Below are positions 1-64,000 of a stretch of 64,000 nt of DNA, one piece after another. The stretch is from the NCBI GenBank assembly GCA_030390025.1, contig CM059441.1:62496001-62560000 (forward strand), given 5' to 3'. The notes under the pieces were generated by a model. That model had not been told where the DNA came from and made no database searches. It was given only the letters and a program-made list of their open reading frames with translations. This DNA is from Squalus acanthias (Eukaryota). Each line of letters begins with the position of its first letter. Positions within the stretch are counted from its first letter, which is position 1. A program made the position numbers and the translations under genes.

Positions 1-532
1 TTGATTTGACACTCCCAGTCACCAGCCCCTCAAGGTCGACCAGCAAGGCCATTTGCAGTGTCCCCCACTGAAAGTCAGCAGCCTTCCAGCAGCCATGCTG
101 CAGCCAATGGGGTAGCACTGTGTGACATCAGTAGGATGGGCAAAGGCACACACAAGACAATGATTAAGAGAATGCATAAGGGTGATGAGTTGTTTTCTTG
201 ATGTCATATTGGATGGATAGATGTATAAAGTTGGGTTGAAAAGTTTGCTTTGTGGTGGCTTTTACTTCAGCATTGTGGCCAAGAGGACGTTGTGATGGTC
301 AGTAACAGAGGGAAGGTAAGGTGTGGGGCTAATATTAAAAGGGGAATTGGGTTTGTGGTCACTGTTACCGCAAGCGGATGACTCCATCCCGGATATCCCG
401 GCCCGAAAGGGGCTGTCTGAGTTGCATCCTTCATTCTGCTTCCTCCTCTTCTGCTTCCTCCTCTTCTGCTTCCAGCTTCTTCCACTTCTGTGTCTTCTTC
501 TACTGTGTCTTCCTCTTCCCTCTGCGACTGGA

Positions 533-1310
533 TGCTGTAAATCTGAAATGACAGCATAAAATGCTGGAAATACTCAGCAGGTCAGGCAGCATCTCGACGT
601 GAGGTTATTTCAAGGGGGATAGAGTATAAAAGTAGGGATGTCTTGCTACAACTGTACAGGGTGCTGGTGAGACCACACCTAGAGCACTGCATACCGTTTT
701 GGTCCCCTTATTTAAGGAGGAATATACTTGCATTGGAGGCAGTTCAGAGAAGGTTCACTAGGTTGATTCCTGGGATGGAAGGGTTGTCTTATGAGGAAAG
801 GTTGAGCAGGTTGGGCCTATACTCATTGGAGTTTAGAAGAATGAGAGGTGATCTTATTGAAACATAAGATTCTGAGGGGGTTGGACTGGGTAGATGCTGA
901 GAGGATGTTTCCCCTCGTGGGGGGAATCTAGTACAAGGGGGCATGGTCTCAGAAAAAAGGTGTTGCCCATTTAAGACGGAGATGAGGAGGAATTTCTTCT
1001 CAGAGGGTCGTGAATCTTTGGAATTCTTTACCCCAGAGAGCTGTTGAAGCTGAGTCATTGAATATATTCAAGGCTAAGATCGACAGACTTTTGAGCAACA
1101 GGGTAGTCAAGGGTTTTGGGGAGCGGGCAGGAAAGTGGAGTTGAGGCCAAAATCGGATCAGCCATGATCTCATTAAATGGCGGAGCAGGCTCGAGGGGCC
1201 GAATGGCCTACTCCTGCTCCTATTTCTTATGTTCTTATGTGAACTCTGTTTTTCTCTCCATGGATGTTGCCTGACCTGTTGAGTATTTGCAGCATTTTCT
1301 GTCTTTTCAG
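533..1310. mobile_element. Short palindromic (MITE-like) interspersed repeat split by a CR1 insertion
   Basis: AAATGCTGGAAATACTCAGCAGGTCAGGCAGCATC (~558-593) is the imperfect reverse complement of GATGTTGCCTGACCTGTTGAGTATTTGCAGCATTT (~1263-1297). Confidence 0.6.
596..1240 (+). mobile_element. CR1 LINE (HER1-like), 5'-truncated
   Basis: ORF2 C-terminus LYRVLVRPHLEHC..FWSP..LEAVQRRFTRLIPG..LEFRRMRGDLIE, CR1 3' UTR hairpin and TTCTTATG tail repeats. Confidence 0.93.
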
Positions 1311-1827
1311 AGGCCTTTCTTTACCATCCGAGGCCTTGCAAGTGTCCAGCAGCACTCCCAACAAACTTAATTTGTTTTAACATATATTGCAGCAAGCCAC
1401 TACTTTAATAAAATCAAAAAAAGTCCAGACGCTTAAATCCCAACTTACCTGAAAGATGTGTGTGCCCCTTTAAGAGGTGCTGACTGTGCCTCCATCAGTC
1501 TGCTTGCATGCTGGGTTTACATGGCGCATGCTTAGGACCCAGCGCTGAACTCGGCACTTGGGTCAAAGTTCTCCGTGGTGACGTTAAGTCGGCGTGTCAC
1601 CACAGCGCTATTTTTCTTTTCAGGGCGTTACTACTTACCAGCAGCGCTACCAGGACCATGAAAATGGCGGATGCCGCGGGACCCGCCACCAACTGGCGGA
1701 AGAGTGGCGCCCGCCGCTTTCTCCACATTAACGGGTGGCGATAAGATAGGGAATTTCTCCCCCTATGATTCTATATCTGGTCACTTTATCATTTAATACC
1801 AAATAGGTTTCCCTACATTAAGTAGTT

Positions 1828-2140
1828 GCTCACACACACTCACTTATACACACTCATAGACACACTCACTCATACACACTCACTCACACACTCATGTATA
1901 CTCAAACAGTCACACACACTAATATACACACACTTACACATACACGCTCAGTCATAAGCACTCATGCACATAAACATTCACACACAAGATGCACAAATAC
2001 TCACTCACACACATACACACTCGTGTACATACACACACTCATGTACATACACACACACACTCGTGTACATACACACACACACTCGTGTACATACACACAT
2101 ACAAATACACACTTATACACGCACTCACATTCACACACTC
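1828..2140. repeat. Degenerate (CA)n-rich microsatellite
   Basis: Directly visible; explains the His/Thr-rich ORFs. Confidence 0.95.
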
Positions 2141-2274
2141 ATTCTATGTCTCTATATCTGCTCTCTCTACGATTGAAGGCCAAATCTGTTCCCTTTCATT
2201 AAGTGGTTGCTCTCTCAATCCAACGGCTATGATGAATCCAATTTCCTGAATTCAGCTCAAAAAGTAAAATGTAC

Positions 2275-2320
2275 CTGGTAGCAAGTGGAGAAAGATTGGC
2301 ATCAATCTGAGGACCTCCAT
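2275..2320 (-). CDS. Gene D leader (signal peptide) exon, probably Siglec-like; gene continues off the left edge
   Basis: Acceptor tttgtgtttag| (exon starts 2334), ATG at 2320, MEVLRLMPIFLHLLP plus one base, phase-1 donor CAG|GTACAT. The paralogous segment at 17553-17700 lies just upstream of a Siglec V remnant. Confidence 0.65.
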
Positions 2321-3194
2321 CTTCAGTTCCTCTCCTAAACACAAAAATAAAAATAGGAAGTCTTTTTTAACAAGTCTGACCCAGCATTCCTTCCTCAACA
2401 ACTTGCATCTAAATTGCAACTTTCAGGTCGAAAACAGCCCAAGATGTTTCACCAACGTCAAGCCAAGGAAGGAGAGATTGGGAAGGGATGGCCAAAACCA
2501 ACGGCATAAAGAAAAAATTAGTTGGCCTGTCATCTCCTTTGCTGGGTGTTGGATCTTGTTAGCCATGGCTCAGTGGGTTTATCACTCTCTCACTGCTGCC
2601 TCTGAGTCAGAAGGTTGTGGGTTTGAGTCCCTGCTCCAGAGAATTTGAACACATATTCCAGTGAAGTGGGGGAAAGAGTTAAAATGACATTGCTGGCAGT
2701 TACACTGAATGGTGTAAGAATGACAGGGGCGAACATGAAAGGCCACATCCATAAAGAGGCGGTCAAGATAGCTGGCCTTTGAAGACTAAAAAAGCAATTA
2801 AGTGGAGACAGGGTTCTAGAATTTCAGCTACCCTTAAGAACTTTATTATCTGGGTCACATTCCAAGTTATCTTTTGATCAGCATTCAGCAGTTTGAGTGA
2901 ATGACTGAGGAGGCACCTTACACATGTTTACCTCAGGACATGTAACCAATCCGTGAAGGTGCATGCGGGCCAAGATCCAATCAGGTTGCAGGAATGAATA
3001 GTGCATGATCCGGCCATGTGTATTTTAATGTATAAAAATGTAGTGTTTGCTGTAACAATTTGGAGAAGTCTGGCTGAAGATAGAGCAGATTGTCTCCCCA
3101 TCGGTGCATTAAAGATAACTTGACTATCGATCTGAAAACCTTGTGTCGAGTGTTGGTTTAAAATACTCCACAACATCAGGCAGACAGTCCCTGG

Positions 3195-3830
3195 CGCCAG
3201 TATTGAGGAAGCGCTGCCCTGTCAGAGCACTGCAGTGTCGAAAGGGGCAGTACTGAGGGAGTGCTGCACTGTTGGAAGGGGAAGTACTGATGGAGCACTG
3301 CACTGTCGGAAGGGGCAGTACTGAGGAAGTACTGCACTGTCGGAAGGGGCAGTACTGCAGGAGTGTTGCACTGTCGGAAGGGGTAGTACTGACAGAGCAC
3401 TGCACTGTCGGAAGGGGCAGTACTGAGGGAGTGCTGCATTGTCAGAAGTGGCAGTACTGAAGGACTGCTGCACTGTCGGATGGGGCAGTACTGAGGGAGT
3501 GCTGCATTGTCGAAAGGGGCAGTACTGAGGCAGCGCTGTACTGTTGGAGGTGCCATCTTTTGGATGAGACGTTAAACCGATGCCCATGTCTGCCCTCTCG
3601 GGTGGACGTAGAAGATCTCAGGGCCACTATTTTGAAGAGCAAGGGAGTTCTCCTGGAGCCAATATTTATCCCTGAACTTACATCTCTCAAAAATAGCATC
3701 CCTGGACATTACCAAAATGCTATTTGTGGCACCTTGCTGTGTGAAAATTGGCTTCCGCATTTCATACATTGCGACATTACAAAAAGAGAACTCAGTTGTA
3801 AAGTGCTTTGGGACGTCCTGAGGTCGGGAA
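3195..3830 (+). mobile_element. Deu-domain SINE (SacSINE1/AmnSINE-like) carrying ~10 copies of a 33-bp minisatellite
   Basis: Array ~3200-3545 followed by SINE body GGATGAGACGTTAAACCG..GGTGGACGTA..AATATTTATCCCT..GGGACGTCCTGAGG. Confidence 0.85.
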
Positions 3831-3878
3831 ATGAACAAGGGTTTCACCCAAGGATGAAAACACCTTGGTTCTACTTAC

Positions 3879-3997
3879 TGAAGAATCCCCCCTGGGTTGC
3901 AGGTTGAATCCTGTCGGACGAGCAGTTAGTTTGATCCACTTCAGCTCCCTGATGTAAACCTGGAAGTGTTGAGTTGAACGGGATCGTAGGCGATCAA
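3879..3997 (-). other. Candidate non-coding first exon of gene D
   Basis: Ends in donor TTCA|GTAAGT; highly similar inverted copy at ~14108-14225; contains CACTTCC ETS-like cores. The start is approximate. Confidence 0.45.
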
Positions 3998-4284
3998 TTT
4001 TCACTTCCCACTGCAACGGGCTAGAGGCGATTGGGAGTGATCCGAGTTTAAGAGGATGTGAATCCTGTGGGTCAGATGGTTTCTGACGTGAAGCTTCCTA
4101 TATGTCCTTATTTGGGGCAGTGGGCGTCAAGTTGTGATAATTATTTTAAAACTGTGCAACCACATACGGTCCATTTTTATCATCGACCGTTTGTGACAGA
4201 CTAGTGCACAGAAACACACAGCAATCTCAGCGAGAGGCGGAAATTGGTCCATAGTCAAGTATGAAGCTGTAAACTCAACAGTCC

Positions 4285-5240
4285 ACACTCTCACTCACAC
4301 TCGCAGTCACAATCTCAGACACACACACTCACACACACGCACACTTACACTCACACAAAAACACACACTCTCAGACACACTCGCACACAGTCAAACACAC
4401 ACACTCAGACACACACTCGCACACACACTCAGACACACATATACACTCATACACACACTCACGCACTCACACGCACTCACACACACGCACAGACTCTCAA
4501 ACACACACTCACATTCACAAACAGTCCATGATAAAAAGGGACCGTGTGTGATTTTACAGCTCTAAAATAATTATAACAAATTGACGTCCAATGCACCAAA
4601 TAAGGACATAGAAGCATCGCGTCAGAAACCATCTGACCCCCAAGATTCACAACTCCCCTCAAACACACACTCATACACTCACACACACACTCTCACTACT
4701 CATACACTCTCACACACTCACACACGCACTCTCAAACACACAAACTCACACTCTCAAACACACATTCACACTCAAACACACACACTCATACTCACACTCA
4801 CTCTCAAACACACACACACACACACTCTCAAACACACACACTCACACACACTCTCAAACACACACACACACACTCAAACACTCATAAACTCACACACGCA
4901 CTCTCAAACACACATACTCACACTCAAACACACACTCTCATACACTCACACTCTCAAACACACACGCAGACACTCATACACTCACACACACACTCTCACA
5001 CTCACACACACACATGCATGCATACACTCACAAACACACTCTCACACACTCTCAAACACACACACTCACACTATCAGACACTTACATTCACACTCTAGAA
5101 CACACACACTCACACTCATACATTCATACTCTCAAACACACACACTCATACACTCACACACACATTAAAATACACACACTCACACACTCAAACACTCACA
5201 GAAACACTCTCAAACACACACTCGCTCACACACACGCAAA
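4285..5240. repeat. (CA)/(CACT)-rich microsatellite tract, interrupted by a unique block at ~4515-4660
   Basis: Directly visible. Confidence 0.95.
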
Positions 5241-6590
5241 CACTCCCCTCATTCAATCCTCACAATCACTCCCCTATCTCACTCCCCTATCTCACTCCTC
5301 ACTCTCTCATCACTCTCTCCCCTCACTCACTCCCCTCATTCTCTCCCCTGACTCTCTCCCCTGACTCTCTCTCCTCACTCTCTCCCCCTCACTCTCTCTC
5401 CTCACTCTCTCCCTCACTCTCTCTCCTCACTCTCTCCTCACTCTCTCTCTCCTCACTCTCTCTCCTCACTCTCTCCCCTCACTCTCTCTCCTCACTCTTC
5501 TCCTCACTCTCTCTCACCCTCTCCTCACTCTCTCCCCTCACACTCTCCTCACCCCTCTCCTCACTCTCTCTCCTCCCTCTCTCTCTTCACTCTCTCTCCT
5601 CACTCTCACCCCTCACTCTCTCTCCTCACTCTCTTCCTCACTCTCCTCACCCCTTCCTCACTCTCTCCCCTCACTCTCTCTCCTCATTCTTCCCCTCACT
5701 CTCTCTCCTCACCTCCTCTCTCTCACTCTCTCCCCTCACTCTCTCTCCTCACTCTCTCTCCTCACTCTCTCTCCTCACTCTCTCTCCTCACTCTCTCTCC
5801 TCACTCTCTCCTCACTCTCTCCTCACTCTCTCTCCTCACTCTCTCTCCTCACTCTCTCTCCTCACTCTCTCTCCTCCTCTCTCTCCTCACTCTCTCTCCT
5901 CACTCTCTCCCTCACTCTCTCTCCTCACTCTCTCCCCTCACTCTCTCCTCACTCTCTCCTCTCACTCTCTCTCCTCTCACATACTCTCCCTCAATCACTG
6001 CTCTCACACCCCTCACTCAATATTCCACTCAATTAATCATTCCTCTCCCTCCCTCACACACACCACCCCTCACTCCGCTCATGCATTCCCATCCCTCCCT
6101 CCCTCACTCCCCTTTCTCCCTGCCCTTCCTCAATCACTCAGTTCCCTCCCTCACTTTCGTCCCACACTCACCCACTTCCCTCACTCACTCCCCTCCCTCC
6201 CCTCCATCCCTCACACCCCACCTTCACTGACTCACCTCACCTCTCCCCTCCCCCTCACTCACTTGCCTCCCTCCCCTCAATCCCCTCCCTCACTCCCCTC
6301 CTGCACTCACTCACTCCTCTCCCTCACTAACTCTCCTTGCTCGCTCCCCTCCCTAACTCTTCTCCCTAACTCTCTCCCCTCCCTCACTCCCTTCCCTCAC
6401 CTCCATCCCTCACTCTCCTCAACTCTCCCACCCCTCCCTCACTCCCCTCCCTCCCTCAATCACTCCACTCAGTCACTCCCCTCAGTCCCCTCCCTCACTC
6501 CCCTCCTGCACTCACTCACTCCCCTCCCTCACCCCTCTCCCTAACTCAAACCTCTCCCTCACTCACTCCCGTCTCTCTCTCTCTCTATCC
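5240..6590. repeat. Polypyrimidine (CTCACTCTCT-type) low-complexity tract
   Basis: About 1.3 kb almost devoid of G on the + strand. Confidence 0.95.
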
Positions 6591-6616
6591 AATGGTGTAA
6601 GCCAGGTGGGTAGCAA

Positions 6617-6632
6617 TAGCGCCCCCTAGTGA
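6617..6632 (-). promoter_or_regulatory. CTCF-like motif
   Basis: Minus strand TCACTAGGGGGCGCTA closely matches the CTCF core CCASYAGRKGGCRS and lies in unique sequence. Confidence 0.5.
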
Positions 6633-6984
6633 CCTGAGCAGGCTTCTACCGACCCTCGATCTCTGAGAATCCAGACGAGCAACCACTTGATGAGTAGGGG
6701 CCAGATATCAATCAACAAATCTGCCTTATTTCACAACGAGTGAACATACTGTTGACTCCACTTGCTCCTGTATCCAATATTGAGAAATAAAACATGGTCA
6801 CAGAGAAATTTCATTCACCACTATTTATGCTAAGGAAGTTATTGCTAAATCCTTTATAAAACACTGGGTGAGCTCCGGCTGGAGTATTGTGTTCAATTCG
6901 GGCCACCACACATTAGCAGGGATATCAAGGCCTTTGAAAGGGTGCACAGAAGATTTAATAGAGGAGTTCAAGATGATGAGAGAT

Positions 6985-9135
6985 GTTGGTTGAGGGATAA
7001 ATATTGGCACAGGACACCAGGGGAAGCTCCTTGCTCTTCTTCGTAATAGTGGCCGCGGGATCTTTTACATCTCAGCTGACAGGACAGACGGGGCCCTGGT
7101 TTAACATCTCATCCCAATAAACGGTACTTCCGACAGTGCAGCGTTCCCTCAGTAATGCCCATCTGACAGTGCAGCACTCCCTCAGTACTGCCCCTCTGAC
7201 AGTGCAGCATTCCCTCAGTACTGCCCCTCCGACAGTGCAGCGCTCCTTCAGTACTGCCCCTCCAACAGTGCAGCGCTCCCTCAGTACTGCCCCTCTGCGA
7301 GTACAGCGCTCCCTCAGTACTGCCCCTCCGACAGTGCAGTGCTGCCTCAGTACTGCCCCTCTGACAGTGCAGCACTCCCTCAGTACTGCCCCTCCGACAG
7401 TACTGCGCTCCCTCAGTTCTGCCCCTCCAACAGTACAGTGCTGCCTCAGTACTGCCCCTCCGACAGTGCAGCACTCCCTCAGTACTGCCCCTCCGACAGT
7501 GCAGCGCTCCCTCAGTTCTGCCTCTCCGACAGTGCAGCACTCCCTCAGTACTGCCCCTCTGACAGTGCAGCGCTCTCTCAGTACTGCCCTCTGACAGGGC
7601 AGCACTCTCTCAGTACTGTCCTCTGAGAGTGCAACACTCGCTGATTACTGCCCCTCCGACAGGGCAGCGCTCCCTCAATACTGCCGCTCCGACAGTGCAG
7701 CACTCCTTCAGTACTGCCCCTCCAACAGTGCAGTGCTCCCTCAGTACTGCCCCTCCGACAGTGCGACGCTCCCTCAGTACTGCCCCTCCGACAGTGCAGC
7801 GCTCCCTCAGCACTGCCCTCCGACAGTGCAGCGCTCCCTCAGTACTGCCCCTCTGACAGTGCAGCGCTCCCGCAATACTGCCCTCCGACAGTGCAGCACT
7901 CCCCCAGTACTGCCCCTCTGACAGTGCAGCGCTCCCTCAGTACTCCACTCCGACAGTGCAGCACTCCCTCAGTACTGCCCTCCGACAGTGCAGCACTCCC
8001 TCAGTACTGCCCCTCCGACAGTGCAGTGCACCCTCAGTACTGCCCCTCCGACAGTGCAGCGCTCCTTCAGTACTGCCCCTCCGACAGTGCAGGACTCCTC
8101 AGTACTGCCCCTCCAACAGTGCAGGACTCCCTCAGTACTGCCCCTCCGACAGTGCAGCGCTCCTTGAGTACTGCTCCTCCGACAGTGCAGCAGTCCCTCA
8201 GTACTGCCCCTCCGACAGTGCAGCAGTCCCTCAGTACTGCCCCTCCGACAGTGCAGCGCTCTCTCAGTACTGCCAAATGACAGTGCAGCGCTCCCTCAAA
8301 ACTGCCGCTCCGACAGTGCAGCACTCCCTCAAAACTGCCCCTCCAACAGTGCAGTGCTCCCTCAGTGTTGCCCTTCTGACAGTGCAGCACTCCCTCAGTA
8401 CTGCCCCTCTGACAGTGCAGCGCTCCCTCAGTACTGCCCCTCTAACAGTGCAGCGCTTCCTCAGTACTACCGCTCCGACAGTGCAGCACTCCCTCAGTAC
8501 TGCCCCTCCGACAGTGCAGCACTCCCTCGGTACTGCCCCTCCGTCAGTGCAGGACTCCCTCAGTACTGCCCCTCCGACAGTGTGTGCTCCCTCAGTACTG
8601 CCCCTCCGACAGTGCAGCACTCCCTCAGTACTGCCCCTCCGACAGTGCAGCACTCCCTCAGTACTGCCCCTCCGACAGTGCAGCGCTCGCTCAGTACTGC
8701 CCCTCCGAAAGTGCAGCACTCCCTCAGTAGTGTCCCTCTGACAGTGCAGCACTCCCTCAGTTTTGCCCCTCTGACAGTGCAGCACTCCCTCAGTACTGCC
8801 CCTCCGACAGTGTATGCTCCCTCAGTACTGCCCCTCCGACAGTGCAGCACTCCCTCAGTACTGCCCCTCCGACAGTGCAGCGCTCCCTCAGTACTGCCCC
8901 TCTGACAGTGCAGCACTCTCTCAGTACTGCCCCTCTGACAGTGCAGCGCTCCCTCAGTACTGCCTCTCTGACTGTGCAGCACTCCCTCAGTACTGCCCCT
9001 CTGACAGTGCAGTGCTCCCTCAGTACTGCCCCTCCGACAGTGCAGCACTCCCTCAGTACTGCCCCTCTGACAGTGCAGCGCTCCCTCAGTACTGGCACTG
9101 GAAGTGTCGGCCTGGATTTCTGTGCACAAATACAA
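6985..9135 (-). repeat. Deu-SINE with a ~59-unit 33-bp minisatellite (7130-9090)
   Basis: Unit CAGTGCAGCGCTCCCTCAGTACTGCCCCTCCGA, flanked by SINE body (6985-7130) and SINE 5' part (9090-9135). Confidence 0.92.
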
Positions 9136-9149
9136 TCGTGCACTTGTCC

Positions 9150-9530
9150 ACTTTCCAAAAACCTCACCTGCTTACGATACAAAGCGACAGATTCTCATTG
9201 TGGTTTTCAAACCCCTCCTTGGCCTTGCCCTTCCTTATCTATGTAACCTCCTCCAGCTTCCAACCCCTTGAGATCTCTGCGCATCTCCAAATCTGGCCGG
9301 TTGCGCCTCCCTGATTTCCATCGCATCACCATTGGTGGCCGTGCCTTCAGCTGCCAAGGTCCTCAGCTCAGGAATTTCCTCCCTAAACCTCTCCCCCTCG
9401 CTCTCCTCCTGAAAGATGCTCCTTAAAACTGACCACTTTGAACAAGCTTTTGGTCGCTTGTCCTAATATCTCCTTATGTGGCTCGTTGTCAAACGTTTTT
9501 TGCAATGCTCCTGTATAAATGCAAGATGTT
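9150..9530 (+). mobile_element. L2-like LINE 3' fragment
   Basis: Matches the other L2 pieces here (GGTGGCCGTGCCTTCAGCT..CTCCTTAAAAC..TCTCCTTATGTGGCTC). Confidence 0.7.
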
Positions 9531-9544
9531 GTTGTAATGACATT

Positions 9545-10020
9545 CATAGAATTAAAAGTACAGAAACAGGCCATTCGGCCCACACAGGTCCACATGAGCC
9601 TCCTCCCACCCCTCTTCATCTCACACTATCTAAACTAATCTAATCCTATCAGCATATCCTTCTATTCCTTTCTCCCTCATGTGTTTATCCAACTTCCCCT
9701 TAAATGCATCTATGCTGTTCACCTCAACTACTCCCTGTGGTAGCGAGGTCCACATTCTCACCACACTCTGGACAAAGAATTTTCTCCTGAACTCCCAACT
9801 GGATTTATTCGTGGCTATATTATATTTTTGACCCCGAGTTCTGAACTCCCCACAAGTGGAAACATCTTCTGTACATCTACCCTATCAAACCCCTTCATGA
9901 TTTTAAAGACCTCTATCAGGTCACCCCTCAGCCTTCTCTTTTCTAGAGAAAAGAGCCCCAGCCTGTTCAGTCTTTCCTGATCATTGTAACCTCTCAGCTC
10001 TGGTGTTATCTTTGTGAATC
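9545..10020 (-). mobile_element. CR1 LINE 3' fragment
   Basis: Reverse complement encodes RLRGDLIEVFKIMKGFD plus a CR1 3' UTR. Confidence 0.85.
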
Positions 10021-10139
10021 GGATTCACTTATTTCAATGAGTATGATTTGTTTTCCTGTAGTAATAGAAAGTAACGAACACACTAAGCAGCCCCACATGT
10101 CAGTGGCTCATCCTGTTTAAACAAAGTAACTTCCAACTA

Positions 10140-10545
10140 ATCCTTAGAGCAGACAAGGCTAAGAGGAGATTTGATAGAGTTGTTTAAAATCATGAAGGGT
10201 TTAGATAGAGTAAATAAAGAGAAACTGGCTGAAGGGTCGATAACCAGAGGGCACAGATTTAAGGTGATTGGCAAAAGAACCAGAGGCGACATGAGGAAAA
10301 ACTTCTTTACGCAACGAGTGGTTAGGATTTGGAATGAACTTCCTGATAAGGGGGTGGAAACAGATTCAATAGTAGCCTTCGAAAGGGAATTGGATAAATA
10401 CTTGAAGGGGAAAAATTTGCAGGGATATGGGGAAAGAGCGGGGAAGTGGGGCTGACTGGATTGCTCTTCGAAAGAGCCAGCGCAGCTCACTGGGCTGAAT
10501 TGCCTCCTTCTGTGCTTTACTATTCTGTGATTCTATGATTCTATT
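10140..10545 (+). mobile_element. CR1 LINE 3' fragment
   Basis: LIELFKIMKGLDRV..TRGH..RKNFFTQRVVRIWNELP; ATTCTATG-type tail. Confidence 0.9.
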
Positions 10546-10632
10546 CACCTGCAATCTAACCTTTCTGCAGCCTTAGATTGGCCTGATTGCCTGTGTTTTC
10601 CCCTCTTCTGTTGTCACTCAAGAGATATCCAA

Positions 10633-10935
10633 GACCGAGGCCCCGTCTGCCCTCTCAGGTGGACGTAAAAGATCCCACGGCCACTATTTGGAAGAAGAGC
10701 TGGGGGAGTTCTCTCCAGTGTCCTGGGGCCAATATTTATCCTTCAACCAACAACACTAAAAAGAATAGATAATCTGGTCATTATCTCATTGCTGTTTGTG
10801 GGAGCTTGCTGTGCACAAATTGGCTGCCGCGTTTCCTACAACATTGACTATGTTTCAAAAGTGCTTCATTGGCTGTGAAGCGTTTTGGCACGTCCTGAGG
10901 TTGTGATAGGCGCTATATAAATGCAAGTTCTGTCT
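10633..10935 (+). mobile_element. Deu-domain SINE body
   Basis: CCGAGGCCCCGTCTGCCCTCTCAGGTGGACGTAAAAGATCCC..GGCGCTATATAAATGCAAGT. Confidence 0.85.
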
Positions 10936-10996
10936 TTAAGCAGATCCTGTTTGTGTGGTAGGTCTTTTTCGACAGCAGTGTGTTTTTACACAAATA

Positions 10997-11010
10997 TCGC
11001 CACCTACTGC
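10997..11010 (-). promoter_or_regulatory. Second CTCF-like motif
   Basis: Minus strand GCAGTAGGTGGCGA, same orientation as the 6617 motif. Confidence 0.35.
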
Positions 11011-11224
11011 TGATGAGCAATATTGCAGGCAGCGCGCACACACAGTGTTGTAAAGGGTGTAATGGATTTGAAACCTCCCTTTATCCGTTAGGTGTTTTTT
11101 GTTTAAAGTGTTAACAGATAGGCTTGCCCCTTTACAAGTAGCGCTCCAATTATCCTGCACGCTCCCAGTTTGTAGAGATGTATTTTTTTCATTACTTCAG
11201 ATAGTTCACCTCTCTATTTGAACA

Positions 11225-11560
11225 ATGATGAGAATGTTAAAATCGAGCCATTGCCAGACTGGGACCCAATGTAAGTCAGGGGTGCTGGATGAACCCGACT
11301 TGGTGCGAGGTACGATATGGGGCAGCAGAGTTTTGGATGAGCTGAACTTCACGGAGGGTGGAAGATGGGAGGCCGGCCAAGAGAGCTTTAGAATAGCCGT
11401 GTCTGGAGGTGACAAAGGCATGGATGAGGGTTTCAGTAGCAGATGAGCTGAGGCAGTGGCGGAGTCGGACGATGTTACGGAGGTGGAAGTAGGCGGTCTT
11501 GATAATTGAGAGGATATGGGGGTCGGAAGCTCAGCTTAGGGTCAAATAGGAGACAGAAGG
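11225..11560 (-). mobile_element. L2-like LINE RT fragment
   Basis: Reverse complement is homologous to the L2 piece at ~62900-63330. Confidence 0.7.
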
Positions 11561-11864
11561 GAAAAAACAAGCACAAAATAACCATTTGGGTCTGTACAGG
11601 CAACAGATCTGGAAAGTTCCCAGGATTAACTCACAGTCCCGATGTATATGTAATACATTGACAGCAACATTGCCCAAGGTCAGGTCAAAAGGGGTGTAAG
11701 AGTTAGCAGTAAGATTAAACTGCAGAAGCTCCTTGGCCCATAAGAACACTCACAGATCAGATCATGGTGTGAATTGCAGAGCCCCGTACAGCTTGTAGAC
11801 CATTAGCACTTTCATTATCGACAGTCTCACAACCTTTTCAAACTTGCATGAAAACATTACAGTT

Positions 11865-12500
11865 CATATGAGTGTGTATAAGTGTGTCTGTGTGAGTGTG
11901 AGTGTGTGTGAGTGAGTGAGTGAGTGAGTGTGTGTGAGTCTGTGAGTTTGCGTGAGTGTGCATGTGTGTGTGAGTGAGTGTGAGAGTGTGTGTGTGAATG
12001 TGAGTGTTTGTGTGTGAGTGTGAGTGTGAGTGTTAGTGAGTGAGTGTGAGTGTTTGTGTGACTGTGTGAATGAGTGTGAGTGAGTGTGAGTGTGTGAGTG
12101 AGTGAGTGTGTTTGTGTGAATGAGTGTGTGAGTGTGAGTGTGTGTGTGTGAGTGAGTGAGTGTGAATGAGTGTGAGTGAGTGTGAGTGTGTGTGTGTGAG
12201 TGAGTGTGTTTGTGTGAATGAGTGTGTGAGTGTGTGTGTTTGTGCGAGTGTGTGATTGAGTGTGAGTGTTTGTGTGTGTGTGTGTGAGTGTTTGTGTGTG
12301 AGTGAGTGAGTGTGCGAGTGTGTGAGTGTTTGTGTGTGTGTGTGTGTGTGTGTGAGTGTTTGTGTGTGAGTGAGTGAGTGTGCGAGTGTGTGAGTGTTTG
12401 TGTGTGTGTGTGTTTGTGTGTGAGTGAGTGAGTGTGCAAGTGTGTGAGTGTTTGTGTGTGAGTGTGTGTGAGTGAGTGAGTGTGCGAGTGTGTTTGAGAC
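11865..12500. repeat. (GT)/(GAGT) microsatellite
   Basis: Directly visible. Confidence 0.95.
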
Positions 12501-12859
12501 GCTGGAACTTAGATTCAGGATCAGTACCAATCGCACAGACTGAAGCCTCGCCGAATGTGTGGTGTGGTGGTTAATGTTTGACAGCCACAGATCCCTGATG
12601 TGGGTGAGAGTTTGAACCACAAGGGCCTCTCAGTGGGATTGCTGTGTGTTTGTGTGCACTTTTCGGTCAGAAACAGTCCATGATAAAAGGAACAGTCTGT
12701 GGTTTCACAGCTTAATTTTTTTTATCAACAACTTGACAGCCACTGCACCAAATAAGGACTGAAAAATCCAGCCCCCAGGATTCCCATCCTCTCAAACACA
12801 GATTAGCTGTGTTGACACTTACCCTGTGACCACTCCCACATCGCTTCTTGTCTGGTGCA

Positions 12860-14095
12860 GTAGACTGCTTCACGACGACATGCAAGCCGTGATCCTGACC
12901 AACTGTTCCACCACAGACCCAATTCACGTACGGACCGGGGTCAAGCAAGGCTGTGTCATCGCACCAACGCTCTTCTCGATCTTCCTTACTGCAATGCTCC
13001 ATCTCACCCTCAGTAAGCTCCCCGCTGGAGTGGAGCTAATTTACAGAACAAACGGGAAACTGTTCAACCTCCGTCACCCCCAGTCCAGATCCAAGGTCGT
13101 CCCATCCTCTGTCATCGAATGACAGTATGCAGACAATGCTTGCGTCTGCGCACACTAGGAGATTGAACTCCAAACCATCATCAACACCTTCACCGAAGCG
13201 TACGAGAACATGTGCCTTACACTAAACATCCGTAAGACAAAGGTCCTCTACCAACCTGCCCCCGCCACACAGTACTGCCCCCCGCTTATCAAAATCCACG
13301 ACAAGGTCTTGGACAACATGGACCACTTTCCATACCTCGGGAGCCTACTGTCAACAACTGCCTTCAGTGTGCCAGTGCAGCCTTCGGTCGCCTGAGGAAG
13401 AGAGTATTTGAAGACCAGTCCTCAAACCCGGCACTAAGCTCATGGTCTACAGAGTAGCAGTGATACCCGCCCTGCTGTATGCCTCAGAGACATGGACCAT
13501 GTACAGCAGGCACCTCAAAGCACTGGAGAGGTACCACCAATGCTGCCTCCGCAAGATCCTGCAAATCCATTGGCAGGATAGGCGTACCAACGTCAGTGTT
13601 CTTGCTCAGGCCAACATCCCCAGCATCGAAGCTTTGACCACGCTCGATCAGTTCCGATGGACGGGTCACATCGTCCGCATGCCCAATACGAGACTCCCAA
13701 AACAAGCGCTCTACTTGGAGCTCCGGCACGGCAAGAGAGCCCCAGGTGGGCAGAGGAAACGCTTCAAGGACACCCTCAAAGCCTCCTTGAAAAAGTGCAA
13801 CATCCCCACTGACACCTGGGAATCCCTGGCCCAAGACCGCACAAAGCGGAGGAGAAGCATCCGGGAAGGCGCCGAACACCTCGAGTCTCTTCACCGGGAG
13901 CAAGCGGAAGCCAAGCGCAAGCAGCGCAAGGAGCGCACGTCAACCCAAACACCCCACCCACCCGCCCCTTCAACCGCCGTCTGCCCCACCTGTGACAGAG
14001 ACTGTAGGTCCTGCATTGGATTCATCAGTCACCTGAGAACTCATTTTTAGTGTGGAAGCAAGTCATCCTCGGTTCCGAGGGACTGCCTTAGAGAG
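12860..14095 (+). mobile_element. RTE-clade LINE, 5'-truncated and degenerate
   Basis: RT motifs GVKQGCVIAPTLFSIF and YAD; LLYASETW..LRKILQIHWQD..RWTGHIVRM..RLPKQ..GGQRKRFKD; C-terminal CPTCDRDC..HLRTH zinc finger; stops and frameshifts. Confidence 0.93.
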
Positions 14096-14282
14096 AGAAA
14101 GAGAAAACTAATCGCCTACGATCCCGTTCAACTGAACACTTCCAGGTTTACATCAGTGAGCGGAAGTGGATCAAACTAACTGCTCGTCCGACAGGATTCA
14201 ACCTGCAACCCAGGGTGATTCTTCAGTAAGTAGAACCAAAGTGTTTTCATCCTCGGATAAAATCCCCTGTCCCTGAATATCT

Positions 14283-15100
14283 TCATGTGTGTGTGTGTGT
14301 GTCAGTGAGTGTGTGTGAGTGAGTGTGTCTGTGTGTGAGTGAGTGTGTGTGTGTCAGTGAGTGAGAGAGTGTCAGTGAGTTAGTGTGTCTCTGTGTGCAA
14401 GTGTGTGTGAGAGTGAGTGTGTGTGTATCTGTTTGTGTTGGAGTGTGTGTGAGTGAGTGTCTTTGTGTGTGTGTGTGAGAGTGAGTGTGTGTGTGTGTCA
14501 GTGAGTGAGACTGTGTCAGTGAGTGAGTATGTCTGTGTGTGTGAGTGTGTGTGTGAGAGTGAGTGAGTGTGTGTGTATATCTGTTTGTGTTAGAGTGTGT
14601 GTGAGTGAGTGTGTGAGTGAGAGTGAGTGTGTCTGTGTGCATAAGTGTGAGTGAGTGTGTCTGTGTCAGTGAGTGAGTGTGTGTCAGTGAGTGAGTATGT
14701 CTGTGTGTGCAAGTGTGTGTGTGAGAGTGAGTGTGTGCGTATCTGTTTGTGTTAGTGTATGAGTGAGTGTCTTTGTGTGTGAGAGTGAGTGAGTGTGTGT
14801 GTGTTAGTGTGTGTCAGTGAGTGTGTGTCAGTGAGTGTCTGTCTGTGTGTGCAAGTGTGTGTGTAAGTGTGTGTGTGAGTGAGTGAGTGAGTGAGTGTGT
14901 GTATCTGTGTTAGAGTGTGTGTGAGTGAGTGTCTTTGTGTGTGTGAGTGAGAGTGAGTGTGTGTGTGTCAGTGAGTGAGAGTGAGTGAGTGAGTGTGTGT
15001 GTCAGTGAGTGAGTGTTTGTGTGTGTGTGTGAGATAGAGTGTGTCAGTGAGTGTGAGAGTGTGTGTGTGCATGTGAGAGTGAATGTGTATATGTATGTGA
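14283..15100. repeat. (GT)/(GAGT) microsatellite
   Basis: Directly visible. Confidence 0.95.
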
Positions 15101-15228
15101 TGGGGGTCTCAAGATAATTGGCTGAGCAATTAACCCATTGTTAGTTAAAATGTGATCTTCCTGCCATTGCAGCCACCAGTCTCTTTGAAAATGATGCCAG
15201 GATTGTTTCCCCTACTCTATCAGTGAGT

Positions 15229-15576
15229 GCAGAGGAAACGCTTCAAGGACACCCTCAAAGCCTCCTTGAAAAAGTGCAACATCCCCACCGACACCTGGGA
15301 ATCCCTGGCCCAAGACCACACAAAGTGGAGGAGAAGCATCCGGGAAGGCGCCGAACACCTCGAGTCTCTTCGCCGGGAGCAAGTGGGAACCAAGCGCAGG
15401 CAGCGCAAGGAGCGCACGTCAACCCAAGCACCCCACCCACTCGTCCCTTCAACCACCGTCTGCCCCACCTGTGACAGAGACTGTAGGTCCCACATTGGAC
15501 TCATCAGTCACCTGAGAACTCATTTTTAGTGTGGAAGCAATTCATCCTCGGTTCCGAGGGACTGCCTAAGAAGAAA
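15229..15576 (+). mobile_element. RTE LINE 3' fragment with 10-bp target-site duplication
   Basis: Near-identical to 13750-14090; ATCAGTGAGT at 15219-15228 and 15577-15586. Confidence 0.93.
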
Positions 15577-15699
15577 ATCAGTGAGTTCATTCCAAGTGTC
15601 GATCTTCCATTGTGTAAAGATTTTGCTGGCTTCAGTCCTAAATTTAACTTCTACCAGTTTGAACCTGTGTCCCCTTGTCTTTCTCTAACAATTCAATTT

Positions 15700-17410
15700 A
15701 AATGAACACAAAAAACCTCCCTGGGATATCGGGAAAAATAGGGACATTGGCAAAGGAGGAACTGATGCAAATCAATATCTCTAAGGATATGGTGTTAAGG
15801 AAGCTAAAGGGATTGAAGGCGGACAAATCCCCAGGGCCTGATAACATGCATCCTAGGGTACTGAAGGAGGTGGCCCTAAAGATAGCGGATGCACTAAGTA
15901 TGATTTTTCAGAATTCATTAGACTCGGGAACAGTGCCCATGGATTGGAGGGTAGCTAACGTTACCCCACTATTCAAAAAGGGGGGTAGGGAAAAAGCAGG
16001 TAATTACAGACCTGTAAGCCTTACATCAGTTGTGGGCAAAATGCTGGAGTCCATCATTAAGGATGAAATAGCGGAGCACTTAGCAAATGGGGACAGGATA
16101 GGACAGAGTCAACATGGATTTACAAAGGGTAAATCGTGCTTGACTAATCTATTGGAATTTTTTGAGGGAGTAACTGGTAAAATAGATGGGGGAGAGCCAG
16201 TAGATGTGGTGTACCTGGACTTCCAAAAGGCCTTCGATAAGGTCCCACATAAAAGATTAACATGGAAAATTGAAGCTCATGGGATAAAGGGGAAAGTATT
16301 GACGTGGATAGAGAACTGGCTGTCAGATAGAAAACAGAGAGTTGGAATAAACGGCTCATTTTCTGAATGGCAGGCAGTAACAAGTGGGGTACCACAGGGA
16401 TCTGTCCTGGGTCCCCAGCTGTTCACAATTTACATTAATGACCTGGATCAGGGAGTCGGATGCAGCATTTCCAAATTTGCAGACGACACTAAACTAGGAG
16501 GGGGGGTGGGCTCAGAGGAGGAGACCAGGAAGCTCCAGAGCGATTTGGACAGACTGGGTGATTGGGCGGATAAAAGGCAGATGCACTATAATGTGGACAA
16601 GTGCGAAGTTATCCACCTTGGGTGCAGGAACGGGAGGGCAAATTATTATTTAAATGGCAATAAATTGGGAGAGGGGGAAGTACAGAGAGACCTGGGTGTT
16701 CTTGTACACCAGTCACTGAAGGCGAGCATGCAGGTGCAACAGGCGGTCAAGAAGGCAAATGGTATGCTGGCCTTCATAGCAAAAGGGTTGGAATACAGGA
16801 ACAGGGATACCTTGCTGCAGCTGTACAGAGCAATGGTGAGACCACACCTCGAGTACTGTGTACAGTTTTGGTCGCCTCATCTGAGGAAAGATGTTCTTGC
16901 CATGGAGGGGGTGCAGCGGCGATTCACCAGGCTGATACCAGGAATGGCGGGATTGACCTATGAGGAGAGACTATGTAGTTTAGGGATGTACACACTGGAG
17001 TTTAGAAGATTGAGAGGGGACCTCATAGAAGTGTATAAAATTCTGACAGGTCTAGACAGACTAGATGCAGAAGGAATGTTTCCCTTGGCGGGTGAGAACA
17101 GAACTAGAGGACATAATTTAAGGATAAGGGCTAAACCATTTAGGACAGAAATGAGGGGGAATTTCTTCACTCAGAGGGTGGTGAACCTGTGGAGCTCATT
17201 GCCACAGAGGGCAGTGTACGCCAGCTCATTAAATATATTTAAGAGGGAATTAGATATATTTCTACAGGCAAAAGGGGTTAAGGGTTACGGAGAGAAGGCG
17301 GGGACGGGATACTGAATTGGAGGATCAGCCATGATCTCATTAAATGGCGGAGCAGGCTCGAAGGGCCGGATGGCCTACTCCTGCTCCTATCTTCTATGTA
17401 TCTATGTATT
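15700..17410 (+). mobile_element. Young CR1 LINE, 5'-truncated, with an uninterrupted 537-aa RT-containing ORF
   Basis: KSPGPD, NYRPVSLTS, QHGF..KSCLTNL, YLDFQKAFDKVPH, GVPQGSVLGP, KFADDTKL; CR1 3' UTR and tail; no endonuclease domain. Confidence 0.96.
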
Positions 17411-17793
17411 CCAGATTTCCTTATCCATTCCCTGGTCAATCATGGGAATAGGAGGAGGCCATTCAGCCCCTCGAGCCTGTTCTGACATTCAATTCGATCA
17501 TGGAGGATCTGCAATCCAAGGAAGATTGAGAGAAGCACTACATGAAACATTTCAATCTTTCTCTGCTTGCTGCCAGGTACAATTTACTTTCTGAGCTGAA
17601 TTCAGGAAATTGGATTCATTCTAGCCCTTGGATTGAGAGAGCAGCCACTTAATGAAAGGGAACAGATTTGTCCTTCAATCATAGAGTGAGCAGATATAGA
17701 ATCATAGAATCATACAGCACAGAAGGAGGGCGTGCGGCCCATCGTACCTTTTGAAAGTTACCATTGAATCTGCTTTCAACTTTTTTCTTTCAG

Positions 17794-17939
17794 TCTTGGG
17801 TGGAGATTTGGAGCAGATGAATTGCTCCTTGAGGTTCAACAATCTCAGACCGGATGACAGTACCGTGTATTACTACTATGTGGATTTCCAGGGCTTCAAG
17901 GATCGTACTTTCACAGACCCGTCCAGCTGCAGGTTGCCC
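17794..17939 (+). pseudogene. Remnant of a Siglec-type V-set exon (strands D-G)
   Basis: LGGDLEQMNCSLRFNNLRPDDSTVYYYYVDFQGFKDRTFTD, then after a 1-nt shift VQLQVA|GTAAGT (phase 1). GD-xxx-NCSL and D-xxx-Y match the Siglec V pattern. Confidence 0.75.
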
Positions 17940-18119
17940 GTAAGTCGCAGTTTCTTTTATCTTGGTTGTTCGGTCACTTTGCTGGAACAGGTTGCAGGAT
18001 GTCAACGAGGGGAATGCAAAAAATGTTTCCAAAACATTGCCCTCGGCAACTGCATCAGGAGCAGTCCTTCCCTTTTTGAGACACTCTAGGGTCAAGATTG
18101 ACCAGACGATGAGATAATC

Positions 18120-18600
18120 ATACGGAGGTTAATGGGCTTTATAAATAGAGGCACAGAGTACAAAAGCAAGGAAGACATCCTAAACCCTTTGTATATCACT
18201 GGTTAGGCCCCAGCTGGAATACTGTGTCCAATTCTGCTCACCACACACTTTAGGAAAGATGCCAAGGCCAAAGAGAGGGTGCAGAGATTATTTACCAGAA
18301 TGGTTCTAGCGAAGAGGGACTTCAGTTATGTGGAGAGACTTAGAGAAACTGGGATTGTTCTTCTTAGAGCAGAGAAGTTCAAAGGGAGATTTAATAGAGG
18401 TGTACAAAATGATGAAGGATATTGATAGAGTAAATAAGGAGAAATTGTTTCCACTGGCAGGAGGGTCGGTCGGTAACCAGAGCACACAGCTTTAAGATGA
18501 TTGGCAAAGGAATCAGGAGGAGAGTTATTTTCATGCAGTGAGTTGTTGTGATCTGGAATGCACTGCCTGAAAGGATGGTGGAAGCAGATTCAATAGTAAT
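18120..18600 (+). mobile_element. Old CR1 LINE fragment
   Basis: Degenerate ORF2 C-terminus (LVRPQLEYCVQF..GDLIEVYKMMK). Confidence 0.8.
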
Positions 18601-18659
18601 CTACCTTGGGTTCACTCTTTTTTTAAACTCATTCTCGGGATGTGGGCATCGCTGGCAAG

Positions 18660-19490
18660 GCTGAGGGAGCGCTACATTGTCGGAGGGGCAGTACTGAGGG
18701 AGCGCTGCACTGTCGGAGGGGCAGTACTGAGGGAGCGCTGCACTGTCGGAGGGGCAGTACTGAGGGAGCGCTGCACTGTCGGAGGGGCAGTACTGAGGGA
18801 GCGCTGCACTGTCAGATGGGCAGTACTGAGGGAGTGCTGCACTGTCGGAGGGGCAGTACTGAGTGCTGCACTGTCGGAGGGGCAGTACTGAGGGAGCGCT
18901 GCACTGTCGGAGGGGCAGTACTGAGGGAGCGCTGCACTGTCAGAGGGGCAGTACTGAGGGAGCACTTCACTGTCGGAGGGGCAGTACTGAGCGCTGCACT
19001 GTCGGAGGGGCAGTACTGAGGGAGCGCTACACTGTCGGAAGGGGCAGTACTGAGCGCTGCACTGTTGGAGGGGCAGTACTGAGGGAGCGCTACATTGTCG
19101 GAGGGGCAGTACTGAGGGAGCACTTCACTGTCGGAGGGGCAGTATTGAGGGAGTGCTGCACTGTCGGAGGGGCAGTACTGAGGGTGTGCTGCACTGTCGG
19201 AGGGGCAGTACTGAGGGAGCGCTGCACTGTCGGAGGGGCAGTTCTGAGGGAGCGCTGCACTGTCGGAGGGGCAGTACTGAGGGAGCGCTGCACTGTCGGA
19301 GGGGCAGTACTGAGGGAGCACTTCACTGTCGGAGGGGCAGTACTGAGGTGTTGTCTTTCAGATGAGACATTAAACCCGAGGCCCCGTCTGCCCTCTCAGT
19401 TGGATGTAAAAGATCCCATGACCACTATTTAGAAGAGCAGGGGGGACTTCTCACTTGTGTCTTGGGGCAAATATTTATCCCCCAACCAGC
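18660..19490 (+). repeat. Deu-SINE with ~21 units of the 33-bp minisatellite
   Basis: Array 18660-19350 followed by SINE body. Confidence 0.9.
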
Positions 19491-19584
19491 TCTGGAGTAG
19501 GGACGTGAACCCACAACCTTGTGCCTCAGAGGCAAGAGAGAGAGAGTGCGAAACCCACTGAACCCTGGTGGAAATTGCATGTCA

Positions 19585-19945
19585 ACTTCTGACAGGGCTA
19601 GACAGACTGGATGCAGGGAGGATGTTTCACCTGGCTGGGGGGTCTAGAACGAGGGGTCACAGTCTCAGGATACGGGCTAGGACATTTAGGACTGAGATGA
19701 GGAGAAATGTCTTCACTCAGAGGGTGGTGAACCTGTGGAATTCTCTACCACAGAAGGCTGTGGAGGTCAAATCACTGAATATATTTAAGGAGGAGATAGA
19801 TAGATTTCTAGATACGAAAGGCATCAAGGGGCATGGGGAGAGAGCGGGAATATGGTATTGAGATAGAGGATCAGCCATGATCATATTGAATGGCGGAGCA
19901 GGCTCGAATGGCCTACTCCTGCTCCTATTTTTCGATGTTTCTATG
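19585..19945 (+). mobile_element. CR1 LINE 3' fragment
   Basis: LTGLDRLDAGRMF..FTQRVVNLWNSLP plus 3' UTR. Confidence 0.9.
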
Positions 19946-20041
19946 CCCAGCTTTGAGCAGAAATATTGTCAGTGTCAGGACATAAAAGAGGAACAGTTTT
20001 CTTATAGCGCAAGACAAAGTGATGTTATCTCACTTGTTTTG

Positions 20042-20168
20042 CACTTCCTTATTTGACTCACAGTGAAACAATGATACTTTCTAATTTAATACACACAGCA
20101 GCACAGGAAGAGATCATACAGCCCGTATTGGCAATTACTCGACAGGCAAGCAGTCGGACAGGCCCTGG
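20042..20168 (+). promoter_or_regulatory. Candidate promoter and non-coding exon 1 of gene A
   Basis: ETS core CACTTCCT 20042-20049, AP-1 TGACTCA 20054-20060, AT-rich box ~20078-20092, CAGGAAG 20104-20110, donor TGG|GTAAGT after 20168. All are conserved in the gene B counterpart. Confidence 0.55.
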
Positions 20169-20359
20169 GTAAGTAAGGCAATGATTGTAATTAACTTCCA
20201 TGACCAACGCCGTCCTTTGTTGGTGTTCTGACTTTATAAAGACAGATTCCAATGATTGATGCCTTCTCAAGATTTCTACTTATTACTGAGATCTGGGTTT
20301 AGGGCTCAAGTCTGCCGTACAGGACATCTTTCTAGTTATATAGGGACGAGGGAAGTCCA

Positions 20360-21775
20360 GGGACTTGAGCCAGGGATCCAGGCCGACACTCCCAGTGCAA
20401 GTACTGAGGGAGCGCTCCACTACACTGTCAGAGGGGCAGTACTGAGGGAGCGCTGCGCTGTTGGAGGGGCAGTACTGAGGGAGCACTGCACTGTCGGAGG
20501 GGCAGTACTGAGGGAGCGCTGCACTGTCGGAGGGGCAGTACTGAGGGAGTGCTGCACTGTCGAGAGGCAGTACTGAGGGAGCGCTGCACTGTCGGAGGGG
20601 CAGTACTGAGGGACTGCTGCACTGTCAGAGGGGCAGTACTGAGGGAGCGCTGCACTGTCGGAGGGGCAGTACTGAGAGAGCGCTGCACTGTCGAGGGGCA
20701 GTACTGAGGGAGCGCTGCACTGTCGGAGGGGCAGTACTGAGGGAGCGCTGCACTGTCGGAGGGGCAGTACTGAGGGAGCGCTGCACTGTCGGAGGGGCAG
20801 TACTGAGGGAGTGCTGCACTGTCGAGAGGCAGTACTGAGGGATCGCTGCACTGTCGGAGGGGCAGTACTGAGGGACTGCTGCACTGTCAGAGGGGCAGTA
20901 CTGAGGGAGCGCTGCACTGTCGGAGGGGCAGTACTGAGAGAGCGCTGCACTGTCGAGGGGCAGTACTGAGAGAGCGCTGCACTGTCGGAGGGGCAGTACT
21001 GAGGGAGCGCTGCACTGTCGGAGGTGCAGTACTGAGGGAGCGCTGCACTGTCGGAGGGGCAGTACTGAGGGAGTGCTGCACTGTCGGAGGGGCAGTACTG
21101 AGGGAGCGCTGCACTGTCGAGGGGCAGTACTGAGGGAGTGCTGCACTGTCGGAGGGGCAGTACTGATGGAGCGCCGCACTGTCGGAGGGGCAGTACTGAG
21201 GGAGTGCTGCACTGTCGGAGGGGCAGTACTGAGGGAGCGCTGCACTGTCGGAGGGGCAGTAAAGAGGGAGCGCTGCACTGTCGGAGGGGCAGTACTGAGG
21301 GAGCGCTGCACTGTCGAGGGGCAGTACTGAGGGAGGGCTGCACTGTCGGAGGGGCAGTACTGAGGGAGGGCTGCACTGTCGGAGGGGCAGTACTGAGGGA
21401 GCACTGCACTGTCGGAGGGGCAGTACGGAGTTGCCGTCTGTTGGATGTTGGAGTTGCCGTCTTTTGGATGAGACGTAAAACCGAGGCACTGTCAGCCCTC
21501 TCAGGTGGATGTAAAAGATCCCACAGCACTATTTGGAAGAGGAGCAGGGAATTTCTCCCTGGTGTACTGACCAGTATTTTTTCCTCAACCAACATCAAAA
21601 ATAGATCGTCTGGCCATTTATCACACAGCTGTTTGTGGGACTTTGCTGTGCGCAATTTGGCTTCCACATTTCCTACATGTGACAGTGACTAAACTTCAAA
21701 AGTGCTTCATTGGCTGTAAAACACTTTGGGACGTCCTGAGTTCATGAAAGGCATTATAGAAATGCAAGCATTTCT
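20360..21775 (+). repeat. Deu-SINE with ~31 units of the 33-bp minisatellite (gene A intron 1)
   Basis: Array ~20400-21425 plus complete SINE 3' body. Confidence 0.92.
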
Positions 21776-21974
21776 TTGTTTTTCTTTCTTCAAGCTTTGT
21801 AACTCACTGCAGAGCACCTATCATCTGACAAAGAATCAAATTAGTCTGTGAAGACATTGTCTAAAAGCCGTTTCAATCTCCCGAGAGCTGTTGGGCGAGA
21901 GGTGAGATCTCATTTACTCCTTTCTGTTTCAGACTTAGAGAGTGAGAAGTTGATGAAACATCTGGGAGCGGACA

Positions 21975-22014
21975 ATGGTCAGGAAATCTTACTTTATCCT
22001 GTCACTTCTCCAAG
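21975..22014 (+). CDS. Gene A (Siglec-like) leader exon
   Basis: Acceptor tttctgtttcag| (exon starts 21933), MVRKSYFILSLLQ, phase-1 donor CAAG|GTAATA. Joins in frame to AVLSQEW of the V exon. Confidence 0.85.
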
Positions 22015-22109
22015 GTAATATCATCGTCAGCTCGGAGATCTTTATCTATAATAATCTTTGCAAAAGATCATTCTTATTGAGCTATGATTGGGGACCAAAT
22101 TCAGCAGAG

Positions 22110-22410
22110 ACCCAGTGTATTAACTCGCACCAAGTCCCGTTCACCCATCACCCTTTGTGCTCGCTGACCTACATTGGCTCCTGGTCCAGTAGCACCTGAA
22201 ATTTAAAATTCTCACCCCTGTGTTTAAAGCCTTCCATGGCCTCGCCATCCCTCACCCCCTCCCTATCTCTGTAACCTCCTCCAGCCCTACAACCCTCCGA
22301 GATCTCTACGTTCCACCAATTCTGGTCTCTTGTGCCTTCCCGATTTCATCACTCCACCAATGGCAGCCGTGCCTTCGCCATCTAGTCCCGAAGCTCTGGA
22401 ACTCCCTTCC
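22110..22410 (+). mobile_element. L2-like LINE fragment (counterpart at ~56320-56650 in gene B)
   Basis: LADLHWL..FKIL..FK..HGLA-type coding remnant. Confidence 0.7.
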
Positions 22411-22816
22411 TAACGCTTGGGGTTGGAAAAGAGGCCAGAATTGGTAGAGCACAGAGATCTTAATTTTAGTGAGAAGTCACCATAACCACAACACAGCAGC
22501 ACTTAGAACAGACAAACATCTACTGGCGCTAACGGGAGGCGCTAAGGGGACGAATTTTTTCACCAATGAATCATAGAATTTTACAGCCGAGAAGACCATT
22601 TGGCCCATCGTGCCTGTGCCGGCTCTTTGAAAGTGCTGTCGAATTAGTCCCAAACCCCACTCTTTCCCCACAGCACTGCAAATATAATGTAGATCACAAC
22701 AAGTCGCTGTGTGAAATAAAATTTAGGCTGACTGCTCAGTGATGATTAGGCTCCAAGACAAGGCGAGTTGTTCAGATCTGGAAAGCACTGCATGAAAGGG
22801 TAGTGGAAGCAGATTC

Positions 22817-25050
22817 ATAAGAAAATAAGAACATTAGAAATAGGAGCAGGAGTCGGCCATTTGGCCCATTCAACAAGATCATGGCTGATCTTCTACCTCA
22901 AGTCCACCTTCCCGCACTAACTCCATATCCCTTAGTTCCCAAAAATGTATCGACCTCTGTCTTGAATATACTCAACGACTGAGCATCCACAGCTCTCTGC
23001 AGCAGAGAATTCCAAAGATTCACAAACCTTTGAGTGAAGAAATTTCTCCTCATCTCAGTCCTAAATGACCGACCCCTTATTCTGAGACTGTGACCCCGTG
23101 TTCTAGATTCCCCAGCCAGGGGAAACATTTTCCCAGCATTAACTCTGTCAAGTCCCTTAAGAATTGTATATGTTTCAATTAGATCACCTCTCATTCTCCT
23201 AAACTCTATGGAATATAGGCCTAGTCTCTCCTCATAGGGCAATCCCCTCAACCCAGGAACCAGTCTAGTGAACCTTCGTTGCACTTCCTCTAAGGGAAGT
23301 ATATCTTTCCTTAGGTAAGGAGACCAGAACTGTACAAAGTACTCCAGGCGTGGCCTCACCAATGCCCTGTATAATTGTAGTAAGACTTCTTTACTCTTAT
23401 ACTCTAATCCCTTTGTAACAGAAGCTATCATACCATTCGCTTTCTTAATTGCTTGCTGTACCTATATGTTAACTTTCTGTGATTCATGTACAAGGACACC
23501 CAGGTCCCTCTGAATGCAAACATTTCCCAGTCTCTCATCATTCAAAAAATATTCTGCTTTTTTGTTTTTCCTACCAAAGTGGATAACTTCACACTTCCCC
23601 ACATTATATTCCATTTGCCATGTTCTTGCCCACTCGGTCAACCTGTCTATATCTCTCTGCAGCTTCTTTGCATCCTTCTCACAGATTACTTTCTCACCTA
23701 ACTTTGTATCATCAGCCAACCTGGATATGTGGGGATATCCCTTCATCTAAGTCATTAATATAGATTGTAAATAGCTGAGGCCTAAGCACTGATCCTTGCT
23801 GTACAGCCTGCCAAGCCGAAAAAGTCCCGTTTATTCATACTCTTTGTTTTCTGTCCATTAACCAATCCTCAATCCATTCTAATATATTACCCCCAATCCC
23901 AAGATTCCTAATTTTGTGTAATAACCTCTTGTGTGGCACCTTATCGAATGCTTTTTGAAAATCCAAATACATGACATCCCCTGGTTCCCCCTTATCTATC
24001 CTAATCGTTACATCTTCAAAAAACTCTTAACAGATTTGTCAAACACGATTTCCCTTTCATAAAACCATGTTGACTCTGCCTAATCATATTCCGATTTTCT
24101 AAGTGCCATATTACCACGTCCCTAAAAATAGATTCTACCATTTTGCCTGCTACTGATGTCAGGCTAATTGGCCTGTAGTTTCCCATTTTTTCTCTTCCTC
24201 CTTTCTTAAATAGCGGGGTTATGTTTGCTACCTTCCAATCCTTGGAGACTGTTCTAGAATCTAGGGAATTCTGGAAGATTAATACCAATGCATCCATTAT
24301 CTCTGCAGCTACCTCTTTTAAAACCCAAGGATGCAGGTCGTCATATCCAGGGGATATGTCGCCACTTAGTCCCATTACTTATACTGATTTCTTTAAGTTC
24401 CTCATTCTCTCTAGACCCTTGGTTCCTCATTCTCTCAAGACCCTTGGTTCCCCATTATTTCCAGAATGTTTGTTGTGTCTTCTACCGTGAAGACAGATAT
24501 AAAGTATTTGTTTAATATCTCTGCCATTTCCTTATTGCCCATTATAATTTCTCCTGTCTCTGCCTCTAATGGGCCCACATTTACTTTCACTAATCTCTTC
24601 TTATTTACATACCTATAGAAATGTTTACAATCTGTTTTTAAATCTGCTAATTTACTCTCATATTCTTTTTTCTCTTTCCTTATCAATTTCTTGGTCCTCC
24701 TTTGCTGAATTCTAAAATCCTCCCAATCCTCAGGCTTACTACTCTTTTTGGCAACATTGTAAGCCTCTTCCTTTAATCTAATACTATCTTTAACTTCTCT
24801 TGTTTGCCACGGTTGGACCACTGTTCCTGCAGGGTTTTTGTGCCTTACAGGAAGGTATTTTTAATGTCAATTATGTATTAATTCTTTAAATGCTAGCCAT
24901 TGCTTGTCTACCATCATACATTTTAATGTAGTTTCCCATTCTACCTTAGCCAACTCGCCCCTCATACCTACGTAGTTTGCATTGTTTAAATTTAAGACCC
25001 TAGTTTCGTGGTCTTAAATCACTTTCAAACTCAATATAGAATTCTATCAT
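22817..25050 (-). mobile_element. CR1 LINE, ~2.2 kb, degenerate
   Basis: Fragmented ORFs 24435-24821, 24016-24375, 23462-23746 and 22898-23431 cover CR1 ORF2/RT; 3' UTR at ~22817-22895. Confidence 0.93.
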
Positions 25051-25053
25051 CTC

Positions 25054-25540
25054 ACCAGGGAGACTAGAAGAAGAGATCAAACAAGATATCAAGAAATTTA
25101 AGATAGAAAGGGTGGCGAGCTAATTGATAAAATAGTCAGAGAATAAAACACCATGTCCAGATGGATTGCATCCGCAAATACTAAAATAAGCTAGGGAAGA
25201 GATAGCAGAGGCACTGTAATATACATGAAAAAATTGATTAGAAAAGGGAATAGTTCCAGAGGACTGGCGGACAGCTAATGTTATTCCCATATTTAAAAAG
25301 GGAACTCGAACAAGTCCATGGAACTATAGACCAGTTAGCTTAATGTCGGGCGTAGGAAAGATAATGGAACCTTTATTCAAAGATATAATAGAAATACACA
25401 TAGGAATCAAAAATATATTAAAGAACAGTCAGCACGGATTTCAAAAGGGAAGGTCTTGCTTGACCAACCTTATTGAATTCGTTGAAGCAGTAACAGAAGG
25501 AGTAGATAAGGTAGTGTAGTAGATGTAATATACTTAGATC
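25054..25540 (+). mobile_element. Old CR1 RT fragment (mirror copy ~49930-50010 and 51079-51410)
   Basis: NYRPVSL, QHGFQKGRSCLTNLIEF. Confidence 0.8.
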
Positions 25541-25711
25541 TACTTGTCCATCGCAAGTTGTCGGTGGTGGAGCCTCTTCTGAAACAGCAGTCCATGTGCT
25601 GAAGGTGCTCCCACAAAGGTGAAGTTGCGCCCACAATGCTTTTAGGTAGTGAATTCCAGGATATTGACGTAGTGACGATAAAGGAATGGTGATATATGCC
25701 CAAGGCAGGAC

Positions 25712-25858
25712 CAATGTTCCCTCTAATTTTTTATTTGGTGCATGGCCCCTTTAACTGGCTGCGTGGCCCATTCAAATTACGCACATGCGCAGTTTCTTCC
25801 ATTGAACAGCCGGTGAGTTGCCTGTGCAGGACTTCCAGAATGCTTAGCGGGAACGTTG
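25712..25858. mobile_element. hAT-type MITE (147 bp)
   Basis: TIRs CAATGTTCCCTCTAA / TTAGCGGGAACGTTG and a perfect 8-bp TSD GGCAGGAC. Mirror copy at 49619-49766. Confidence 0.85.
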
Positions 25859-26089
25859 GGCAGGACAGTATGTGACCTGGGCATCCCATCACATTGCTGC
25901 TCTTGTCCGTCTGGGTGGTGGAGGTCGCAGGGCAGGGAAGTGCTGTCACAGTAACCTTGGTGAGTTCCTTGTGTGTCCTGTAGATGGTACACACTGCAGC
26001 CACTGTGCGCAAGTGATGCAGGGGGTGGATATCGAGTCTAGTTGAGTGAAAAGCCATCCAGTGCTAAATATTGACATTTTTCTCCTCAG

Positions 26090-26458
26090 CTGTATTGTCG
26101 CAAGAGTGGAAAGGCGACATTCCACGAAATGTGACAGCACAGAAAGGTTTGTGTGTGCAGATTCCATGTCATTACAGTTATCCATCGCGTCTGGCAAACC
26201 AGCCGCGAGATGGAGTCTGGTTTAATACCGAGGAACAGAAAACATGGGCTCCCCTAGCCTTTCACTCCAAGGATCACAATCATGAGTCGCCACGGTTACG
26301 CCATCGGACCCGGCTGTCTGGAGACCTGAAAGATGGCGACTGTTCACTGATTATAAACGATATCACACCGGAAGATGCAGGTCCTTATTTTTTCAGAATA
26401 GAATTTGACAACAGCGAGAATCATAACTACTACCCTGCAACACGGCTTCATGTTTCTG
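26090..26458 (+). CDS. Gene A Siglec V-set domain exon
   Basis: 369 nt, phase 1/1. QEW..GLCVQIPC..GVWF..RTRLSGDLKDGDCSLII..DAGPYFFRIE..YY: Siglec cysteine pattern and the essential F-strand Arg (cf. CD33 YFFRME). Confidence 0.93.
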
Positions 26459-27174
26459 GTAAGTGCTATGTTATAAAAACTCAGCAATTCACGTTCAACG
26501 GTCAATAGGAAATAACATGAACTGTGGCGCTTACATATTAACACAAAACACAGCTTATTATAATGCAGCATCTGATTATCATTAACCTGGCAACACCTTC
26601 CAGTTCAGTCCTAAAGCAACCTCTAATACTCACTTTATTATCATTGTTGAAATTTATTGACCGTGTCCATCAATGTTATCAGCTTATCGACTCCCATTTA
26701 TCTCTCTAATCGTGTTTAAAAGTCTCATATTTAGTCAAAATTAAGAACTTGCATTTCTATAGCACCTTTCACGACCTCAGGATGTCCCAAAGTGCTTTAC
26801 AGCCAATGAAGTACATTTGAAGTGTAGTCACTCTTGTAATGTAGGAATCGCAGCAGCCAATTTGCACACAGCAAGCGCCCACAAACATCAGTGAGATAAA
26901 TGACCAGATCATCTGTTTTAGGTGTTGGGTGAGGGATAAATGCAACTGGTTTCTGTCCTGCCGTGGACAGGATTTAATTTAATGTTGGCAGAGATCTCTG
27001 AGAGTGACGAGCCAGTGCTCCCCGATCTATGACCTGTTGCTCCACCTCCCACCCAGTATTGTCAATTCAAGTGTCTCGGAGAAAAAATGCATTAAGCGCA
27101 GTGAAATACACTCGACCAACCCTGAAAATAGAAAAGTACTTTCGCTTACATAGACTTACACAGAGTTACATAGA

Positions 27175-27635
27175 GTCTAGAGCACAGAAGTAGGCCATTC
27201 GGCCCAACTGGTCTATGTCGGTGTTTATGCTCCACATGTGCCTCCCCCCACCCTACTTCACATAACCCTATCAACATATCCTTCTATTCCTTTCTCCCTC
27301 ATGTGTTTACCTAGCTTCCCCTTAAATGTATCTATGCTATTCGCCTCAACCACTCCATCTTGTAGCAAGTTCCACAATCTCTGAGTACAGAGGTTGCTCC
27401 TGAATTCCCTATTGGATTTATTAGTGACTGTCTTATATTGATGACCCTAGTTTTGGACTCCCCCCACAAGTGGAAACATTTTCTCTACGTCTACCCTAAC
27501 GAACCCCTTCATAATTTTAAAGACCTCTATCAGGTCACCCCTCAGCCTTCCCTTTACCAGAGAAAAGAGCCCCAGCCTGTTCCATCTATCCTGATCGTTG
27601 TAACCTCTCAGTTCTGGTATTATCCTTGTAAACAT
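27175..27635 (-). mobile_element. CR1 3' fragment shared by the V-C2 introns of A, B (47816-48280) and C (~60204-60640)
   Basis: RLRGDLIEVFKIMKGF; same position in all three paralogues. Confidence 0.85.
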
Positions 27636-27720
27636 ACTTTCTCTTACGGGACTGTGATTTCTATTTGAACTGATGCTTCACATTACACATCTCTAAAAGA
27701 ATCCATTCTCTGTGTGTTAG

Positions 27721-28014
27721 GTTTCACAGATACAACCACGATATTCCCTGCTGAAATTATTGCAGGAAAGCGTGTGGACATAAGCTGCACCTTCAACACC
27801 ATGTGCAATGGAACAGCACCTGTCTTAACCTGGGTCAAAGCTGCTGACATACCCGGGTCAGTCTCAAACAGTGTAACTCAGCATGGCATCACTCTGACAT
27901 ATACTACAGTTCTGACCCTGATCCCATCACTAAATCACCACGGGCAAACTCTCACCTGCAGAGTCAGTTATCCATCTGTTTCATCTGAGCGGACCCTCGC
28001 ACTAACTGTGCAAT
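27721..28014 (+). CDS. Gene A first C2-set exon
   Basis: 294 nt, phase 1/1. ISCTFNTMC..PVLTW..VLTLIPS..HGQTLTCRV, with the extra Cys typical of the Siglec inter-domain disulfide. Confidence 0.92.
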
Positions 28015-28279
28015 GTAAGTATGGACATTCTTTATTCTACATTACCCGTAATAGTCTACATTGCGAACTGCAAGATCCCACAAACAGCAATGTGCTGATG
28101 ACCAGATCATCTGTTTTGTTACTGATAAATATTGGCCAGGACACCGGAGAGAACACTTCTTTGAATAGTGTCATGCGATCTTTTATGTCCACCTGAGAGG
28201 ACAGAGGGGCCTCAGATTAACATCCTATGCGAAAGACGGCACCTCTGACAGTGCAGCACTCCCTCAGTACTGCAGTAAA

Positions 28280-30963
28280 GGCTGCGATTTTGCGATTGGA
28301 GGCGGGATGGTGACAGGTCCGCTGTACGGCTCCCGGTTCCCGCCGCCCTGCAGTTAAATTTTCCGTTGATTTGCTTCGTTAAGGCTGACGTGCGGGTTCT
28401 CCAAGGCAATTGCTGGGTGTGGGTCAGTTGCTCGCGTCTGATGAAGCGATGTTGGACTGATTATTTAAAGGGGCCATGTCCCCTCTGCAGATTCATTTCC
28501 GTTTTGTTCCGAGGACTCTTGTGGAGGGAGTAAGTGGATGTAAGGAGACAGAAGGAGGAGGCCTCCTCAGCATAGCAAGGCAGCTTGGCTGCAAATTGCT
28601 GAGGAGGTCAGTTCGAGGGCGGTCTGCACACGCACCTGGGTGCAGTGTCGCAAGAGGTTTAATGATCTGTTGCGATCAGCAAAAGTGAGTATAACATCAC
28701 ACTTACCTTCAGTCTGCCTCCCATCTCTTCTCATCCCCATCACTCTGCATTGGCAACCTTCCCCTGCACATTCCAAATCACTCTAACATCCCTTGCACCC
28801 TCACCCATCCCTCTCTTTCTCTATACAGAATCACGTCACCATCTTAATATTCATCACTCACACTCATATGCAATGGCAACGACTAACAACGCACAGGGAG
28901 GGAACTTGGTTTGTGCACCTCACTCCTTCATAAGTCTCCCTCTAAACATCTATGTCATCCATTCTTTACACTCACTCCATCAATCTCTCTCAAACTCCAC
29001 TTGTGTCCCTCATTACAGAAGAGAGCCCACGATAAAAGGGAGAGGGGGAGGACAGGAGGACTCCCACCATCCATGGCGCCCCTAACGAGCGCTGAGGAGG
29101 CAGCCCTGGAGATCGTCGGAGGTGCAGAGGAGCTGGAAGTGGGGGACGGAGAGATGGGCATAGAACAACAAGCTGGTGACAGAATTGATTTCCAACTCTC
29201 TGATTTACCATTCATGAGTGACTAATATGGGAGATGATGTTCATAGAGATTGAGTGCTAAGCATCTGCACAATGGGATGTATCTGCAACATACATTTCAC
29301 TTGTCTAACTCATGCCTTTACTCCCCCACAGGACCATTGAGTGCCCCGCTCCCCACTGTCCAGGAGGAAGAGCAGGAGCACTCCTCAGAGGAACCACCAG
29401 TCTCTGAGGGAGCAGTGTCACCAGCATTCAGCGCACCCAGCACCAGCACAGAGACGCACACCTCTGGGTTTTTTGCGAGATAGAGTAGTGTTGTCACCTA
29501 GTGTATCACAGCTCCCAAGTGAGCAGGAACAGATGTTGGAGACAGGTACAGCAGTGCAGGATCCTCGGCGGAGGACACAGGGCTCTCCCAGCTCTGCTCA
29601 GCTGCATATAAATGCTAAGCCTCTGGGGCCATCCAGAAAGAGAGCAGTGCTGGAGCTTCAGGAACAAGTGCAGGAGGTTCTGAGTGGGTTTGCTTCCACG
29701 GTAACTGCGAGTGTGCAGAGAATGGAGGAATCCATCTTAAAGATTAGCAATGCCATGGTGAACGGTATTGGCAATCTAGGTGCTGCCATGGAAAGCATGG
29801 CAACCTCCATGGAGGACCTAACTCGGCAGACACAAGCCAACATGGTGGCTCTTCTAGATAGATGGGCAGCTATGGAGGATAGAAGGCCATCTATCGTGGA
29901 GAGGAACCAGAGGTACATGGACGTCCCGGTGAGGACTGTCAGTACAGAGACGGGTCCACATGGCCCCACCGATGGTGCTCTCCAGCAACTTGCTGGCAGT
30001 GAAGTGTGGGTGACCCATGAGAGGGACGGCGGTGTTTGAGCACCAGGAAGTGGGGGCTCCACTCCAAGCGCTCACACTCCCTTGCCACTGCCGAGCCCTC
30101 AGTCAGAGCCCCATCTGCCTGAGCCAAGAGAGATGGCTGAGTCTGCCCCTGCAAAGCCGCAGGAGGAGCAGACTTTGGCGGGGCTCTCCAAGGCTCCCAA
30201 ATCCAGAGGACAGCCGCCAAAAGCGTCTAAGCAGGAGCAGCAGGGAAGTGAGTCGGCTGCATTCACATACGCTGAAGCCACAGGGGTCTCACAACGCAGA
30301 AGCACGTGTAAGAGCAAGATGTCACGTTAATAATCACAAGGGTTCTCACTGGGGTGTTATGATAGATTTATTTGTAAAGTTTCTGTTCTTTGCCAATATT
30401 GTGATAAATTGATGTAGAACGAAGGTTTGGCATCGTTGTCATGTGTGCTGACAATTTGAGGTGGCACAGTTTAGGGTAAGTGCGCCTTTAAAATCCAGCA
30501 ATGCAGGTTACAGTGGCTCTGTAGTGCACAACACATACTTGCAGCCGAAACACAGAATATGCCCCCCAAATTATTCAATCAGCAACCTCACAAATTTCTA
30601 AATGACTAGATTTGAATGTGCAGCTTTTACACTGCAGTTGCAGCTGTGAAGTCTCCAGCTCACTGGTGTTCAGGTCTCTTACCTGGTGTGTTGTCGGAAC
30701 ATCGTGAAACTTGACCCAGAAGCTGGAAAATCCAAAAACCCTGTGAAAATAGCTCTAAACTACCACTTAATAGGCAGTTAAGTGCCTTTAATCCCTTTCC
30801 CGCCGCTTGGTGTCGGGTCCGTTTGCAAATCGGAGACCCGACATTCGGGAAAGTTGCGTGGAGGCGGGATCACGGCGGGTTCGGAACCCGCCATCAATCA
30901 TTGTGAATTTAACCTCTGACCTGCATTCAATCCCGCCCTCTGAGCACCGGTAAAATTCCGGCC
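28280..30963 (+). mobile_element. Non-autonomous Harbinger-like transposon (2.7 kb) carrying a Myb/SANT-like gene
   Basis: Imperfect TIRs GGCTGCGATTTT / AAAATTCCGGCC, 3-bp TSD AAA, inserted in a SINE. Spliced AAWLQIAEEVSSRAVCTRTWVQCRKRFNDLLRSAK|KRAHDKRERGRTGG..LTSAEEAALEI (exons ending 28684, 29019-29175, 29332-~30330 with frameshifts). No transposase. Confidence 0.85.
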
Positions 30964-31092
30964 AAAGTGTCTGCCTGGATTACGTGCTCTGTGATGAAGG
31001 AACTTGCATGGATATAACACTTTTCACGTTCTCAGGGTCTCTCAAAGTGCTTCACTGACAATGTAAGTTAACTGATCTTTATTTGTTTTTAG

Positions 31093-31374
31093 ATGCACCA
31101 CAGAATCTCTCCATTACTTCTCTTGCTACGATTAACAATTCATCGATCAATATAAATGAAGGGAATTCTACAGTGATACTCTGCTCTGTCGCGAGCTTCC
31201 CAGCCTCGAACCTGACGTGGCGACATCTTGGTGTCACAATGAACAGAACAAGTTCCAAAAACGAGCTGTTGTTGGAGTTTGCTCATGTTACACCCAGGGT
31301 CACTGGAGACTATCAGTGTGTGGCGGAGAATGAACATGGAGCAGTGAAGAGGACCATAACCATCACTGTGGAAC
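31093..31374 (+). CDS. Gene A second C2-set exon, copy 1
   Basis: 282 nt, phase 1/1; YAPQNLSI..EGNSTVILCSVASFPASNLTW..GDYQCVAENEHG. Confidence 0.9.
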
Positions 31375-31761
31375 GTGAGTGTGCAGATACTTCCACATCT
31401 CTCCAAATACGAACAAATTAATATCTATGGGTTACTGTGGAATTTACAAAGTGTCTCTGGCCGGAACTATGTTAGTAACAGTAAGGGATCGTTCTGTGTG
31501 ACTGAGGAGTCACCAGACTAATACACAGACTCACACTGACAGACACACACACACATACAAAGATGCACAGACACAGACACAGACACACACACACAGATAC
31601 ATATATAAATGATACTTATATGGATATTACATGTATAGATCTTACATATATAGGTATCCCTGGGATCATATAGGTATCACTTCTCAAGTTCAGAATAAGT
31701 AGAAGTACATCGGAGCACTGTTCTGTAACTGTACTGCAGTAATTAATGGCTGTTTTTGCAG

Positions 31762-31864
31762 GTAGAGATTCCAATGAGTGGAAAGTAGGATTGATTGCAG
31801 CTGGAATCATTTTGAGTGTTGCACTGGCTGGATTCTTAATCTTAATCTTCAAGTGTGCAAGAAA
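31762..31864 (+). CDS. Gene A transmembrane exon, copy 1
   Basis: Acceptor tgtttttgcag|, RRDSNEWKVGLIAAGIILSVALAGFLILIFKCARK, phase-2 donor AA|GTAGGT (read-through gives TAG). Not in the ORF track. Confidence 0.85.
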
Positions 31865-32146
31865 GTAGGTGGAAAGGTTTAACATTTTTTTTCAACATCC
31901 TTACTTCTCTCCTTAGGAAAAGAACCTACATTTATAAAGCACCTTTCATGACCTCAGGATGTCATAAAACACTTTACAGCCAATGAAATAACTTTGAATG
32001 TAGTTACTGTTGTAAACTAGCGAAATGCGGCAGCCAATTTGCGCACAGCAATCTCCCACGAATAGCAATGAGATAAATGATCAGATAATCTGCTTTTGCT
32101 GTTGATTGAGGGATAATTATTGGCCCCAGGACACCAGGGGGAACTT

Positions 32147-34518
32147 GCAGCTTGGCTGCAAATTGCTGAGGAGGTCAGTTCGAGGGCGGTCTGCACACGC
32201 ACCTGGGTGCAGTGTCGCAAAAGGTTTAATGATCTGTTGCGATCAGCAAAAGTGAGTATAACATCACACTTACCTTCAGTCTGCCTCCCATCTCTTCTCA
32301 TCCCCATCACTCTGCATTGGCAACCTTCCCCTGCACATTCCAAATCACTCTAACATGCCTTGCACCCTCACCCATCCCTCTCTTTCTCTATACAGAATCA
32401 CGTCACCATCTTACTATGCACCACTCACACTCATATGCAATGGCAACGACTAATAACGCACAGGGAGGGAACTTGGTTTGTGCACCTCACTCCTTCATAA
32501 GTCTCCCTCTAAACATCTATGTCATCCATTCTTTACACTCAATCCATCAATCTCTCTCAAACTCCACTTGTGTCCCTCATTACAGAAGAGAGCCCATGAT
32601 AAAAGGGAGAGGGGGAGGACAGGAGGAGTCCCACCATCCCTGGCGCCCCTAACGAGCGCTGAGGAGGCAGCCCTGGAGATCATCAGAGATGCAGAGGAGC
32701 TGGAAGTGGGGGACGGAGAGACGGGCATAGAACAACAAGCTGGTGACAGAATTGATTTCCAACTCTCTGATTTACCATTCATGAGTGACTAATATGGGAG
32801 ATGATGTTCATAGAGATTGAGTGCTAAGCATCTGCAACATACATTTCACTTGTCTAACTCATGCCTTTACTCCCACACAGGACCATTGAGTGCCCCGCTC
32901 CCCACTGTCCAGGAGGAAGAGCAGGAGCACTCCTCAGAGGAACCACCAGTCTCTCAGGGAGCAGTGTCACCAGCATTCAGCGCACCCAGCACCAGCGCAG
33001 AGACTCACACCTCAGTGGGTTTTTTGCGAGATAGAGTAGTGTTGTCACCTAGTGTATCACAGCTCCCAAGTGAGCAGGAACAGATGTTGGAGACAGGTAC
33101 AGCAGTGCAGGATCCTCGGCGGAGGACACAGGGTTCTCCCAGCTCTGCTCAGCTGCATGTAAATGCTAAGCCTCTAGGGCCATCCAGAAAGAGAGCAGTG
33201 CTGGAGCTTCAGGAACAAGTGCAGGAGGTTCTGAGTGGGTTTGCTTCCACGGTAACTGCGAGTGTGCAGAGAATGGAGGAATCCATCTTAAACATCAGTA
33301 ATGCCATGGTGAACGCTATGGGCAATCTAGGTGCTGCCATGGAAAGCATGGCAACCTCCATGGAGGACCTAACTCGGCAGACACAAGCCAACATGGTGGC
33401 TCTTCTAGATAGATGGGCAGCTATGGAGGATAGAAGGCCATCTATCGTGGAGAGGAACCAGAGGTACATGGACGTCCCGGTTATGAGGACTGTAAGTACA
33501 GAGACGGGTCCACATGGCCCCCACCGATGGTGCTCTCCAGCAACTTGCTGGCAGTGAAGTGTGGGTGACCCATGAGAGGGACGGCGGTGTTTGAGCACCA
33601 GGAAGTGGGCGCTCCACTCCAAGCGCTCACACTCCCTTGCCACTGCCGAGCCCTCAGTCAGAGCCCCATCTGCCTGAGCCAAGAGAGATGGCCGAGTCTG
33701 CCCCTGCAAAGCCGCAGGAGGAGCAGACTTTGGCGGGGCTCTCCAAGGCTCCCAAATCCAGAGGACAGCCGCCAAAAGCGTCTAAGCAGGAGCAGCAGGG
33801 AAGTGAGTCGGCTGCATTCACATATGCTGAAGCCACAGGGGTCTCACAACGCAGAAGCACGTGTAAGAGCAAGATGTCACGTTAATAATCACAAGGGTTC
33901 TCACTGGGGTGTTATGATAGATTTATTTGTAAAGTTTCTGTTCTTTGCCAATATTGTGATAAATTGATGTAGAACGAAGGTTTGGCATCGTTGTCATGTG
34001 TGCTGACAATTTGAGGTGGCACAGTTTAGGGTAAGTGTGCCTTTAAAATCCAGCAATGCAGGTTACAGTGGCTCTGTAGTGCACAACACATACTTGCAGC
34101 CGAAACACAGAATATGCCCCCCAAATTATTCAATCAGCAACCTCACAAATTTCTAAATGACTAGATTTGAATGTGCAGCTTTTACACTGCAGTTGCAGCT
34201 GTGAAGTCTCCAGCTCACTGGTGTTCAGGTCTCTTACCTGGTGTGTTGTCGGAACATCGTGAAACTTGACCCAGAAGCTGGAAAATCCAAAAACCCTGTG
34301 AAAATAGCTCTAAACTACCACTTAATAGGCAGTTAAGTGCCTTTAATCCCTTTCCCGCCGCTTGGTGTCGGGTCCGTTTGCAAATCGGAGACCCGACATT
34401 CGGGAAAGTTGCGTGGAGGCGGGATCACGGCGGGTTCGGAACCCGCCATCAATCATCGTGAATTTAACCTCTGACCTGCATTCAAGCCCGCCCTCTGAGC
34501 ACCGGCAAAATTCCGGCC
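32147..34518 (+). mobile_element. Harbinger-like Myb element, copy 2 (5'-truncated by the tandem duplication)
   Basis: Near-identical to 28580-30963. Confidence 0.85.
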
Positions 34519-34645
34519 AAAGTGTCTGCCTGGATTACGTGCTTTGTGATGAAGGAACTTGCATGGATATAACACTTCACGTTCTCAGGGTCTCTCAAAG
34601 TGCTTCACTGACAATGTAAGTTAACTGATCTTTATTTGTTTTTAG

Positions 34646-34927
34646 ATGCACCACAGAATCTCTCCATTACTTCTCTTGCTACGATTAACAATTCATCGAT
34701 CAATATAAATGAAGGGAATTCTACAGTGATACTCTGCTCTGTCGCGAGCTTCCCAGCCTCAAACCTGACGTGGCGACATCTTGGTGTCACAATGAACAGA
34801 ACAAGTTCCAACAACGAGCTGTGGTTGGAGTTTGCTCATGTTACACCCAGGGTCACTGGAGACTATCAGTGTGTGGCGGAGAATGAACATGGAGCAGTGG
34901 AGAGGACCATAACCATCACTGTGGAAC
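34646..34927 (+). CDS. Gene A second C2-set exon, copy 2
   Basis: 282 nt, intact; differs from copy 1 at three residues (K/N, L/W, K/E). Confidence 0.88.
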
Positions 34928-35318
34928 GTGAGTGTGCAGATACTTCCACATCTCTCCAAATACGAACAAATTAATATCTATGGGTTACTGTGGAATTTAC
35001 AAAGTGTCTCTGGCCGGAACCATGTTAGTAACAGTAAGGGGCCGTTCTGAGTGACTGAGGAGTCACCAGACTAATACACAGACTCACACTGACAGACACA
35101 CACACATACACAGATGCACAGACACACACACACACACACACACTGACACACAGATACATACATAAATGATACTTATATGGATATTACATGTATAGATCTT
35201 ACATATATAGGTATCCCTGGGATCATATAGGTATCACTTCTCAAGTTCAGAATAAGTAGATGTACATCGGAGCACTGTTCTGTAACTGTACTGCAGTAAT
35301 TAATGGCTGTTTTTGCAG

Positions 35319-35421
35319 GTAGAGATTCCAATGAGTGGAAAGTGGGATTGATTGCAGCTGGAATCATTTTGAGTGTTGCACTGGCTGGATTCTTAATCTT
35401 AATCTTCAAGTGTGCAAGAAA
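35319..35421 (+). CDS. Gene A transmembrane exon, copy 2
   Basis: 103 nt, same peptide and splice sites as 31762-31864. Confidence 0.85.
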
Positions 35422-36043
35422 GTAGGTGGAAAGGTTTAACATTTTTTTCAACATCCTTACTTCTCTCCTTAGGAAAAGAACCTACATTTATAAAGCACCT
35501 TTCATGACCTCAGGCTGTCCTAAAACGCTTTACAGCCAATGAAATAATTTTGAAGTGTCGTTACTGTTGTAAACTAGCGAAATGCGGCAGCCAATTTGCG
35601 CACAGCAATCTCCCACGAATAGCAATGAGATAACTGATCAGATAATCTGCATTTGCTGTTGGTTGAGGGATAATTACTGGCCCCAGGACACCGGGGAGAA
35701 CGTGCCTGCTCGTCTTGCAATAGTGCCATGGAATCTTTTACGTCCACCTGAGAGGGTAGACGGGGGCCTCGGTTTAACGTCTCATCCGAAATACGGCACC
35801 TCGGACACTCCTCAGTACCAGCACTGGGAGTGTCGGCCTGGATTATAAAGTGATGTGGGACGTCCTGAGGTCATGAAAGTTGCTATAGAAATGCAAGTCT
35901 TTCTTTCTTTGTTTCGGGGATTCAAGCCCCGCCTGATATCTTACTGCATAAAGTGGGTCAGGTGGGGCCAAACTTTCAAAGGTTGAGAACCAGAACAAGA
36001 TAATATGCTTATAAACGTACAGTATAGTAACACGCAAACACAT

Positions 36044-36728
36044 AGGGGGAATTTTAACCCCAAAAAACGGGAGGGTTGGGGTCGAGGTGGAGATCAAAGT
36101 GTTAAATATCTGAATCCCGACCCCAACCCGGCTCCAACCCACTCTCTTCCGGGTTTAACAGAGGCGGTATGGGGGTGCGGGCCAACCTGCACACAGAAGA
36201 TGGGTTGGCACTTTAAATATTATGAGGCTTTGTGCCCAACAGTAAACTCCATTTTAAATTTAACTGTGGGCGGTTGGGTTTCCCAGGCCTCGGGAAACCC
36301 GGCAGCTAAAGGGAGGCGAGAACTGCTGGATCTAGGAGGTAAGTGCCTTTCCAGTTACCTGCTGGACCCAGGATTCCTGTTCCCCAACCCCTCGTGATCG
36401 GGCACCCCCACAGACCCTTCCGATCGCCCCTCGACCTCCCTACCGGGGCCTCCGATCTCCCCCCCACGAGGCCCGATCCCTCCCTTCCGCCCTCTGCTCT
36501 CCAGCACCCTCCGATCCCAGCTTTCTACCTCCTCCTGATCTACCTCATCCAACGATGCCGTCCTTCCTAACCAGTACCACCCCCGCCCGATCTCCAACGA
36601 TGCCGTCCTTCCTAACCAGCACCACCCCCGCCCGATCTCCAACGATGCCGTCCTTCCTAACCAGCACCATCCCCCCCGCCCGATCTCCAACGATCCCGGA
36701 CTTTGACGATCCCAGCCTTCCTAACCCC
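36044..36728. mobile_element. Harbinger-like MITE fragment with a ~45-bp tandem repeat (x3 here, x1 in the mirror copy ~42351-42945)
   Basis: GGGGGAATTTT terminus and GC-rich subterminal region; repeats TCCAACGATGCCGTCCTTCCTAACCAG at ~36548-36690. Confidence 0.6.
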
Positions 36729-37194
36729 CAATGTTCCCTCTAATTTTTTTTTGTACTGATCCTGCCACGAACTCCTTTGAGCGTGACCTTTTGTACAACA
36801 ACAACTTACAACAATGACAGCAACAGCAACAATCGTACAAGGTTCTATACATGTTTAACATAACTTCTCTGCTTTTGAATTCTGTGCCTCTAGAATGAAC
36901 CCCAGTGCTTTATTTGCACTTTTGTGGCTTTTTTAACCTGCGTTGTTACTTTTAATGATTTATGAATCTATACCCCTAGATCTCTTTGCACCTCTACCCC
37001 ATTTAGATTCTTATTTTCCAAGGACTAGGTCGCCTCCTTATTCCTGCTACCAAAATACACCACCTCACACTTATCTATATTGAAATTCGTTTGTCATTTA
37101 CATGCCCATTCTGCAAGTTTGTTTACGGTAGAATTAGTTAAAAGCTTTTAGTTCATCATGTACAAACTGTATTTAAAAATAAATTATTTGTCAG

Positions 37195-37296
37195 AAATAA
37201 CTGGGATATAAAAGAACTGCATAATAATGCATTAACGCTTCAGAAACGCCACTCAGTTACACGATTATGCATCGACAACCAATCCAAAAGCCCAAG
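37195..37296 (+). CDS. Candidate cytoplasmic exon of gene A
   Basis: tttgtcag| ... AAG|GTGAGC. Only the phase-2 frame (compatible with the TM exon) is open: NNWDIKELHNNALTLQKRHSVTRLCIDNQSKSP. Confidence 0.45.
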
Positions 37297-39128
37297 GTGA
37301 GCTGAAAGAGGCATATCTATTTGTACAATTTGTATTAATTTTAAAGTTTTCAATGTATTAGTCCATCCCTCATGTCACTACAGCAATGGCTGCACAAGCA
37401 GCAGGAGCAGCGGCTGTCCTAAGGTGCTGACGTGCTGTACGTCCACATAAGTGATTAGAATATTAATCACAATGCAACCAGACACCCAACAAATATAAAG
37501 TGCTGTAGTTCTTTAGTTCACAGTATTAAAAAGAATTGAACAAACACGGGTATCCGTATTTTCATCTTCAATCACTTCCATTACTAAACGTCTTCTTGAA
37601 CCAGCACGCCCCCCCATGTAACATGTCAGAAATGCAGCACTTATTCACAAGTGCAGAAAAACACATTCACAATTTGCGTCACCAAATTAAAAACAAAAAC
37701 AGGAAGCGCTATGGATTTAACAGAAATCAACATTCATCTTTCTTCCTGGACAGGAGAGCCAATCAGACTGACTTGTAAATGTTTACTAATATGGTGATGT
37801 AAAGATGTAAATTTACGCATTTCGCTTCTAATGTTTTTCTCTCAAAAATTCACCACAATATTAATCCCTGCTCTTATCACGAAAAGTGTTGAATTATTTT
37901 AGGTACTTCGCAATTAAATAGCAGGAAACAAACTTCATTGTACTCTCAATTTTTAACCTCCTATTTCAAACATTTATACCAAATCAAAATTGTACATTAT
38001 CAGTTTAATCAAAGTATTTTCTGTGTCTTTCTCAATAAACAAATAGTGGTTTCTTCTAAAGTAGCTTCCTGCAATTTTTTACAAATCATTACATAACTCT
38101 TGTTTCTATTAACACTCCACTAAACGGTTAAGAGGAAATCTATATTTACATTATTCCTGAGACTTATTTGGATTATACAACGAGAGACAAAATAAAATGG
38201 TTTGTGTTTTTCCCCTTTTTTGGTTCCCTTCCTAAACGTCTTAATATATTTTTTTAAAAGTCAATAAAAAGTAATATGTAACTCCTACAAATCCTCCCCG
38301 CCCTCCTCCTCCTCCTCAACAACATGGTTGCATGTTTGTGCAAAGCTCTTCACTTCAGTTGATCGCTCAATATCAAATATTGAGAAATTTCAATTTAAAA
38401 TGTTTTAAACAATTCAGAGCCTCGTTAAAAGCATTTGGACTTCAAGACCTGGTTGAAACGTGTTTAGATGAGGGGAACATTGATTGTTGCTTGGTTCTTC
38501 CAAAATCATATTCGAAACTTAGGGGGGATAAAAGTGTTTAACACTCATTTTTAGGGAAAAGTTCATTAAAAATCTTTCAAGTCTCGTTGCAGCTTTGACA
38601 GAAGAAGTTGCTCCAGGTTTCTCTTTCCCTCTTCAATGCTGTCATTAAACAGACCACAAAAAGATAATAAAATAAACTCTAATTCCAAACGAAGCTCAAA
38701 TAAGAAGTGAACAAAGTGGTTAAACTTCCTAAGAAGGCGGTGAGGTTATCGATCCCCAGCGTTGGCGATGAGTTGGGATCAGTTTTGGAAAAGTTGTCTC
38801 CTCTTTTTCTGCTGCTGTTCCCTCCGTCTCTCACAGACTCTGAGGTTCAAACGGGGGCACAAACTTTTTCCCCTCTCTCATAACATGATTTAAATAACCC
38901 TGATAGACTCTTTCAAAAAGGGGACAACACCTGGCAAAATTTAACTGGAACTTACATTCAACATCACTTTCCCATATTTATTTCCGGCTTTAAACAATTT
39001 TCTGAATTTTTTTTTTTTTAATTTTACTGCGGGCCTAAAAATTGTTGGCTTTAGCCTCCTTCCAGCGGCCATTGTACATGTGCTGCGCCTCCACCTGTGT
39101 TGTCCCAGTCCCAGTCTCTCTCTCTCTC

Positions 39129-39628
39129 NNNNNNNNNNNNNNNNNNNNNNNNNNNNNNNNNNNNNNNNNNNNNNNNNNNNNNNNNNNNNNNNNNNNNNNN
39201 NNNNNNNNNNNNNNNNNNNNNNNNNNNNNNNNNNNNNNNNNNNNNNNNNNNNNNNNNNNNNNNNNNNNNNNNNNNNNNNNNNNNNNNNNNNNNNNNNNNN
39301 NNNNNNNNNNNNNNNNNNNNNNNNNNNNNNNNNNNNNNNNNNNNNNNNNNNNNNNNNNNNNNNNNNNNNNNNNNNNNNNNNNNNNNNNNNNNNNNNNNNN
39401 NNNNNNNNNNNNNNNNNNNNNNNNNNNNNNNNNNNNNNNNNNNNNNNNNNNNNNNNNNNNNNNNNNNNNNNNNNNNNNNNNNNNNNNNNNNNNNNNNNNN
39501 NNNNNNNNNNNNNNNNNNNNNNNNNNNNNNNNNNNNNNNNNNNNNNNNNNNNNNNNNNNNNNNNNNNNNNNNNNNNNNNNNNNNNNNNNNNNNNNNNNNN
39601 NNNNNNNNNNNNNNNNNNNNNNNNNNNN
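39129..39628. other. Scaffold gap (500 N) flanked by (CT)n and (GA)n
   Basis: Directly visible. Confidence 1.
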
Positions 39629-39663
<35 letters not shown>

Positions 39664-41468
39664 GGACTGGGACAACACAGGTGGAGGCGCAGCACATGTA
39701 CAATGGCCGCTGGAAGGAGGCTAAAGCCAACAATTTTTAGGCCCGCAGTAAAATTTAAAAAAAAATTCAGAAAATTGTTTAAAGCCGGAAATAAATATGG
39801 GAAAGTGATGTTGAATGTAAGTTCCAGTTAAATTTTGCCAGGTGTTGTCCCCTTTTTGAAAGAGTCTATCAGGGTTATTTAAATCATGTTATGAGAGAGG
39901 GGAAAAAGTTTGTGCCCCCGTTTGAACCTCAGAGTCTGTGAGAGACGGAGGGAACAGCAGCAGAAAAAGAGGAGACAACTTTTCCAAAACTGATCCCAAC
40001 TCATCGCCAAGGCTGGGGATCGATAACCTCACCGCCTTCTTAGGAAGTTTAACCACTTTGTTCACTTCTTATTTGAGCTTCGTTTGGAATTAGAGTTTAT
40101 TTTATTATCTTTTTGTGGTATGTTTAATGACAGCATTGAAGAGGGAAAGAGAAACCTGGAGCAACTTCTTCTGTCAAAGCTGCAACGAGACTTGAAAGAT
40201 TTTTAATGAACTTTTCCCTAAAAATGAGTGTTAAACACTTTTATCCCCCCTAAGTTTCGAATATGATTTTGGAAGAACCAAGCAACAATCAATGTTCCCC
40301 TCATCTAAACACGTTTCAACCAGGTCTTGAAGTCCAAATGCTTTTAAAGAGGCTCTGAATTGCTTAAAACATTTTAAATTGAAATTTCTCAATATTTGAT
40401 ATTGAGCGATCAACTGAAGTGAAGTGAAGAGGTTTGCACAAACATGCAACCATGTTGTTGAGGAGGAGGAGGGCGGGGAGGATTTGTAGGAGTTACATAT
40501 TACTTTTTATTGACTTTAAAAAAAAGATATCATTAAGACGTTTAGGAAGGGAACCAAAAAAGGGGAAAAACACAAACCATTTTATTTTGTCTCGTTGTAT
40601 AATCCAAATAAGTCTCAGGAATAATGTAAATATAGATTTCCTCTTAACCGTTTAGTGGAGTGTTAACTTTTGTTTCTATTATGTAATGATTTGTAAAAAT
40701 TGCAGGAAGCTGCTTTAGAAGAAACCACTATTTGTTTATTGAGAAAGACACAGAAAATACTTTGATTAAACTGATAATGTACAATTTTGATTTAGTATAA
40801 ATGTTTGAAATCGGAGGTTAAAAATTGAGTACAATGAAGTTTGTTTCCTGCTATTTAATTGCGAAGTACCTAAAATAATTCAACACTTTTCGTGATAAGA
40901 GCAGGGATTAATATTGTGGTGAATTTTTGAGAGAAAAACATTAGAAGCGAAATGCGTAAATTAACATCTTTACGTCACCATATTAGTAAACATTGCCAAG
41001 TCAGTCTGATTGGCTCTCCTGTCCAGGAAGAAAGATGAATGTTGATTTCTGTTAAATCATAGCTTTTCCTGCTTTTTGTTTTTAATTTGGTGACGCAAAT
41101 TGTGAATGTGTTTTTCTGCACTTGTGAATAAGTGCTGCATTTCTGACATGTTACATGGCGGGGTGTGCTGGTTCAAGAAGACGTTTAGTAATGGAAGTGA
41201 TTGAAGATGAAAATACGGATACCGTTCAATTCTTTTTAATACTGTGAACTAAAGAACTACAGCACTTTATATTTGTTGGGTGTCTGGTTGCATTGTGATT
41301 AATATTCTAATTACTTATGTGGACGTACAGCACATCAGCACCTTAGGACAGCCGCTGGTCCTGCTGCTTGTGCAGCCATTGCTGTAGTGACATGAGGGAT
41401 GGGCTAATACATTGAAAACTTTAAAATTAATACAAATTGTACAAATAGATACGCCTCTTTCAGCTCAC

Positions 41469-41566
41469 CTTGGGCTTTTGGATTGTCGATGCATAATCGT
41501 GTAACTGAGTGGCGTTTCTGAAGCGTTAATGCATTATTATGCAGTTCTTTTATATCCCAGTTATTT
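41469..41566 (-). CDS. Candidate cytoplasmic exon of gene B (98 nt; 4-nt indel versus A)
   Basis: Mirror of 37195-37296; ACAACCAATCC in A is ACAATCC in B. Confidence 0.4.
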
Positions 41567-41926
41567 CTGACAAATAATTTATTTTTAAATAGAGTTTGTA
41601 CATGATGAACTAAAAGCTTTTAACTAATTCTACCGTAAACAAACTTGCAAAATGGGCATGTAAATGACAAACGAATTTCAATATAGATAAGTGTGAGGTG
41701 GTGTATTTTGGTAGCAGGAATAAGGAGGCGACCTAGTCCTTGGAAAATAAGAATCTAAATGGGGTAGAGGTGCAAAGAGATCTAGGGGTATAGATTCATA
41801 AATCATTAAAAGTAACAACGCAGGTTATAAAAGCCACAAAAGTGCAAATAAAGCACTGGGGTTCATTCTAGAGGCATAGAATTCAAAAGCAGAGAAGTTA
41901 TGTTAAACATGTATAGAACATGTATA

Positions 41927-42235
41927 GGGCAACACAGTGGCATAGTGGTTAGCACTGTTGCCTCACAGCGCCAGGGACCCGGGTTCGAATCCGGCCTCGG
42001 GTGACTGTCTGTGTGGAGTTTGCACATTCTCCCCGTGTCTGCGTGGGTTTCCTCCTTCTCCCCGTGTCTGCGTGGGTTTCCTCCAGGTGCGGGTTAGGTT
42101 GATTTGGCTATGATAAATTGACCCTTAGTGTTAGGGGGGATTAAATACGTGGGGTTACGGGGATAGGGTCGGAGATGTGTCGGTGCAGGCTCGATGGGCC
42201 GAAATGGCCTCTATCTGCACTGGGGATTTTGTGAT
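41927..42235 (+). mobile_element. HE1/V-SINE-type tRNA-derived SINE, present only in the B arm
   Basis: A box TGGCATAGTGG, B box GGTTCGAATCC, V-domain TGTGTGGAGTTTGCACATTCTCCCCGTGTCTGCGTGGGTTTCCTCC, CR1-like tail; empty site at ~36840 in arm A. Confidence 0.88.
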
Positions 42236-43567
42236 CCTTGTATGATTGTTGCTGTTGCTGTCATTGTTGTAAGTTGTTGTTGTACAAAAGGTCACGCTCA
42301 AAGGAGTTCGTGGCAGGCTCAGTACAAAAAAAAATTAGAGGGAACATTGGGGGTTAGGAAGGCTGGGATCGTCAAAGTCCGGGATCGTTGGAGATCGGTG
42401 GGGGGGATGGTGCTGGTTAGGAAGGACGGCATCGTTGGATGAGGTAGATCAGGAGGAGGTAGAAAGCTGGGATCGGAGGGTGCTGGAGAGCAGAGGGCGG
42501 AAGGGAGGGATCGGGCCTCGTGGGGGGAGATCGGAGGCCCCGGTAGGGAGGTCGAGGGGCGATCGGAAGGGTCTGTGGGGGTGCCCGATCACGAGGGGTT
42601 GGGGAACAGGAATCCTGGGTCCAGCAGGTAACTGGAAAGGCACTTACCTCCTAGATCCAGCAGTTCTCGCCTCCCTTTAGCTGCCGGGTTTCCCGAGGCC
42701 TGGGAAACCCAGCCGCCCACAGTTAAATTTAAAATGGAGTTTACTGTTGGGCACAAAGCCTCATTATAATATTTAAAGTGCCAACCCATCTTCTGTATGC
42801 AGGTTGGCCCGCGACCCCATACCGCCTCCATTAAACCCAGAAGAGAGTTGGTTGGAGCCGTGTTGGGGTCGGGATTCAGATATTTAACACTTTGATCTCC
42901 ACCTCGACCCCAACCCTCCCGTTTTTTGGGGTTAAAATTCCCCCTATGTGTTTGCGTGTTACTATACTGTACGTTTATAAGCATATTATCTTGTTCTGGT
43001 TCTCAACCTTTGAAAGTTTGGCCCCACCTGACCCACTTTATGCAGTAAGGATATCAGGCGGGGCTTGAATCCACGAAAGAAAGAAAGAAAGACTTGCATT
43101 TCTATAGCAACTTTCATGACCTCAGGACGTCCCACATCACTTTATAATCCAGGCCGACACTCCCAGTGCCGGTACTGAGGAGTGTCCGAGGTGCCGTATT
43201 TCGGATGAGACGTTAAACCGAGGCCACCGTCTACCCTCTCAGGTGGACGTAAAAGATTCCATGGCACTATTGCAAGAAGAGCAGGCAAGTTCCCCCCGGT
43301 GTCCTGGGGCCAATAATTATCCCTCAACCAACAGCAAAAGCAGATTATCTGATCAGTTATCTCATTGCTATTTGTGGGAGATTGCTGTGCGCAAATTGGC
43401 TGCTGCATTTCGCTAGTTTACAACAGTAACGACACTTCAAAATTATTTCATTGGCTGTAAAGTGTTCTAGGACATCCTGAGGTCATGAAAGGTGCTTTAT
43501 AAATGTAGGTTCTTTTCCTAAGGAGAGAAGTGAGGATGTTCAAAAAAAGTTAAACCTTTCCACCTAC

Positions 43568-43670
43568 TTTCTTGCACACTTGAAGATTAAGATTAAGAAT
43601 CCAGCCAGTGCAACACTCAAAATGATTCCAGCTGCAATCAATCCCACTTTCCACTCATTGGAATCTCTAC
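43568..43670 (-). CDS. Gene B transmembrane exon
   Basis: 103 nt, same peptide as gene A. Confidence 0.85.
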
Positions 43671-44071
43671 CTGCAAAAACAGCCATTAATTACTGCAGTA
43701 CAGTTACAGAACAGTGCTCCGATGTACTTCTACTTATTCTGAACTTGAGAAGTGATACCTATATGATCCCAGGGATACCTATATATGTAAGATCTATATA
43801 TGTAATATCCATATAAGTATCATTTATATATGTATCTGTGTGTCCGTGTGTGTGTGTATGTGTCTGTCAGTGTGAGTCTGTGTATGTGTGTGTGTCTGTC
43901 AGTGTGAGTCTGTGTATTAGTCTGGTAACTGCTCAGTCACACAGAACGGTCCCTTACTGTTACTAACATAGTTCCGGCCAGAGACACTTTGTAAATTCCA
44001 CAGTAACCCATAGATATTAATTTGTTCGTATGTGGAGAGATGTGGAAGTATCTAAGTATCTGCACACTCAC

Positions 44072-44351
44072 GTTCCACAGTGATGGTTATGGTCCTCTTC
44101 ACTGCTCCATGTTCATTCTCCGCCACACACTGATAGTCTCCAGCGACCCTGGGTGTAACATGAGCAAACTCCAACCACAGCTCGTTGTTCGAACTTGTTC
44201 TGTTCATTGTGACACCAAGATGTCGCCACGTCAGGTTCGAGGCTGGGAAGCTCGCGACAGAGCAGAGTATCACTGTAGAATTCCCTTCATTTATATTGAT
44301 CGATGAATTGTTAATAGTAGCAAGAGAAGTAATGGAGATTCTGTGGTGCAT
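44072..44351 (-). pseudogene. Gene B second C2-set exon with a 2-bp deletion
   Basis: 280 nt versus 282; AATCTCTCCATT becomes AATCTCCATT, giving YAPQNLHYFSCYY*. Confidence 0.8.
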
Positions 44352-44480
44352 CTAAAAACAAATAAAGATCAGTTAACTTACATTGTCAGTGAAGCACTTT
44401 GAGAGACCCTGAGAACGTGAAAAGTGTTATATCCATGCAAGTTCCTTCATCACAAAGCACGTAATCCAGGCAGACACTTT

Positions 44481-47171
44481 GGCCGGAATTTTGCCGGTGC
44501 TCAGAGGGCGGGATTGAATGCAGGTCAGAGGTTAAATTCACAATGATTGATGGCGGGTTCCGAACAAGCCGTGATCCCGCCTCCACGCAACTTTCCCGAA
44601 TGTCGGGTCTCCGATTCGCAAACGGACCCGACACCAAGCGGCGGGAAAGGGATTAAAGGCACTTAACTGCCTATTAAGTGATAGTTTAGAGCTATTTTCA
44701 CAGGGTTTTGGGATTTTCCAGCTTCTGGGTCGAGTTTCACGATGTTCCGACAACACGCCAGGTAAGTGAGACGTGAACACCAGTGAGCTGGAGACTTCAC
44801 AGCTGCAACTGCAGTGTAAAAGCTGCACATTCAAATCTAGTCATTTAGAAATTTGTGAGGTTGCTGATTGAATAATTTGGGGGGCATATTCTGTGTTTCG
44901 GCTGCAAGTGTGTGTTGTGCACTACAGAGCCACTGTAACCTGCATTGCTGGATTTTAAAGGCGCACTTACCCTAAACTGTGCCACCTCAAATTGTCAGCA
45001 CACATATGAAAACGATGCCAAACCTTCGTTCTACATCAATTTATCACAATATTGGCAAAGAACAGAAACTTTACAAATAAATCTATCATAACACCCCAGT
45101 GAGACCCCTTGTGATTATTAACGTGACATCTTGCTCTTACACGTGCTTCTGCGTTGTGAGACCCCTGTGGCTTCAGCATATGTGAATGCAGCCGACTCAC
45201 TTCCCTGCTGCTCCTGCTTAGACGCTTTTGGCGGCTGTCCTCTGGATTTGGGGGCCTTGGAGAGCCCCGCCAAAGTCTGCTCCTCCTGCGGCTTTGCAGG
45301 GGCAGACTCGGCCATCTCTCTTGGCTCAGGCAGATGGGGCTCTGACTGAGGGCTCGGCAGTGGCAAGGGAGTGTGAGCACTTGGAGTGGAGCGCCCACTT
45401 CCTGGTGCTCAAACACCGCAGTCCCTCTCATGGGTCACCCACACTTCACTGCCAGCAAGTTGCTGGAGAGCACCATCGGTGGGGCCATGTGGACCCGTCT
45501 CTGTACTGACAGTCCTCCTAACCGGGACGTCCATGTACCTCTGGTTCCTCTCCACGATAGATGGCCTTCTATCCTCCATAGCTGCCCATCTATCTAGAAG
45601 AGCCACCATGTTGGCTTGTGTCTGGTGAGTTAGGTCCTCCATGGAGGTTGCCATGCTTTCCATGGCAGCACCTAGATTGCCCATAGCGTTCACCATGGCA
45701 TTGCTAATCTTTAAGATGGATTCCTCCATTCTCTACACACTCACAGTTACCGTGGAAGCAAACCCACTCAGAACCTCCTGCACTTGTTCCTGAAGCTCCA
45801 GCACTGCTCTCTTTCTGGATGGCCCCAGAGGCTTAGCATTTACATGCAGCTGAGCAGAGCTGGGAGAGCCCTGTGTCCTCCGCTGAGGATCCTGCACTGC
45901 TGTACCTGTCTCCAACATCTGTTCCTGCTCACTTGGGAGCTGTGATACACTAGGTGACAACACTACTCAATCTCGCAAAAAACCCAGAGGTGTGCGTCTC
46001 TGTGCTGGTGCTGGGTGCGCTGAATGCTGGTGACACTGCTCCCTCAGAGACTGGTGGTTCCTCTGAGGAGTGCTCCTGCTCTTCCTCCTGGACAGTGGGG
46101 AGCGGGGCTCTCAATGGTCCTGTGGGGGAGTAAAGGCATGAGTTAAACAAGTGAAATGTATGTTGCAGACACATCCCATTGTGCAGATGCTTAGCACTCA
46201 ATCTCTATGAACATCATCTCCCATATTAGTCACTCATGAATGCTAAATCAGAGAGTTGGAAATCAATTCTGCCACCAGCTTGTTGTTCTATGCCCGTCTC
46301 TCCATCCCCCACTTCCAGCTCCTCTGCACCTCCGACGATCTCCAGGGCTGCCTCCTCAGCACTCGTTAGGGGCGCCACGGATGGTGGGACTCCTCCTGTC
46401 CTCCCCCTCTCCCTTTTATCGTGGGCTCTCTTCTGTAATGAGAGACACAAGTGGAGTTTGAGAGAGATTGATGGAGTGAGTGTAAAGAATGGATGACATA
46501 GATGTTTAGAGGGAGACTTATGAAGGAGTGAGGTGCACAAACCAAGTTCCCTCCCTGTGCGTTGTTAGTCGTTGCCATTGCATATGAGTGTGAGTGATGC
46601 ATATTAAGATGGTGACGTGATTCTGTATAGAGAAAGAGAGGGATGGGTGAGGGTGCAAGGGATGTTAGAGTGATTTGGAATGTGCAGGGGAAGGTTGCCA
46701 ATGCAGAGTGATGGGGATGAGAAGAGATGGGAGGCAGACTGAAGGTAAGTGTGATGTTATACTCACTTTTGCTGATCGCAACAGATCATTAAACCACTTG
46801 TGACACTGCACCCAGGTGCGTGTGCAGACCGCCCTCGAACTGACCTCCTCAGCAATTTGCAGCCAAGCTACCTTGCTATGCTGAGGAGGCCTCCTCCTTC
46901 TGTCTGCTTACGTCCTCTTACTCCATCCACAAGAGTCCTCGGAACAAAACGGAAATGAATCTGCAGAGGGGACATGGCCCCTTTAAATAATCAGTCCAAC
47001 ATCACTTCATCAGAAGCAAGCAACTGACCCACACCCAGCAATTGCCTTGGAGAACCCGCACTTCGGTCTTAATGAGGCTAATCAACGGAAAATTTAACTG
47101 CAGGGCGGCGGGAACCGGGAGCGGTACAGCGGACCCGTCACTATCCCGTCTCCAATCGCAAAATCGCAGCC
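44481..47171 (-). mobile_element. Harbinger-like Myb element, copy 3
   Basis: Mirror of 28280-30963 with the same ends and TSD. Confidence 0.85.
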
Positions 47172-47436
47172 TTTACTGCAGTACTGAGGGAGTGCTGCAC
47201 TGTCAGAGGTGCCGTCTTTCGCATAGGATGTTAATCCGAGGCCCTTCTGTCCTCTCAAGTGGACATAAAAGATCGCATGACACTATTCAAAGAAGTGTTC
47301 TCCCCGGTGTCCTGGCCAATATTTATCAGTAACAAAACAGATGATCTGGTCATCAGCACATTGCTGTTTGTGGGATCTTGCAGTTCGCAATGTAGACTAT
47401 TACGGGTAATGTAGAATAAAGGATGTCCATACTTAC

Positions 47437-47730
47437 ATTGCACAGTTAGTGCGAGGGTCCGCTCTGATGAAACAGATGGATAACTGACTCTGCAGGTGAG
47501 AGTTTGCCCGTGGTGTTTTAGTGATGGGATCAGGGTCAGAACAGCAGTATATGTCAGAGTGATGCCATGCTGAGTTACACTGTTTGAGACTGACCCGGGT
47601 ATGTCAGCGGCTTTGACCCAAGTTAAGACAGGTGCTGTTCCATTGCACGTGGTGTTAAAGGTGCAGCTTATGTCCACACGCTTTCCTGCAATAATTTCAG
47701 CAGGGAATATCGTGGGTGTATCTGTGAAAC
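47437..47730 (-). CDS. Gene B first C2-set exon
   Basis: 294 nt, open, canonical splice sites. Confidence 0.9.
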
Positions 47731-49018
47731 CTAACACACAGAGAATGGATTCTTTTAGAGATGGGTAACGTGAAGCATCAGTTCAAATAGAAATCACAGT
47801 CCCGCAAGAGAAAGTATGTTTACAAGGATAATACCAGAACTGAGAGGTTACAACGATCAGGATAGATGGAACAGGCTGGGGCTCTTTTCTCTGGTAAAGA
47901 GAAGGCTGAGGGGTGACCTGATAGAGGTCTTTAAAATTATGAAGGGGTTCGATAGGGTAGACGTAGAGAAAATGTTTCCACTTGTGGGGGGAGTCCAAAA
48001 CTAGGGTCATCAATATAAGACAGTCACTAATAAATCCAATAGGGAATTCAGGAGCAACCACTTTACTCAGAGATTGTGGAACTTGCTACAAGATGGAGTG
48101 GTTGAGGCGAATAGCATAGATACATTTAAGGGGAAGCTAGATAAACACATGAGGGAGAAAGGAATAGAAGGATATGTTGATAGGGTTATGTGAAGTAGGG
48201 TGGGGGGGAGGCACATGTGGAGCATAAACACCGGCATAGACCAGTTGGGCCGAATGGCCTACTTCTGTGCTCTAGACTCTGTGTAACTCTGTGTAAATCT
48301 CTGTCACTCTATGTAACTCTGTGTAAGTCTATGTAAGAGAAAGTACTTTTCTATTTTCAGGGTTGGTCGAGTGTATTTCACTGCGCTTAATGCAATTTCT
48401 CTCCGAGACACTTGAATTGACAATACTGGGTGGAAGGTGGAGCAACAGGTCATAGATCGGGGAGCACTGGCTCGTCACTCTCAGAGATCTCTGCCAACAT
48501 TAAATTAAATCCTGTCCGCGGCAGGACAGAAACAAGTTGCATTTATCCCTCACCCAACACCTAAAACAGATGATCTGGTCATTTATCTCACTGATGTTTG
48601 TGGGCGCTTGCTGTGTGCAAATTGGCTGCTGCGATTCCTACATTACAAGAGTGACTACACTTCAAATGTACTTCATTGGCTGTAAAGCACTTTGGGACGT
48701 CCTGAGGTCGTGAAAGGTGCTATAGAAATGTACGTTCTTAATTTTGACTAAATATAAGACTTTTAAACACGATTAGAGAGATAAATGGGAGTCGATAAGC
48801 TGATAACATTGATGGACACGGTCAATAAATTTCAACAATGATAATAAAGTGAGTATTAGAGGTTGCTTTAAGTCTGAACTGGAAGGCCAGGTTAATGATA
48901 ATCAGATGCTGCATTATAATAAGCTGTGTTTTGTGTTAGTATGTAAGCGCCACAGTTCATGTTATTTCCCATTGACCGTTGAACGTGAATTGCTGAGTAC
49001 TTATAACATAGCACTTAC

Positions 49019-49387
49019 CAGAAACATGAAGCCGTGTTGCAGGGTAGTAGTTATAGTTATCCCTGTTGTCAAATTCTATTCTGAAAAAATAAGGACCTGC
49101 ATCTTCCGGTGTGATATCGTTTATAACCAGTGAACAGTCGCCATCTTTCAGGTCTCCAGACAGCCGGGTCCGATGGCGTAACCGTGGTGACTCATGATTG
49201 TGATCCTTGGAGTGAAAGGCTTGGGGAGCCCATGGTTTCTGATCCTCGGAATTAAACCAGACTCCATCTCGCGGCTGGTTTGCCAGACGCGATGGATAAC
49301 TGTAATGACATGGAATCTGCACACACAAACCTTTCTGTGCTGTCACATCTCGTGGAGTGTTGCCTTTCCACTCTTGCGACAATACAG
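49019..49387 (-). CDS. Gene B Siglec V-set exon
   Basis: 369 nt, open, essential Arg (YFFRIE) retained. Confidence 0.92.
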
Positions 49388-50010
49388 CTGAGGAGAAAAA
49401 TGTCAATATTTAGCACTGGATGGCTTTTCACTCAACTAGACTCGATATCCACCCCCTGCATCACTTGCGCACAGTGGATGCAGTGTGTACCATCTACAGG
49501 ACACACAAGGAACTCACCAAGGTTACTCTGACAGCACTTCCCTGCCCTGCGACCTCCATCATGCAGACGGACAAGAGCAGCAATGTGATGGGATGCCCAG
49601 GTCACATACTGTCCTGCCCAACGTTCCCGCTAAGCATTCTAGAAGTCCTGCAGAGGCCACTCACCGGCTTTTCAATGGAAGAAACTGTGCATGTGAGAAA
49701 ATTTGAATGGGCCACGCAGCCAGTTAAAGGGACCATGCACCAAATAAAAAATTAGAGGGAACATCGGTCCTGCCTTGGGCATATATCACCATTCCTTTAT
49801 CGTCACTGCATCAATATCCTGGAATTCACTATCTAAAAGCATTGAGGGCGCAACTTCACCTTTGTGGGAGCACTTTCAGCACACGGACTGCTGTTTAAGA
49901 ACAGGCTCAACCGCTGACAACTAGCGATGGACAAGTAGATCTAAGTATATTACATCTACTACACTACCTTATCTACTCCTTCTGTTACTGCTTCAACGAA
50001 TTCAATAATA

Positions 50011-51078
50011 GTGCAGCGAAGATTCATCAGACTGATACCTGGGATGGCAGGAATGACGTATGAAGAGAGATTGGGTCAATTAGGCTTATATTCGCTAGAG
50101 TTTCGAAGAATGAGAGGGGATCTCATTGAAACTTATAAAATTCTAACAGGACTAGACAGACTAGATGCAGGAAGGATGTTCCCGATGGCGGGGGAGTCCA
50201 GAACCAGAAGTCACAGTCTGAGGATAAGGGGTAAGCAATTTAGGACTGAGATGAGGAGGAATTTCTTCACCCAGAGAGTGGTGAACCTGTGGAATTCTCT
50301 ACCACAGAAGGCAGTTGAGGCCAATTCATTAATATATTCAAGAAGGAGATAGATACGCACTGTGTACTCACCCGTAAGGCCTCCTGAAGTGTCGGTTTCC
50401 TGCATGCACTGCGTATGCATGGGAAACCGGAACTTCAGGTCTCGTGAAGGGAGCGGTTCAGAGGTGAACCGCGTGCGCGGTAGAGGCTGCGCGCACGCAG
50501 CAAACTTATGGTTTTTTTCAGGTTTCTCCGGGAGGGTAAGTATTGAAGAACCTGCGCTTTTAAAAAGGAGGCGCAAGACCCGTTTTCAACAAAGTAAGTG
50601 GTTAATTAATTATAATTTTAAAATTTTTTCAACAGGTTTATCTATTTTTAGATACTTTAAAGAAAGGTAAGTTTATTTTTAGCACTGTTAAAAAGTATTT
50701 TAATTTTTTCAAAAATTTTAATTTTTGTTTAAAGTAGTTAATTTATTTAACTTATAGTTATTTTAAAAATGTGATGGTTTAAAAAAAAAAAATTATTTGA
50801 AGTTCAGCTGTTGTTTTGGGGCCGATTTCAATTCATAGATTTGACAGGTCTATGAATGAAAGATGGTCTGCTGCCATTGGCTCTCCATGGCCCACGTGAT
50901 CCCAGGGGACGCATCGCACTAACTACGCCCCTGGGACACGCAAGCACTGTGCACCGGCAGTTGGGGCAGGCCCAGGAGCTGAAGTCCCCGTGGGCCAGAA
51001 GCAGAACGGCAGACGCGGTAGGTAAGTGCGCGCGTGATCCTTACCCCCGCGGCAAGCCGGAGAGGCGAATTTCTGGGC
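50011..51078 (+). mobile_element. CR1 fragment (50011-50355) fused to a Harbinger-like MITE end, B arm only
   Basis: QRRFIRLIPG..FTQRVVNLWNSLP, then a GC-rich segment ending AATTTCTGGGCC. It replaces ~80 bp present in arm A (~25390-25470). Confidence 0.75.
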
Positions 51079-52227
51079 CTATATCTTTGAATAAAGGTTC
51101 CATTATCTTTCCTACGCCCGACATTAAGCTAACTGGTCTATAGTTCCATGGACTTGTTCGAGTTCCCTTTTTAAATATAGGAATAACATTAGCTGTCCGC
51201 CAGTCCTCTGGAACTATTCCCTTTTCTAAACAATTTTTTCATATATATTACAGTGCCTCTGCTATCTCTTCCCTAGCTTATTTTAGTATTTGCGGATGCA
51301 ATCCATCTGGACATGGGGTTTTATTCTCTGACTATTTTATCAATTAGCTCGCCACCCTTTCTATCTTAAATTTCTTGATATCTTGTTTAATCTCTTCTAG
51401 TCTCCCTGGTAAATACTGAGGCAAAGTAATCCAAGAATGAATAAAGAACACTCTGTGATTGGGGTGGAGTACTGTTGAGGAAGGGTTGGGCAATCAGTAT
51501 TATAGTGAACCCCCATGTCGGACTGACTCATAGTCACACTGCCTGTGGACCTCAAAATTTCTGTATGTGAAGAAAATTCTTGATGCAACAAATGGCTCCA
51601 TCAACCCAATGGATGGAATGGAATCTTGGACATGGGAGTAAACATGTTCATTCTATATTGGCTCATGGACCTCAGGACCCTGTTTAGTGATCTTCCACCC
51701 AACACAATGCCTAAAAGATGCAAAATTGAGATATATTCTGTGCTGACTTACAAGGCAGGAACAATGGATTAGGAGCCGTCAAAACACATGCCATTACCTC
51801 CATCATGATTCACTAATTAGCCTAAACTTTCTGATTGCTCTTCAACCCAACTGATTGGCGAAACTGATTCAGTCTACTTGGCGCACTTTGTGTCTTCATT
51901 GTCCAGGGAATCACTTTGGATCTTCATTGTCGAAGGGATTATTTTAGATCCAAAATCTATATTGTTGTAGGTTGATTCCAATACAGTATTGTAGACTGAC
52001 TTGTCCCCAGGCTCAGCACTGACCCTACTCCAGCAGACACTTTGAAGCACAGTAAAAAAGCTCCTCTCGCCTGAGCTCTGAATGTGTTGGAGGTTCAGCT
52101 GTGTTGTGTTCATGACTTTTACAGATGGTCTCACTGCGTATTTGTTAAAACTGAACTGGGCCTCAATACGCTGATGCCAAACCCTCTTGCTTTTCTGCAA
52201 TATTCATGATTTCAGCAGGAGAGATAA

Positions 52228-54792
52228 AGGCCGGAATTATCCCTGAAAAAAACGAGTTTGGAGCGCGGGGGCAGTTAAAGTGTTAAAAATGGGATTTCCG
52301 ACCTGATCCCACCTCCAACCCGCCCAAACCTGCCGGAGGGGGGACGGGGCGGGACAGGGGGCGTGGTGACCAAACCGCTCCCGGGGGCGTTACCTCAATT
52401 TAAATATTGTAATGAGGCTGGAAGCGTCTTTTTCAGCGTGATTATCTGCAGGAAAATTTTTGTGTCCTTTGGCGCATGCATGCGGTTGGCCCTGCCGCCC
52501 CCCCCCCTTTGCGCATGCGCACCCGAACCTCTTCTGCGCGCTGTCACCGAGGCCGCGCATGTGCAGTACCTCACAGTTGCGGCTGCTGTGCAGCGTAGGC
52601 CTCACTTTCCTCAGTACCGTGGGACAAGGCACGTCACTGGATCCATGCTGGTCAGGGAGAGAAGAGAGAATCAAAAGGGGAGAGAGAGGGAATCAGAGGG
52701 AGAGGGCGAGAGAGAGAATCAGATAGAGAGGGGGAATCAGAGGGGGAGAGAGACAGAATCGGAGAGAGAGAAGCGAAACAGGGGAGAGAGAGGAAATTGG
52801 AGGGAAGGGGAGAGAGAGAATCAGAGAGAGAGGTAATCGGAGAGAGAGAAGGGAGTGGGGAAGAGAGGGGGGAGAGAGGGAATCGGAGTGAGATGGGCGA
52901 AGAGAGAGGGAGAGAGAGAGAGAGATGGAATTGGAGAGGGAATCGAAGAGGGAGAGAAAGGGAATCAGAGATAGAGGAAGAGGGAGGGAATCGGAGGGGG
53001 ATGGGGAGAGAGAGAGGGAATCGGAGGGAGATGGGGAGAGAGAGTGATAGGGCATCAGAGAGAGGGAATCGTAGAGAGAGGGAGAGAGAGGGAATCGGAG
53101 GAAGAGAGGGGGAATCGGAGAGAGAGAGGGAATCGGAGGGGGGTAGAGAGAGAGGTCAGGAACTCAGGGTGGGGGTCAAGTGCACAGTGGGGATGGGGGA
53201 AGAATGTGATCCAGATCTAAAGGGTGGCGGAATGAGAGCGATAATGTGATCAAGATAGTAAGACGGATCACGTTCTTCCAACCCCACCCCCTTAATACCC
53301 GCACCACGTTATCCCTCTTCTCCCCCTACACCTAGTTGATTTCTCAGACAACTCGGTGCGTTTGTTGCAAGTGACATCATTGGACTGGATGAAATCCGGA
53401 ATTCACGACACTGTCACTATTCACTTCATGCACAATGCCCCATCTACTGGGGTGGGGCGGGGGGGCGTGGGGTGGGAAGGTCAGAAACTTGTTTGGGGAA
53501 AAAGGTCATAAATCTTTGGGGGGAAGGAACTTGGGCAGGGGGAGAAGGTCAGGAACCCGGTGGGGGTGGGGGGGGTGAGAAGGTCAGGAAGCCAGGGTGG
53601 GAGGGAGGAGGTCAGGAAGTTGGGCCGGGTTTGGCTCGGGCACGTCAGGAACTTGGGCGGGGGGGCAGAGTAGGTCAGGAACATGGCGGGGGGCAGAGTA
53701 GGTCAGGAACATGGCGGAGGGCAGAGTAGGTCAGGAACATGGTGGGGGGGGGGGAGGAGTATGTCAGAAACTTGGGCGGGGGGGGGGAGGAACTTGTTTG
53801 CGGGTGGGAGAAGGTCTTAACCCTCGAGGGTGAACCCTGTCTGTTCCAAGTGAGCTCTGTTCTATCTGGAGTATACAGTCAGAATGGCTCGAATTACACT
53901 TTGCAAAGTAATTGATTACGTAGGCAGGGAGGATCTAATTACACATTCCAGAAAAACTGCTGGGTGTATCTTGTCCTCCAAGGGACCAATCAGCAATCAG
54001 GACTTGTCATCCAAAGGCACCAATCAGAGCTTTTGGTGTCGCCAATAAATATGTCCGCTCTTTTTCTCCTTCCACTTTGTCTTTAACTGCCTGTGGACGG
54101 GTTTCACGCAATTCTTGAAACCCGGCAGTAAAACAGAGGCGGGGACTGCTGCATCCAGGAGGTAAGTGGCTTAATACCTACCTCCTCCATCCAGGGACCC
54201 TACCTATCCCATCCCCCATGATCGGAGAACCCCCACGAGGCCTCTGATCAACTCCCCAGGCCTCCCCGCCAAACCCCCGGCCCCCGTCCCAATGTTGATG
54301 ATGAAGCCGGCCACAATCCTCTCTTCCCCTCACCGATCCCCGGCCGACCCCCAGCCATGATCCCTGGCCGACACCCCTCTCCCCCGATCCCTGGCTGACA
54401 CCCCCCGCCCGATCCCCGACCCCTGCCGATGCTCTCCCCCCAATCCCCAACCCCTGCCGATACTCTCCCCCCACTGATCCCAGATCCCTGCCGATCCTCT
54501 CCCAACCCACCCCCCACCCGGCCCCGGCCAATCCTCAATCACATCCACCCCCTGATCCCCGACCCCGGCCGATTGACGACCCCCTCCCGCGATCCCTCTT
54601 CGGGACTGGCCCCTCTCTTCTGAGGCCATTCTGCCCGCAGCTAGCCATCCTCTCAATGTGGCTGGCTGTGGGTGGGAATCTGAGGCCTCGCATTCAAATC
54701 AGGCCCTGCCGTTAAAATCAGCAGGGCCTGTGGGAAACCAGCCTCCCGGGTTTCCTGCCCTCAACACGCCTCCCTTGAGAAAATTGAGGCCG
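52228..54792. mobile_element. Harbinger-like non-autonomous element with internal GA-rich and G/C-run repeats
   Basis: Ends GGCCGGAATT / AATTGAGGCC; its flanks rejoin as the uninterrupted paralogous sequence at ~55965-56000. Confidence 0.65.
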
Positions 54793-54959
54793 AAGAGTTG
54801 CTGACAAGGAACTAAATTCATAGAATCATAGAATCTCACAACACATCGTGCTTGTGAAGGAGCTACCTATCAGTCCCATTCCACCGCTCTTTCCCCATAG
54901 CCCTGCAAACTTTTCCCCTTCAAGTATTTATCCAATTCCCTTTTGAAAGTTACTCTGGA

Positions 54960-55443
54960 ATCAAGAAGTAGAATCAGTTTGGGTGCAGCTAAGGAACAGC
55001 AAAGGAGAGAAAACATTGGTGGGAGTTGTTTATAGGCCCCCAAACAGTAGTTGTTATGTAGGGCGGAGTATAAATCATGAAATTAGAGGCACATGTAACA
55101 AGGGTAATAAAGTAATCATGGGGGACTTTAATCTACATATAGACTGGGCAAACTAATTTGCAGTAATAGTGTGGGGGACGAGTTCATGGAATGTATACAA
55201 GATAGTTTTCTAGATCAGTATGTTGAGGAACCAACTAGGGAACAGGCTATTTTAGATCTAGTATTGTGCAATGAGAAAGGGTGAATTAATTAATAACATT
55301 GAAGTAAAGGTGCCTTTAGGGAAGAGTTGACCATAATATGATAGAATTCTATATTGAGTTTGAAAGTGATTTAAGACCACGAAACTAGGGTCTTAAATCA
55401 AAACAAAGCAACTACATAGGTATGAGGGGCGAGTTGGCTAAAG
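54960..55443 (+). mobile_element. CR1 endonuclease-domain fragment
   Basis: VESVWVQL..LVGVVYRPP..IMGDFN..PTREQAILDLVL. Confidence 0.88.
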
Positions 55444-56755
55444 ACCCTATTTAGTGAAGCAAGTCTTCCACCCAACACAATTCCTAAAAGACCCACCAAT
55501 TGAGATATATTCTGCACTGATTTACAAGGGACAATGGATTACGATCCGTTGGAAGTCATGACATTATCTCCATCATGAATCACTAATTCGCCTAAACTTC
55601 CTGTTTGCTCTTCAACCCATCTGATTGGCTAAGCTGATTCAGTCAACTTGGAGAATTTGGGATCTTCATTTTCTAAGGGATTATTTTAGATACAAAACCA
55701 ATAATGTTGTAGGTTAATTCCAATACAGCATTTTAGACTGACTTGTCCCCAAGCTCAGCACTGGCCCTACTCCAGCAGACACTTTGAAGCACAATAACAA
55801 AGCACCTCTAGCCTCAGCTCTGTATGTGTCGGAGGTGCAGTTGTGTTGGTTGCATGACTTTTACAGACGGTCTCACTGCGTGTTTGTTAAAACTGAACTG
55901 GGACTCACACATAACACTAATGCCAAACATCTCTTGTTCCCTGTCCTGCAATATTCATGATTTCAGCAGGAAACAAAACAAGTTGCTGATGAGGAACTTA
56001 TTTCATAGATCATAGAATAACACAGCACAGGAGGAGGCCATTTGGCCCATCATGCCTGTGCCAGCTCTTTGAATGATCTATCCAATTTATCCCAATCCCC
56101 CGCTCTTTCACCATAGCAGATCAAATGCAAACAGAGCAACTCGGTATATATGAACTTTATACACTTCCTAGCTTGTCTGCTGCTAATCTTTAACATATCT
56201 TGTTCCCTCATCATGGTTGCTATCATGGTGAGAATGGGCAGTAAGTGTGTGGGCTGAATTTCCTGTCTATTTGAAGTGCTAATATGTTGTCGTCATCACA
56301 ACTTCTAACTAAAATTAGGATCTCTGCGTTCCTCCAATTCTGGCCTCTTGTCCATCCGCAAGGTTCAGGGAGGGAATTCCAGAGTTAGGGTCCAGACAGC
56401 TGAAGGCACGGCTGACATTGGTGGAGTGATGAAAATCAGGGCAGAAAAAGAGGACAGAATTGGTGGAATGCAGAGATCTCAGAGAGTTGAAGGGCTGCAG
56501 GAGGTACAGAGATAGGAAGTGGGGGGCAAGGCCACGGAGGGATTTGAACACCAGGGTGAGGATTTAAAACTTGAGGTGTTACCAGGCTGGGAGCCAATGT
56601 AGGTCAGCAAGCACTGGGATGATGGGCGAATGGGACTTGGTGTGAGTTAGTACACTGGGTCACTGCTGAATTTGGTCCCCAATCATAGCTCAATAAGAAT
56701 GATCTTTTGCAAAGACTGTTATCAATTCATATGTCCGAACTGACAATTATATTAC

Positions 56756-56795
56756 CTTGGAGAAGGGACAGGAGCAAGTAAGAATTCCTGACCAT
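56756..56795 (-). CDS. Gene B leader exon
   Basis: MVRNSYLLLSLLQ, phase-1 donor CAAG|GTAAT, acceptor tttctctttcag| (exon starts 56837). Confidence 0.8.
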
Positions 56796-56994
56796 TGTCC
56801 GCTCCCAGATATTCCAGCAACTTCTCACTCTCTAGGTCTGAAAGAGAAAGGAGTTAATGAGACCTCACCTCTTGCCCAATAGCTCTCAAGAGATCAAAAC
56901 TGCTCTTAGACAATGTCTTCACGGAATAATTTGATTATCTGTGGGATGATAGGTGCTCGTCAATGAGTTACAAGGATTTAATAAATAAAAACAA

Positions 56995-57565
56995 AGAAAT
57001 ACTTGCATTTCAAGAGCTCCTTTCACAACCTCAGGACTTCCCAAAGCGCTTTACATGAAGAAAATGAAGTACTTTTTGAAGTGTAGTCATTGTCGTAATG
57101 TAGGAAGCGCGGCAGCCAATTTTCACACAGCAAGGTCCCACAAACAGCAGTGTGATAAATTGTCAGACAATCTGTTCTTTATGTTGGTTAAGGGATAAAT
57201 ATTGGCCAGGACACCAGGGAAATCTCCCCTGCTCTTCTTTGCAATAGTGTTAAGGGATCTTTTACATCTATCTGAGAGGGCAGTTAGAGCCGCAGTTTAA
57301 CGTCTCATCCAAAAGACGGCACCTCCGACAGTGCAGCGCTCCCTCAGTACTGCCCCTCCGACAGTGAAGCAATCCTTCATTACTGCCCCCCCCGACCAAC
57401 TGTGCAGCGAAACGTCAGTACTGCTCCACCGACAGTGCAACGCTCCCTCAGTACTGCCCCTCCGACAATGCAGAGCTCCCTCAGTACTGACCCTCCGACA
57501 GTGCAGAGCTCCCCCAGTACTGCACTGGGCGCGTCAGCCTGGATTACAGGTTCAAGTCTCTGGAC
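56995..57565 (-). repeat. Deu-SINE with ~6 units of the 33-bp minisatellite (gene B intron 1)
   Basis: Same position relative to exon 1 and the leader as the 20360-21775 copy. Confidence 0.85.
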
Positions 57566-57749
57566 TTCCCTTGACCCTTGAACTAGAAATATGCCCTGTA
57601 CGACAGACTTGAGCCCCAAGCCCACATCTCAATAATATATGGAAATCTTGAGAAGGCATCAAATGTTGGAATCTATCTTTATAAAGTCACAACACCAACA
57701 AAGGACGGCGTTGGTCATGGAAGTGAATTACGATCATTGCGTTACTTAC

Positions 57750-57885
57750 CCAGGGTCTGTCCGACTGCTCGCCTGGGGAGTATTTGCCAACATGCACTAC
57801 TTGGTCTGAATGGCCACTTCCTGTGCTACTCTGCGTATTTAATTAGAAAGGGTTGATGTGTCAAGATGAGTCAAAGCAGGAAGTG
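57750..57885 (-). promoter_or_regulatory. Candidate promoter and non-coding exon 1 of gene B
   Basis: Minus-strand order CACTTCCTG, TGACTCA, TTTCTAATTAAATAC, CAGGAAGTG, donor TGG|GTAAGT at 57750. Confidence 0.55.
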
Positions 57886-58449
57886 GTACAGTGGGTTTAT
57901 CAGTCTCTCTCTCTCTCTCTCTCTCTCTCGCATCTGAGTCAAAAGTTCGTGGGTTCAAGTCCACGCTCCAGAGACTTGAGCCCCATAATCCAAACCTACA
58001 CTCCCAGTGCAGTACTGAGGGATATAGATATAGATGTTGGTTTGTATTGAATGCTCAGTCCAGGGGGAAAAAAGGCGTCTAAATGGGGTAGAGGTGCAAA
58101 GGGATCTAGGGGTATAGATTCACAAATCATTAAAAGTAGCAACACAAATTAAAAAAGCCATAAAAGTGCAAGTAAAGCGCTGGGCTTATTTCTAGAATAG
58201 AATTCAAAAGCAGGGAAGTTATGTTAAACTTGTATGGAACCTTGTCTGATTGTCTCATGATTTGAGATGGTGTGGTGGCAATATGGCATTACTGTATAAA
58301 TGCTTTTAAGTGATTGCTGTTGCTGTCATTTTTGTAAAAGTTGTTCTTGTTGTTGTTGTTGTTTTAAAATTTGCTCTCGGACGAAAAGGTCATGCTCTAA
58401 GGGGTTCATGGCCCGCTCAGTACAAAAATAAATTAGGGGGAACATTAGC

Positions 58450-58935
58450 TATGTCCCCCTAGTCCTAGATTCACCAGCCAGCGGAAATAGTTTCTCTCCA
58501 TCTACCCTATCAGTTCCCCTCAAAATCTAGAAAACTTCAATCAAATTATCCCTTAACCTTCTAAATTCCAGGGAATATAATCCTAGTTTGTGTAATTTCT
58601 CCTCATAATTTAACCCTTGGAGTCCCAGTATCATTCTGGTAAATCTACGCTGCGCTCCCTCCAAGGCAAATATATCCTTCCTAAGGTGTGTTGCCCAGAA
58701 CTTAATACAGTACCCCAATATAACCCTAGTTTGTGCAACCTCTTTTCATTTTTACTTAACCCCCAGCCTCAACATCTTTTCGGGGGGGAGAGTTCCAGAT
58801 TTCCACTACCCTTTGTGTGAACAAGTGCTTCCTGACATCACCCCTGAATGGCTGAGCTCTAATTTTAAGATTATGCCCTGTTGTTCTGGACTCCCCCCAC
58901 CAGAGGAAAGAGTTTCTCTCTATCTACCCTATGAA
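58450..58935 (-). mobile_element. CR1 fragments
   Basis: LEGAQRRFTRMI..LEFRRLRDNLIEVF. Confidence 0.8.
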
Positions 58936-59391
58936 ATTTAGGACAGTTGACCAAAAGCGTGGTCAAAGAGGGAGGTTTTAAGGAGCGTCTTAAAGAAGGA
59001 AAGAGAGGTGGAGAGGCGGAGAGTGTATGTATGTGTTAATGCACGTGCGACTGCGACTCAAACACCACGGGCAAACTCACCTGCAGAGTCAGTTATCTAT
59101 CTGTTTCATCAGAACGGACCTTAGTACTAACTATGCAGTGTACGTATGGACATCCTTTATTCTACATTACCTGTAATAGTCTACAATGCGCACAGCAAGA
59201 TCCCACATATAGCAATGTGCTGACGACCAGATCATCTGTATTTTACTGATAAAAATTGGACATCAGGAAGAACTCTTCTTTGAATAGTGTCATGGGATCT
59301 TTGACTTTGCATAGTATTTGTAAAATCCACAGTCTCCTGTGGATATTAGCTGTTTGTATTTGGAGAGATGTGAAAGTATTTATATACTCAC

Positions 59392-61723
59392 GGTCCACAG
59401 TGATGGTTATGGCCCTCTTCACTGCTCCCTAAGCTGGGAAGCTCTCTACAGAGCAGAATATCACTGCAGAATTCCCTTCTTTTATATTGATCGATGAAAG
59501 TTTAATCATATCAAGAGAAGTAATTGATATTCCGTGGTGCCTCTAAAAACAAATAAATATCAGTTAACTTAACTTACTGAGGGAGTGCCGCACTGTCGGA
59601 GGTGCTGTCTTTCACAAGAGATGCTAAACCAAGGACCCATCTGCCTCTCAGGTGGGTGTAAAAGATCCCATGACACTATTCAAAGAAGAGTTCTTCCTGA
59701 TGACCTGGCCAATTTTTATCAGTAAAATATAGATGATCTAGTCATCAGCACATTGCTATATGTGGGATGTTGCTGTGCGCAATGTAGACTATTACGGGTA
59801 ATGTAGAATAAAGGATGTCCATACTTGCATTGCACAGTCAGTGCTAGGGTCCGTTCTGATGAAACAGATGGGTAACTGACTCTGCAGGTGAGAGTTTGCC
59901 CGTGCTGTTTGAGTGATGGGACCAGGGTCAGAACAGAAGTATACGTCAGAGTGACGCCATGATGAGTTACACTGTTTGATACTGACCCAGGTACGCCAAC
60001 ATGATTGACCCAGGTTAAGACAGGTGCTGTTCCATTGCACGTGGTGTTGAAGGTGCAGCTTATGTCCAGACGCTTTCCTGCAATAATTTCAGCAGGGAAT
60101 ATCGTGGATTTGTCTGTGAAATCTAACGCACAGAAAAAAGATCCTTTTAGATAAATATAATTTGAAGCATCAGTTCAAATAGAAACCACCAGAGAAAGCA
60201 CTTTTACAAGGATGTTACCACAACTGAGAGGTTACAATGATAAGCAAAGGCTGAACAGGCTGGGGTTCTTTTCTCTAGAAAAGAGAGGCTGAGGAGTGAC
60301 CTGATGTAGGTCTTCAAAATTATGAAGGGATTTGATAGGATAGATGTAGAGAAGATATTTCCACTTGTGGGGAGTCCAAAACTAGGGGCCAACAATACAT
60401 GATAGTCACTAATAAATCCAATAGGGAATTCAGGAGAAACTTCATTACCAGGAAAGTGGTGTGAATGTGGAACTCACGACCACAAGTAGTGTTGTGGCCA
60501 ATAGCATAGATGCATTTAAGGGGTAGCTAGATAGGTACCTGAGGGAGAAAGCAGATAGGATTACATGAAGAAGAGTGCGAGGAGGCTCGTGTGGAGCATG
60601 GACCTGTTTTTCCGAATGTCTTGCTTCTGTGCTGTAGACTCAATGTAATTCTGTGCAACTATGTAAGAGAAAGTACTTTCCTATTTTCAGGCTTGGTGGG
60701 ATATCTGTCACTGCGCTTAATGTGCTTTCTCTAGGAGACCCTTGAACTGACAATAATGGGTGGGAGGTTGTAGAGCAGGTCACAATCGGAGAGCACTGAC
60801 TCGTCACTCTCTCAGAGATCTCTGCCAAATTTAAATTAAACTGTCCATGGCAGGGCGGAAACAATTTGCATTTTTCCCTCAACCAACACCTAAAACAGAT
60901 GATCAGGTCATTATCACATTGCTGTTTGTGGGAACTTGCTGTACCCAAATTGGCTGCCGCGATTCCTACATTACAATAGTGAATACACTTCAAATGTACT
61001 TCATTGGCTGTGAAGCACTTTGAGATGTCTTGAGGTCGTGAAAGGCGCTATAGAAATGCAAGTTCATTCTTTTGTCTCTTTTATGTACGACTTTTCAACA
61101 TGATTAGACAGACTGATCGGAGTCGATAACGTGATAACAGTGATGGACACATTCAAGACATTTAATCATTGATAATAAAGTGAGTATTAGAGGTTGCTTT
61201 AGGACTGAACTGGAAGGTATCGCCAGGTTACTGATAAGCAGACGCTGCATTATAATAAGCTGTGTTTATTGTTACTATGTAACCGCCACAGTTTATGTCC
61301 CTTTCCATTGACTGTTGAACGTGAATTGCCGAGTCATTATAACACAGCACTTACCAGAAACATGAAGCTGTGTTGCAGGGAAACAGTTAAACTTATCACT
61401 GTTGTTAAATTCTATTCTGAAAAAATAAGGCCCTGCATCTTGCTGTGTGATGTCGTTTATAATCAGGGAACAGTCACCATCTTTCAGGTCTCCAGACAGC
61501 CGGGTCCGATGGCGTAACTGTGGTGATGCGTGATTGTGATCCTTGGAGTGAAAGGCTAGGGGAGCCCATGGTTTCTGTTCCTCGGTATTGAACCAGACTC
61601 CAACTCGCAAATCATTTGCCAAGTGCGATGGATAACTGTAATGACATGGAATCTCTGCACACTAACCTACCTGTGCTATCACATCTCGTGGAGTGTCGCC
61701 TTTCCACTCTTGCGACAATACAG
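59392..61723 (-). pseudogene. psi-C: Siglec-like pseudogene (V 61355-61723, C2 59829-60122, deleted C2 59392-59542)
   Basis: In-frame TAG at 61662-61664 (GLC becomes G*C), GT>GC donor after the first C2, second C2 reduced to 151 nt, no TM exon found. Confidence 0.88.
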
Positions 61724-62789
61724 CTGAGGAGAGAAATATCAATATTTAGCACTGGACGGTTTGTCACTCAACTAGACTCGCTATCCACTCCCTCCGACAC
61801 TGGCGTATAGTGGCTGCAGTGTGTACCATCTACAGGACAAGGAAGGAACTCACCAAGGTTACTCAATGGATGGAAGGGATTCCTGGACACGGGAGTGGAG
61901 AAGTTTGTTCTATATTTTGGTCACTGACCTCAGGACCCTGTTTAGTGAAGCAAGTCTTCCACCCAACGCAATGCCTGCAATAGAGATGTATTCTGCACTG
62001 CTTTACAAGGCAGGAACAATGGATTAGGAGCACTCATAACTCACACCATTATCTCCATCATGAATCACTGAATAGTGTAAACGATTATTTTGCTCTACAA
62101 CCCATCTGATCCGCTAAGGTGATTGTCTACTTGCTGTACTTTGGATCTTCATTGTCTAGGGAATCACTTTGGATCTTCCTTGTCTAAGGGATTATTTTAG
62201 ATACAAAACCAGTGTTGTCGTAGTTTGATTCCAAAACAGCATTGTAGACTGACTTGTCCCCAAGTACAGTACTGACCCCACTGCAGCAGACACTTTGGGC
62301 TGGATTTTGTCTTGGGGTCGGGTTGGGGTCGTGTCATCCGCATTTCGTGTCCCCCCCCCCCGACTCCAGATTAATGTGGCTGAATGATGCAATTTTGACT
62401 TAATTGGGCAATTGAGTTCCAGCATGTGGGAACCCATGAACTAATTAGTGGTTTCAGTCTGAAAGTCGCCTCTGATGATGTCATCATTGCTGCTGCCTGG
62501 TTTCAGAGACTGACTGGATGTTGGTGAGAGAGGACCTGCCTGGCTTTTTGCTGTGAGTGGACGAGAGAGAGAGATAGAGATAGAGAGAGTGAGTCCAAGT
62601 CCTCTCACACCAAATGCCATGCAGTCTCTGAAGACATTCAATGCAGCAGCATCACAGGCGACTTTCACACCTTAGGGAAGGATATACTTGTTCCCTGCTC
62701 CTGTACAATATTCTTCATTTCATAGGAAAGAAAGAGGAACTTAATTCATAGAATCATACAGCACAGAAGGAGTCCATTTGGCCCATCGT

Positions 62790-63425
62790 ACATTGGCTCC
62801 CGGTCCGGCAACGCCTCAAATTTAAAATCCTCATCCTCGTTCTCCGCCACAAACTCCGTTCTCTAGCCACCGACTTCAGCCCTCTCCCAACATCTGTCTG
62901 AGGCTGAACCAGACCGTTCGCAACCTTGGTGTCATATTTCACCCTGAAATGAGCTTCTGACCACATATCCGTGCCATAACTAAGACCTCCTATTTCCACC
63001 TCCATAACATCACCCGTCTCCGCCCCTGCCTCAGCTCATCCACTGCTGAAACCCTCATCCATGCCTTTGTTACCTCTAGACTTGACTATTCCAAGGCACT
63101 CCTGGCTGGCCTCCCACGTTCTACCCTACGTAAACTTGAGGTCATCCAAAGCTTGGCTGCCCGTGACCTAACTCGCAACAAATCCAATTCACCCATCAAA
63201 CCTGTGCTCGCTGACCTACATTGGCTGCTGGTTAAGCAATGCCGCGATTTTAAAATTCTCATCCTTGTTTTCAAATCCCTCCATGGCCTCGCCCCTCACT
63301 ATCTCTGTAATCTCCTCCAGCCCAACAACCTACCTCTGTGACCAAGCTTTTGGTCATCTGACCTAATTTCTCCTTATGTGGCTCAGGGTCAAATTTTGTT
63401 TTATAACACCCCTGTGAAGCGCCTT
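62790..63425 (+). mobile_element. L2-like LINE fragments
   Basis: ETLIHAFVTSRLDYS..PVLADLHWL..FKILILVFKSLHGLAP. Confidence 0.85.
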
Positions 63426-63429
63426 AAAA

Positions 63430-64000
63430 ACATAAGAACATAAGAAATAGGAGCAGGAATTGGCCCCTCGAGCCTGCTCCACCATTCAATAAGATTATGG
63501 CTGATCTAGGGCTCAAAGCCACTTCAAAGCCCGCTCCCCATAACCCTTCACTCCCTTATCTTGCAAAAATTTGTCTATCTCCACTTTAAATGTATTTAAT
63601 GACCCAGCCTCCACAGCTCTCTGGTGCAGAGAATTCCACAAATTTACGACCCTCTGAGAGAAGAAGTTCCTCCTTATCTCAGTTCTAAAAGGGCGACCCT
63701 TTATTCTGAGACTGTGCCCCCGAGTTCTAGATTACCCCATGAGGGAAAACATCCTCTCTGCATCTACCCTGTCGAACCCCCTCAGTATTTTATATGTTTC
63801 GTTAAGATCACCTCTCATTCTTCTAAATTCCAATGAGTATAGGCCCAGCCGGCTCAACCTTTCCTCATAAGTCAAACCCCTCATCTCTGGAATTAACCTA
63901 GTGAATCGTCTCTGAACTGCCTCCAATGCAAGTATATCCTTCCTTATATAAGGAGACCAAAACTGTACGCAGTACTAAAGGTGTGGTCTCACCAATACCT
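63430..64000 (-). mobile_element. CR1 LINE 3' end, continuing beyond the window
   Basis: EAVQRRFTRLIPEMRGL..LEFRRMRGDL; 3' UTR with CATAAGAA tail repeats. Confidence 0.92.

Follow-up and report, generated by a model that had tools for sequence, protein, structure and literature searches.

The described systems closest to the genes considered here are the mammalian CD33-related Siglec cluster, MAG (Siglec-4), certain Arg-less primate Siglecs, the SIGLEC11/SIGLEC16 pair and a set of shark and ray models in RefSeq. Excerpts of one source (PMC6288428) describe human Siglec-XII and great-ape Siglec-5/14 as having the Siglec fold with the essential Arg replaced, and excerpts of another (PMC5701461) place SIGLEC11 and SIGLEC16 head-to-head. 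The RefSeq models, named 'sialic acid-binding Ig-like lectin 10/12/13/14' or 'MAG-like', belong to the same families and have the same exon types as the genes described below; the names are automatic labels without function. V identity to gene A ranges from 50 to 85% among full-length matches, and the C2-2 motif is doubled in 19 of 100 models. The genes are already known as automatic annotations, and relatives occur in 20 species of sharks and rays. Searches of open-access literature listings found no paper on clusters of Siglec genes in sharks, although subscription reviews and supplements may cover the topic.

Here, a 64-kb stretch of DNA (the window) was found to contain five Siglec-like segments, A, B, psi-C, D and psi-E (Table 1), which fall into two old shark/ray subfamilies with V domains about 32% identical between them. 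The initial annotation had proposed two subfamilies and five loci, and the loci were confirmed at the D leader (2320-2275, minus strand), A (21975-35421, plus), B (56795-43568, minus), the psi-E remnants (14099-14270, 17553-17710 and 17794-17939, plus) and psi-C (61723-59392, minus, with TAG in V). Only A appears to be a complete gene in this assembly; the other four of the five copies are broken, which supports the birth-and-death evolution that had been suggested. Features held in common with the mammalian CD33-related cluster are a V-set Arg, few C2 domains, a tyrosine-motif tail, clustering, many pseudogenes and chimeras, and Siglec-5 is the best PDB sequence match for A. Unlike the mammalian proteins, which carry an ITIM and an ITIM-like motif, the A tail carries YENC and YANV motifs.

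Table 1. Features of the window, numbered from its first base
Feature	Position	Strand	Comment
D leader exon, 46 nt, phase 1	2275..2320	-	only part of D in window
D upstream block with splice donor, likely 5' UTR exon	3835..4006	-	92% to psi-E 14270-14099
psi-E copy of D upstream block	14099..14270	+	inverted relative to D
LINE reverse-transcriptase ORF inserted in psi-E	15702..17312	+	RVT_1, E 1e-30
psi-E leader remnant and donor	17553..17710	+	5' end lost; 91% to D 2298-2141
psi-E V remnant	17794..17939	+	last third of D-type V exon; Tyr at Arg position
A leader exon	21975..22014	+
A V-set exon	26090..26458	+	Siglec cysteine pattern, F-strand Arg
A C2-1 exon	27721..28014	+	extra Cys, expected partner in V domain
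Tandem duplication in A, 3.55 kb	28580..35705	+	doubles C2-2 and TM exons
A C2-2 exon, first copy	31093..31374	+
A first TM exon	31762..31864	+	left out of contig that splices C2-2 onto C2-2'
A C2-2' exon, second copy	34646..34927	+
A TM' exon	35319..35421	+	phase 2, no charge in core; probably joins tail exon 1 past gap
Composite insertion, A post-TM intron	36044..39128	+	ends in dispersed genome-wide element
Scaffold gap, 500 N	39129..39628	.	left end of 36.6-kb contig
B TM exon	43568..43670	-	identical to A TM'
B C2-2 exon, 280 nt	44072..44351	-	2-nt deletion near start, frameshift in assembly
B C2-1 exon	47437..47730	-
B V-set exon	49019..49387	-	retains Arg; 91% identical to A in amino acids
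B intron 1 junction	55441..55443	-	paralog-F-like above, A-like below
B leader exon	56756..56795	-
psi-C	59392..61723	-	V, C2-1 and C2-2 remnants

Gene A and the Siglec family

Gene A encodes a type I membrane protein in which a V domain is followed by C2 domains, with one phase-1 exon per domain. Splice phases had been described as consistent; this holds for A, where every Ig exon is in phase 1 and has GT-AG boundaries, but not for B, which is frameshifted by a C2-2 exon of 280 rather than 282 nt, nor for D, where a single base shifts the frame of C2-1 a short way beyond the left edge of the window. The duplicated units within A (28580-32148 and 32147-35705) differ by 1.7% substitutions and leave C2-2 and TM each present twice; a Myb/SANT-bearing insertion also lies inside the duplication. 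No cytoplasmic exon was found downstream of A or B within the window, and tail exons were located outside it, at 75260-71719 (minus) and 78575-81940 (plus). Assembly of the spliced A protein, proposed initially as a check, took its tail from there: with exons 75260-75176 and 71835-71719, A forms an open frame of 523 aa, with phases that agree and GT-AG at the intron ends, comprising V, three C2 domains, an uncharged TM and two tyrosine motifs, IYENC and, as the last, VYANV. The tail fails the strict ITIM consensus ([I/V/L/S]-x-Y-x-x-[L/V]; PMC7226832), Pro occupying the -2 position of its last motif and Cys the final position of its first; with Ser at -2, homologues P0038 and P0052 do satisfy it. 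A charged TM residue, the mark of activating Siglecs, was found in none of A, B and D, the TM cores of which are uncharged. Three candidate gene structures were discarded. An ORF at 52203-51877 (minus) with two ITIM-like strings was rejected as a tail exon, its five homologous regional copies all having stops, which marks it as intron sequence; a tail-less protein produced by read-through of the TM exon to an in-frame TAG, which the sequence would allow, was rejected on a contig showing the phase-2 donor spliced; and a small 'exon' proposed after TM in F was abandoned when homologues showed which two tail exons are real.

Evidence of splicing came from contigs of runs X7, X9 and X10, which are RNA by guess only and have no tissue on record. 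These match the A V exon with 0 differences, one of them ending at the donor, and A-exact V and C2-1 pieces are present where B differs at 10, 5 and 4 sites. Contig X7/24 joins a C2-2 end to an intact C2-2 start. In X7/21, a C2-2 end runs into the TM exon without a single difference and then into 30 nt that match tail exon 1 perfectly, and matches to these two exons at 99-100% occur in the genome (G000) at this locus only; the contig is compatible with B or with a junction of A1 C2-2 and TM' and, coming from another sample, is not assignable to A. No contig joint at the leader or TM was seen in a first, repeat-swamped mapping. A is apparently intact and transcribed.

Membership of the Siglec family, as initially assigned, was supported. 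Pfam identifies V-set and Ig_CD22 domains, and in both sequence and predicted fold the V domains resemble those of Siglec-5, MAG and sialoadhesin. The modelled A V domain (pLDDT 91.9) is nearest to sialoadhesin and MAG in Foldseek (TM 0.83-0.87). Its essential Arg aligns with the corresponding residue in Siglec-5 and MAG, and its Trp5 with the MAG Trp; a Tyr lies on the G strand. Its cysteines lie in the A'-B link (C21), strand B (C26) and strand E (C84), and would provide the Siglec-type intra-sheet pair between B and E and one additional V-domain Cys, matched by one in C2-1. Cys21, Cys26, Cys84 and Arg102 are conserved, the Arg being present in 95 of 99 domains. It is extremely improbable that the genes encode non-Siglec V-set receptors of CD300, pIgR or TIM type, mislabelled by similarity: pIgR and TIM-3 do occur among the weaker PDB matches (E 1e-6), and a few RefSeq entries are labelled pIgR-like or hemicentin-like, but the best 17 PDB sequence matches are all Siglecs (up to E 8e-17), as are the best 34 Foldseek rows listed for A, and the Cys and Arg positions are kept. 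For A, a non-Siglec identity is refuted by the PDB matches, the tree and Foldseek.

Phylogenetic analysis supports an elasmobranch expansion separate from the mammalian CD33-related Siglecs, as had been proposed. The 99 named proteins among 100 matches listed are all from sharks or rays, and at least 39 near-full V exons were counted in the whole genome. The shark/ray A-type proteins form their own clade (support 100/99), apart from the tetrapod CD33-like clade (99/92), and are placed adjacent to it at 53/44 support only. A single clade of A- and D-type proteins was rejected (p-AU 0.005), and a clade of D with MAG was not (p-AU 0.385).

The D and psi-E subfamily

Beyond its leader, D lies left of the window, where a V exon (-2979..-2623), a C2-1 exon with a +1 frameshift in the assembly sequence, two further Ig exons, TM and tail exons give a gene of four Ig domains. 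D and psi-E are head-to-head on one contig, with zero N from -44600 to 39128, and this half of the 'two inverted pairs' described initially stands. For psi-E, no match was found to the downstream C2, TM and tail exons, and the locus reads as a decayed inverted copy of the D 5' end, a scrap of leader and V. The layout is the same as that of SIGLEC11/SIGLEC16, but psi-E survives only as a short 87-92% fragment that lacks coding potential, and no charged-TM activating partner was found within the window.

The F-strand Arg, named initially as part of what defines Siglecs, is present in A, B and psi-C. In D, D' and psi-E it is replaced by Tyr, as it is in 19 of 19 D-type shark/ray domains, drawn from 11 species with V identities of 66-86%; the primate losses of the Arg are, in comparison, recent. 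The D V model (pLDDT 87.2) has sialoadhesin, Siglec-8 and MAG as its best matches (TM 0.80-0.88), and D is thus predicted to be Siglec-like by fold and cysteine pattern. By the essential Arg, however, D and psi-E would not count as canonical sialic-acid-binding Siglecs, and the D family likely has a ligand other than sialic acid, or binds sialic acid in a non-canonical mode. D and psi-E constitute a second, MAG-leaning subfamily: MAG is the best PDB match for the D V domain, with a near-matching F-G region, but D differs from MAG in having Tyr for the MAG Arg, four Ig domains, and multiple copies with many of them broken. A MAG search of the genome, restricted by a stricter filter, gave 29-41% matches only, and D is not called a MAG orthologue because gecko MAG, compared over its full length, matches A- and D-type proteins of sharks with only about 27-32%. 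D-type heads also occur on A-type stalks (P0101, P0106 and P0114).

Gene B, psi-C and the orientation of their contig

The remaining half of the inverted geometry is most likely artefact. The tail-to-tail junction reported for A and B coincides exactly with the 500-N gap, and a 36.6-kb contig (39629-76269) extends from there to a 200-N gap at 76270-76469. Each of the gaps centres an apparent 92-98% palindrome, and both cut one dispersed element at its long pyrimidine tract, the copy at 39128 ending where the tract begins; excerpts of PMC9668749 describe such tracts as a kind that leaves assembly gaps. At 4 of 15 gap-free loci, the A-end of the element is followed on the same strand by the second-gap flank, with spacers of 4.4-15 kb and 84-88% pyrimidine at three of the four, and the reversed order occurs at none of the 15. 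In paralog F, which is gap-free, the post-TM intron contains sequence like A 35486-36045 followed directly by sequence like 75769→75076 (minus) and 77188→ (plus). From the gap palindromes, the element copies, the exon order of paralog F and the spliced TM-tail contig, it is most likely that the 36.6-kb contig was placed backwards by the scaffold and that A and B form no real inversion. Flipping it gives a tandem array, A-psiC-B-psiC'-F, on one strand. Neither gap was seen to be bridged by a read or contig and, as counter-evidence, A as assembled could splice over 43 kb to the plus-strand tail at 78575, an exon that is frameshifted.

A true tail-to-tail inverted duplication, homogenised by gene conversion like primate SIGLEC11/16, is what the assembly displays, with arms 95-97% identical and the real D/psi-E inversion nearby within one contig. 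Nevertheless it is very unlikely, as it entails two breakpoints at the same position in two copies of the element, each within an N-gap, and leaves B with no downstream tail and one intact tail with no upstream gene, while gap-free element copies take the flipped orientation. A and B are not on opposite strands of continuous sequence, and the continuity tests favour one strand. Furthermore, SIGLEC11/16 share about 3 kb of 5' exons in their head-to-head arrangement (PMC5701461, excerpts), whereas the A and B leaders differ and everything 3' is common.

With the contig reversed, a single tandem duplication of A body, tail, psi-C and F leader would account for B, in place of inverted duplication and gene conversion, and also for psi-C and psi-C' (2-3% divergence). 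An 85-nt stretch ending with the B leader exon equals that of paralog F and is unlike that of A, and B would be a chimeric duplicate of F leader and A body, frameshifted as assembled. Psi-C retains V (61723-61355, TAG at 61664), C2-1 (60122-59829, with a GC donor) and an internally deleted C2-2 (59542-59392); its TM exon was not found, and psi-C' at 92936 (plus) is a near-copy with the same stop. B would have decayed after the duplication, provided that its frameshift is not an assembly error. Separately, the V exons show 11 replacement and 2 silent differences between A and B, and 9 and 1 between D and D', small counts that hint at possible diversifying selection.

That the contig is instead a piece of the other haplotype, with A joining the contig at 76470 and B and psi-C haplotype-specific or allelic, is unlikely. 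The contig is gap-bounded and mirrors both neighbours, A and B letters occur mixed in contigs of other samples, and DNA runs X1 and X3 (X3 about 55% read) contain only the A form at 44316/44334, with the B 2-nt deletion not seen, which is weak evidence as contigs drop minor variants; the B-type letter at 43799 was seen in both runs. Against it are substitution divergences of 2.24% and 3.38%, plus kilobase indels, and the frameshifted tail that A would acquire. The F-leader/A-body junction, moreover, needs the A body to be duplicated, at minimum on that haplotype, and its presence in B within one contig and absence from A tell against haplotype duplicates as a simple answer. The explanation as a whole, a Siglec-like tandem cluster with one contig reversed, A intact, B chimeric and D/psi-E a second subfamily, is held with good confidence.

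Significance for elasmobranch Siglecs

On balance, A would be a leukocyte surface receptor whose V Arg binds sialylated glycans and whose tail tyrosines, once phosphorylated, would recruit SH2 proteins to damp or tune signalling. A wider reading, tentative and rather doubtful, is that the Siglec system of elasmobranchs has two branches and equals that of mammals in size. One branch, Arg-bearing, would be the counterpart of the CD33-related Siglecs, with a lineage reaching to early jawed vertebrates; the other, MAG-related, would have had its Tyr fixed before the shark-ray split and have a conserved non-sialic ligand. Heads, stalks and tails would have been swapped by tandem duplication, as at the B junction and in the D-heads on A-stalks. 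In such clusters, inverted pairs centred on N-gaps can be scaffolding artefacts, which part genes from their signalling tails and bias any tally of 'tail-less' receptors. With at least 39 V exons here, this family, found across elasmobranchs, indicates a lineage-level Siglec expansion beyond tetrapods, and its fixed Arg-to-Tyr branch offers a test case for a Siglec fold with another ligand.

Siglec identity and the arginine position

Every segment named in the initial annotation was recovered by six-frame translation and tblastn in the window (G000:C17:62496001-62560000, part of the 3.7-Gb S. acanthias genome), and the five-locus region is a real Siglec-like cluster, with Pfam, PDB sequence matches, predicted fold, cysteines and, for A, the F-strand Arg all in agreement. 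The V domain of A matched Pfam V-set and Ig_CD22; its 17 best PDB sequence matches were to Siglec-5, MAG, Siglec-10, -7 and -8, sialoadhesin and CD33 (E 8e-17 to 5e-12), and its predicted fold (pLDDT 91.9) best matched sialoadhesin and MAG. Alignment with homologues revealed that the three Siglec cysteines and the Arg are kept; among the 99 domains extracted (one of 100 matches gave none), the Arg column has R in 95, K in two, T in one and Y in one. The D V domain shares the predicted fold, is nearest to MAG by sequence, and has Tyr in place of Arg. The Arg initially taken as the Siglec hallmark holds for the A-type genes but not for D. Tyr occupies this position in 19/19 D-type shark and ray domains from 11 species (P0012, a partial match only, was excluded from the count). 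The D family also has an aromatic C-C' region, and its ligand is likely to be different from that of Arg-bearing Siglecs.

Three shark protein models (P0101, P0106, P0114) carry a D-type Tyr head on A-type C2-2, TM and tail exons, reflecting either exon shuffling or annotation read-through. Additionally, newt, turtle, gar and characin proteins (P0119, P0120, P0125, P0164, P0213) form a separate Siglec-like group with Trp at the Arg column, which is placed, with weak support, close to the D-type and MAG branches.

Orientation of the contig between the gaps

Of the two inverted pairs initially described, D/psi-E is real, lying head-to-head inside one contig with one partner a remnant, whereas A and B are split by a 500-N gap and their inverted arrangement is probably an artefact. 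An apparent palindrome is centred on each of the two N-gaps. In the gap-free flanking paralog F, the post-TM intron leads from the counterpart of A 35486-36045 and B 43504-42944 directly into that of 75769→75076(-) and 77188→(+), followed by two tail exons. The sequence at the A and B ends is a genome-wide repeat; among 15 gap-free loci with this repeat, four run on, on the same strand, into sequence beside the second gap and none is reversed, while the other 11 had no match to second-gap sequence in the stretch fetched. Spacers in three of the four loci are 4.4, 5.9 and 15 kb (84-88% pyrimidine), and in the fourth ∼1 kb (57%). In a contig from X7, a presumed RNA run, the C2-2 end is followed by the TM exon, with 0 differences, and then by 30 nt identical to tail exon 1; a genome search placed the TM exon at 99-100% in A (twice) and B and nowhere else, and the tail exon at just two positions (Table). 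Flipping the contig lets A read on into the tail at 75260-71719 as an open frame of 523 aa, with GT-AG ends at 7/7 introns, and brings frameshifted B together with a tail exon that has a frameshift of its own. The F intron order, the repeat loci, the X7 TM-tail joint and the open frame of A all indicate that this contig has the wrong orientation in the scaffold; no read was found across either gap, hence the flip is inferred rather than shown.

The dispersed element preceding the first gap has copies in fetched stretches L021-L040 and leads into a pyrimidine tract reaching 15 kb. There were 1308 first-look candidates, of which the 40 scored were 84-90% alike, and no long ORF was seen. It likely causes assembly gaps wherever present. 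GA-rich repeats accounted for 10/15 of the gaps closed in one human assembly (PMC9668749).

Coordinates of features (values below 1 or above 64000 lie in flanking sequence)
Feature	Position	Strand	Remark
500-N gap	39129-39628		separates A and B
200-N gap	76270-76469		follows the first gap
D leader	within window	-	only D exon there; six-frame translation/tblastn
D V exon	-2979..-2623	-	flank
D first tail exon	-20740		
29-bp satellite	-62181..-28759		33 kb; L013-L016, L003-L004
D last-exon match	-62393		
Paralog D'	-84566		intact paralog
D-type V exon	G000:C17:63799755-63800111		1.3 Mb off
Paralog F	101967-113500		flank; L008-L009
Tail exon 1	75260	-	identical to 30 nt of X7 contig
Tail exon 1	78575	+	identical to 30 nt of X7 contig
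Tail exon 1 copy, upstream of leader	20042-20604; 57885-57316; 96430; -73854		A; B; F; D'
Dispersed element	36729-39107		non-coding
Myb/SANT ORF	28544-28783 (also 32117, 46907)		C2-1/C2-2 intron of A and B
33-bp minisatellite/SINE-like repeat	7129-9094, 18661-19348, 20423-21430, 3230-3548, 57322-57523		

Gene A and its neighbours, broken in the assembly

A(+) has leader, V, C2-1, C2-2 and TM exons, the last two repeated by a 3.55-kb tandem duplication. Its product is a type I receptor in which an Arg-bearing V domain and three C2 domains are followed by an uncharged TM and a tail with two tyrosines. In the presumed RNA runs X7 and X10, contigs had 0 differences from the A V and C2-1 exons over stretches with 10, 5 and 4 sites that distinguish B; one of these contigs stops at the V donor, with another 117 letters. 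Contig 24 of X7 has the C2-2 end spliced onto an intact C2-2 start, indicating use of both C2-2 copies and skipping of the first TM exon. Contig 21 of X7, which carries the TM-tail joint, is compatible with B or with an A splice form alike. Both tail motifs are Y-x-N, a Grb2-type pattern; the last has Pro at -2 and thus misses the strict ITIM, which is present in some homologues. From general Siglec biology (PMC6288428, PMC5701461), A would bind sialylated self-glycans on leukocytes, with its tail signalling by phosphotyrosine to SH2 proteins. An inhibitory or tuning role seems somewhat favoured.

The four loci other than A are all broken in the assembly as it stands. B(-) carries single copies of the A exons, C2-2 lacking 2 nt at its start; in psi-C(-), V is interrupted by TAG, C2-1 is followed by a GC donor, C2-2 has an internal deletion and the TM exon is absent. 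D C2-1 has one base more than D', and psi-E(+) comprises three short blocks, 87-92% like D and inverted relative to it, broken up by a LINE; C2, TM and tail exons gave no match there. Paralog F has a frameshift near the V exon end, Glu within the TM helix and no C2-2 match in its flank. The D-type V exon further along the chromosome has an open frame with 99% protein identity to that of D.

The flipped contig from 76269 to ∼55443 is 92-98% identical to the next contig in most 1-kb windows, and from ∼55441 to 39629 is 95-99% identical to A; an 85-nt stretch ending with the B leader is identical in F and different in A. The B and psi-C arrangement would be explained by a single event in which the unit [A body, tail, psi-C, F leader] was duplicated in tandem, with substitutions of 2.24% and 3.38% in the two duplicated parts, and gene conversion between inverted copies is not needed. 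At the B deletion, DNA runs X1 and X3 held the A form only, with one B-type letter at 43799, and other contigs mixed A and B letters, so the origin of B is less than fully certain: B may be haplotype-restricted, or its frameshift may be an assembly error.

Several repeats were also observed. The tail exon 1 copies immediately upstream of leaders are either a tandem-duplication leftover or a reused 5' UTR exon; the start of Heptranchias model P0059 seems to contain such a piece. The Myb/SANT-domain ORF, inside an insertion, is likely a transposon piece (Harbinger-type). The 33-bp minisatellite and SINE-like repeat recur across the cluster, producing long spurious ORFs, and the 29-bp satellite (98-99% homogeneous, with a 200-N gap) sits between the first tail exon and last-exon match of D.

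Expansion in cartilaginous fish

Of 100 matches to the A V exon, 99 were named, every one from a shark or ray (20 species), which argues for cartilaginous-fish identity. The genome contains no fewer than 39 A-type V exons of 100+ residues (67-100% identity, 6 with stops): 19 lie on C17, 11 on C3542 and 1 on C1048, and C3 and C3426 carry 4 each; D-type V matches comprise 29 pieces, the majority broken. A further large cluster lies at G000:C30:6.0-8.0 Mb, where several dozen V-exon matches (22-32% identity) belong to a more distantly related Ig family.

RefSeq labels for this Siglec family already exist in many sharks, and no paper on shark Siglec clusters was found in the mainly open-access literature searched. 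The accessible text of PMC7226832 gives fish regularly four Siglecs, without CD33-related ones, and leaves sharks unmentioned; that of PMC8455134 names Siglecs once, among jawed-vertebrate-ancestor families.

A V+C2-1 tree was built from 49 rows picked from 298 collected proteins plus three models built here, without curated sialoadhesin or Siglec-15 and with automatic labels as reference names. The shark/ray A-type (100/99), D-type (100/100) and tetrapod CD33-like (99/92) clades were recovered, with the A-type clade beside the CD33-like group at 53/44 only. D with gecko MAG was not rejected as a clade (p-AU 0.385); A and D as a single clade was rejected (p-AU 0.005). Since shark/ray and tetrapod copies fall into separate clades, the independent expansion proposed at the outset stands at the level of gene copies: it is distinct from that in mammals and predates S. 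acanthias as a species.
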